A stretch of 64,000 nt of DNA from Lingula anatina (Eukaryota > Animalia > Brachiopoda): contig CM120648.1 in the NCBI GenBank assembly GCA_051362555.1, forward strand, positions 12,582,587-12,646,586. The letters run 5' to 3'. Every line of letters begins with the position of its first letter. Position 1 is the first letter of the stretch. Shown piece by piece: positions 1 through 64,000 of this stretch. Position numbers and translations under genes: made by a program. The notes beneath the pieces were generated by a model that was not told the origin of the DNA, did not search any database, and saw nothing but the letters and a program-made list of their open reading frames with translations.

Positions 1-380
1 CAGGTATTTATTCTTCACCCAGAAACTGGCCTGCTTTGAAAAAAATTGCCCAGGTATTTAGAAATATTGAACCTACTGGTATAATTCTCACATCTTAACT
101 CACCTTATAAATTGTGGCAAAGTTTTTAATAAAAATTGCATGAAAAACAAATAAACCTACTGGAGCATTTTTACCTTAGTAGAGGATATTAAATGCTAGA
201 CCTTATTAATGTTTTTATTTATTTAATTTTTTTGCACCAATCTTTTTCTGTGTTTTATTATCCTCTTCATTGACCTTATTCAGCTGGTGGGAAATAACCA
301 GGAGGCAGCATTGCCTCTCTGATCCACTAGTTTCTGCTGAATCTTGTGACCACACAAGCTACTGTTAAACATTATTACAG

Positions 381-507
381 ATTGCAGCACAATGAACTGC
401 CTGGGGGCGTGTATAGTCAGAGATCAACACTCCTACTGTCTCTGCCCTGACAGCGTGAAAGATAAAGTTGGCATCTTTGAAGACTCAGCACTATTCATAA
501 CACAGAG
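381..507 (+). CDS. Polycystin exon: Cys-rich EGF-like motif (CSTMNCLGACIVRDQHSYCLCPD...)
   Basis: acag| acceptor, ag|gtgac donor; the only open frame joins exon 2044 in phase. Confidence 0.7.
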
Positions 508-3500
508 GTGACTCAATATATTATAACCACTCACAACATAATATTAATTATTGTCTTTTTCCTTACTGCTCTTGAATTATGTGCTGCTTATTTTTAAGTA
601 ATAGTTTCCTGAATCCTCATTTATATAGAACTTGGCATACTCAATCAACATAATATAGCTTATTGTTAACAAGTTTAAAATGAGTCACGTCATTCAATAG
701 TTAGATTGTTTTTCCTAGGTAAACTTATATCCTTCTATAAAAATAACTTAGAATTAAAAATATACATTAAATGATTGATCTCTAGATGTACTGGGTAGTG
801 TAAGCTGTCTGACCCTGGAGCCAGGGTGTCCATACTTAATTGTCCAGTTGTTTCTCTAGGTGTACTGGTCAGTGTAAGCTGTCTGACCCTGGAGCCAGGG
901 TGTCCATACTTAATTGTCCAGTTGTTTCTCTAGGTGTACTGGTCAGTGTAAGCTGTCTGACCCTGGAGCCAGGGTGTCCATACTTAATTGTCCAGTTGTT
1001 TCTCTAGGTGTACTGGTCAGTGTAAGCTGTCTGACCCTGGAGCCAGTGTGTCCATACTTAATTGTCCAGTTGTTTCTCTAGGTGTACTGGTCAGTGTAAG
1101 CTGTCTGACCCTGGAGCCAAGGTGTCCATACTTAATTGTCCAGTTGTTTCTCTAGGTGTACTGGTCAGTGTAAGCTGTCTGACCCTGGAGCCAGGGTGTC
1201 CATACTTAATTGTCCAGTTGTTTCTCTAGGTGTACTGGTCAGTGTAAGCTGTCTGACCCTGGAGCCAGGGTGTCCATACTTAATTGTCCAGTTGTTTCTC
1301 TAGGTGTACTGGTCAGTGTAAGCTGTCTGACCCTGGAGCCAGGGTGTCCATACTTAATTGTCCAGTTGTTTCTCTAGGTGTACTGGTCAGTGTAAGCTGT
1401 CTGACCCTGGAGCCAGGGTGTCCATACTTGATTGTCCAGTTGTTTCTCTAGGTGTACTGGTCAGTATAAGCTGTCTGACCCTGGAGCCAGGGTGTCCATA
1501 CTTAATTGTCCAGTTGTTTCTCTAGGTGTACTGGTCAGTGTAAGCTGTCTGACCCTGGAGCCAAGGTGTCCATACTTAATTGTCCAGTTGTTTCTCTAGG
1601 TGTACTGGTCAGTTTAAGCTGTCTGACCCTGGAGCCAAGGTGTCCATACTTAATTGTCCAGTTGTTTCTCTAGGTGTACTGGTCAGTGTAAGCTGTCTGA
1701 CCCTGGAGCCAGGGTGTCCATACTTAATTGTCCAGTTGTTTCTCTAGGTGTACTGGTCAGTGTAAGCTGTCTGACCCTGGAGCCAGGGTGTCCATACTTA
1801 ATTGTCCAGTTGTTTCTCTAGGTGTACTGGTCAGTGTAAGCTGTCTGACCCTGGAGCCAAGGTGTCCATACTTAATTGTCCAGTTGTTTCTCTAGGTGTA
1901 CTGGTCAGTTTAAGCTGTCTGACCCTGGAGCCAAGGTGTCCATACTTAATTGTCCAGTTGTTTCTCTAGGTGTACTGGTCAGTGTAAGCTGTCTGACCCT
2001 GGAGCCAGGGTGTCCATACTTAATTGTCCAGTTGTTTCTCTAGGTGTACTGGTCAGTGTAAGCTGTCTGACCCTGGAGCCAAGGTGTCCTTAGAGGCTAT
2101 TTGTTATCACTGTGACCCTATGGACTACCTATGGGACCTCAGCCCAGTGAACACCACAGTGCAGGGACTGGACTGGAGCCAGGACACCACCACAGATAGA
2201 ACAGATAGAGGACTGAGTGTTAAACCAGGTGTTCTTGCACCTGGGGAACTCTACCTGGTCACAGCTAATGGTAAGTAGTGTGAGAACAGATGCAAATTTT
2301 AAGCTTGGTATTAGCCATTTGGGAATACTGTATATTCAGCAATAATGTTTATTCTTGTCACTTGAAGTTGGATTTTACATGTAACTTATGAAGAGAGATA
2401 AAAGCAACTGAATTATGTTGTAACATAAAAAGACTATTTCACTGATTTATTATTAAATCCAAACTGCTTCTTCAAAATAATTCAATACCATACAGATTCA
2501 ATCAGTGTGAAAGCATGAAATCAACTAGTTTCTTCTTTCTTCTGGTACAGTGCTGTCACCATCATATCATGTGTATCTGTACCGGTAGGTACAAGCCAGT
2601 CTGCTGGTACAGTGCTGTCACCATCATGTCATGTGTATCTGTACCGGTAGGTACAAGCCAGTCTGCTGGTACAGTGCTGTCACCATCATATCATGTGTAT
2701 CTGTACCGGTAGGTACAAGCCAGTCTGCTGGTACAGTGCTGTCACCATCATATCATGTGTATCTGTACCGGTAGGTACAAGTCAGTCTGCTGGTACAGTG
2801 CTGTCACCATCATGTCATGTGTATCTGTACTGGTACGTACAAGTCAGTCTGCTGGTACAGTGCTGTCACCATTATGTCATGTGTATCTGTACCGGTAGGT
2901 ACAAGCCAGTCTGCTGGTACAGTGCTATCTACATTATTATGTCAAGTGTGTCTGTAGGTACAAGCCAATCTGCTGGTACAGTGCTGTCTACATTATTATG
3001 TCAACTGTGTCTGTAGGTACAAGCCAATCTGCTGGTACAGTGCTGTCTACATTATTATGTCAACTGTGTCTGTAGGTACAAGCCAATCTGCTGGTACAGT
3101 GCTGTCTACATTATAATGTCAAGTGTGTCTGTAGGTACAAGCCAATCTGCTGGTACAGTGCTGTCTACATTATTATGTCAAGTGTGTCTGTAGGTACAAG
3201 CCAATCTGCTGGTACAGTGCTGTCTACATTATAATGTCAAGTGTGTCTGTAGGTACAAGCCAATCTGCTGGTACAGTGCTGTCTACATTATAATGTCAAG
3301 TGTGTCTGTAGGTACAAGCCAATCTGCTGGTACAGTGCTGTCTACATCATGTCATGTGTGTCTGTACTGGTAGGTACAAGCCAATCTGCTGGTACAGTGC
3401 TGTCAACATCATGTCATGTGTGTCTGTACCGGTAGGTACAAGCCAATCTGCTGGTGCAGTGCTGTCTACATCTTGTTTTATGTGTCTGTAGATACAAGTC

Positions 3501-6500
3501 AATCTGCTTGTACAGTGCTGTATACATCTTGTCTTATGTGTCTGTAGGTACAAGTCAGTCTGCTGGTGCAGTGCTGTCTACATCTTGTCTTATGTGTCTG
3601 TAGGTACAATTAAGTAAGTCTGCTGGTACAGTGCTGTCTACATCTTGTCTTATGTGTCTGTAGGTACAATTAAGGCAGTCTGCTGGTACAGTGCTGTCTA
3701 CATCTTGTCTTATGTGTCTGTAGGTACAATTAAGGCAGTCTGCTGGTACAGTGCTGTCTACATCATGACATATGTGTCTGTAGGTACAAACCAGTCTGCT
3801 GGTACAGTGCTGTCTACATCTTGTCTTATGTGTCTGTAGGTACAATTAAGTCAGTCTGCTGGTAAAGTGCTGTCTACATCTTGTCTTTTGTGTCTGTAGG
3901 TACAATAAAGTCAGTCTGCTGGTAAAGTGCTGTCTACATCTTGTCTTATGTGTCTGTAGGTACAATTTAGTCAGTCTGCTGGTACAGTGCTGTCTACATC
4001 ATGTCATGTGTGTCTGTACTGGTAGGTACAAGCCAATCTGCTGGTACAGTGCTGTCAACATCATGTCACGTGTGTCTGTACCGGTAGGTACAAGCCAATC
4101 TACTGGTGCAGTGCTGTCTACATCTTGTTTTATGTGTCTGTAGGTACAAGTCAGTCTGCTGGTGCAGTGCTGTCTACATCTTGTCTTATGTGTCTGTAGG
4201 TACAAATAAGTCAGTCTGCTGGTACAGTGCTGTCTACATCTTGTCTTATGTGCCTGTAGGTACAATTAAGTCAGTCTGCTGGTACAGAGCTGTCTACATC
4301 TTCAGGGATGCTAGTCTTCCGGTTTTTACCGGAATTCCGGTTTTTTGCGTCCAGTTATAAAATTTTCTGGTACTATATTTTGTTCCGGAATTCTCGTTTT
4401 TAACGTGGTCGCGGACTGGACGAACGATGCGTCAGAGGAACGTCGCATTTCAACCATTGCGACAGAGCTGCGTTTCAACACAATATCTAGTCACAACCGT
4501 AGCACGTGATTTATTTATGGCGCTTGATTGGTTGGAAATGTAGGCTTTAATGTCGGCACCCATGTGGAAAGTTTTGACACCGCGTGCGCGGAATTTTGAA
4601 CTAAACCAAACTAAATGGATTTCGCGGAGAGGGGAACAGACGATATTAGAAACATCGACATTACTGTCAAAAATAGATTTAGTTGGAGTTGGCTGGAGGA
4701 AAAGGACAATAATGACGATTTTTTTTCTACCTATGTTCGGAAGCGAAAGTCCCCCGGAGAAGCTTGGTGTGTATGGTGCAACGACGTGATCCGGTACGGA
4801 AGCAGTGGTAAAAAAGCTCTGAAAAACCATGCTAAAACAACTAAGCATGCCAAAGCACGTAGTTGTCTTTACACATTTTTGTTGCTTGGGCATTACCACG
4901 AAAGCCATTACCAATCTTTGAAAATGTTAAATGAAAGGGATTAACATTTAGTGACTATCATTATCATGCTGGTGATTATCAAGCTTACGTGAGGGATCAT
5001 TACTGTCTACTATGGGTGGTAGGTGTTTATGTACTGATGGCACTTCCATCTTGTCAATGTCAAGATTATCCTTGGAAACAACTGTTGAAAATTACCATGA
5101 AGTTGTGATGACATATATTGCAATATATTTATTAAATAAAATTTGAAATATAGTAATTGTTTCATAATCAATTTGTACCCCCCCCCCCCCCCCCTCTTTG
5201 CCAAAAAAAAGTTCAGGTTTTCTTTCCGGACCCCACTAGCATCCCTGCATCTTGTCTTATGTATCTGTAGGTACAAGTCAGTCTGCTGGTACAGTGCTGT
5301 CTACATCATGTTTCATACAAATGGGGACCAGCCCTAGTCCAGGAATATGCACAGTTTCTCCTTCCACTGGCTTTGAGATTGTCACCAATTTCTCAGTGAA
5401 TTGCTCTGGGTTCAGTGACAGCACTAGTCAACTCCACTATAACTACCATTTTTGAGATGGAGATCCTGCTACCAAGAATCAATCAGGTAACTTATTAGAA
5501 TTTTGTAGATGAATAATTTAAAGCACATGTAGACAACATAATACCCCCAGCTTTAAATTACAAAACAAAACCATTTCATTTTAAATGGCAGTATAGTAAA
5601 ATTGTTAGCCATTTCATTTTAAATGGTAGTTAAATTTGTTAGGTAAGCCGATGTTACAGAATCATAGGATCTGCATAACATATGGTCTTTCGAAATCTCA
5701 ACCAAACTCAAGCCGAATAGATCTGAGTCTGATATGTATGCACATAAGGAGATGAAGAAGCTTTCATGTTTCAGACCTGAAACTCTGTAATATTCCAACA
5801 CTGAGGGTTGACCTGTTCATGTCAACCAATATTTTTGTAAAAATGTTCATATTTCCCTCAGGTATCCTGTTAGGCAGCAGTTCTGGTGGTTTTATCCACA
5901 TCTCTGCCCTGTCTGTGTCTACAGCCAGCGAAAACAGTGAGGGAGAGGTCCGAGTGCATGCTGTCAATGAAGATGGTATGACGACAGTGGTGACTTCCAC
6001 CGTTCAGGTATGTTTACATTTAGCTGTGGGCTGGGGTTAGTGTGTGCATGCTGTCAATGACAGTGCTATGGGGATACTGGTGACTTCCACTGTGGAGATA
6101 ATTTGACATTAAATATGCAGTCCATGTCAACCTGAAGAACTTTCAAACCTACTGGCCCTTTGGGATACCAGGGGCCAAAAATGTACTGGCCTAAAATAAT
6201 ATTAAGGCCAGCAACTGAACAAATTCATATTATTGTACCACCAGTGTAGGCGCTGGCAGTACACATGGTTTTAGTCCCGATCCGTATGTTCCGCCGGCTC
6301 CTGCGGCTCCGCCAGCTCCGCCGCCATGTCACCGTTACCGCTTCTCCTCCTAGACTACAAGGGCCTGCGTACCCATCTCTTGGATTTAGGTCACCTATAA
6401 TCTCAACTCATTCCACATAAAATTTGGGCTTCATCAATGCTGGGGTCTAGGTGTGGCGCTCATTGCAATGCACCCTTGTCCAAAAATGGAAAAATTAAAT

Positions 6501-9500
6501 GCTAATTATCTCCCCTACGGAAGGAATTATGGGAAAAGTTTCTACAGACAGCTGACTGAAAGTCATATGTGGAGATTTCAAATATGTCCTTGGATTTGAC
6601 CTTTGAACTTTATTTCATGGTCAAACGGGTCAAAATTTTCAAAAAAATGAACTTTTTTTATGATAAAAAATTATTTGCGCAGATATTCAGAAACTACACA
6701 GACCTAACCAATAACATTATTGCAAAGTGTTACTCTTTGGGTCATCTTTCATCTCTGTGAAATTGGGGTCAATCGGTGCATTTTCACGGGAGTAGCTGCC
6801 ACAAGATATCGAAACTGAAAACTGTCTCTAATTCGGGAACCATTAAGGCTAGAGACCCATTCTTTTTTGCATTTTGTAGAGCATGTAAAGCCCAACGCTG
6901 GAGGTGCTGTATCAAAAAGTACATTGTGGTGGTGAAAGCAAAATGTGCAGTACGGTAATGTATAATAAATTTTGAACCCCGGAAAAATAAAACATAAGGC
7001 TTGGCAAGGCAGACAACTTTCTAAAATGACATTATTTCATAAATTTGAACATCTAGAACTTCTGAGCACCTACCATTTTAAGAATTTCAACCAAAATGAC
7101 CTTTTATTTATTTTAATTAAATTTTTACTGTAGGAAATTTATGGCACATTTTTGTAACTCCAAAATTGTAAAATTGTGTCCCTTATATCTCCAAAACTGG
7201 CAGAGATAGGTCCATAGTTACTATTAAAGTTGAATAGGAAGTCACATACTGGCAATTTAGCAGTGACTTTGAAATTGACCTTCGACCTACTTTTCACCTA
7301 AAACTGAACTTTGCAAATTTTCACTCCCTTTTATCTCCAAAACTGGCAGAGATAGGGCCATAGTTACTACTGAACTTGAATAGGAAGTCACATACTGGCA
7401 ATCTACAGCTAGGCTTTTTAATCTGTTCTCACTACCGTGATCGTGTCTACGGACACGGTTACTCTTCACCGTGACCAAGCCTACCGCCCACTTTTTGAAC
7501 AATGGAAGTAGGAGGATCGTTTAACAATGGATATTTAGCCAGTCGCGAGGCAGGAGAGCGTGTCCCGATCTCTCAACCTGGCAGGGGGCGACCGTCTTAT
7601 TCAGGAAGCGTGTGCATTTAGGCGTGATGGCATTAATAGCCGCTAATTGCTGTCCGGTAAATATTGCACCGCTTCTTATTACTTCAAAAATCAAAGCATC
7701 TACTTAATGTACTTCGTCAGTTAAACGGGAATATATAAAGCGGGTTTAGCAGAAAATACAATTTAGGCCCCAACCATTACTTTCCCCCCGTCTACCGTCG
7801 TTAACTTTGACGTGTCGACACTAACGACCCCACCATCATCGCACTCTACCACTCCATATCTGTCTGCAAATAATAGTATTTGGCAACATTACACTCAATC
7901 TACAAGTCAATAAAAATAACAAAAATAAATAAATACGCTGTACATTATCATTATTTCAGGACGTGTTTATAAGCCTTGGTTAATTTATGAAAATGTCTTT
8001 TTTTCTAGTTGAATGATATTAAAAAATTTACTATGAAGAGCATCGCCACTACAGAGATTAGGAAGTAAACTCTTCATGGCACTAAGATGGGTGCAAATGT
8101 GTACCCTCTCCAGCACTGTCAAAGGTCCACAAACAAATATACACACATTTGTCAGGACGACAAGATAGATTTCACTACGATGTATCAAGTGTAATAATTG
8201 TTTCATATATATTCTAAATGTTGCTTACTTATAATTGCATTAAGAAAAAATCAGTATATCAATTAATTTAGTTTAAATAAAATCATCTGCAACAGAGGCT
8301 AAAAGCTGTGCACCTGGGACTAAGGGAATGCCTAAGCTTAAACATATTGAAGACAAAGACAACTTCCTTTCTTTTCCGAGGGAACAATAACGGGGGCGAA
8401 AGGAGCAATTACAACGTGCAAACGTGCATCAGATAAGAAGCCCTACAATGTAGTTGCGATTTTATCTGCAATGGTGGTCACAAGCTGGTCTCATCCTTCA
8501 ATGCGATGGAGTTTGATACACCACACATGTAAACATTCATATTTAAGAAAAAATCGAAAAACATTTGTACAACTGGTCTGTGGGACAGTCATTTACTTGT
8601 ATTGAAACTTAAAAAGCATCAAGAAAGGGACTCACTTGTACAGTTGATATTTGAAGAATGACGCCGAAATATTTTCCTGTTCCTGCAGCGTACATTAACT
8701 GTACTTGTGTATACATGTAATTACGTACGTATTTATTCTCCTCTCGAAACATATCGCGCACAATTCTCTCGACAACTATCATCGTTATATGAGGAATGTT
8801 GAGGACATTTTGAAAAACAGGCAGTCTTAAAACAACTTTATCATTATTCTAAATATTTAAATACAAATGCATTTATAAGGGCAAATACTGTATATCATTT
8901 TGCTTGCTTATAGCCCGCATTTCTGAAGAAATGCAGTAAGTCACACTTTACAAAGGTTGAAATGGTGTCGCCGACATAAAACAACCACACTTGGCAATCA
9001 ATGTTATGCTGGAGTTTTGTTAAGTAATGTCAGGCATAGACCTGAAAAGGTTAATTTGATCTACATTAGTGCGTTAAACATCGAAACGAGGTAATTTCTG
9101 GTAGTGCGTCTCCGTCGATAATTAATATACCGGTATGATAGAAGAAAGAGTCTTGACAGTTTCCCTCAAAGTTATCTCTTCATTGTGTCCAGACGGGAGA
9201 TGTGCATTTGCTATACAGTACTAAGCAACGTTCGTACATAAACGTTTATCTAAACACATCTGTCAGGACGTCAAGATAGATTTCACTTAGATGTTTCAAG
9301 TATAATTTCATATTTACTCCAAATGTGGCCTGATTAAAAGTCCATAAAGAAAAACAGCATATCAATTAATTTATTTTAAGTGAAATCATCTGCAACAGAA
9401 GCTAAAAGCTGTGCACCTCGGACTAAGGGACTGCCTTTATTGAACTAAACTCAAACAACTTCCTTCCTTTTCATACAGAACAATAAAGGAGGTGAAAGCG

Positions 9501-12500
9501 GCAATTGCAGTATATATACGTGCATTGTACAGTGTACATCAATTAAGGGGTCCGGTTGCTGTAAAGGGTGTAATTATATATATGTACTCCAATGAGGTCT
9601 TGGTGCGATTTTATGTACTATTAAAACAACCTTATATTAATGTCACTGGGTTCAGCAACAAGAAATTTAATTCACATCTTTCCTATTATGTTAAATGAAA
9701 CAATCAGGGCTGAAGAGGTGGAATGGTTAAATAAATAAGGGGCGGGGGGGGGTATACTTTTTCGAGAGAGCCAGGGCTCAATGCCCCCCAGCACACAAGC
9801 AGGAAAACTAAAGGATTTCTTAAGGAAAATGCAATAAACTGGTTTCAAACTCCCCCCGAGAGTCCAGACTTAAATCCCATAGAAAACATCTGGTCTACGA
9901 TGAAACACCGCTTAAGAAAATACACTAAGCCAAAAACAAAAGATGAACTTATAAGTGGGATGCAGGAATTCTGGAAGACGGTCACAACTGAGGAATGTAT
10001 AAAGTACATAAACCATATAAACAAAGTTATTCCGGAGGTGTTGAAAAGGGAAGGCCGTGCATCCGGATATTAGATTAATGATTATCAGGAGAATGCACTT
10101 TTTCAATTAAATGACTGTTCGTGATAGCCATTTTATTAATTTGCCATTTTTAAAATTTATTTTTTATAAAATTGTTGTAGTTTACTGTATGGACGTTCCG
10201 TGTTAATTGTGAATAAACCGACTATTCATTGACTGCAATACTTTGTTTCATTATATATACATGTAGGTCACATTCCACTTCATTGAAAAAGACAATCACC
10301 GCATAATTCTGCCATATTCATACTTCACTTTTTCAATTGGCTTGAGCATGTTATCGTGACTCTTATCGTTTCACCTAAGCCAAAATAAGATGAAAGGGCA
10401 ACATCGGTAAATTAATTATATTTCATTCAATTACAAAATTCTATTTTTGAAAATGTCTACGAAGTTCGGAATGCGGTGAATAAACAGAAATATCGTCAGT
10501 GCTTGAACCATGGTTAAACCCAACATTTAGTCTTCCATGTCTTAACAAAAGGCACGTGCCGTTCTACACCAGAACAATGCTTGGAACTTGTGGGGCGTAT
10601 GATTGCACAGGCTGCTTGACGGGACACGATGTAGACAGCGGGGAGTCCGAGATGGTTACGATTGATAACTTAACAGCTTAAACTGTCGCTATTTGCCCTG
10701 TTATTATCCACGCGGGGGTTATCAGGAGTCACGGTCGCACTGACCGTGACCTACTGTGAACGGTCTTATTGACCTAGCTGTAAGTGTGATCTTGAAATTG
10801 ACCTTTGACCTACTTTTTACCATGAATTGAACTTTGCAAATTTTCATACCCTTTTATCTCCAAAACTGGCATAGATACACCCATAGTTACCATTAAATTT
10901 GAATAGAAAGTCATTAGAGGCAATTTACTGTGACCTTTAAATTGATCTTTGACCTACTTTTCACCATGAACTGAACTTTGCAAATGTTTGTTCCCTTTTA
11001 TCTCCAAAACTGGCAGAGATATGCCCATAGTTACTATTAAATTTGAATAGAAAGTCATTAGAGGCAATTTACTGTGACCTTTAAATTAACCTTTGACCTA
11101 TTTTTCACCATGAACTGAACTTTGCAAATTTCCGTTCCCTTTTATCTCCAAAACTGGCAGAGATATGTCCATAGTTACTATTGAACTTCTTATACTATGA
11201 TATTGAAATTTACCTTTGACCTACTTTTTCACCATAAACTGAGCCTTGCATATTTTCTTGCCTCTCATATCTTCAAAACTAGCAGAGATGTGCCCGTTGT
11301 TGCCCCTAGGTTTTCTCTTTTGTCAGCATATATGCACCACTGACAACACATTTCAAGGAAAACCAATAGGCCTTTTTTTTTAAATTTTTTTATTGCATAT
11401 CTCAACAAAAAATACAAAATTGATAAATAACTAAATAAAAATCACTCTCACTCACTCTCTCACTTACTCACAAAGAGACTCAGTCATTTGCAATATATAT
11501 ATATAGATAGATAGATATTGTATCATTTAAAATATTTGTCAACAATGATATATAATCTAATAGTAAAATACTTGATATAATATAATAACTAATTAATACT
11601 ATGATCTAATTCAGATAAAAACTAATATGTGTTTTACTATCAAATATCTGCAGGGGAACATACCATAGAAGATATCAGTCCAGGAAGAGAGGCTGCAACT
11701 TTTTCCATTTTTCATTAAATCTATCTATTGTCATATTTCTTAGACTTATATTTCTCTCTGCGATGTAGGCCTGTCTCCATTCTGTTTTAATATTTTCTAT
11801 GTTCGGGGTAATGTTTTTTATTTATATATTTCATATATTTCATATATAATAAATTTTGTTATGATCAGCAAACTGTTGAGTGCATTGCACTTCAAATTTG
11901 GAATTCCTAGAATCATATCAGATGCTGTTGATTGTAATACTTGTCCAGTCTTTAAGTGGATCCAGTCTTGTATTTGTGCCCAAAGGGGAGCAATTACTTT
12001 GCACTCAATAAATAATTAGTGTTGAATAGTTTCAGTGTGTTCATTACAGAAGGAGCAGGTCTCTGTGTCTTTAAGCCAATTTTTCGTAAAAAATTATTTG
12101 TAGCTAAAATTCTTTTTGATACTCTAAATTGAAACCAGCGCAGTTTAGTATCTAAAGTACATTGGAAAGCAATGTTATTCAAGATTTTCCACTCTTCAGC
12201 TGTGAGAGGTTCTTTAGAAAAGAGTTCCCATTTTGACATTGCATTAGTCTTTTTCATTTCGTTTGAGTTCAAAATATTGTAAAAAGAATTCCCTCCTTTT
12301 GTAAATTTAAGTAACCATTAAAGTTGGGTTGAAATTATAGGGAGCTCAATTTTTTCGTGTAAATTATCTAAATTCATTTGTTTTTGAAATTTTTTTTACT
12401 GCACATAGTATACTTGTGAATGTAACATAGTTTATTATATTCCCGTGCCTGAACTGTTCATATGTGAGGTAATTTCCCTCTGTATCTATCAAGTCATTTA

Positions 12501-15500
12501 CGTTTCTAATACCTATTTTATTACAGGTTCTTATAAGAATAGGATTGTTTTTTATCAGTATTTTATCATTTAGCCATTAACATTCTTTTAAAAATTTTTC
12601 TTTTGTATCAATCTTTTTATTGTTTAACAGTCTGCACCATGCATCAATGACCTGATTCCAAAAAGCGTTTTTTGATCCTTTCTTTATTTTTTGCATTTCA
12701 GATATTCCCATTTCAGACCAGTGTACACCCTTACTTTCAGGGATCAGACTAAGAAAAAAGAAATACCATTTTGATTTTTTGTGCATGATTCTCCTGAGCC
12801 ATGAAATTTTTAGGGAATCAATATAGTTTCTAATATCAGGGACTTTTATACCTCCATTTGAGTATGACTGTGTCATTATATCTCGTTTTACTCTTTCAAT
12901 TTTTCCATTCCATATGAAATTAAAGCACATTTTTTGTATTTTGTTTACATATTTGTTTGGTATTGGCAATGTCGAAATAAGTGGGTCATTTTTCGAAGGA
13001 TCAATGATTTAAAAATTACATTTTTCCCCAAAACTGTTAGCAATCGGTGAGTCCTTTGTTTTATAATTCTTTCCATATCTTCGAATTTCTCTCTATAATT
13101 TTTCTCAATCATTTCATGTAGATTTACTGAGAAATCTATTCCAAGGATTCTGAAAAAACGTTCATTCCAATCGAGGTTCGATTCTTTGCACATGCTCTCT
13201 TGTGAATCTTTCTTGCTTCCAAACCAGTTTAATTAAGTTTTTTGATTGTTCATTTGTAGTCCAGAAAATTGTGAGAATTCATTTAGAACCTTAAGGGTAT
13301 TTCTTAAACTTTTTCAGTCCCATCCAACACAATAGTAGTGTCATCAGCATACTGCAGCTTGTACTAAGTTCTTAGATATACCGCGGGTCTAAATCTAGAC
13401 ACTAGGGGCTCTGACACTAGGGGCTCTGATCCACCATCGAAAGATCCTAGGTTCGGTACGCGATTCCCGACTTGGGTTATGCCCGGAGAGAAGAGTAACG
13501 CAACACCACTGTTTAGTTACAAAATCCAGGTTGCAGCCTGATTTTATACTTAAATTTGCGTGACAGACTTTATTGAATATCTTTATTGAAACTTTATAAT
13601 TAAAGGAGTTGAGATATGAAAAGAGATAAACCTTAGATAAGAGCTATTAACTTTAAAGGAGATGAGATATGAAAAGAGATTATAAGAGCTATAAACTTTG
13701 ACACGTATTACGAGTCGCGCGGGGGGATACAGACTGCGGACAGTCTGTATCTTTGGCCCTTTTTCCCTCCATCTTTGCTGAAATGTAAATTATATCTTTA
13801 AGCTTGAAAATTATATAACATGCATGATTGTCATTCATAGATTTATATCTAACTCTCAGTATTTTTCATTCGTACTTTGAACATAAATCAAAGTGCAAAT
13901 GTCAATAAAATGACATTTTCAACCTACATCTATTTGATTCTGTTGTTTTGTGTATGATAACAAATTTTGACAGCAAACTAGCCTCGGCGACTCCTCTCAA
14001 TTCATGCACTCATAAATATAATTTATTGGTTACAATAAAGGGATTTATGTGTGATGAGGGTATTAATGTGATGTAAGATGCCCAGGGAAACTCCCAGAGA
14101 CTAAGATAAGCTCCAGATGTTTCTTCCCTTATTACAGACAGGATGTCTTCGCTTTGTATTTCACGCTGTTAAGTTACTATTACTACCAAGTGACACTGGT
14201 CAGATACCAGTATAGCAAAACCTGATTGGACAGTACAACTTAGTCTCATTATGATCAGCCAATCAGAATCATAAGGAGTTCAGCTTCACCAAGAACAAAG
14301 AACACTCTCTCTCACTTCCTTAGAAAATTTTAACCTAGCAGTACATGCTCAGGAGAGTAGAGTTTTTAGTGAATTTCATAAAGTTTCTCAAACCCAACTC
14401 TGTCCCTCCCTAATGTTCCCTGATTAATTAACACTACAAAACAATTATTAATTCTATGTATCATTATTATATGTATGGTATTTATGTTTAGAAACATTTG
14501 ACATATAGGTAAGCCACTATGTGTTAGCAGTTCTCATTTTGTTTAAGTCAACATACAGGGCATAACCTTAGCATAGGGCACATATGGCAGTTATAAGGCC
14601 TAGAGAGACAACTCTATTAGTGGGCTGTCAGAGCACTGAGGAAACCTACGTCCCCTTCCTGAGGGTAGGGGTTGCGCAGCTCGCTCTCAGCCTCGGCCGA
14701 ATTTTGGACATAAAATTTATCTAAAACATATTGCCATGTGTGGGCCCTTTTTCCCTCCATCTTTGCTGAAATGTAAATTATAACTTTAAGCTTGAAAATT
14801 ATATAACGTTCTGAATGCGCTATATAAGATCATAGTTTAGATTAGATTTGGTGTACTTTCTGTTTAAGGTCCATCCATTAGGTGACCATCCTGATTTAGC
14901 AGACAGAGACGTTGGTACCTTTCTGGAGGAGATAACAGGGGATTTGAATGGCATCTTGTGGACTGCTGTGAGAGAAGGCGACTACACAGGTTCTCTTTCT
15001 GTTTATATAATTGTAAACTGTCAACCCTTGGGTTGTGATTTTTTTACTTAATCATTATTGTTTTTAAAGTGTATTTATTTGAATAACAGAATGTTTGCTA
15101 GCTAGGTTTTATATGTTAATATTTTGTCACATCCTTCCCTGTGGTATAGACTTTTAGCTGTTCTACAGCTGTTTGAATCTGTCAGTTATATGTTAATTAA
15201 ATTAAGTTGTATATGTTATTCACATCTTTCTCTGTGTTAAGTTCTGTATGTTATTCACATTCTTCTCTGTGATATTGGCTTATAGCTGTCCTACAGCTCC
15301 TTGAATTTGTCAGTCATATGTTAAGATCTATATGTTATTACCTTGGGTCACATACTTCCCTGTGATATTGGCTTTTAGCTGTTCTACAGCTGGTTGATGC
15401 TGTCAGTTCCTTGCTGAATTCTGGGACAGAAAAATTACCTGATACAGAAGCAAGGGAACAGGTAAATAAATAGATATATGACAATGAAAAAGACAAAAAA

Positions 15501-18500
15501 AAATGTTGGAAATATATATAGATAGATAAATGAAAATATATTAATGAAATAAATAACATTTTGATAGACAGATACAAAGGAAAGGTATTGTAATTAGTCA
15601 ATCTTTTCTATGGGCATAAACTAACAAACTTTCAGGCAAATCATTTAATAATCACAAAAATTATATTTCTGCATAGTTTTGTGATGTTTTAATTCACAGA
15701 GTAGAACTACACGCAAACCGGCTACCATGTAAAATTCACATTATTGTCCCATATTTAAAAGATCAAGTAATTACTGTGTAGCACCAGGAAGTCTTTTCTT
15801 CCACAGATACGCAGTGATATGATGGAGGCAGTAGGTAATTTAACTATTGACAGCCTATCTACTGCCCAGCAAGCAGCAGAGACATTGACCAAACTCACAG
15901 AACACACCACAGAGATTACTGCAGACTCACAGGTACTGAGCACTTGGTGTCTTTGGCTTTGTAGATAGTTGCCTTTAATCTAGTATTTATATTCTTCAGG
16001 CTTCAGTATTTGTTTAATCCTCAAAACATGTTATATCAGGTTAAAAATTGTACATGCTGGTTCTGGTAAATGAATTCCCTTAGCAAAATATAAGGCCTTC
16101 TGCAAACTCTCTCTCAAATTCATCGTAAATATGCTGCTAATTTACTGTGAATTTGCAGCTAATTTGCTGCAAGCTTGCTGCTAATTTGCTGTGAATTTGC
16201 AGCAATTTTGCCAGAACATAAACTTTCTTACAAATCTGCTGTAAACTTTAGTTGTTATTGCAAATTTGTTGCAAATCAGCAAAAAAAAATTTCCTTGCAA
16301 ACTCATGCAAACTAGTTGCCACAAACGTTTCATTTTGCTAAGAGATTTTTTTGTTTTATCTGCAGACACTGCAAGTGGATTCATTTCATAGTGTTTTCTG
16401 GAATGTGTTATGTACTTGTCATAATGAAATTTGCTGCTAATTTGTTGCAAATTTGCCAAAACATAAAATCTTTTCTTGCAAACCTTCTGCAAACGTAAGT
16501 TTATTTGCAAATTAGCAGCAATACATATTTTTCTTGCAAACTCCTGCTCACTAGTTGCTGCAAACTTTAAATTTGCAGCAATTTTGCTGCAATATTGCTG
16601 CAAACTTTTCATTTTTCAACTTTCCATACGTGTTTGGGAAGCCCCCCTACGATTTTTTTGCACCCACGTCGTCAACTTACAGAAACTCAACATAAAAATC
16701 ATACATGTGAATTACACTAAGTTGTACAAATCTTCACTATTGTTATTCCGCACAAAATGGAATTTATGGGTATCGTGTACACTGCACAGACATCATTTTT
16801 CCTATTGAAAAGATCGAAGATTACCATACCTCCATATTGATTAGATTAATTTTCAGACTTCAGGCATGGACACAGTTGAAAGGTTATCCCTAGTGTTGAG
16901 CAGTAGACAGAGGAATGCAACTTTTACTGAAGTAGAGGACACTGCCACGTAAGCCAGAAAAGAAACTCTTTAAAAAACTTTGTAGCATGCTAAGACTTGA
17001 AGAGACACCAGTCTTCCTGGCCCCCATTTCACAAAGAATCTTAAATCCGTAGTTGACTAGCTTGAGCTGAGTGACATTACAAGGTCGATTACGCTGCAGT
17101 CAACTAGAGGTGTTTCACAAAGAATCTAAAGTCTTAGCTCGGTGCTCTTACCATAGTCAATGTACGCAAGAAACTCTTCAAGAAAAATAGATGTAAAAAT
17201 CCATAAAGTTTTGGCCGAGAACGGTCATTTATCAACAATAAAAATCAGTCAAAACATAAAACAAAGTTTGTTTTTGAGCTTTATTGATTAGTTTAACTTC
17301 AAAACAACTTCAAAGTAACATGAAAACATTAGCTTGTCTTGGAATGCTGCTGTAGGACATCTAGTGGTCAAAAATATAAACAAACCCGTGCTTGGCTGGA
17401 TGAAGTTGCATTTTAATTTTTTTTATTTAAATATTCAATTAATTTCAGTACTGTTCAAGGATATTATAACACAATATGTTGATGGAGGTATGTTCTTTCC
17501 AAATTTTTGTTGATTATGCTCTCATTTACCAAGTTTTAGTTGAGCTTCCTGACTTAGACACCTCCCAAGGAAGCTAGGATTTGTCGACTAGCAGCTAAGA
17601 AAAAAACGATGTAAGCGACCTTTTAGATTCTTCATGAAACATGACTAAATGAAGTAAGGACTTAATCACATTGATAATCAAGCTTTTAGTCAGGGAACCC
17701 GACTTAGGTTTTTTTGTGAAATGGAGCCCTGAGCACTAACATTGGACTAATATCTTAATTTATAAGCTTTGATTTGTTTTCATGGCATCAGATCCATCTC
17801 ATTCTAAGTGCATTTTCTATTTTGATATCTCATTATTTATTACAATATTAATTTATCTGCTCTTTTCCGTGCTTTAAATGTTTAAAGTAAAAAAAAAAAA
17901 AAAAAATAGAAACTTCGAACTAGGAACTACAAGTATAAGGCAAACAAGAGGACTTCTCTGCGTTCCATTGGCTGAGGCAAAAAACAAACAATATTTTGAA
18001 AACTCCTTATTGATCATATTTAACAAAATTATAAATAAATGTAGTTATGTTCATCGTTAAACTTAAAATATTGTTTCTTATTATTTAGTATGATTCTACA
18101 ATCCACCTCTAACCTGTTAAATGCCTCCATGGAGGAGTCGAGAGATGTGAATATCACCAACATGACACAACCTGAGAGGGTCAAAGTGCAGAAGGTGAGA
18201 AGAAAGATCAGAAGCCAGTCAGAGCCTTAGGGACCATTCCCAGACCCTATTGTACTAACTGTGCTCAGTCTTTCTCCAAGAGGATTCTTGCTAAATTGCA
18301 ATCAATTTAAGCAGCTTAGATGTCTGTCATGCCTACTGAAGCTGCTAGTAGATGTTAAGCAACTTCAGTGGGCATGCCAGACATCTAAGCCACTTAAGCT
18401 GAAAGCAGTTTAGCATGAAACCCCTTGGAGATGGATAGGTCCTGTTAGATCAATCTTGGTATGGGAACCTAGTCTTAGTCAGCTGTCTGATTAATTTCTC

Positions 18501-21500
18501 TTCCAGACAATACAAGCTTGTATAGCCAGGAATTTTAAAGAGGGGGGGGGGGGTCTTTTTCTGAAAAAGTGGATCTTTTACCACAAAACTTAGAGTACCT
18601 ATACATGTAGGTTAATAATTCTTACCTTCACAGACCTTTTCTCCGACAAAAAGGGCAAATGTTTGAACTCCCCTTACCTCCCTGGCTATGGGCCTGCAAT
18701 TCAATAGGCAAAAAAGCTGCAACCAAACAACCAGCCAAATCATCCAAACATCAACTAAACAACCAGCTAGATCAAACAAACAACCAGCAACATCAACTAA
18801 ACAACCAGCAACATCAACCAAACAACCAGCAACATCAACCAAACAACCATCCAGATCAACCAAACAACCGACAACGTCAACCAAATAAATCACATTTATT
18901 GTACCAAACACAAAAAAGGAAGAGAAAGAAGAAAAATTGGCACATTCTTTGCTCAGAATAAACAAAACAATTGCCTCTACCAAACATGCAAACAACCAAC
19001 AACAAACTATCCCATAAGTCAAAAGCAAGGAAGAAAAAGTTCCTACACCAAATAGTCCAATCCCTAATTATAAACCTCTCCAAACAAGATGTTTAATGTA
19101 TATTTTCATCTTGCAGACCAGATACATAGCAAATAAAGCACTGAATGTCATCAGCACTATCTCAGACACTGTGCTGGCAAAGAAGGTACCAGGGGAGGAA
19201 CCCATTGTTATAGCCACCAAGACTTTGAGTGTCAAGGTGGGTAAGCTTTGCCAAGAACAAAATTGAACCCACATGCTTGAAGAGTTAACATGTAGTATGT
19301 CTTCACTATTGTGGTAAGGCTGTCAGTTTTTCCCTCGCCTTGGTTCAAAGGGTTACAGAATATGTATCTTTCAGTAATGATGCCCCAGTTTCATTAAAAG
19401 GCTAGAGTAGAATGCTAATTAAAGCCATACTCATGAAAATTTAAGAAATGTTCAGCATAGAAATGATATGGTTAGAACAAATATTTACTTTATCATTTAA
19501 TCAAAAGTTAATCATATTGACTATTACCTAAAAAAAATTACCAATTTGTAAGTAATATGGTAGCAAAAATGTTTGTTGAAAAGAAATTTAACCCTTTTGT
19601 GCAACTTTCTTATCATTTGATAGAGAGCCAAAAAAATATATCCCTATCAATTTTTATTTCAACTTGAATCAGTTTTGCATCATTCTTCTATGATTCACTC
19701 ATTTTTTAAACTCAACCTTGGCATCAGATACTTTATGCCATGAGAAATTGTGTTTTAGTGTCAAAAATTGGACCTGGACACAATGAGTAGTTCCCACCAA
19801 CTGCAGGTGCCCCAGCTTATTTCAGCAGAAGGGGGGAGTGATGAGACACCACCATGTATGGTCGGCAGATTTGCTTTACCTCCTGTTCAAAATATGCTTC
19901 GTGATGGGCATAAAAATATTTCCACTGCAGTTAATTTGCAGGTACTATAACTTTTTTTAAAATTTGATTTAATTTATTTATTGTACCACCAACGTTAGCG
20001 CTGGCAGTACACATGGTTTTAGTCCCGTCCGGATCGTTCCGCCGGCTCCGCCAGACGGCTACCGTTACCGCTTCTCCTCCTAGACAGTAAGGGCCCCCGT
20101 ACCCATCTCTTGGATTTAGGTCACCTATAATCTCAACTCGCTCCACGTAAAATTTGGGCTTTGTCGGTTTTGGGGTCTAGGTTTGGCACTCATTGCAATG
20201 CACCCTTGTCTAAAAATGGCAAAATTAAATGCTAATTATCTACCCTACGGAAGGAATTATGGGAAAAATTTCTACAGACAGCTTTCCAAAAGTTATATGT
20301 GTAGATTTCAAATATGCCCTTGGATTTGACCTTTGACCTTTATTTCAAGGTCAAACGTGCCAAAATTTTCAAAAAAATGAATTTTTTTACGAAAAAAATT
20401 ATTTGCCCTGTTTTTCAGACACCACACAGACTTAACCAATAATATTATTGGAATGTGTTGCCCTTTAGGTCATCTTTCATCTCCGTGAATTTGGGGTCAA
20501 TCGGTGCATTTTCACGGGAGTAGCGGCCATAAGATACTGAAACTGAAAACTGTCTCTAATTCGGGAACCGTTAATGCTAGAGACCCATTATTTTTTGCAT
20601 TTTGTAGAGCATGTAAAGCCCAACACTGGGAGTGGTCTCGTTTTTTTTGTATTCCATACGGTTTTCGAGTTACGCTGTATCAAAAAGTACATATTGGTGG
20701 TGAAAGCAAAATGTGCAGTACGGTAATGGATAATAAATTTTGAACTCCGAAAAAATAGAACAAAAGGCTTGGAAAAGCAGACAACTTGTGGTCAAAAATG
20801 ACATTATTTCATCAAATTTGAACATCTGGAACTTCAGAGCACCTCCCATTTTAAGAATTTTGACCAAAATGACCTTTTCTTTATTTTAATTAATTTTTTC
20901 TGTAGGAAATTTATGGCACATTATGGTAACTCCAAAATTATAACATTTAGTCCCTTATATCTCCAAAACTGGCAGAGATAGGTCCATAGTTACTATTGAA
21001 GTTGAATAGGAAGTCATATACTGGCAATCTAAATGTGACCTTAAAATTGACCTTTGACCTACTTTTCACCATGAACTGAACTTTGCAAATTTTGGTTCCC
21101 TTTTATCTCCAAAACTGGCAGAGATAGGTCCATAATTACTATTGAAGTTGAATAGGAAGTCATATACTGGCAATTTACTGTGACCTTGAAATTGACCTTT
21201 GACCTACCTTACGATGAATTTAACTTTGATTGTACTATTTTTAGTCATATATATTTTTTGCATATTTTGAAAATTCTTGTTGATTGCATTTTTACAGCTT
21301 GTCAAGCACAAGACTGGTGGCTGTGTCCCTTATTTTGTGTATGTGGGGGTCTATACGTATGCGCTTGATCCAGCTGGTGGTACAATATTCGGAGGTGGTA
21401 TCGCCTCTCTGATCCTCTAGTTTATATACTTATTTATTTATTTATTTAACTGTTCATTGCTCACATGCTTGCACAATCTGCAAGGTTATCCATTTGTTCT

Positions 21501-24500
21501 AAGCCCAGGGATGGTAAATCTTTGATTAGACCAGTAGATTTTTTAGAACGTGTGAATTTAGTGGTCTGACACGGGCTTAAGATTTTTTCAAAAGAGCTGC
21601 TGATTTGATTTAATTTTTTTAAAGTAACTGTTACATGAATATTCTTATTAAAAATACATGACAAAAACAAGGTTTAATTATTATGATATCACTGTAATAG
21701 AGAGAAAATATTGAGTCTTTTTGATGTTTATTGGACTCATGCATCACTTTGGACCAGTTCATTTAAGAAATTAAAGTGGTTGTCCGATTGGCCAGTAGGT
21801 TGAAAAGTTAATGGACACAGTCTGTAACTGCTTTACTGAATACCAGTATGTCACATGCATCACTATAGTGTGTGTTTATGTTTGTGTGTGTGTGGGGGGG
21901 GTAATGAAAGACGGCCTCTTTGATGCTATTTTATTTTTTTCATTTATTTAACAATGTTAATGCTTTCAGAGAGCCCTCCTTACATATGATTCCCTGAACA
22001 TAGGCATATTTTAGTATCTTATAGTAAAATGGGTGTTTATTTATTAATTTATTTATCAGATGTTCTACATGCCGGAGAATCCATTCACCTGGGATGTTTC
22101 AGCTCAAGATGTCACCTCCAGCTGCTCTGGTATTAAAGTGATTATAGATGGTGCTAGGTACCAGCCTGCCTGGCTGCCAGAACCAATGGATATTTACATC
22201 CCTGTTGGAAGTAAGAAACTAAAAGATGTCGTGTAGACTAGTGACTTGTTGCTACAAAATATTCTATGAAAGGGATTTGTTTTGTTTATACTTTTGATAC
22301 TTTGTCCTCAAATTTCAATTTTACTTTCATATTCTCTCAAAACACTTTATACAAATATTTTCCACGTTACATGTATGTAAAAAAAAAATTTGGCATGCTG
22401 CTAGGTATTGGATTTTGAATTAACAAGTTTAAAACACGGTTATAGAGATACTGCTACATGTAGCAAGCTGGCTTACAGCTTCAGTTGGGAACAAGTTTAC
22501 ATGAGATTTAAATAAAACCACAAAAAAGATTTGAAAAAAACCTTAATTCTTTTTCACAGAAGCTGACATGAACTGTGGTATCACCCTCCTAAAACTTGAA
22601 GGAGGGACCAATGGAACCATGGAGGACGTCATTTACTTCAAGTTTGATGCTGAGACCAACAAATCACATCAGATTACCATCTGGCCAGTAGACAATAATA
22701 CCACCCTGCAAGTTTACCTGAAAGCCAATGCCAGGCCTAGCAAGGAAGAGGTATGCTGCTTGCATTTATGTGTAACCAAAAAAGAGTTACGATAAATTTT
22801 TAATATATTTTTTCACAGATATGCTCTTTCTGAAGTAAATTATGTGGTCAGTTATTGTTGAATTATAAGTATTGAATAGGTACTTGATTTTTTTCAAAAA
22901 GTATGCAGAAATTTAAAAGGATAACAACTGTTCATTTTGAACAAAAATTGAATAATCCTGTGGTACATAACAATTTTCTCATATAACCAATGGTTAATGA
23001 ACCCATCTCTGATTCAAAGTTAGTCCCTTTTTTTTCCTAAAAGTTTTTTTTTGTTATAATCTCTTAAGAGATTATTACAGAGTATGGCTATCTATGGAGG
23101 TCACAAGGCACAGATTTCAGAATAATTTCTATAACTGTCGTTTTTGTGATAAAATAAAATATATTATATTTCTGTGAGTTGTTTACAATTATGTATTTAT
23201 AGTGAAATGTAGATTTCACATGTAGAGTTGTTATCCCTTTAATCACCTCAAAAGCATAACGCAAAAATGTAATAAATCAGTGAGTAATTAATTAATATGG
23301 TCAGTTACAATTAAATTATGTGAGTACTTATTTAATTTTTTCCTAATTGATTGATTCCCTAGATCTTAAACAGCACTACACTTATCCCAGTTCCTGAGGA
23401 GATGCGTTATCATCATGGCAACCAAAGTGCCAGTGGCTATGTTCTGTTTGTCCCAGAAAATAAAACCACTGAGGCAGACACTGTATATTACATTGGGATC
23501 ACTTTGTTAAATACAAGTGATTTTGGGAACAGTGAGTATGGACATAACAGTGATTTTTTAAAAAATTGATTATTTTGATTTTTTGTAGACTTTTACTTAT
23601 TCTTAATTTTTAAGTTCATTTAAAATATATACTGCATTTAATTATATATTTTATTGTATGTTAAGTTATTTATGTAATGGAATTTATTTTAAGTCAATTT
23701 TATATTTGGTCAAGTACAAATAAATTCATATACTACAGGGCATTTTTTTTTTATGGTACTGTAATTTATTAGGGATTTTAACACAAATATTTTGCAATAA
23801 AACAGGATTTATACTCTTCAACGTTTTAGCTGATATCTTAGGGACCATTCCCACAGATATTTGGATCGATCTATCTCCCTAGAGAGTCTCACTAAATTGC
23901 TATCAACTTAAACTGCTTAAATATCTGTCACACCTAGTAAAGCTGTTAGCGGGTAATTATCTATACCACTGAGCTGATTCGGTATTGGTAATGGTACTAT
24001 ACTCCATTACTGTCTGTGATGGATGACAGCTTATTGGTATCGGATACTGTGCTCCATCACTCTCAGGCCCGTAGCCAGCAATTTCAATTGGGGGGTTCGT
24101 TTTCTGAAAAAGTGGACTTTTTACCATAAAACTTTCATGTACCTAGATCAAATTTTATCCAAAGTGGACCTTTTCCCAGCAAAAAGGGCAGTTCTTTCGA
24201 AACCCCGAACCCCCCCTGGCTACTGGCCTGACTCTCTCTCTCTCTCTGTACACTAATTTGATGACTTTCTCCTCATCTCCCTTTACTGTGCCCCCTTTCT
24301 GATAATAAGCAATTGTTTCTATGTTACAATACAACAGGACACCTAGATGTTAATGAGAATGTCCAACTTCTGGTCACAGTCCATTCCAGTGCCTGTCTGT
24401 TCTGGGATGAGCAGAAAGAAATATGGAGTAGTGAAGGATGTAAGGTAGTCAGCTTTTTGTTTAAATATAGATGAATTGATAGAATAATAAATAGATAAAT

Positions 24501-26081
24501 AAATATGAAAACACCAGGATTTTCACCTCATACTTTTCCCAATTTTTGCTTCCAAGTCTCTTATAGAAGATGTCTTCTCCAAACATATTCCAACTATATC
24601 TCACCTAACACATTTCCCACTTTCTGTATCCAGGTTTCTCCCCTCAGCACAACTGTTACTTTACACTGTATCTGTCATCACATGACTGTGTTTTCTGGCG
24701 GTTTCTTTATTCTGCCTAATGCCATTGACATCGTGGCAGACTCTGCTCTGTTCTTGACTTTACTGGAGAACCCACTGGTGGTGAGCATTGTGCTGTGTGT
24801 ATGGGGCATCTACCTGGCAATTGTTATCTGGGCACGCAAGAAGGACAGGGAAGACCTTCTTAAGGTGAATGAACCTCTGCTTTTGATATACAAAATTGCT
24901 TGGGGATTGTGAGAAGATTTTATTTCAGTTTACCATGACTTTAATGGGTCTCAGGAGAGTCCCTTTTTGATTCCTTCTCAGCCATTTAATATGTGATTGA
25001 AAAAGTTAATGCACTCCGCCCCATCCCACCCAATAACAGCTGATGTTGTATACTTATTTTGGTATTTATGCAACAAAATAAAACTCAATATCGGGCATTA
25101 TCTATATCAGTAACCACTAAATTAAAGCAAAGCTTCCAGTTGCTCATATTTTGATGTTTTCAAACACTTACATGTAGATTTAGTATATAGATTGAGCATT
25201 CTGCACAACAGAAGTTTTAGCTTAAATCAGTTGCAAGCTTTTGGGCTTCACTGTTGCTAATGACATTAATAGTAACAATTCTTTTCATGTCTCTAGGCTG
25301 GAGTGACAGTGTTAGAAGACAATGATCCAGAGAATAAGTATGGCTACCTTGTGACAGTTATCACTGGCTGGAGGACAGGGGCAGGGACCACAGCTAATGT
25401 GGGCTGTTTTATTAAAGGTGAATTTCAAGGCTGCACTAGAAAAAAAAGTGGTGAAAATTAATTACAAACCAATTCAAACTTTAATTGCACAGTAACAAAC
25501 TTGTCGCTTGTTTTCAAATTTTTTTTCCATTTCAAAGGTGAAAATGGTGAAAGTGACCGTCATGTCCTGAGCGACCCCAATCATCCAGTATTTGAGAGTG
25601 GTGGCGTGGACAGTTTCCTACTGACCTGTGCCCAGTGCATGGGTGACCTCCTCTCTGTCACCATCTGGCACGACAACTCTGGAGCTGCCCCTGCCTGGTT
25701 TCTGGAGAAGTTGATGGTAAGAGACTTGCAGAGAAATGAGGTGTTTGAGTTCCTATGTAACCGCTGGCTTGCTCTGGACCTGGATGACTTCTGCATCCAG
25801 CGCACATTGTGCCCTGCCTCAGTGGAGGAGATGAAGGAGTTCTCGTACCTGTTCTCCAGTAACAGTGGCTTCAGCATGAGGGAGAAACATCTGTGGGTCA
25901 GTGTGTTCTCTTGTCCACCAAACTGTCCCTTCACAAGGACCCAGAGACTGACCTGTGCTCTGACTCTTCTACTGACCACCATGCTGACCAATATCATGTT
26001 TTATGGCATCCCAACTGATGACCCAGAAGATCAGTACCAAGTAAGATTATTTGATTAATCTTTTTACCCAGCTACATCTAT

Positions 26082-26116
<35 letters not shown>

Positions 26117-27317
26117 TTGGTTTTAGGTGTTTTGTTTGTTTGTTTATGTATTTTATCAAAAAAAAAAGTTTCTGTCATTGTTGCATTTGCTTAAAATGTT
26201 GTATATTGTACCGAAACAAAAAATTCTTTCGTTGTTGCAACTGCTTAAGGAAATGTTTGCTTAAAATGTTTGATTGGTTATGACATTGTATTAGGTATGA
26301 TTTTTACTGGAAAGACATTTATTATTGGTTTAGGTAATTTCAATTCTTCCATCCAGAGTATGATTTTAAGAATTTATATAAAGGAAATTCAATTCCAGGT
26401 AGCAGATTTCCAATTTTCTCTATCTGACATAATAATTGGTATTGAGAGTGGGCTGCTGATGTTCCCAGTGAACCTGGTCATAGTGCAGCTATTTAGAATG
26501 TGTGCTCCAAGACCTGTTAGTACACATAAGGAAGATGTCACACCCAGAACTTCCATGGAACAAAGCAATTCAGCTCAGATGGCCGTGCTAGGAGCAGATG
26601 TAAACCATTCACAGAGCAGAAATAGGAGTAGCGTCTCGGGGAATGTGATTGGTGATGGTGATGTAGATAAAGTACCAAATGCAACCTCTAACAGTGCAAA
26701 TAAAAGTAGTTTAAATACTGATGACCAGGCTGTCACAGATAGAAACATTACACTCTTTAATGAAAATGAAAGTGAGAACAACTTCTGGCCTTGCACTTTG
26801 GGTGTGGCCATCCTCGCTGGAGGAGAAGTGACGGGTCAAGTGTCTACTGACCAGTCTATGGACATGGGTGGACATTTAACTGGGTGTAAGAAAGAAAGCC
26901 AGACTGTGGAAGAAGACAGTATATGGTGTGGATCGGGTGCTGGTGTCAGGCCATCTGACCTTAATCTCACACTTGACCTTGACCTACTTCACAGAGAAAG
27001 CCCTGACATACCATTGATAAATATGGTAGGTGCAGTGCTCAGAGAAAGTTGCAGAATTTTTTAATGAAATTTTTCAAAAAGGAGGATGTTTAAGGGTTCT
27101 CCCCCCCCCCCCCCCTTCTGTTTTATTGCTATAAATTTATTCTTTTTTTTTCTTATTTAGGACAATTCAAATGAAGTTTCTGTGATTACAATGGAGGAGG
27201 AAAAGAATACACCTTTCAGGTGAATGAAATTTTTGTCTTGTTTTTTATTTTTTATTTTCACAAAAGAAGTGTTACTACTGAATTTGAGTGAGTGAGTGTA
27301 ATTTAACTTTTATCCTT

Positions 27318-27351
<34 letters not shown>

Positions 27352-28693
27352 CTATTACACAGAAACACTCATGCTCACTCACATACCAGTACATGCACAA
27401 ACATGCACTCTTTCCCTCTCTCTCTTTCTCACACATACACACACACATAAAGATCTCATGCTGTATAGGTACCAGGACAACCCCATCCACACACCCCTGG
27501 CTGGTTCTTCTATTAGATGACTCTGTTCTGTAGCTTTACTTTGTCTTTAGACTTCCATGGTGGTGTATCTACATAGTCTGGGTGGTGGCTGTGATAACAT
27601 GTAGCTTTACATTGTCTTTAGACTTCCATGGTGGTGTATCTACATAGTCTGGGTGGTGGCTGTGATAACATGTAGCTTTACATTGTCTTTAGACTTCCAT
27701 GGTGGTGTATCTACATAGCCTGGGTGGTGGCTGTGATAACATGTAGCTTTACTTTGTCTTTAGACTTCCATGGTGGTGTATCTACATAGTCTGGGTGGTG
27801 GCTGTGATAACGTGTAGCTTTACTTTGTCTTCAGATTTCCATGGTGGTGTATGTACATACAATGTAGCCTGGGTGGTGGCTGTGATAACTTGTAGCTTTA
27901 CTTTGTCTTTAGACTACCATGGTGGTGTATCTACATAGCCTGGGTGGTGGCAGTGTTAACCTGTCTGGTCTGTTCTTACTACACCATGTTGTACGGACTC
28001 AAGTATGGACACAAGAAAAGTGTGCAGTGGGTGGTTGCCTTCTTTACAGGGTTCTTCCAAAGTGTGTGCATTACACAGCCAATTAAGGTGAGTAGCAGCA
28101 AAAAGGAGGCCATTTTAGATTTATGTTCTTTTTGTATAATTACTAGGCTTTTTTTTTTTTAGTTTAAAAATGTTTAGGCTGTTTTGTTTTAGGGTAAACT
28201 AGCAGTAGGACTCTTCATTTAAAGAAATAAATAGCTTTTTATTTATTTATTTTTTTTATTAGAAATTTAAATTAAAATTTGGTATTAAGTTATGTTGTGA
28301 AACAGGTTACTTGTTTGCATTGATAACCTTTGTATAAAGTGTTAAATGCAGGCAGTTAAAACGGGATTTGCAAATATATCTTTGTTATCTTGTTAACAGA
28401 CAACAAAATAAAAAGTATAATGAAAAAAAAAAACGAAAAAAATGCATTTATACCGACACAATGACAATGTAAGCTGTAAAAACGAACGGAATAAAGAGTA
28501 TGATATAAATTTAGCAGCTTGATTTGGAGCTCAATTAATTACAACAGTCAGTACTTTTTAAACCACTACCAGTCATATTGAGAGAAATTATTTACTGTTA
28601 CTATAAATAATAATAATAATAAGAAGAAGAATATCTATTTAAGAAAATATTTGCATGGCATAAGATTGCTGTGATATTGATACATTTGTTTTC

Positions 28694-28728
<35 letters not shown>

Positions 28729-30713
28729 TTTTGCTATGTCTTATCTAAAATTTTACATTCAGGTCATCCTGATTGCATTGTTGGTGAGTTTGATCCTGAA
28801 GAAATCAGTTGCAGTAAATGAGGGGAAGAAGGATATACCTCACAGTAAGAATATGGTTCATGTACTCATCAGTTACCTGTGTCTTTGAATTAAGAAGTCT
28901 TCCATTTCAATTGTTGCAATCTAAGGAAAGTTGGCTATTTTCCTGTGTAAGTTAAACTAAGTACTTCCTAACTTGTTGCTGAAAATAGAAAAATTAATTT
29001 CAGATTAAAAATTTTTCTAGTTAAAACTGGAGTGAAAAGGAGTGTTAAAGTAATTCCTTTTAATTTTGTTTTACCCCCACAGCTGAAGATGAAAAATACC
29101 TTAAGGATGAAAACATAGCTAATTATCGAAAGAATCTTCAACGAAAGCGTGCTCAGCACATGTACAAGCCTCTTCCAGAGCCCGTGGTAGATCACATGCG
29201 CGGCATACGGATGAAAGAGAGGAAGATGTATCAAATACTGGTGGAGCTGGCGCTCTACGTGGCCTTCACCTTAGCCCTGGTATTTGTGACATATGGCCAC
29301 CGAGACCCTATGGCATTCTATGTGACAAAGTCTACAGAAGATGTGTTTATCACAGTGGAGTATGCAGATGGTCCAGCCTTTGAAGAGGTGAGTTAGACGG
29401 GGCTGGACATTTCAAGGTACTGGCCCCTGTTAAACAAAAAAACTTAAGTCGGTTTCCCTGACTAAGAGCTTGGTTACCAATGTAATTAAGTCGTTACGTC
29501 ACTAAGTTCCATTTCACAAAGAATCTAAAGGTCGCTCACGTCTTTATTTTCTTAGCTGTTAGTCGACGATGTCTAGCCTCCTCGGGAAGAGACTTAAGTC
29601 CGCAAGCTCAACTAAAAGTCGGTAAATTACAGCATAAACAACAAAAATTTGGAAAGAACATACCTCCTTCAATATATATAGTGTTATAATGTCCTTGAAT
29701 AGCACTGACATTTATTGAATATTTAAATAAAAAATAAAATACACCTTCACCCAGCCGATCGCGGGTTTGTTTATGTTTTTGACCGCTAGATGTGTGACAG
29801 CAGTGTTCCAAGACAAGCTAATGTTTTACTGTTGCTTTGAAGTTGCATTGAAGTTAAACTAATCAATAAAGTTCAAAAACAAACTTTGTTTATGTTTAGA
29901 CTGATCTTTATTGTTGATAAACGTTCGTTCTCGGCCGAAAGAGGCCATGAAACGTCATGTCTTGTGAAACTTTAGAATTTTTACACCTCCTTTTCTTGAA
30001 GAGTTTCTCGTGCGCATCGACTACGGTAAGCACGCCAAGCTAAGACGTTAGATTCTTTGTGAAACACTCCAAGTCGACTGCAGGGTAGTCAACCTAGCTA
30101 GGTCACTCAGCTCGAGCTAGTCAACTACGGATAAGATTCTTTGTGAAACGGGGGCCTGATAGAGATTTTTGAATCATTCAGTTGTAAGGAACTGATAGAA
30201 ATTCTTCAAGACCTCCAGTATTTGCATGATGGCAATTCTTGAAAAGCTTCAGTTTCATTGTACTGATAGAGATTACACAGAGCCTTGAGTTTCATGGTAC
30301 TGGTGGCTCTCTATTGCAAAGTTTGTTTGAGAGAATAATTTGATCATTACTGGTACTATAACAGTTGCAATCTGCTGTATAAACTATCACTTACCTGTTA
30401 CATGTATTTTCACTATTCCCCCAGGTCAGTGATGTTGACTCTATGTGGGAGTACCTAGAGGAGACATTTGTACCTTCCCTGTTCACCTCTACCTGGTACA
30501 ATGGTGACAGTGTGACAGAGAGTGACAGCCTGACAGCTGATATGGTATCACTCCATGTAGGGGCAGCCAGACTCCGACAGCTGAGAGTGAAAGGTTAGAT
30601 TTTCATAGTCTCTCTCTACTGAACTACACTGAGTATATTATTACTGTGGAGTTAAAGTAAGTATCTCTCTGTCTCTCTTTCTTTTGTCATACAGATTTTG
30701 TGCATGCAGGCAC

Positions 30714-30756
<43 letters not shown>

Positions 30757-33700
30757 GTATGTTATGACTTTGTGAGAGTATGTACACTATAGCTAATAAG
30801 TCCCCGGTCACTTTAATAGCACACGCTGTCTACATCAGACGCGCTAATGCGCACGTCTCCGACAGTGTTAATGATAGGGGGATTACGATGGACAGCGCAT
30901 GTTGCTCACAGCAGTAGGCACTGCCGCCGAAGTTAAACCGGTAATTAAGTCTTTAACTTGACTAAACATGTTTTGCTTTGTAACTTCCGTCCTTCAGTCT
31001 TGCTGTTGCAGAAGCGCCGGCGGGACATATCTCCACCTTGCCGATATTTATCCCGACTCTCGACTTTAAAAGTATTATTGTGCCACCAGCGTTAGCGCTG
31101 GCGGTACACATGGTTTCGGTCCCGTCCGGATCGTTCCGCCGGCTCCGCTTCTCCTCCTAGACGGTAAGGGCCCCTGTACCCATCTCATGGATTTAGGTCA
31201 CCTATAATCTCAACTCGTTCCACGTAAAATTTGGGCTTTGTCGGTATTGGGGTCTGGGTGTGGCACTCATTACAATGCACCCTTGTCTAAAAATGGCAAA
31301 ATTAAATGCTAATTATCTACCCTACGGAAGGAGTTATGGGAAAAATTTCTATAGACGGCTTTCCAAAAGTCATATGTGTAGATTTCAAATATACCCTTGG
31401 ATTTGACCTTTGACCTTTACTTCAAGGTCAAATGGGTCAAAATTTTCAAAAAAATGAAATTTTTTACGAAAAAATTTCTTTTTTCCCTGTTATTCAGACA
31501 CTACACAGACTTAACCAATAATATTATTGGAAAGTGTTACCCTTCAGGTCATCTTTCATCTCCATTAATTTGGGGTCAATCGGTGCATTTTCACGGGAGT
31601 AGCGGCCATAAGATACCGAAACTGAAAACTGTCTCTAATTCGGGAACCGTTAACGCTAGAGACCCATTCTTTTTTGCATTTTGTAGAGCATGTAAAGCCC
31701 AACACTGGAGGTGGTCTCGGTTTTTTTGTATTCCATACGGTTTTCAAGTTACGCTGTATCAAAAAGTACATATTGGTGGTGAAAGCAAAATGTGCAGTAC
31801 GGTAATGGATAATAAATTTTGAACTCTGGAAAAATAAAACATAAGGCTTGGCAAAGCAGACAACTTGTGGTCAAAAATGACATTATTTCATCAAATTTGA
31901 ACTTCTGAAACTTCAGAGCACCTCCTATTTCAAGAATTTTGACCAAAATGACATTTTCTTTATTTTAATTCATTTTTTCTGTACGAAATTTAAGGCACAT
32001 TATGGTAACTCCAAAATTATAACATTTAGTCCCTTATATCTCCAAAACTGGCAGAGATAGGTCCATAGTTACTATTGAAGTTGAATAGGAAGTCATATAC
32101 TGGCAATCTTACTGTGACCTTGAAATTGACCTTTGACCTACTTTTCACCATGAACTGAACTTTGCAAATTTTGCTTCCCTTTTATCTCCAAAACTGGCAG
32201 AGATAGGTCCATAGTTACTATTGAACTTGAATAGAAAGTCATATACTGGCAATCTAAATGTGACCTTGAAATTGACCTTTGACCTACTTTTCACCATGAA
32301 CTGAACTTTGCAAATTTTGCTTCCCTTTTATCTCCAAAACTGGCAGAGATAGGTCCATAGTTACTATTGAACTTGAATAGGAAGTCATATACTGGCAATC
32401 TAAATGTGATCTTAAAATTGACCTTTGACCTACTTTTCACCATGAACTGAACTTTGCAAATTTTGCTTCCCTTTTATCTCCAAAACTGGCTGAGATAGGT
32501 CCATAGTTAGTATTGAACTTGAATAGAAAGTCATATACTGGCAATCTAAATGTGACCTTAAAATTGACCTTTGACCTACTTTTCACCATAAACTGAACTT
32601 TGCAAATTTTGCTTCTCTTTTATCTCCAAAACTGGCAGAGAAAGGTCCGTAGTTACTATTGAACTTGAATAGGAAGTCATATACCGGCAATCTAAATGTG
32701 ACCTTAAAATTGACCTTAGACCTACTTTTCACCATGAACTGAACTTTGCAAATTTTGCTTCCCTTTTATCTCCAAAACTAGCAGAGATAGGTCCATAGTT
32801 TCTATTGAACTTGAATAGGAAGTCATATACTGGCAATCTAAATGTGACCTTGAAATTGACCTTTGACCTACTTTTCACCATGAACTGAACTTTGCAAATT
32901 TTGCTTCCCTTTTATCTCCAAAACTGGCAGAGATAGGTCCATAGTTACTATTGAAGTTGAATAGGAAGTCATATACTGGCAATCTTAATGTGACATTAAA
33001 ATTGACCTTTGACCTACTTTTCACCATGAACTGAACTTTGCAAATTTTGCTTGACTTTTATCTCCAAAGTTACGCTGTATCAAAAAGGAAATATTGGTGG
33101 TGAAAGCAAAATGTGCAGCACTGTAATGGATAATAAATTTTGAACCCCGGAAAAATAAAACATAAGGCTTGGCAAAGCAGACAACTTGTGGTCAAAAATA
33201 ACATTATTTCATCAAATTTGGACATCTGGAACTTCAGAGCACCTCCCATTTCAAGAATTTTGACCAAAATGACCTTTTCTTTATTTTAATTAATTTTTTT
33301 TGTAGGAAATTTATGGCACATTATGGTAACTCCAAAATTATAACATTAAGTCCCTTATATCTCCAAAACTGGCAGAGATAGGTCCATAGTTGCTATTGAA
33401 CATGAATAGGAAGTCATATACTGGCAATCCGAATGTGACCTTAAAATTGACCTTTGACCTACTTTTCACCATGAACTGAACTTTTCAAATTTTGCTTGAC
33501 TTTTATCTCCAAAGTTACGCTGTATCGAAAAGGAAATATTGGTGGTGAAAGCAAAATGTGCAGCACTGTAATGGATAATAAATTTTGAACCCCGGAAAAA
33601 TAAAACATAAGGCTTGGCAAAGCAGACAACTTGTGGTCAAAAATAACATTATTTCATCAAATTTGAACATCTGGAACTTCAGAGCACCTCCCATTTCAAG

Positions 33701-36700
33701 AATTTTGACCAAAATGACCTTTTCTTTATTTTAATTAATTTTTTTTTTTTGTAGGAAATTTATGGCACATTATGGTAATTCCAAAATTATAACATTAAGT
33801 CCCTTATATCTCCAAAACTGGCAGAGATAGGTCCATAGTTGCTATTGAACATGAATAGGAAGTGATATACTGGCAATCCGAATGTGACCTTAAAATTGAC
33901 CTTTGACCTACTTTTCACCATGAACTGAACTTTGCAAATTTTGCTTCCCTTTTATCTCCAAAGTTATGCTGTATCAAAAAATACATATTGGTGGTGAAAG
34001 CAAAATGTGCAGTACGGTAATGGATAATAAATTTTGAACTGCAGAAAAATAAAACATAAGGCTTGGCAAAGCAGACAACTTGTGGTCAAAAATGACATTA
34101 TTTCATCAAATTTGAACATCTGGAACTTCAGAGCACCTCCCATTTCAAGAATTTTGACCAAAATGACCTTTTCTTTATTTTAATTAATTTCTTCTGTAGG
34201 AAATTTATGGCACATTATGGTAACTCCAAAATTATAACATTTAGTCCCTTATTTCTCCAAAACTGGCAGAGATAGGTCCATAGTTACTATTGAAGTTGAA
34301 TAGGAAGTCATATACTGGCAATCTAAATGTGACCTTAAAATTGACCTTTGACCTACTTTTCACCATGAACTGAACTTTGCAAATTTTGCTTCCCTTTTAT
34401 CTCCAAAACTGGCAGAGATAGGTCCATAGTTACTATTGTAGTTGAATAGGAAGTCATATGCTGGCAATCTACATGTGACCTTAAAATTGACCTTTGACCT
34501 ACTTTTCACCATGAACTGAACTTTGAAAATTTTTCTTCCCTTTTATCTCCAAAACTGGCAGAGATAGGTCCATATGTACTATTGCACTTGAATAGGTAGT
34601 CATGTATTGGCAATCTTAATATGACCTTGAAATTGACCTTTGACCTACTTTCACCATGAACTGAACTTTGCAAATTTTGCTTCCCTTTTATCTCCAAAAC
34701 TGGCAGAGATAGGTCCATAGTTACTATTGAACTTGAATAGAAAGTCATATACTGGCAATCTAAATGTGACCTTGAAATTGACCTTTGACCTACTTTTCAC
34801 CATGAACTGAACTTTGCAAATTTTGCTTCCCTTTTATCTCCAAAACTGGCAGAGATAGGTCCATAGTTACTATTGAACTTGAATAGGAAGTCATATACTG
34901 GCAATCTAAATGTGATCTTAAAATTGACCTTTGACCTACTTTTCACCATGAACTGAACTTTGCAAATTTTGCTTCCCTTTTATCTCCAAAACTGGCTGAG
35001 ATAGGTCCATAGTTAGTATTGAACTTGAATAGAAAGTCATATACTGGCAATCTAAATGTGACCTTAAAATTGACCTTTGACCTACTTTTCACCATAAACT
35101 GAACTTTGCAAATTTTGCTTCTCTTTTATCTCCAAAACTGGCAGAGAAAGGTCCGTAGTTACTATTGAACTTGAATAGGAAGTCATATACCGGCAATCTA
35201 AATGTGACCTTAAAATTGACCTAAGACCTACTTTTCACCATGAACTGAACTTTGCAAATTTTGCTTCCCTTTTATCTCCAAAACTAGCAGAGATAGGTCC
35301 ATAGTTTCTATTGAACTTGAATAGGAAGTCATATACTGGCAATCTAAATGTGACCTTGAAATTGACCTTTGACCTACTTTTCACCATGAACTGAACTTTG
35401 CAAATTTTGCTTCCCTTTTATCTCCAAAACTAGCAGAGATAGGTCCATAGTTACTATTGAAGTTGAATAGTAAGTCATATACTGGCAATCTTAATGTGAC
35501 ATTAAAATTGACCTTTGACCTACTTTTCACCATGAACTGAACTTTGCAAATTTTGCTTGACTTTTATCTCCAAAGTTACGCTGTATCAAAAAGGAAATAT
35601 TGGTGGTGAAAGCAAAATGTGCAGCACTGTAATGGATAATAAATTTTGAACCCCGGAAAAATAAAACATAAGGCTTGGCAAAGCAGACAACTTGTTGTCA
35701 AAAATAACATTATTTCATCAAATTTGAACATCTGGAACTTCAGAGCACCTCCCATTTCAAGAATTTTGACCAAAATGACCTTTTCTTTATTTTAATTAAT
35801 TTTTTTTGTAGGAAATTTATGGCACATTATGGTAACTCCAAAATTATAACATTAAGTCCCTTATATCTCCAAAACTGGCAGAGATAGGTCCATAGTTGCT
35901 ATTGAACATGAATAGGAAGTCATATACTGGCAATCCGAATGTGACCTTAAAATTGACCTTTGACCTACTTTTCACCATGAACTGAACTTTTCAAATTTTG
36001 CTTGACTTTTATCTCCAAAGTTACGCTGTATCAAAAAGGAAATATTGGTGGTGAAAGCAAAATGTGCAGTACGGTAATGGATAATAAATTTTGAACCCCG
36101 GAAAAATAAAACATAAGGCTTGGCAAAGCAGACAACTTGTGGTCAAAAATAACATTATTTCATCAAATTTGAACATCTGGAACTTCAGAGCACCTCCCAT
36201 TTCAAGAATTTTGACCAAAATGACCTTTTCTTTATTTTAATTAATTTTTTTTTTGTAGGAAATTTATGGCACATTATGGTAATTCCAAAATTATAACATT
36301 AAGTCCCTTATATCTCCAAAACTGGCAGAGATAGGTCCATAGTTGCTATTGAACATGAATAGGAAGTGATATACTGGCAATCCGAATGTGACCTTAAAAT
36401 TGACCTTTGACCTACTTTTCACCATGAACTGAACTTTGCAAATTTTGCTTCCCTTTTATCTCCAAAGTTATGCTGTATCAAAAAATACATATTGGTGGTG
36501 AAAGCAAAATGTGCAGTACGGTAATGGATAATAAATTTTGAACTGCAGAAAAATAAAACATAAGGCTTGGCAAAGCAGACAACTTGTGGTCAAAAATGAC
36601 ATTATTTCATCAAATTTGAACATCTGGAACTTCAGAGCACCTCCCATTTCAAGAATTTTGACCAAAATGACCTTTTCTTTATTTTAATTAATTTCTTCTG

Positions 36701-39700
36701 TAGGAAATTTATGGCACATTATGGTAACTCCAAAATTATAACATTTAGTCCCTTATTTCTCCAAAACTGGCAGAGATAGGTCCATAGTTACTATTGAAGT
36801 TGAATAGGAAGTCATATACTGGCAATCTAAATGTGACCTTAAAATTGACCTTTGACCTACTTTTCACCATGAACTGAACTTTGCAAATTTTGCTTCCCTT
36901 TTATCTCCAAAACTGGCAGAGATAGGTCCATAGTTACTATTGTAGTTGAATAGGAAGTCATATGCTGGCAATCTACATGTGACCTTAAAATTGACCTTTG
37001 ACCTACTTTTCACCATGAACTGAACTTTGAAAATTTTTCTTCCCTTTTATCTCCAAAACTGGCAGAGATAGGTCCATAGGTACTATTGAACTTGAATATG
37101 AAGTTACTGTTTCACTTTTTTCTCCCAAATTACAAAGTCTGATGACAACTGAAAGCCTTTAGCCATACCTCAGGGCAGTGGGATTTGATTAAATGTAATA
37201 AAAATATATTTGAAGAATTTTCCTAGCCTTCAGCAATTTCCGCAAAGCTTCGGCATGCGTGGCAATACAGAGCTGTCGATATCTGTTTGCGTGAACAAGA
37301 GAATTGGTGGAACAACGGTTAACGTCGTTGAGTCGTCTGCAACCTACCCGACGGGAGTTCGTGTCCCTGTCGGTACTTTTGAAGATTTTGAAATTGTCGT
37401 TATTATAAATATCTATTAATATATAAAACAGTCGTGGCTAATTGTTTTTGCAACGGAAAGCACAGTAGGAAGGTTTGTTGTTATTGTTAAAGTTATTATT
37501 ACTGGGGACATAAATTAGTATGCTAATCTCTTATCATGGTATAATGATTGATACGATGGGTATCAAATAGTTTTCCTTTGATATAAACAACAAAAGAGCG
37601 GCCTTCCAAATATCTTTGCTGAATGTTTATAACGTAGGTACTATTTTGCGCAAAAATATTGATACATGACGCAAACGACATTTACTAATTTTGGTAATAT
37701 CAATTTTAATTAAAATTAAATTTAATTGAAATTAAAATTAAAATTTATCTAAACGTGCATATTACCATTCACCTTGTTTAAAGGGTTCGCAACACTTTAC
37801 ATTCTAATACATTTTGCCAATTTTCATGTTTGCTAGTTTATTTTGATTTGAGAGAAAGCGAGAGAAGACCCTCTACTAGGGCCGCAAATTAATTATGAGT
37901 ATTTTTCTTCAGTGCAAGAGACTGTGTAATGAAAAATCAATCTGTAACTCTGGTATAGGGTGGCCTTGTGTGTGTAATAATATACAAGTAGGGGCAGGGG
38001 TACAGTTTTATAGTACAAATAGTCATTTTATACATCTTATTGATCTCATCGTCGGGTCATTGTTTACAATAGCGCTTTGTCGCTGTGCGTACCTTTTTGC
38101 ATTTGAGTTAGACTCAGTCAGTAACAGCTGGTGATTTTGTCTTTTTTGCGTTTCATTGACAATATTTTGGCCACCTAAGTAGGGAAATGTGGCTCTTTGT
38201 TTTGAAATGACATTTCCATTGTTCCTTTGAACATGCAAAAGTCAACACACTTACGTCAACATACTTACTTTGTAATACCAACCCAGGGGAAGAAACAAAG
38301 CCTCATAAGGTGTCGTCATTCACACTGTAAAAGGTGTTAATATCATGCTTCTATTGTTTGCCCATGAATCATTATGACAAATTTGTAGGGTTGCCAGATC
38401 ACTGGGGCTTCATTCAATTCTCTATATCTGCCCTGCAGCCTGGGATGAGTGATACTTGACTGACCTTTGTTTACATCTGGAGATTTTCTTTATAATTCGA
38501 TCAGTGTGCATAAATTATGATATTTTCCATCAGGAAAAATACGTGATAATGTTACGATTCTTATTTTACAGATACATAATTACAAAAATTAATTCCTGAT
38601 TTAATACCCCCTATTTCAGCGCCTATTCCTGGCTGCGTTAATTATGGGGGGTTGGAAAGTAATCCGTTGGAACGCAGGAGTGATGATTGCTACTCTTACC
38701 AACGGTGCATCACCGATCAACTAATCTCAGCCAGCTGAAGCAGAATCACCAACAAAAGACAAATTGGACTACATCTGCCTTCTTGTTGAGACATCTTACG
38801 TAAAAAAGGCGATAACGGTCAAAACATACGTGCTTCGTGGTTTATTAAATGTTCATCGTGTTTTTTCGTTCGTTATTCTTATGAGTTAAGCAGCTTCACC
38901 TCCGTGACACCCTTTTTATTTATTTAAACCATTGTTAGATAAACCATGGGTTTCACTCCAGATTTCACGATCGAGCAGCTGATCATGAGGAGAGTGTAGC
39001 ATGCTAAAGTAAACTACCCCAAATATATATACAACACCTCCAGGGTTTCACGATCGAGCAAGTGATCATGAGGAGAGAGTGTAGCAAAGAACTTCATTAA
39101 TGGTCGTCATAATTGGTGGTTGCCTTGGGAAAATGAGTTACATGATTACATAATACAGATACATAATAACATAAGATTAATACTAAAATTTTCCCTGATA
39201 CAAAAACCCCTATTTGAGCGCTTATTCCTGACTCATTAATTACGGGTGATTAGAAAGTAATCTATGAGGACGCAGGAGCGATGATCGCTGCTCTTACCAA
39301 CGGTAAATCACCGATTTACTTGACTCTGCTACTTCGAGCAAAATCACACACCACCAAAAGACAAATTAGACCACGTTCGTCCTCTTATTAAAACAAAGAA
39401 TGTAAAAATGTGATGTCGGTCAAAGAAGAGGCCTAGACTACGTGCTTCATGGTTTATTAGATAGGCCTATTCATTGGATTTTTTTTTTTATTTCATTATT
39501 ATAGCTTCACCTCGCGAGACCCTTTTTTATATATTTAAAACACAGCACCCCACTGGTTTCGTGATCATGAAGAAAGGGAGTGTAGCAAAGAACCTCATTA
39601 ATGGTCGTAATAATAGGTGGTTGCATTGTAGGCCTAACCTTGTTCATTTTAGTCGACAGACTAAGCTAGAAGAAAGAAAAGATCATTATCGCCTCTCTTT

Positions 39701-42700
39701 ACTTAGGAACAATAAGGATGGCTAGTGGCAGCATTTATAAGTTCTTTTATTTAGAAACTTTCCGATCCTTTGTCTGGGACTGCGTCCGAGAAACGGCGAT
39801 AACGACAGAGACGTCCTCGAACATTTTGGACTCAGTGCAAATAAAAAAAAAATCCGTTAAGAAGTAGCCTTTAAATGTCCTGGCAAATAATTTTGCAATG
39901 GCTCAGAGAGTTCTAGAATGAATGACAAGCAACGACATTAGGGTTAATAATAGACTAAAAACTATCAGAGTGTAGGCCTGTCTTACTTCATTTCTAAGGC
40001 CATCTTGTGATACGAGTCATGCTACACTACAAAAGAGGGGGTAGCAGTGGATGATTTAATACAGGGATACCATCGATAGTATATCAATAGAAAATCACAA
40101 TCCTCAAATGTTTTTTAATTCATTAAATATAAACGGTCTTTTCTCGTACAATGGGTCTGGTATAGTTGTATTGGCCTATTAGTTGGAAACACGTGGTTCG
40201 TCTACAATTGCAAATGGCGGAGGTGCCGTGGTAGTTATTGTCATAAAATTAGCTGGATACGGTGCACGTGAGAAAATTATTCATTAAATTTAGTTTTCGA
40301 GCGTCAGCTTAATCTGGTAAAATGCGAGACGAAAAAAATGATAGATAGAGCCTTATGACCCACTGTAGAATGATGCCGAATAATACATCAACGACGTAGT
40401 TTATCGGCAGATAAACGTGTTTCCATTCTCGGCTGACTGAGGAAAGGTTTGAGAGAGCATTTAAAGAAGAGGCGGTCGAACCAATAGTGAGTAGGAAGTG
40501 TGCTGCAATCAAGACGAACAATACCGATCATAAGTGGACAGCTAATAACCCCTAATTAACCCCGGGTTACGCGCTGCTGTGTTGACTCCTTGCTGGGAAG
40601 GGGTAGCGGCCTCCTACTGCTGTGCGTAATCAAACATTGTCTTCTAACATGCGGCTACACGACAATTGCATTGTATTAATAAAGTAATACCTATTCATAA
40701 GGAAGGGGGCGGATGGTAATCTTACGAGAATTAAATCAGTTATCGATCATACGCGTACCAATAGTCGTGTTTTTTTTTAGCTATACGGTACAAGTAGTCG
40801 TATTATGACCCTGCAGTAATGAGTTCATTGAGCTCCTGTATCATATCTCTTGTATTTCAGATGTCTGTGATGTGCCCCCCACCTTCCAGTCCATGATCCA
40901 CTCCTGTACAGTGAGATATGAATGGGGCACTGATGACAGCAGGGACTATAACACCTCATGGACACCCCTGGTCAACAGAACTGACCACCCCACTGACCAG
41001 TGGACATACCAGTCTGCTTTCAAGCTGAGGTCACTTCCATTTGCTGGAAAACATGGCACTTACAATGGTAAACTATTTCTCCCTTTGACTATACATGTAG
41101 CAAGTGCATAATAATGGTTAATTCAAACTGCTACGGCTACTTGTGGCTTGGTTTTTCTAGAATAGCGTAAATGTTTATTTTAAAGTAATTAATTTGAAAA
41201 TCAATGTCCTTTATTCATGCTTATATTGCTTACTATTACTTATCCTCTTCAAGACTTGTCAGCATCCTTCACCATCTCCCTCTATCTTTTGCTGCTATCC
41301 TTGCTTTATTTGCCTTAACTTAGATATTTAATATATTTACTTGTGTTTTTATTGGGCTGTCTTTGTTGAATCCGTATTATGCTGAATTTGTTGACAAGAA
41401 AAATACCAATGAAATGAAAATATTGATTAGAATGTTAAAGCAGTTGTATTAAACCAATACACGACCATACATGTATCTTTTGAACCTGGAGGGCACATTT
41501 TTGGTTCAAGTAAGAAAAAAATAACATTCTTTGTATCCATACTTTAGCATGTTAGTTGGAGGATGTGTAAAACTCCTTGATGACACTGGAGGAAAAAAAA
41601 CTCTCTATGACTATATGTATATGATATTTTAGGTGGAGGATATTTGAAACTCCTTGGTGACACCAGAAATAAAAGCCTGTCAATTCTTGCGGACCTGCAG
41701 GAGTCCAAGTGGATAGACCAGAGAACACGTGCCGTGTTTCTGGAGTTTACCCTGTACAACCCCCAGGTTAACCTGTTCAGTGTGGCACAGTTACTATTTG
41801 AGTTCCACCCCACTGGGGCCATCTTCCCTTTCTATCAAATCTTTACATGTAAATTTTACCAATATGGGTAAGTTATTGCTGGGGCTGTCTTCTTGTTCTA
41901 TCACATCTTCAGCAATGAACTATAATACTCATAAAGAACGAGTGTTAAAGATAAAGTGGAGGCTTATGTGCTTATTTTTAGAATTTTTGGATTAACTAAT
42001 AATTTTAAGGCTTTCTAACTACCAAGTACATATGTATATAGGATAATAATAATTATAGTATAAAATGAAAAAATGAATATAGTCCTATAAAATATACATT
42101 ATAAAGCAATGCAAGTAAAGAGATACAGTTAAAATGAAATTTTATTTAGAACAAATTTATAACAACAGCCCTGAAGTCAGTAGGTATAAATTTGTTGCCA
42201 GAAAGGTGGTGATTTGATAAATCTTCATCATTAATCGCATTCATCAGCAATTTATCATTTCTGTGAGTTTGATCAGGTATCAAGCTCTTTATTATTTATT
42301 TTTAATTGTTTTCATTTCAGGAATGGGTTGGAAATCTTTGTCGCAGTTTGTGAAGTACTGTTCATCCTGTTTATACTGACATCCACATACAGAGAGTTCA
42401 GCAAATTCAGAAACACTGGTTCTAAGGAATACTTCTCAGATCCCTGGAGTTATGTGGAGGTGGCAATTGTCTGTCTAGGATACTCAGCTATTGGTCTGTT
42501 TTTTCAACGTTTAGTGATAGTGAACTTCACCATTGCCAATTTCCATGAACATGGCAGAGAGGAATTTGTGAACTTTTTTCCAGCAGCATTCTGGGACTAC
42601 ATCCTGGGCTACACCTTGGCAGCCATGCTGGTGCTGACAGTGCTTAAGTTTTTCAAGCTGCTACGGTTTAATGTCCGCATGAACATGTTGTCTGCCACTT

Positions 42701-43170
42701 TGAAGAAATCTTGGAAGCCTACACTACATTTCTATCTAGTTCTAGCTCTCCTCATGATGGCCTATTCCTTCTTTGGGCAATGTGCTTTTGGTCACTACAT
42801 TGAAAACTTCAAGTCCTTAATGGACACCTTACAGACTTTGTTCACTCTGATCATGGGAGGATTTGAGTTTGCAATTCTGGGAGACTCAAACCGTGTCATT
42901 GGTATTGTGTTTCTGATAACCTTTGCCATGATAATCCAGGTGACGCTGATCAATATGTTCGTTGCCATTATCGACGAGTCATTCAGATATGTTCTGAAGG
43001 CCACCAAGGAGACTTCCAATGAGCTGGAGATGGTGGACTTTATGTGGACGAGATTACTGGTGATTCTTGGTCTCCACACAGGGGCAGGGGTCACCATTCC
43101 TTCCAGTATTGATTTGAAGACACTGCAACAAGAGGCTCAGGGTGAAGTTGGTTCAAATACAAACAGCTGA
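381..43170 (+). CDS. Polycystin-1 family (PKD1L/PKDREJ-like) receptor-channel gene, 5'-incomplete; 27 exons, ~1,909 codons in window, one in-frame TGA at 5453-5455
   Basis: Manual splice reconstruction with AG/GT boundaries and continuous phase: 381-507, 2044-2270, 5271-5486, 5862-6007, 14869-14989, 15379-15461, 15807-15932, 16857-16948, 18089-18194, 19117-19236, 19759-19941, 22060-22210, 22560-22750, 23363-23531, 24338-24444, 24634-24864, 25297-25417, 25538-26040, 26399-27025, 27161-27219, 27913-28087, 28763-28844, 29083-29387, 30425-30593, 40861-41067, 41633-41867, 42321-43170. Family motifs: VPGEEP, NPFTWD, GPS (CLFWD..WSSEGC..CICHHMT), PLAT (WHDNSG..WFL), FTRTQRLTC, LPWWC, RLRQLRV, WIDQRTRAVFLEFTLYNP. 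The exact paralog cannot be assigned without phylogeny. Confidence 0.93.
786..2089 (+). repeat. 74-bp tandem array, 17 copies + real exon start; unit = 46 nt exon start + 28 nt intron end with AG
   Basis: Unit gtgtactggtcagtgtaagctgtctgaccctggagccagggtgtcc-atacttaattgtccagttgtttctctag; period 74 from 860 to 2044. Confidence 0.97.
2044..2270 (+). CDS. Polycystin exon: REJ-like region (CTGQCKLSDPGAKVSLEAICYHC...LVTAN)
   Basis: ctag| acceptor, g|gtaagt donor; last unit of the 74-bp array runs into unique coding sequence. Confidence 0.85.
2540..4302 (+). repeat. ~56-62-bp tandem array (~30 copies) of acceptor + start of exon 5271
   Basis: Unit ...tgtgtctgtag|gtacaagtcagtctgctggtacagtgctgtctacatc..., in variant sub-blocks. 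Confidence 0.96.
4303..5247 (+). mobile_element. Internally deleted hAT-like DNA transposon (13-bp TIR, 6-bp TSD CATCTT) with a transposase N-terminal zinc-finger remnant
   Basis: cagggatgctagt...actagcatccctg; catctt on both sides; ORF 4615-4944 has CxxC..H..H (WCVWC..KNHAKTTKH). Confidence 0.85.
5271..5486 (+). CDS. Polycystin exon: REJ region (GICTVSPSTG..TNFSVNCSGFSD) with in-frame TGA at 5453-5455
   Basis: Typical REJ motif; the frame continues past TGA to ag|gtaac donor in phase with the next exon; 216 nt, phase 1-1. Confidence 0.8.
5862..6007 (+). CDS. Polycystin exon (end of REJ)
   Basis: ctcag| acceptor, cag|gtatgt donor, phase-consistent. Confidence 0.8.
7406..10780 (+). mobile_element. 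Tc1/mariner derivative nested in HINE-A; TA TSD
   Basis: TA|cagctagg...cctagctg|TA splits one 146-bp unit; carries a transposase remnant. Confidence 0.85.
9789..10073 (+). pseudogene. Tc1-type DDE transposase C-terminal fragment
   Basis: Translates HTSRKTKGFL..TPPESPDLNPIENIWSTMK..EGRASGY*; not in the ORF track. Confidence 0.9.
11373..13358 (-). mobile_element. 5'-truncated, frameshifted L1/Tx1-clade LINE (ORF2 RT C-terminal half + 3' UTR + A-rich tail)
   Basis: Minus-strand QYADDTT at ~13335-13355; FNFIWNGK, GGIKVPD, LRWFQFR..RILATN fragments; T-rich end at 11373-11395. Confidence 0.9.
14869..14989 (+). CDS. Polycystin exon
   Basis: aag| acceptor, ag|gttc donor, open frame VHPLG..EGDYT. 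Confidence 0.75.
15130..15410 (+). repeat. Two degenerate upstream copies of acceptor + start of exon 15379
   Basis: cttttag|ctgttctacagctg..tgtcagt at ~15150, ~15280 and 15379. Confidence 0.8.
15379..15461 (+). CDS. Polycystin exon (AVLQLVDAVSSLLN...)
   Basis: ttttag| acceptor, cag|gtaaat donor. Confidence 0.8.
15807..15932 (+). CDS. Polycystin exon (GAIN helical region, IRSDMMEAV...)
   Basis: cacag| acceptor, cag|gtactg donor. Confidence 0.85.
16077..16610. mobile_element. MITE-like remnant(s) built from TTTGC(A/T)GCAAA palindromic motifs
   Basis: cccttagcaaaa...ttttgctaagag (16077-16344) plus a second partial copy. Confidence 0.5.
16857..16948 (+). CDS. Polycystin exon
   Basis: ttcag| acceptor, ac|gtaagc donor. 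Confidence 0.8.
17020..17728 (+). mobile_element. PIF/Harbinger-like MITE, copy 1 (TSD CTG)
   Basis: TIR gcccccatttcacaaa / tttgtgaaatggagcc; ctg on both flanks; homologous to 29423 and 43858. Confidence 0.85.
18089..18194 (+). CDS. Polycystin exon
   Basis: tttag| acceptor, aag|gtgaga donor. Confidence 0.8.
18228..18478. mobile_element. Palindromic MITE; relatives at ~23839-23960 and ~51495-51712
   Basis: Shared agggaccattccca / gatcgatctat..gagtctcact motifs, internal inverted repeat. Confidence 0.5.
18715..18885 (+). repeat. 21-bp minisatellite (aaacaaccagcaacatcaacY), ~8 copies
   Basis: Direct inspection. Confidence 0.9.
19117..19236 (+). CDS. Polycystin exon (KKVPGEEPIVIAT)
   Basis: Family motif; gcag| acceptor, aag|gtggg donor. 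Confidence 0.88.
19759..19941 (+). CDS. Polycystin exon
   Basis: tttag| acceptor, cag|gtact donor, phase 0-0. Confidence 0.75.
19979..21420 (+). mobile_element. HINE-A copy 2, complete
   Basis: 5' tattgtaccacca and 3' subterminal inverted repeat tggtggtacaata; 3' hairpin gaggtg..cgcctc; CTAG end; T-rich flanks, no TSD. Confidence 0.88.
22060..22210 (+). CDS. Polycystin exon (ENPFTWDVSA...)
   Basis: Family motif; canonical splice sites. Confidence 0.9.
22560..22750 (+). CDS. Polycystin exon (GAIN)
   Basis: Canonical splice sites; overlaps ORF 22568. Confidence 0.85.
23363..23531 (+). CDS. Polycystin exon (GAIN, YYIGI)
   Basis: ctag| acceptor, a|gtgagt donor. Confidence 0.85.
24064..24230. 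mobile_element. Short hAT-like MITE (related copy ~18512-18697)
   Basis: caggcccgtagccag...ctggctactggcctg inverted ends. Confidence 0.6.
24338..24444 (+). CDS. Polycystin exon: GPS first half (CLFWDEQKEIWSSEGCK)
   Basis: GPS consensus. Confidence 0.93.
24634..24864 (+). CDS. Polycystin exon: GPS second half (CICHHM/TVF) + TM1
   Basis: GPS cleavage motif followed by TM1 and WARKKD. Confidence 0.93.
25297..25417 (+). CDS. Polycystin exon: PLAT start (YLVTVITGWRTGAGTTANV)
   Basis: PLAT consensus. Confidence 0.93.
25538..26040 (+). CDS. Polycystin exon: PLAT + TM2
   Basis: WHDNSG, CNRWLA, HLWVSVF, FTRTQRLTC. Confidence 0.95.
26399..27025 (+). CDS. Polycystin exon: TM3 + long cytoplasmic loop
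   Basis: IIGIESGLLMFPVNLVIVQLFR; atg|gtagg donor. Confidence 0.85.
27161..27219 (+). CDS. Polycystin small exon
   Basis: Strong pyrimidine tract + ag; supplies phase 2 needed by the next exon. Confidence 0.75.
27529..27960 (+). repeat. 71-bp tandem array: 5 decoy copies of acceptor + start of exon 27913
   Basis: tgtagctttactttgtctttag|acttccatggtggtgtatctacatagtctgggtggtggctgtgataaca. Confidence 0.95.
27913..28087 (+). CDS. Polycystin exon: TM4-5 (LPWWCIYIAW...QPIK)
   Basis: Family motif; aag|gtgagt donor. Confidence 0.92.
28763..28844 (+). CDS. Polycystin exon
   Basis: ttcag| acceptor, a|gtaag donor. Confidence 0.85.
29083..29387 (+). CDS. Polycystin exon: channel S1
   Basis: KERKMYQILVELALY..YGHRD. 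Confidence 0.9.
29423..30155 (-). mobile_element. Harbinger-like MITE, copy 2 (inverted; TSD CTG)
   Basis: Reverse-complement homology to 17020-17728; ctg flanks. Confidence 0.88.
30425..30593 (+). CDS. Polycystin exon: TOP domain (WYNG..RLRQLRV)
   Basis: Family motif. Confidence 0.93.
31076..37100 (+). mobile_element. HINE-A copy 3 with hugely expanded central repeat, 3' end missing
   Basis: Same 5' ~950 bp as copy 2, then 146-bp and ~445-bp units. Confidence 0.9.
32030..37095 (+). repeat. 146-bp satellite with ~445-bp composite units and a ~2.5-kb higher-order duplication
   Basis: Period 146 (32041, 32187, 32333...); composite units at 33070/33515/33964 recur at 35576/36021/36468. Confidence 0.93.
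40861..41067 (+). CDS. Polycystin exon: TOP domain
   Basis: WTYQSA..GKHGTY; canonical splice sites. Confidence 0.92.
41633..41867 (+). CDS. Polycystin exon: polycystin signature (WIDQRTRAVFLEFTLYNP)
   Basis: Family motif. Confidence 0.95.
42321..43170 (+). CDS. Polycystin terminal exon: channel S2-S6 and C-tail
   Basis: ORF 42328-43170, multi-TM, NMFVAII; stop TGA; AATAAA at ~43230 and ~43382. Confidence 0.95.
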
Positions 43171-44284
43171 CCTTTTTAAGGATTGATTTTTTATTTTATT
43201 TTTTCCTCTGAACAAATTGATGCTGCAGGAATAAAATAAACAAAACTGATTTTTAACTTATTCCACAAACAACTATTTTTTTTTTTTTTAATTTTGGCCA
43301 CCACAAGAAGCTAACTTTTGGGATTTTCTGAACAAATTGATGTTCTAGAAATATGTTTGATAATTTTTGTTGGAATAATTCAATAAATGAGAATATTTGA
43401 TATGCATATTGAGTATATGATCAGAGTTCTGTGTATAGTTGACTTATTATTGTCACTTGTTGAAAGCAGGACATTGTATACCTTAAGTGGACCAGACTGT
43501 TTGTGGTCTCCACATGGATGTATATTTGTTTACTAGAATAATTATAGTAAATGATTTAGTATATTTAGTTAATTATAGTAAATGATTTAGTAAGTATTAT
43601 TTATTTTCAACATCCACTCAAGTCACAGTTTGCATGATCAAAAAAAAAAAAAAAAAAAAAAAGGAAGAAAATTAAAATAATGCCATTTAACTTAGAGACT
43701 TATTAGGTTAAATAATCTCAGTTCAGATCTGTTAAGACAGAACTACTTCAGAAAGATATTGGTCTGACTTGGGTAATCATATAACCTTGGAGATCCAGGT
43801 GTTACATGTTACCAGTTAAACCAGTTTCTGGTGTGAAAATGTTAAGAAGTACACCAGGCCCCCGTTTCACAAAGAATCTTAAATTTCTAGTCGACTAGCT
43901 CGAGCTAGGTGACCTAGCTAGGTCGACTATGCTGCAGTTGACTAGGAGTGTTTCACAAAGAATCTAACGTCTTAGCTTGGCGTGCTTACGGTAGTCGACG
44001 CGCACGAGAAACTCTTCAAGAAAAGGAAGTGTAAAATTTGAAAAGTTTCACAAGACATGACGTTTCATGGCCTCTTTCGGCCGAGAATGAACGTTTATCA
44101 ACAATAAAAATCAGCCAAAACACAAACAAAGTTGTTTTTGAACTTTATTGATTAGTTTAACTTCGATACAACTTCAAAGTAACAGTTAAACATTAGCTTG
44201 TCATGGAACACTGTTGACGGACGTCTAGCCGTCAAAAACATAAACAAACACGCGATCGGCTGGGTGAAGGGGCATTTTATTTTT

Positions 44285-46715
44285 TATGTACAGACACAGA
44301 TGTGTCTGTACATATAGCCGTCATCTGCGTCTGTCGTCGCCATCGCCGTTGGCGTGCACTTTAACCGTAAACACGATAAGTGGAAAACAGTTTTGGTTTG
44401 AAACTTACAGAACTGATGAATTTTTATAATACGCAGGTCAAGTTCGAAAATCGGCATGATTGGGTCATTTTTAGGGAAGTTATGTTTTTTTTTTACTTTT
44501 TTCAGCATATATGCAACACCGTAAACACGATAAGTGGAAAACTGTTTTACCTTTTGGCTTGAAAGTTACAGAAATGATCAACATTCATAATACACAGGTC
44601 AAGTTCGAAAATCAGCATGATTGGGTCATTTTTAGGGAAGTTATGCTTTTTTTTTTTCACTTTTTTTCAGCATATATGCAACACCGTAAACACGATAAGT
44701 GCAAAACGGGTCATTTTTAGGGAAGTTATGCTTTTTTTTCATTTTTTTCAGCATATATGCACACTGATAACACAATATAAGAAAAACGGATAGGCCAATT
44801 GTCATTGTACTCGCAGGAGTGGTCAATCTTACTAAAACATAGGTTGAGTATGAAAATCATCATAATCAGGCCATTATTTTAGAAGTTATGCTTTTTTTTT
44901 TTCACATTTCCTCAGATTCAATTCTTAGGCATGTTAATAGTCTCATTATTGAACTAATAAGATATGTAAAAGTGTTTGTTTGACATTTCCTGCATCTTTA
45001 CAACATTGTCAGTTGATTATGTAAAAATGATGGTAAATTTGTTATCATGTATTGTGTAATGAAGTGTCAAAAATGAGATAAACACATATCATTGCAGTTT
45101 GTCAGATTCAATCATCCACTATGTTCAGAATCTCAGAATGGAGGAAATTGGACATCTAACACTGTTCTATTGATACTTTTCTCATCTCATCAATTTTCTT
45201 AGTTGGTCATAAAAAAATGGCAGTAAAATGTTTATTTTGTTTTATGTTAAAAAAGTGTTAAAAACGGAAATAAACCCATTTCAGAACAGTGCTGTCTTGT
45301 TTACATTTTGGCATTTTCAAGATGTGACTTGGAAGTTCCATGGGCATTAAGACCTTTGCTAGTCACATTTTCTGAATATCTGTGATACTAATATTTTATA
45401 ATTAAAAATTAATGGTCATTATGCTGTTAAACATTATGTAATATTGCATCAAAATTTGAAGAAACCCCTATTTTGGGCACTGCTCCCATGATGACCATTT
45501 AAGGAAAATCATGTCACTTACTGTTCTCAAACTTACAGGAAAAAGCATATGGGACTAAAATACAGCTTCAGTAGGCAATGCAGTCTGTTTGGTAACTTTT
45601 TCTGGCAGTTAAACAGTTTTTTGTGAAAATTAAATTTTTCACGTTGGCATTTTTAAGGTGCGACTTAGAACCTCCACGGGCTTGAAGACCCATGCTAGTC
45701 ACATTTTCTGAAAATCCATGACACATATATTTTATTATTAAAAATTGATGTATTATGCTGTTAAGCATTATGTAATGTTGCATCAAAATAGAAGAAAACA
45801 CAATTTTTGGTGCTTCTGCCATGATGACCATTATGGGAAAACCGTGTTACTTATGATTGTCAAACTTTCAAAAAAGAAACACAGGACTAAAATACAGCCC
45901 GAGTTGGAAAAGCAGTCTAATTGGCTTCTTTTTCTGGAAGTTATACATTTTAGTGAAATATTCATTATCTTTTTGGCATATTCATTGTGGGACTTGGAGC
46001 TCCCATGGACATGAAGCCGGATGGTAATCAAATTTTCTACATGTTCATGCTATTTATAGTCAATAATCAAATTGGTGATAATTATTCTATAATTTAATAT
46101 GTAATGTTACATCAAAATCTTTTTGCACTGCTACTGCAAACATTATGAAAAGAAAACTGTGTTATTTATTATTATATTTAACTTATGAGTATGATTTTTA
46201 GGATTGGCATGCAGTTCAAATTAGAAAGCCAGGTCAATTGGGTTATCATTTATTATTGAATTTTATGCAGTTTTGTGTGAAATTTCATTTTTTTCATTCT
46301 GGCACTTTCTAAGTATAAACTTGAACTCTGATGGGCCTGAAGCCTTATGCTTTTACTTTCGTTGGTGTTACCTGTTGTGCAAAATTAAAATTTGATGTTG
46401 ACTGTAATGTATTATTGCATCAGAATTGGTAGTCTCCTATTTTGTGCATTATTGTTTTGTGCTTTTCTTAAGTTGTGACTTATGGGCCTGAAAGACCTTT
46501 GAGAGGGTCAGTCTGTAAATTTCCCTTGGGTATCACTTAGCTAATTTCAATGTTATAAAGTAATTAGCCTAATTAATCGGCCATTAAATGAGATTACATA
46601 AAGCACACTTGTTGATATTTCCCTGTAAACTCCCATAGGTTAAGCTCTCTGCTAGATTAATAATAAGGAAGCAGTGATAATTATGCAGGTGAATTTTGTT
46701 TAATATTGCAAATAA

Positions 46716-46756
<41 letters not shown>

Positions 46757-47555
46757 AACTCAAAGATTAAAAGTTTGAATAGCAGCTTCATTGAATTATT
46801 TTTACCTCTGCCAAGGAGGTTATATTTTCATCCCTGTTTGTCTTCAACATAACTCAAAAAGTTATGGACCGATTTTGCTGAAATTTTCAGGAACTGTCAG
46901 AAGTGGGCCAAAGAGGACAATAATCAATAATAATCAACAATTGCTACCTTGGCAGAGGTCCGCACTCTCGGAGCGCTTTTCTAGTTTTGTTATGTTTTCC
47001 TTTATAATTTTTTCTCAAACACTTGCATTTGTGACTTTTAACTCTCATCCGCCTGAGGCTCTGACATTTCTGTATTTCCACATAAGCAGTTGTATAGCTT
47101 TTTATGTCTTTAAACATTATGTTACTTATGTAATATTATTTTATGCACTGTCATCATTTTTCAAATATTGAGACTTTCATCATGTGAATTTAAACTCATG
47201 GTCCTGAAACTGTAATCTTATTGAAAGGGTAGATTGAGACCATCTTCTGGGTCTTCCGGAAGACAGTCAGGTTATTAAGTTTATATTGCCTGGTATCTAT
47301 TTTTTCTTCTCTTGGAAGACCATCAAAATGGAGGATGGATCAAAATAGATACTTTGGAATACTGTCAGAAAATATCTCTGGGTCCGCTCATGTTATTGAC
47401 CATTTTACCTGTTGTGCATGATTAAAATTCAGTGTTGACTGACAGTGCTATTATAAGCATTATTTATTATTGCATCAAAATTGACAAAATGACCTATTTT
47501 GCATCTTTATTTTCTGTTTTTTGTCTGTACATTTGACAGCTTTGCTGCCTTGTTA
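44285..47555 (+). mobile_element. Helentron-type non-autonomous family B
   Basis: 5' atgtacagaca + inverted copy; gtcgtcgcc microsatellite-like segment; central repeats; 3' tgtctgtacat + hairpin cagctttgctg. Confidence 0.78.
46798..46986 (+). mobile_element. Small Helentron-type family C element nested in HINE-B
   Basis: acctctgccaagg...ccttggcagaggt subTIRs, hairpin gcactct..gagcgc, ctagtt end. Confidence 0.8.
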
Positions 47556-49394
47556 TTTCAATATTCCATAAATGTCAGTGCTATTCAAGGATATTATGAC
47601 ACAGTATCTTAAAGGAGGTATGTTCTTTCCAAATTTTTGTTGTTTATACTCTCATTTACTGAATTTTAGTTGAGCCTGCCGACTTAAGTCTCCTCCCGAG
47701 GAGGCTAGACATCGACTAGCAGCTAATAAAAAAACGACGTAAGCGACCTTTTAGATTCTTTGTGAAACGGGACTTAGTGACGTAACGACTTAATTACGTT
47801 GGTAACCAAGTTCTTAGTCAGGGAAACCGACTTAAGTTTTTTTGTGAAAAGGGGGCCAGATCAAGAGAGAAAAATTGGCACAATAGTTGCCCATTTTAAG
47901 GCACTTTATATTGTTGTTGTTATTATTTTATTTTGTTGTTGTTGTGACCCCTCAGTTTTAAATTTTAATGTATTTGTGGGTATTCTTAATATTGTATTTT
48001 ATTCTAATAATTTGAGATTCACTTTAGTCTTTTTAAATTTAGTGTCATGATTAATGTTATCTTTCCTGTTAATTAAATTTAATTGCAGGTTTTGTAATAC
48101 TGGACTAATTATAAGGTTTAGAAACTTTTTTCTGATTTTTATGGAATTTTTACATGTTAGAGAAACGTTTGGTATGAATATATTAAGAAATAAACTGCAG
48201 TTATGTTTTTTTTTGGTTATATTGAATGTTTCACATGGTTATACTCCTGCACAAACAATTGACATGAAAATTATTATATCAAAGATAATTATTGGCTGTA
48301 CATTTTTATTGATAAAAACCCCGCAAAACAAATGCTCTGCTAAATCAGTCCTGCAAAGTGTTCGTTACTTTCCCAGGGATTAGGTTGGGTCACGTTTTTG
48401 CGCTAATATTAAATAGCGCATACATTTACCAAAAAGTGCAACAGGTTATTGCATACGCGCTAAAAATAGCGCATCCTGATACAGAATGTACGGTAGTTGA
48501 TGTTTTGTAAATAAGTTTACTGTGAAAGATGGCCTGTCAAAGAGATGTTAGCAGTGTAACGTACGTGAAACTTTAAGGAACATATTAAACCACTACAGCT
48601 TTAGTATAATTCATAACAGGCAGGGTCTGCGCATTTACACGAGTCATGCCCTGCAATGTGAGGGTTACGCTGTCGAGATCGCCCGGAAAACTGTTGAGGA
48701 AAATGTTTAGTATTGCTCGACAAATCCATAATGAAATAAGTCAATTAAGTTGTCTAGCGAGATATATGATTTAATCATTATTAGATGATTCAACGAGTCC
48801 TTTACCGAATTACATAACAGTCAATGATAAAGTGGTGTTGGCGTCCCACTGCGGCTTCAACTTCTTGTTTTAACAAGACTCGCGCTACATGCTGGCTTGA
48901 GAAAAACATCACTGTTTCACCTTGACGCCGCCGCGTTTATTTCTTATGGTGCACTGTCTTCTTCCCACGAACACCATTTATATAATTATTTAAAAAAAGG
49001 GCGTCGCAAGGTATTAGACGATTTTTCTGATCACATAACTCGTAAGCAATGCGTGGTCTAGGAATTATATCCGTTGACTCTACATTGTGTAACAATTATT
49101 TCTTGTTTTAAGAATCATTTCTTTCGATTTCTCGCAAAACGGTTGAAACTTTTCCTTTCAAAAGCAACTCCACTCAACAAGACTGTCGCTATTTAGGCAC
49201 CCGTATCAACACTATTTTTAGTTTAAGTCGTTTTAAAATTTACTTCAAACTTCGCGTTTCGTAAGCTAACATTTTTGCATACATGTTACATTGTACCTGA
49301 GTATACATCCCATAATGATACACAACAAGCATGACAAAGCATAAAAGCTGTGTACCCTGATGAGTTGAAACCGTAGATACCGTTGGTAAAAAAA

Positions 49395-49625
49395 AAATAG
49401 TCACAAGCGCATTGCATCGTGTTGAGAACATCTAGAGGACAACTGACACAATCGTTACAATATGCGTCCTTCACTTTATAGTATATAGTCCAGATGTACT
49501 CCCATCTCGCCGAAATAAAGCCTAGATGACGTTTTACAAAGTCTCAAATTGCTGCTATGTAGGCCTAATGTTTTTCAGTCTCGTAATCTCATTTTCAGTG
49601 TAGCGTTTCGACTTCACATTACAGA
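49395..49625 (+). repeat. Dispersed repeat, second copy at ~63770-64000
   Basis: aaatagtca..cattgcatcgtg..tccagatgtactcccatctcg..gacgttttacaaag shared. Confidence 0.8.
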
Positions 49626-49812
49626 TATCCCACTTGAGAAATTATTTAATGGCATTTTACAGGGGAAGTAATAGAAAATTAACCATCTTACATTTCTCCT
49701 CGTGAGGAATTTATAGACTCACTCAGGCAGAGAAAGTTTGATTATAATTCCGGCGTCTTCAACGTCACGGCGCATTCACCCTTGGGCACGGCGCCCGACA
49801 AAGGGCAGTCTT

Positions 49813-49959
49813 TATGGGCGTCCGCAGAAAATTTTCCAGGGGGTCAAAGTCATACGGGGAGATAATGATTGGCTGGGTACCCGCAATAAAAATGCAGTTC
49901 CAAAATTCAGGGGGGGAGGGTCAAGTGCTCCCATTGACCCCCCCTGGGGAACGCCCAGG
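49813..49959. mobile_element. hAT-like MITE with 8-bp TSD GCAGTCTT
   Basis: gcagtctt|tatgggcgt...acgcccagg|gcagtctt. Confidence 0.8.
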
Positions 49960-51741
49960 GCAGTCTTCGTTGCCATCAAAATTTGTTGAAATAGCGGGCA
50001 AAGCGGTGTGGGAACTGCCCGGTTATTTGTCTCAAATTTAAAAAATGGGAATTTAGACAGTGACCTAAAAAGTCAGCGGACACAAATGTTGGAAGCAGTA
50101 AAATGAATGTTAAAATTCTGGTTGACGCACTCTCCGAGTACCTGCCCCTGCTATGGCCCCCAGCCAACCTTGCAGGAAATGCTAGAATGCAAGTCCAGCT
50201 GTAAATCGTTAGTTTGTCTGAATGCATTGGGAGGGGGATTTTGTTTTGATTACAATAACACTTCATATGGTTCAGCGGTATTGTTACTTTTTAAAAATTA
50301 ACCAAAATTTTAGCTTGGGATTTTATTGAAAGCGATCTTTCATACTGCCACCTATCGTCAATATAAGCTCAACACGGCGCAGACGATGGAAAATGCTTTT
50401 ACCAAAATTATAGTTGCCAAAATTTTAGCAACAAGGTAGTAGATCTTAACCTGATATTAGTTTCAACGTTGTTAATATTTTGTGGCAATTCATGCACATT
50501 TTGGGGGTCAATTCAAGCTGTTACATCTTTTTCTAACCAGGTTCGTAGAATGTCTAAAATAATAAGAGGGAAGCAAAACCAGTGGCTGACAGTAACACTC
50601 AGTGACAGGGAAACTGGCATCCGAGACACCAATTGATGAATTAAAGTTTGCAGATTAATGTTTGCGAGTTGCTTTGACAGTACACATCACTTATTATTAT
50701 ATGTTATGGGTACCTTTTAGTTTTTTAAGAGGTACAGTATCTTTTCACTTTCAGTTCAAGATGATGCAGTGAAGCCAGCATGTTGCATGACCATTTTTTG
50801 CCAAAGATTTAAGAAGAGTAATCTCTAAATGAGTTATATCAGTGGTCACATCATATTCGTTCTGATTTGGCTCCTTGCTGTGCTCATAGGTAGGAAAAAC
50901 TTTTGTTGAATAAATCAGTTAATTCAATGATATTACATACATTATATTTTTCGCCACAACAACATTTAATGCACACAAATGTTTTCATAATTATAGATAT
51001 TGCAATGAAAATGAGTACACAAGTAGAAATTAATTTAGGTTGGATGATTACGGATTGGTTGATCCACTTCAATAATTATATTGAATTAAACTGTCATTAC
51101 TTTCTCATGAATGGCCTTGCTGTTTAAGAGTTGAGCTCTCTACTGAGTATCTCTCATCTGCTACAGCTGAAACATTGTTATTTTGTGATTTGAGAGAAAA
51201 TCTTCAGGATTCTAGCATCAAAGCACAATAAAATTACTTTTTATGGGAAGGGGGGGGGAGTCTTAAGTTTTTTTTTACAACCCTTTACCTCCCTTCTATT
51301 CCCCAGTGTATGGACTCATCACTTCCTTTAGTAGACGTGAAATGATCACCTCTCTTATTCTACACTCTCTGCCCCAGTTGATGGACACCTCACTATCCTT
51401 TAATTAGTAGACATGATTAACTGATCACCTCCCTGTTATAAGTTATAAACTCCCTGCTCCAGTGGATGGACTCATCACTATCCTTTAAGAAGTAAGGCTC
51501 TATTCCCATAGATTTTAGATCGATCTATCCCCGCGGGGAGTCTCACTAGATTACTTTCAGATAATCCGACTTAAATGTCCATCCCGCCTACTACAAGCTG
51601 TAAAGGGGGTAATTAACTTTCGTTTCGCACGGCTCACAGCTATTTAGCGTGAACCCCCAGGGAGTTAGGTTGATCTAAAGTAGGTTGATCTAATCTATGG
51701 AAATGGGGTGTAAGTTTTGCTCTTTTGGGAACCTTGAGGAT

Positions 51742-52002
51742 GTCATATACTGGCAAAGTACTGTGACCTTGAAATTGACCTTTGACCTACCTTACGTTGA
51801 CTTAACTTTGATTGTACCATTTTTAGTCATATATATTTTTGGCATATTTTGAAAATTCTTGTTGATTGCATTTTTACAGCTTGTCAAGCACAAAACTGGT
51901 GGCTGTGTCCCTTATTTTGTGTATGTGGGGGTCTATACGAATGCGCTTGCTCCAGCTGGTGGTACAATTTTCGGAGGCGGAATCGCCTCTCTGATCCTCT
52001 AG
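51742..52002 (+). mobile_element. HINE-A 3' fragment (a further 3'-end remnant at ~282-330)
   Basis: Near-identical to 21160-21420, including subTIR, hairpin and CTAG. Confidence 0.88.
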
Positions 52003-52172
52003 TTTTTTAAGGTATTTCACAAGTGCCTGATTTTACAGACATGCTGAAAAATTCAGACCTGCAGTTATGAAAAATTAGCCAGACTGAAGGACATTAAGTT
52101 GGGGTGACTGTAAATTGTCTGTAAATTATGTTTTTTATACTGCATTTATAAACACTTAACATGTCTTTCAAT

Positions 52173-52434
52173 GGCAATTCAGAATGGATGATACAAGTAC
52201 TTACTGAGTCGCCGACTAAATATGGTTGACCATAGTTCAAAAGCGATGCCGCCAATTTTTGATAGTCTCACGCCTCCACATGCACGCATGGTCGTTTGAG
52301 CAGATATTCAATCCATTTAAAGTCATGCGGAGTATGAGAGACCATCAAGAACCAATGGCATCACTTTTGAACTTTGGTCGGCCGTATTTAGTTGGCGGAT
52401 CAGTAAGCACTCAGATCATCCATTCTGATTGGGG
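52173..52434. mobile_element. MITE with ~70-bp inverted repeats
   Basis: cagaatggatgat..aaaagcgatgcc matches reverse complement of ggcatcactttt..atcatccattctg. Confidence 0.8.
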
Positions 52435-52455
52435 CCCAATAATTTTTACTTCCAG

Positions 52456-52626
52456 TTCCGCCGTAAGTCAACAGAGGGCGTTAACATGGGCATGTTCATC
52501 CTGATTGTGAGCGGCAACCTGCCCTATAGCAGCAGCATAATTAAGAAGTCCACGGAGGAGGTGTTTATACTCCAACACTTACCCTGGATAGTAGGAAGCT
52601 ATGGCATGATTCTCATTGATATCATT
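52456..52626 (+). CDS. PQLC2: PQ-loop lysosomal amino-acid transporter (PQLC2/LAAT1/SLC66A1-like), penultimate exon
   Basis: FRRKSTEGV..GNLPY..HLPWIVGS matches the second PQ-loop repeat of PQLC2; tccag| acceptor. Confidence 0.85.
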
Positions 52627-53592
52627 GTATCCTTGGAGTGATATTGTTTTATAATTGATGTTAGTAAGAACATTTCCATGCCCTTTACTGTATGATCTAT
52701 TTAACTGTGAAGGGTGGGGGCCAAAGGGATCTTGCAACTTTTTTGTTATTGATATTATTTTAAGGGATTCTTTTTGCATGATTCATATTTTCAAATCTAA
52801 ACTTTCTCTTTCTTTTCAGTTCTCAATGTCAAACAGAATAATTTGCACTTTTAAACTCGTTTCAGGTCAAGCATTCAGTCATTGTTGATCTCCCCCCATC
52901 AAAGGCAGTATTCAGAACAGATGATTTGCAGGCAAACTGGGGCCCATTTCATGAAGCAGTAGTTAGTTGGAGATTGGTAGTTAGCCTCTCGCTAGTTATG
53001 AGAGCCGTTTCACGAAGCTATCACTAGTTCTCTTGCTCGTTATTGTGTCGTTGTTACCATGGATATTTAACGACTGGTCAGACCAGCTGCCGGAAATTGA
53101 AGAGTTAGTGCTTTCGCGACACTTTTCTGCAAGAGTTCCACTTCCGGTAAACTGTTTAGAGACTACGGTGAATAACGAGAGAACTAACGACCGAACTTTA
53201 CAACTGAACTTAGCGATGAGTAAACGACTGCTTCGTGAAACACCCCTAAAGTTTTCTCGTTAGCGAGATAGTTCAGTAGTTAGTTATTCTTACAAACTAC
53301 TGCTTCGTGAAACGGGCCCCTGGTCTGCAGATCAAATATGGTAGACCCCACTTGAAAGCAATACTGCTAATCCCCTTATGGTCTCACCGCCTACCCAGCT
53401 CTGCAGGGGCCTAGTAATTAAACTCCTAGGTTTGATTATTAGGACGACAAGAGTGGGAGTTAAGGGATTTGGCGGCATTGCTTTTAAAGGGGTTGGCCCT
53501 ATTTGATCCCCATATCAGGAGGTCCACTGATGAACTTGTTCTGAAAACGCCCGTTGTTCAGTTTCCACATCTTTCCTTGATTATGTCCTCAG
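52627..53592 (+). other. U12-type (minor spliceosome) GT-AG intron
   Basis: Donor GTATCCTT; branch point TTCCTTGAT about 10 nt before AG. Confidence 0.85.
52940..53319. mobile_element. Harbinger-like MITE (TSD CTG) inside the U12 intron
   Basis: ctg|gggcccatttcatgaagcagtagtt...aactactgcttcgtgaaacgggccc|ctg. Confidence 0.88.
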
Positions 53593-53718
53593 ACATTCTC
53601 TCAGTTTTACTATTACCGTGGCAACAAGGCAATACACCTGGATGAAAACACTGAGGATTATGAGAATGAATCAGAGAAACCTTTATTGGATGAAGATGAG
53701 CATAGTGTGGAATACTGA
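53593..53718 (+). CDS. PQLC2: PQLC2-like terminal exon (TFSQFYYYR...ESEKPLL...*)
   Basis: In phase with the previous exon; QFYYY TM7 end; acidic dileucine-like tail. Confidence 0.82.
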   Translation, partial: TFSQFYYYRGNKAIHLDENTEDYENESEKPLLDEDEHSVEY

Positions 53719-55184
53719 TATTATTTTGGTGCTAAAAGTTTTGGTTTTAGGTCTTAGAAGTATGAAATTAGCAGTATTTCATCAAAAGAAAAACATGGAC
53801 TGGAAATTTAAAATTGTACTCATTGCTTTATTAATCTTTATGTACAGCTGCCATATAATTGTGATATTCAAACCTTTTATTAGATTAATTTCTTTTCATT
53901 CATTTATATGATAAAGTAGGGTTTAATGTAAATGATGCTGAAATCTGGCTTAAAGGTCTTTAAGAGACGATCGTAATTCTAGACTGAAAGCTGTTTATTT
54001 TTCTGAAGCACTTTAAAATGTCATACAAACTGGGTGTTTTAGAGTCATTAAAATTATGTATGACTGATGCTTTACATCCCAGTGGAGCTCTATTTCTCAT
54101 TGAATTTGAACAAAATTAGATGATATTAGTGATAAACAGGCATTCGTAACTTAGGTGATTTTAATGTTTGACATTCCATTCTACTATGCACGGATGCAAA
54201 AGTTAATTAAAAAAAAAATTTTTTTTTTGGGGGGGGGGGTGCTGAGAATGTTATGTATGGTAGTCAAGTTGATATTCTATTAAACTTGAAAAATATTTGT
54301 GTTCAGAAAACCGCAAACACTGTCAATCCTTTTTTTTCAAAGATTTCTCCCTTAGTTCAACTACAAATAGTTTATTATGGGAAAGGAAATCTTTGCTATA
54401 CAGCAGTGAACTGCCTTAAATTATTGGAATGAGCATGATATTCATAGACCTATGGTAAATACTTCCAGAATTCAAACAAAATGGACATTTTTTCCAAAAA
54501 GTTGTTTTTTAAATAATACTCCAATACACAGATTCCTCCATGTTTCTTGGATTCCAGTTAGAGTATACTTTTTGTGGGCAGTTAAAAAAATGGAGTAAAT
54601 AATTGTTTGAATTTAAGAAGTTATTACTATGCCTTTGATATTGTACCTTTTCAGAACAAACAAACAAACATAGTGCAATAACAATTTATTTCAGTCGGAG
54701 GGGGCTGGAAAAAAGGCATGTTTATAAAATAATTTTATTTTTTGGTATAGGTTTACTTACTATTGGAAAAAGAAAGAGATAAAACAGGAAGCATTTCAAG
54801 TTCAAAAAGTTATTTTTTAAGTCCTGTTTATTCTTATGGTAAAATCTGAAGGTGCTTGCTTGTGTTCACTGTAACTGTGTTAAAAATATTGAATACTATT
54901 TTAATGGGGAACATTTTAGGTGGCCTAAAATGAGGAAAAGTAGGGGAAAAAAGAATTTGTCAGGCAATACAATGTAGGTGGAGAACCAAGGGCAGCTGCA
55001 CTTGAAACTCTTACAAGTAGTAGAAGATGAAATATAATTTATACATAGATGCCGATCATAGTATTTACTGCTTTAAAAAGTTGTATATGCTATGGTTATG
55101 TTGACAAAGTAATCAACAGTTGACAAATAAACAATAGAGTTTTAGTCTAATCTGGCTGAAATGTCTTGATGTAGCAGTATTTTA

Positions 55185-55650
55185 CCCTCTACCAGGGTGA
55201 CTGATAAATTTTTACAGATATTCACAGATCTGTCTCTAGCTAGATAGATGGTCATTTTGGGCTAAAGTCACCCTGTTGAGAAATCCCATGTGGAAACAAT
55301 TATCTCTGTGCGCGCGCCAAAGGCTTTGTACTCGCTCTGCATGAGCTGAGCTTCACAACAATGTGATAACTGCTCATTACGCAACCAGTCTAAGGCTTTT
55401 TATCTGTCACAGAAGAGCAAGTGATTAAAGTCAGAGCAATATTAAAACTGTCTTGATTGCTGTCACGCAGACTAAGACTGGACCTGCTTAGTGGCAGTGC
55501 CTGAGCAGTTATGCAGACAATTACCAGGCATGTAATCAGCCTTGAGATTTCTCAACAGGGTGACTCTAGCCCAAAATGACCATCTATCTAGCTAGAGACA
55601 TATCTGTGAATATGGATCTGTAAAAATCTATCAGTCACCCCGGTAGAGGG
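55185..55650. mobile_element. MITE with ~100-bp TIRs, TA flanks
   Basis: ta|ccctctacc..gagaaatc ... gatttctc..ggtagaggg|ta. Confidence 0.85.
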
Positions 55651-55989
55651 TAAGCACTATTTCATCTCTGACAATTCACATACATCAGCTGTCAGAAAGA
55701 GTTACTGTATATTTGTATCCAGTGTGGGATGGATCTGCCACCTCAGACCATGTCATAGAAATAAAGAAATTGTGGTGGTAAACTGCAAGCAAGTTACACA
55801 TGCTACAATTCACTTCTTAATGTTTAAAAGCTGTTAGTATTTTATCTTAATTTTGTGATTAAGTTGTCTTCCCTTGAACTCAAATAACATGAACATATAC
55901 CAATGAATGCTTTAACATTGCTTTGCTGAATGTATAAGTATATATATCACAGTAAGTTTATTCATGTCAGATCACCTATAGATCTTTAA

Positions 55990-56128
55990 GGAGTAAATAA
56001 GTTATAATACTGATGCATCTATGAAGATCTATGAAGTCATTTTTTTCAAATGTCTATTTTTTTTTCAAAATCCCTGAAGAAGGCCTAGTAGATCTTCATA
56101 GATGCATCAGTCTTATACCCTATTTACT
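55990..56128. repeat. Short inverted repeat (MITE remnant)
   Basis: actgatgcatctatgaagatct / agatcttcatagatgcatcagt. Confidence 0.7.
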
Positions 56129-57699
56129 GTAAGTTTATAACTTGCTTGCTACATACAAGTAGTAGCAGATACGTATACCCGAGGCTATAGTTTTGATTTA
56201 TGGTGTAATTATTGCAATTTTGACATCATCAGCATTAAATGTATGTCACTAAAACATGTCGACCATTCTTCATTTGTCCTATAAAAATGAATACAAAACA
56301 ATGATAAGGTGAAATGACACAGTCGTGGAACTGTGCTTTGGTCTCTCTGGGATGTTCCCCATTTCCACTCCAAGTAATAAGGCAAGGCGATGTTAATGTT
56401 TTTGGTTTTCCAGTACATATAGATCTATAGCACTAAACCAGCATTTAAATTATTAGGTTATTTTATATCACTAATCCTTCACACATTAGTTTAAAAACAT
56501 TTAAATGCCAAACTGATTAATATGCAGGGTTTTCATAAATGCACAGTATTTGTCAGTATAGGGATTTTGTTGTTATTATTAATTAGTTACTATAGTACTT
56601 ATTTTATTATAGTTATCATCTGTTTTTTCTTATGAAATTTGCTGCTGAAATTTTAGCACTCTTTATGAGCATGAAGTGACATGCTATTGTTAATATTATT
56701 ATTTTGATTTTTAATTCTTATTGTATTATGGGTGCAGTTACATGTTATTATTATTATTAACAATACCATACAAGTGAGTTGCCCTTAAAGGGAGGTTTTC
56801 AAATTAACTGGGGGTTAAGTTGTTCAAGAAGCCAAGTCCAATCATGTTTTGAAAATAAGTTTATTAGGAGACTATGTGAAGTGAATAAATATACTAGTAT
56901 TTTGCTGGATTGCTAGTAATTTAAAGATGTATTTTTGTCTAAGAAGGAAGTAATTTTTCTTCAGTAAGGAGCTAATATTGAAATTTTTATCTCCAATATT
57001 TCAATGTCTGTCTAGAGCATCTTCATGAGGGAACGAGGTCACTCATACAACTTTTATTCTACATTTTACATTGTGACTTCTATGTCATACAATACTAACT
57101 AGTATGTGATTTCAAGATAATCTTTATTTCTAAGAACTTCCCATTCTCTCTCTCAGTCTCAGAGTTTTATTTGAAGCCATTTTTATAAACAAAAAGAGAC
57201 ATGATGAAGGAACTATGACATATTATATGTAAATACAGTGTTCATTTAATATACCGATGGAATGTACACAAATCTATTCAAGAACACAATTTCTTGGTTG
57301 AGATAATGGTGCAGTACACTTGGAACCATACATTTGCATTCATTTAAACACATTGTACAACTAGAAGAAAATAAATCCACACCAGTCTCACAGATAAGAA
57401 AAAACTCTTACCAAGTGAAAGTTTTACAAAAAAAGTCACAGAAGTGATGCTTGGTCTATACCAGTACATAAACAGTAGAAAACATTTTTTATTTAAAAAA
57501 TTGCTCAAGGTAGACGCGGAGAGAAACAAGTGGTCACAAAACTAGCTAAACAAATGAATATGCTTATCACTGCCATTTTTGTTTGCAGCCATTTTGAACT
57601 CCAATATGACTAAAAAAAAAAAAAAGTGCAAAGAATTCTTCCCACACTCCCCTATCATAGGTGAAATTATTATTATGAGGAAAAAGATTTCAAGTAATA

Positions 57700-58770
57700 T
57701 GCAGAAGGCAAAAGTAGTGAGCAAGGGAGGGTGTGGGGCAACCAGTGGGGAGTTAATCTATCAAGGTACATCGATTTGGATGTCCCTTTTCTGAGAGTAG
57801 AGGTTCTCCTGCCCAAGGTTTCTGCCATAGAGTGGAAATTTATCAAGCCACAACATGAAAGTGTCTGTAGGTCGTACTGTATCATCTACTAAAATAACAC
57901 CATGATGTTTTCTTGTAAATTACAAAATGATAATAATAATGTATAAATAAAAGATCACAGTCATGGTCACTAAGGGAGTAATTCTGAAAAAAGAAGTCTC
58001 ATAAAAGGCAAGGTGGTGGACAAGGGAACTGCCCTGGGATGCTGCGGCACACAGTGTAGAGTTAACTTCTCAAGATACACTGATATGGACGTCCCTTATC
58101 TAAGGGTGGAGATTCTCCTGCCCAAGGGCTCCACCATTGAGTGGAAATTTATCAATGCAGAAAATAGAACTGTCAGTCTTATTCACTAAATTAACTCAAT
58201 AATGATCCCAGGAGAAAAGGCTTTGTTGTAAATTGCAAAGCAATATGATAATGAAAAAATAATAAAAGATAACAGCCATGGCCACAGAAAATGGTTTTAA
58301 AAAATAGCCTAGTAAAATACAGTGGTGGACCATGGAACTGCCCAGGGATGCTGAGAAACACAGCCATGGTACACTGATATGAACGTTCCTTATCTAAGGG
58401 TAGAGATTCTTCTGCCAAAGGGCTCCACCATAGAGTGGAAATTATTATCAATGCAGAAAATGGATTAGCCAGTCTTATTCACTAAAATAACTCAATAATG
58501 ATCCTAGATTAAAAAGACTTTCTTATAATTTGCAAAGCAATATGAAAATGAAAAATTAATAAAAGATAACAGCCATGGCCACAGAAAATGATTTAAAAAA
58601 ACCAGCCCTGTAAAATGCAAGGTTGTGGACCATGGAACTGCCCAGGGATTCTGAGGAACACAGCGTAGAGTTAACTTCTCAAGATACACTGATAAGGACA
58701 TCCTTATCTAAGGGTGGAGATTCTTCTGCCCAAGGGCTCAACCATAGGGTGGAAATTAATCAATGCAGAA
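57700..58770. repeat. ~305-bp degenerate tandem repeat (3-4 copies) related to the 112-bp array
   Basis: ggaactgccc at 58025, 58335, 58634; ccaagggctccacca..gagtgg. Confidence 0.8.
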
Positions 58771-59244
58771 AAAAAAAGAAGTGTCAGTTTCAAAAAACCA
58801 TAAAATGTGAAAGTCTATACTTAACCCAAAAAGTGGGTATTGGTAATTATTACTTTGCATGTCATGCTTTATTTGGAATGCATGTGCAATGTTTTAATTT
58901 GATATGTATAAGCATGGTAGCCGTCAGGTTGCATGTCAATTATCATATGTAAATAAAAATCAATCATAAAAGACAAGGCAGAGTCTCACAAGATAGACAT
59001 AGGTAGAGGGACAGATACACTGATACTTGCAGAGACCTGAATCTTGTACTAAACTGTACAATTGTAGCAAACCATCACCTGGATAATTGGTGAAAGTAAT
59101 CCTTAATATAAGGAAAACATCTTAAAGGCAAAAGTAGTGGGCAGGGGAACTGTCCTTGGAGGCCAGGACACATAGTGGAGCAACCACTTCCTCAATGCAG
59201 ACCTACTCTTACCCAAGGGATCCACATTTGAGTGGCGGTACAAT

Positions 59245-59761
59245 CCCAGATAGCATGCATACGTTGGGCCAACGTTGGGGAATGGTTGGTTTGTTGGCAC
59301 ATAGTTGGCGTTGGCAATATTACGTTGGCCCAACGTTGGCCCAACTACATCATTATATGCATAATGTAACTGCAATATGTACACGTTGGCCCAACGTTGG
59401 CCCAACCACATCATTTTATGAAATAACGTAACTGCAATATGCACACGTTGGGCCAACGTTGGGCCAACGTAGTCAACGTATGCAATTAACAACCCAATAG
59501 TTAATTTGAAAGTGTTTCTGTTCACAACTGAGAAGCACATATACCTATCTTTTGATCATATACATAGTGTTATTAGGCTTAAAAGAAAAATATAATTTTT
59601 TTTTCATTATGAGTTTAATTTCCTTGAGTTAAAATCAGTTTTCTGCTTTAATTTATCCTCCAAGCAATAAACATTCATATATAGTACTACTACAAGTACT
59701 TCACCTATATAAAGAACTGAATGAAAAAAAATATTTTTCCAATAATGCTGCGAAAACATTA

Positions 59762-59799
<38 letters not shown>

Positions 59800-62105
59800 G
59801 AAATCAGACAATTGATTTATACATTGTATATATGATATATAAATTGTAAACCTCATAGTTAGCATCAATTTAAGCTGGACTTGTGATTAAAATAAACTGG
59901 TAACTTTCAATAGACCAAATTCATTTCAAGCCAGGTGTTTATCTTAACTGTCAGTTTGACATAAACTGTTTGCCTACAGCATGCTCAATCAGGTCAGTTT
60001 AAGCGCGCAACGGTTAAGCCATTTCAAACATCCAAGCCAGAGGGTCAAGAATGTTCTATAAGGAAGAGACTGAAAACATTGATTTCTGGATTAAAAAAGA
60101 ATACATCTTTTGGAAACTAGAAAGAAAATGAAGAGATAAAGAGACAGGATAAGAAGTGAGCATGTAAGTGTCTTTCAATTTTGTATTTCTCCATATAATT
60201 TACTGATGCACCAGGATCCATACAGCCTTGAACAGTATTCAAATTTAGTCCAGCACTTTGATTTTTGTTTGTGACTTTGAAAAGTACTTGCATTGCTATT
60301 AGGTTTGAAAAGGGTTTGTATTTCACCATTTTTGCCCTTGGTAAAATATTACTTCAAGCTTGACATATATACAGACAATAATTCACAGATGGGGATAATA
60401 CCTTTCCCTGAAAATTACTTGAATTAGAGCCTTAATGTCTGTATGAATCCTTGCCAGTGAATTCTGTGATAGAGTTGTTGGTAGTACTAAATAATATAGT
60501 ATTCAGTTGTACAGTACAGTTGTATGAGATTTTGAACCCTTTAAAACTGAATCCATGGTCAAGTGTACATGGAAGAACTACTAGTAATTTTGCTATAAAT
60601 TACTGCACACACAGACACTCACTTGTAAAAGTTAAAGATATTAGCTTTTGCCTAACTTAGAGAACATGGGGAGATTATCATATTATATTATAATACACAA
60701 CTACTAGTATGTATATGAACAAAGTGATGTGGGAAGAGCATGTAAAAATGTTATGCATATGATACATATGCATAATAATTCCAGCATTATATTTCAAGTT
60801 AAATTTTTTATATTTAAATTTGTAGATGCAGCACACTCTTTTGTGACTGTTCAGAAAAAGATGTTGAAGATACACCTAACTAATCGTGCTTTGCCAAAGA
60901 TCATGCAGGCGCAGGACACTGGAAAGATCGAGAGAGAAAAAATGAAGATTGCATTCATATGACCACTGATTTTATTTGAAGAGACAATGTCTGAGATTTT
61001 GCCTGAAGAAAGAGACTTTATGTGATTTTATAGACTTACTAGTAACTTATCTACTTAATGACAGTTCTTTTGAATTTTAAACACCTTGCCTGATATTAAT
61101 CAAGGGTTTCTGGATTCAAATTTAATTTAATGAAGATTTTTTAAAAATAATCGTGAATCTTGGATTGGGTGAAAAATACCATAATAGTGAAAAAAACTGC
61201 CTTGACTCCAGGAATAAGGTGGGAAGTTCTTTCACAGGACTGGTAATAATTTTCTTGACATGAATCATTAAACAATTCATATAAAATACATTTATGATTG
61301 TTTAAATTTAATATTATAATATTTTTATAAAAAAAGTTTCTTTGAGATGTCTTTTTGTATTATTTTCCCATTCACATCACATTATATAGTTGGTTGAAGG
61401 TATTGTTCAGTGTAATGTTATGAATTAATTAAACAGTTTAAAATATATCACTAATCTTTTTGTTTCTACTGCAACACAGGCAGATCAAGTCCTCTGAAGA
61501 ATTCATCCATTAATTACCTTGCTAATTTTTCAGTTATACCTTGCAGTCTGCAGATTTCAGATGCTTAAGATATTTCATCAGGACATTGATCTGCCTGTGC
61601 ATCAGACATGTTATTACAGTGCCCTACTATGTACTGTATGTGATTCTGGATAAAATTATTTTGCCATTGGTTCAATGATGTAAATCACTGTGCCCCTGGT
61701 TTTAGGTTGGGTCATTAATCATTGTGCAAATTGCAGATACCAGTTGGCCTACCGTTGGCCCAATGTTAATGCAATGTTGGTTTGAGGTTGGGTAATCGTT
61801 GGGTCGATGTTGGTTATTAGTAGAACCAACGTAAATACACTGTTGGTTACAGGTTGGATAATTGTTGGGCCAACGTTGAATATTAGTTGGCCCAATGTAG
61901 GGCCAACGTAGTTTGGTTGGGAATATGTTGGCAATGCGTTAGCATTGATATTGACCAACGTTGGGCCAACGTTGGCCAAATACGTTCAGCCAACCGTTGG
62001 CCAAAGTGAGCACTTAGATGGAAACCCAACGTTGGGCCAACGTATGCATGGTCAACCAAGGCAACGTTGGGCCAACGTTGGCCCAACGTTTGCATGCTAT
62101 CTGGG
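59245..62105. mobile_element. Non-autonomous CCC-ended EnSpm/CACTA-like element, 2-bp TSD (AT)
   Basis: cccagatagcatgca...tgcatgctatctggg; many subterminal acgttgggccaacgt palindromes; splits a 112-bp unit duplicating AT. Confidence 0.82.
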
Positions 62106-63070
62106 ATGGCTGTGGGCAGGGGAACTGTCCTTGGAAGCTGCGACACAGTGAGACAACCACATCCTCAATGCAGACCTACTCTCACCTAAGGGATCCGCAT
62201 TTGAGTGGCGGTACAATGGCTGTGGGCAGGTGAACTGTCCTTGGAAGATGGGACACACAGTGAGACAACCACATCCTCAATGCAGACCTACTCTCACCTA
62301 AGGGATCAGCATTTGAGTGGAGGTACAATGGCTGTGGGCAGGTGAACTGTCCTTGAAAGCTGGGATACACAGTGAGACAACCACCTCCTCAATGCAGACC
62401 TACTCTTACCCAAGGGATCCACATTTGAGTGGAGGTACAATGGCTGTAGGCAGGGGAACTGTCCTTGGAAGCTGCGACACACAGTGAGACAACCACATCC
62501 TCAATGCAGACCTACTCTCACATAAGGGATCCGCATTTGAGTGGCGGTACAATGGCATGGGCAGGTGAACTGTCCTTGGAAGATGGGACACACAGTGAGA
62601 CAACCACATCCTCAATGCAGACCTACTCTCACCTAAGGGATCAGCATTTGAGTGGAGGTACAATGGCTGTGGGCAGGTGAACTGTCCTTGGAAGCTGGGA
62701 TACACAGTGAGACAACCACCTCCCAATGCAGACCTACTCTTACCTAAGGGATCAACATTTGAGTGGAGGTACAATTGGCTGTGGGCAGGGGAACTGTCCT
62801 TGGAAGATGGGACACACAGTGAGACAACCACCTCCTCAATGAGGACCTACTCTTACCCAAGGGATCCACACATGAATGGTGGTACAATGGCTGTGGGCAG
62901 GGGAACTGTCCTTGGAAGATGGGACACACAGTGAGACAACCACCTCCTCAATGCAGACCTACTCTTACCCAAGGGATCCACATCTGAGTGGCGGTACAAT
63001 GGCTGTGGGCAGGGGAACTGTCCTTGGAGTCTGGGACACACAGTGGGACAACCACCTTCCCAATGCAGAA
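62106..63070. repeat. ~112-bp tandem array (~9 copies; first copy at 59137-59244 before the transposon)
   Basis: gtgggcaggggaactgtccttgga..caatgcagacctactctt..gagtggcggtacaatggct. Confidence 0.95.
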
Positions 63071-64000
63071 AGGGATAAAGACAGTAACTAGGCTGTTCTT
63101 CTTGTTCATGTCTTCCATGTAAAATTTCAGAATGGCCTTCCAGTTGGTCTGTTAACTTAAGATGCTTTGATTGTCATTTGTACATCCAAGGCGGAAATCA
63201 ATAATTCACTTTTCGATCAGTGTCTATAAAAGAGTTCTTATGACGTTCTATACTATAGTGGCAGTAGTTCCATTGTGGTAGCAATCCTGGTCCCAATTTC
63301 ATCAACACTAGACAGCACTATCCTCTGTGTCATTAAGCCTGACATGACAAAAAATTTGGCAATCACATCCAGAGTCAGAGATCTATGTACTAAGTTTATA
63401 GCATCATCAATTCTATTTTAAAAATATATGTGGTCATTCTACGAGAATTTCTGTTGCCAAAAGAAATCTGAAAGAAAAAAGTATTAGTTCATACATTAAA
63501 ACCACAGCAGATGTCATTATGAATTACAGCAGAAAAAAAAAACTTGGAAGTCAAATTAACAGTAACATCACTGAGAGCATCCGAGTCTAAGTCCACTGCT
63601 GACATTAGTACTGACACAACCAGATTTATCAGTTCAGCCTCATAGTCCAAATTTCGCATAGAGACAGATGAAAACAAAATGGCAAAGAACACTAACAATG
63701 TATTGTTTTTTTTTTTTTTTTTTTTTTTCAACGTCGTCCTACTGTACGTACTGAGGCATATGGTAAAATAAATAGTCAAAAGCACATTGCATCGTGATGA
63801 GAACGTCTAGAGCGCAGCTGAAACAATCTTTATAACATGTGTCCTTCACCTTTTTGGTCCAGATGTACTCCCATCTCGTCAAAATAAAGCTTGAATGACG
63901 TTTTACAAAGACTCAAATTGCTCCCACGAAGTCTACGGTTTTTCAGCCTCATCATTTCATTGTTAGTGTAGCGTTTCCGACTTTTTACAGTTTTCACACT

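What the first reader, a model, noticed from the sequence alone, without database searches (positions are those of the whole stretch)
786..27960. Recurrent tandem amplification of splice-acceptor/exon-start junctions in one gene (decoy 3' splice-site arrays)
Seen directly: five unrelated junctions of the polycystin gene carry upstream tandem copies of [intron end + AG + start of the exon]. These are 786-2043 (17 x 74 bp), 2540-4302 (~30 x ~60 bp), 15130-15330 (2 decayed), ~24520-24560 (1 decayed) and 27529-27912 (5 x 71 bp). A decayed donor-side copy lies at ~6045-6110. In each acceptor case only the last copy continues into the real exon. The units share no sequence, so this is not a TE family. 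Inference: a process that repeatedly seeds minisatellites at exon boundaries (R-loop or splicing-linked breaks, GC/nucleosome step), or a regulatory use as decoy acceptors feeding NMD. The copies form an age series from homogeneous to decayed.
Basis: partly seen in the sequence, partly recalled or inferred. Interest (0 to 1): 0.85.

Follow-up and report, generated by a model that had tools for sequence, protein, structure and literature searches.

The report
Splice-junction "mirage" repeats in brachiopod gene
In a brachiopod polycystin gene, six exon borders have been copied head to tail into the neighbouring intron, a repeat type already known as a "mirage"; the copies are likely tolerated clutter, although some RNA reads at one border do carry repeat sequence.

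Summary
The window holds a 27-exon PKD1-like gene whose closest proteins are from the brachiopod Lingula anatina (93-99% identity). The E15 copy is borderline and lacks the AG. A 945-bp transposon-like element separates the E2 array from its exon, and E2 has an in-frame stop. This is the published amphioxus 'mirage' type, with human donor-side equivalents; this scan has noted it before in annelid, clam and urchin genomes. 'Only the last copy continues into the exon' follows from tandem-duplication geometry. Junction enrichment within the gene is nominally strong (6 of 52 junctions vs 1.4% of intron probes) but vanishes if transposon satellites are counted, and the window was picked for the feature. 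RNA confirms correct E19-E20 splicing, yet 12 of 32 sense reads at the E20 acceptor carry array sequence (0 of 24 at E21). That fits leaky decoy use or slow intron removal; a regulatory NMD role is untested.

The parts
381..43170 (+). PKD1-like polycystin gene (REJ, GPS, PLAT, polycystin domain, channel); 27 exons seen in the window (E0 381-507 to E26 42321-43170); may extend 5' of the window
   Evidence: E1-E26 all GT-AG with consistent phases; Pfam; 93.2% over 1852 aa to P0002 and 95.6% over 1598 aa to P0001; E0 from the N-terminus of P0002
779..2089 (+). E1 acceptor array, 74-bp unit (28 intron + 46 exon bases), 17 decoys then the real acceptor at 2044; only the 5'-most unit is diverged
2538..4302 (+). 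E2 acceptor array, 56-64-bp units in variant blocks, 29 junction copies; several proximal units are closest to the real junction (57-59 of 60)
4303..5247 (.). Transposon-like insertion inside the last array unit (13-bp terminal inverted repeats, 6-bp flanking duplication), ending 23 bases before the real E2 acceptor
   Evidence: transposon class not tested (no Pfam hit for its ORF)
5271..5486 (+). Exon E2, symmetric (phase 1-1), with in-frame TGA at 5453-5455 where paralogue P0002 has Trp
5954..6110 (+). E3 donor duplication, 90-bp offset, one decayed copy (6044-6110) that has lost GT
15115..15408 (+). E5 acceptor, two decayed copies (15158, 15286), AG kept; real acceptor 15379
24523..24561 (+). 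Borderline decayed copy of the E15 acceptor region; AG not kept in the alignment
27529..27964 (+). E20 acceptor array, 71-bp unit (22 intron + 49 exon bases), 5 decoys then the real acceptor at 27913; array sequence seen in RNA reads
41549..41663 (+).

Best explanation
These are 'mirage' minisatellites: short tandem duplications that include a splice junction, likely made by ordinary local duplication and then expanded or homogenised by unequal exchange, and likely tolerated because the intact exon and its nearest splice site stay in place and are the ones mostly used. Shown: the copies, their independent units, the block structure of variants, the splicing of E19 onto the real E20 position. 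Inferred: (1) a 50-130-bp duplication arises with little or no breakpoint homology; (2) duplications inside coding exons are purged, while those crossing a junction leave all extra sequence in the intron, so geometry alone puts the real exon last (acceptors) or first (donors); (3) two copies seed slippage or unequal crossing-over, with array ends left out of homogenisation; (4) exon definition favours the acceptor nearest the exon's own donor; (5) selection is imperfect, so a minority of transcripts keep array sequence and would be NMD substrates, a cost rather than a function; (6) old copies decay and lose AG or GT. Weak selection on a redundant, low-expressed paralogue, here with a nonsense codon, would let more arrays persist.
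For: Same architecture as published mirages, whose units are 10-160 bp, with AG/GT in many but not all repeats, concerted evolution and excluded ends (PMC3087553 passages). Units unrelated to each other. Diverged 5'-most unit in E1 and E2 arrays, variant blocks in E2. E15 and E3 copies lost AG/GT. 11 reads in X13 join E19 sequence to position 27911-27913; E20-E21 joints 3, 13 and 8 reads in X12, X13, X14. Annotated paralogues P0001 and P0002 carry no insertion at any arrayed junction they cover (these are predicted models). The gene's introns are rich in other tandem repeats: 8 of 14 local duplication events are not at junctions. At least three near-identical paralogous proteins exist and this copy has a stop in E2. 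Three contigs of DNA run X1 show the head-to-tail unit junction at 27529.
Against: Junction-spanning events are more frequent than uniform seeding predicts under most nulls: 6 of 52 junctions vs 1.4% of 2309 non-satellite intron probes, P 8e-5; event-level P 7.5e-5 to 0.062, rising to 0.002-0.34 if junction copies stay detectable twice as long. So a seeding or expansion bias may be real. 12 of 32 sense reads at the E20 acceptor run into array sequence, more than 'silent' decoys would give. Four decayed copies (E5 x2, E25, last E20 unit) keep AG.
Confidence: 0.65

Rival explanations
1. Junction-biased mutation: transcription- or splicing-linked lesions (R-loops, paused polymerase, nucleosome edge) or repair templated near exon borders seed or expand duplications at splice junctions more often than elsewhere; the arrays are still functionless.
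For: Nominal 8-fold excess at junctions when transposon satellites are left out; six events in one gene; recurrence in amphioxus genes; unchecked notes of this scan in other invertebrates (leads only).
Against: No excess when satellites are counted (6 of 52 vs 11.5% of 3001 probes, P 0.56). Window selected for the feature. Exon halves are conserved by selection, which lengthens detectability. No sequence feature separates amplified from other acceptors (n=5 vs 21, low power). Acceptor vs donor bias 5 of 26 vs 1 of 26 is not significant (p 0.19).
Confidence: 0.25
2. Regulatory decoys: upstream acceptors divert a share of transcripts to NMD, so repeat number tunes polycystin dosage and is selected.
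For: 12 of 32 sense reads at E20 carry array sequence vs 0 of 24 at E21 (Fisher p 0.0006 pooled; X13 alone 6 of 22 vs 0 of 13, p 0.06). 4 reads in X13 cross a unit-to-unit junction. Several decoys score as well as or better than the real site. All 53 AG decoys give a stop.
Against: No E19-to-decoy joint was listed, though the stretch laid could not show most of them. Reads from up to 5 units and from several paralogues collapse on one unit, so the share of molecules could be about 12% to 60%. Four antisense reads lie on the array too. A retained intron fits equally. Old copies lose AG/GT. The gene copy has a nonsense codon and low expression (depth 2-12 in X12, near 0 in X15 and X18).
Confidence: 0.07
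3. Assembly artefact: the arrays are collapsed or inflated by the assembler.
For: No long read was laid over any array; copy numbers are unverified.
Against: Units carry ordered variants and decay; one array is split by an element with a target duplication; the E20 unit junction is in short-read DNA contigs and RNA reads, with a different unit variant in X13.
Confidence: 0.03

Closest known systems
Amphioxus 'mirage' minisatellites (Adh3, globins BflGb6/BflGb9, troponin C, PGBD5); PMC3087553 and PMC3902484, passages read; original Adh3 paper PMC117041 not held
   Same: Tandem copies of an exon-intron boundary inside the intron, both acceptor and donor side, unrelated units, several per gene, concerted evolution with diverged ends, normal splicing retained.
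   Different: Host is a brachiopod, not a cephalochordate; six junctions in one gene and up to 29 copies (3-6 reported for BflGb6); one array split by a transposon-like element; RNA reads here carry array sequence, whereas RT-PCR in amphioxus showed no interference.
Human junction-spanning VNTRs: F7 IVS7, CBS IVS13, 6-16, lamin B2, PDGF (PMC1557585, abstract and passages read)
   Same: First unit spans the junction; identical pseudo-sites mostly silent; leaky use of nearby pseudo-sites reported for 6-16 and CBS.
   Different: Those are donor-side and one per gene; here five of six are acceptor-side.
Intron gain by duplication of a proto-splice site (Rogers model; Zhuo 2007; Gao and Lynch 2009), seen only as cited in PMC3087553
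   Same: Internal tandem duplication creates extra splice sites.
   Different: No new intron position is seen here; the duplications only lengthen existing introns.

Membership tests
mirage minisatellite | Repeat unit spans an exon-intron boundary (exon edge plus intron edge) | tested here: met
   six junctions
mirage minisatellite | Head-to-tail copies lie in the intron next to the authentic exon | tested here: met
   E2 array displaced by a later insertion
mirage minisatellite | Many but not all copies keep AG/GT | tested here: met
   53 of 54 acceptor copies at E1, E2, E5, E20, E25 keep AG; E15 and E3 copies do not
mirage minisatellite | Concerted evolution inside the array, ends excluded | tested here: met
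   per-copy identities, (clear for E1 and E2; no tree built)
mirage minisatellite | Regular splicing is kept | tested here: inconclusive
   E19 joined at the real E20 position in 11 reads, but 12 of 32 sense reads carry array sequence; reads mix alleles and paralogues; E1, E2, E5, E25 not tested
mirage minisatellite | Copy number varies between alleles or somatically | tested here: inconclusive
   X13 reads show a different unit variant; copy number not measurable from short reads
transposon-derived satellite | Units share sequence with a dispersed repeat family | tested here: not met
   units unrelated to one another and each matches its own exon; only the window could be searched
PKD1-like polycystin | REJ, GPS, PLAT, polycystin (TOP) and channel domains in order | tested here: met
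   (GPS E 4e-4 and one REJ piece just under the curated cut-off); domain list of P0001
regulated unproductive splicing (AS-NMD) | Decoy junction used in mature mRNA, stabilised by NMD inhibition, conserved | not testable with these tools
   no NMD-inhibited or long-read RNA; no orthologous genomic DNA

The most novel reading that the evidence does not exclude
Splice junctions are mutational hotspots for minisatellite birth in marine invertebrates, and the resulting acceptor arrays are leaky: a sizeable share of transcripts enters through a decoy and is lost to NMD, so unstable repeat number acts as a heritable dosage dial and a route to switching off redundant paralogues.
Probability: 0.12. 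Interest if true: 0.7.

Novelty: new member of a known kind. Interest (0 to 1): 0.3.

Why it matters
It extends a little-studied repeat type to a brachiopod; a search for Lingula anatina with minisatellite found no paper, and 'mirages' with amphioxus found 3 papers, 2 relevant. A gene with 17 to 29 near-identical acceptors ahead of an exon is a natural test of how 3' splice sites are chosen, and the E20 reads suggest the choice is not perfect. Such arrays also mislead gene prediction. If junction bias held genome-wide it would tie splicing to mutation, but one hand-picked gene cannot show that.

Tried and rejected
No whole genome is held, so the genome-wide enrichment test was not possible. 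The first RNA lay showed exon-restricted + strand depth in X12, but DNA contig rows crowded out RNA joints and 27 joint rows were not shown. The run search listed no indexed RNA holder; raw-read RNA runs of the same species label were used. The E1, E2, E5 and E25 arrays and the E2 stop were not tested with reads. Shared motif among units: rejected. GC step, AG|GT proto-splice context, exon length as predictors: no difference. A11 (score 34) and D5 (31) were rejected as AT-rich low-complexity matches. The 112-bp array at 62106-63069 was considered as a donor-side mirage of a minus-strand gene: not supported, since two frames found no homologue, the HMMER search gave only two repetitive chance proteins and the acceptor scores 0.7; the Atlas gave no answer. 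Papers not held: PMC117041, PMC1783408, PMC2791625. PMC10078293 passages concern human splicing-associated repeats in general and add nothing specific. No supplements were read; those of PMC3087553 hold the mirage alignments.

Full report
Gene. The + strand holds a PKD1-like polycystin gene. A model of E1-E26 (2044-43170) has GT-AG introns and consistent phases throughout and gives 1866 codons with one internal stop. Pfam finds REJ, GPS, PLAT, polycystin and channel domains in order. The last exon finds a Lingula anatina protein at 97%; its cluster has 4 members. The model aligns to P0001 at 95.6% over 1598 aa without gaps, to P0002 at 93.2% over 1852 aa with two gaps away from the arrays, and to P0003 at 99.3% over 447 aa. 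So the host is a Lingula brachiopod or very close, the exon borders are independently supported, and the gene belongs to a set of recent paralogues. The N-terminus of P0002 adds an exon E0 at 381-507. The internal stop is a TGA at 5453-5455 in E2 where P0002 has Trp; whether it is fixed, polymorphic or a sequencing error was not tested.

Observation. I aligned a 60-base probe across each of 51 junctions to the adjacent intron against 300 shuffles, then listed the copies. E1 acceptor: 17 decoys, 74-bp unit, all AG. E2 acceptor: 29 junction copies, 28 with AG; the array ends at 4302 and a 945-bp element with terminal inverted repeats and a 6-bp duplication sits between it and the real acceptor at 5271, so the 500-bp probe test missed it. 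E3 donor: one copy, GT lost. E5 acceptor: two decayed copies. E20 acceptor: five decoys. The E15 copy is borderline and lacks AG. The units are unrelated (3 of 28 pairs at nominal p<0.05). That only the last acceptor copy continues into the exon needs no explanation: any tandem duplication of intron tail plus exon head has this form.

More than chance? As repeats, yes: 0 hits in 3 shuffled controls. As a preference for junctions, unclear. A diagonal scan found 14 local duplication events in the gene; 6 are junction-derived (E2 assigned by hand), 5 are satellites that I read as parts of dispersed elements, 3 are other intronic repeats. By position, 6 of 52 junctions score 36 or more against 1.4% of 2309 non-satellite intron probes (P 8e-5) but 11.5% of all 3001 probes (P 0.56). 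By event, P runs from 7.5e-5 to 0.34 with the assumed unit length, intron target size and longer detectability of copies whose exon half is conserved. The window was chosen for this feature, so none of these is an unbiased test. Amplified acceptors show no distinctive GC step, AG|GT context or exon length. Reading the breakpoints by eye, shared bases are short, about 4 at E20 and 0-1 at E1.

Splicing. All 53 AG-bearing decoys would lead to a stop within 2-79 codons. Under a matrix built from this gene's own 26 acceptors, many decoys equal or exceed the real site, for example 11.9 vs 9.5 at E20, so sequence alone does not mark the real one; nearness to the exon's donor is the likely cue (inference; duplicated-site experiments favouring the proximal copy, and one study with the opposite result, are cited in PMC1557585). 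RNA of runs labelled as the same species lies on exons, on the + strand, at depth 2-12 in X12 and near zero in X15 and X18. On 27813-29312, 11 reads of X13 bring E19 sequence to 27911, and E20-E21 joints number 3, 13 and 8 in X12, X13, X14; X16 laid 2 reads. But sense reads covering intron position 27910 number 2, 6 and 4 against 4, 22 and 6 at 27916, that is 12 of 32; at E21 the upstream depth is only the 2-base overlap (0 of 24 by my reading) and the bin before E22 is empty. Four X13 reads step back 71 bases, a unit junction in RNA. Limits: reads were counted from 90% likeness and mix alleles and paralogues; mates may count twice; up to five units collapse on one, so the share of molecules is roughly 12-60%; four antisense reads also lie on the array; all three runs are one study; decoy use and intron retention cannot be told apart. 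X13 reads carry unit variants absent from the window (27879, 27881, 27885, 27910), two of them matching the real exon, so the array exists in another allele or paralogue and was homogenised separately. Three contigs of DNA run X1 show the unit junction at 27529; X1 holds half the window's words and I cannot exclude that it is related to the source.

Known or new. Tandem repeats spanning exon-intron boundaries are named 'mirages' in amphioxus, reported in Adh3, two globins, troponin C and PGBD5, on both sides of exons, unstable in length, of unclear origin and without effect on RT-PCR products (PMC3087553 and PMC3902484, passages). Human donor-side cases include F7, CBS, 6-16, lamin B2 and PDGF, with leaky use in two (PMC1557585, abstract and passages). 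I reached the mirage reading from these papers before consulting the scan's notes, which list 8 similar findings in other genomes and none in this one. Searches for a brachiopod report or a genome-wide enrichment study in invertebrates found none in the held library.

Verdict. A real, dense example of a known repeat type in a new phylum-level host. Most likely neutral or mildly harmful duplications kept because the exon survives, on a redundant paralogue with a nonsense codon (0.65). Junction-biased mutation remains open (0.25); selected decoy regulation is unlikely (0.07). The one unexpected result is array sequence in polyA RNA at E20, on small numbers. Interest 0.3.

Noticed in passing
window 5453-5455: In-frame TGA in symmetric exon E2 (Trp in paralogue P0002); this copy may be a null allele, or E2 may be skipped. 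The same exon has the largest array and an insertion 23 bases before its acceptor.
   Followed up: partly
window 57715-63069: 112-bp array (62106-63069, 8.6 copies) with one more unit at about 59137-59244 and older ~297-bp-period relatives at 57734-58758, split by a 2.86-kb element (59245-62105) with terminal inverted repeats and a 2-bp duplication. Each young unit has a donor-like GT on the minus strand, but no protein homologue supports an exon.
   Followed up: partly
window 4303-5247: Short element with 13-bp inverted ends and a 6-bp target duplication; its 109-aa ORF (4615-4941) looks like a transposase zinc-finger start (recalled resemblance to hAT; no Pfam hit).
   Followed up: no
window 32030-37104 (also 7179-7405, 10785-11301, 20951-21210): 146-bp satellite within a dispersed element, expanded to 5 kb in intron E23-E24 with an apparent higher-order duplication of about 2.5 kb.
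   Followed up: no
window 9735-10070: Tc1/mariner-type DDE_3 fragment in intron E3-E4 (E 5e-11).
   Followed up: no
window 26399-27025: E18 encodes a long low-complexity loop that is the most variable part between paralogues by inspection of P0001 and P0002.
   Followed up: no
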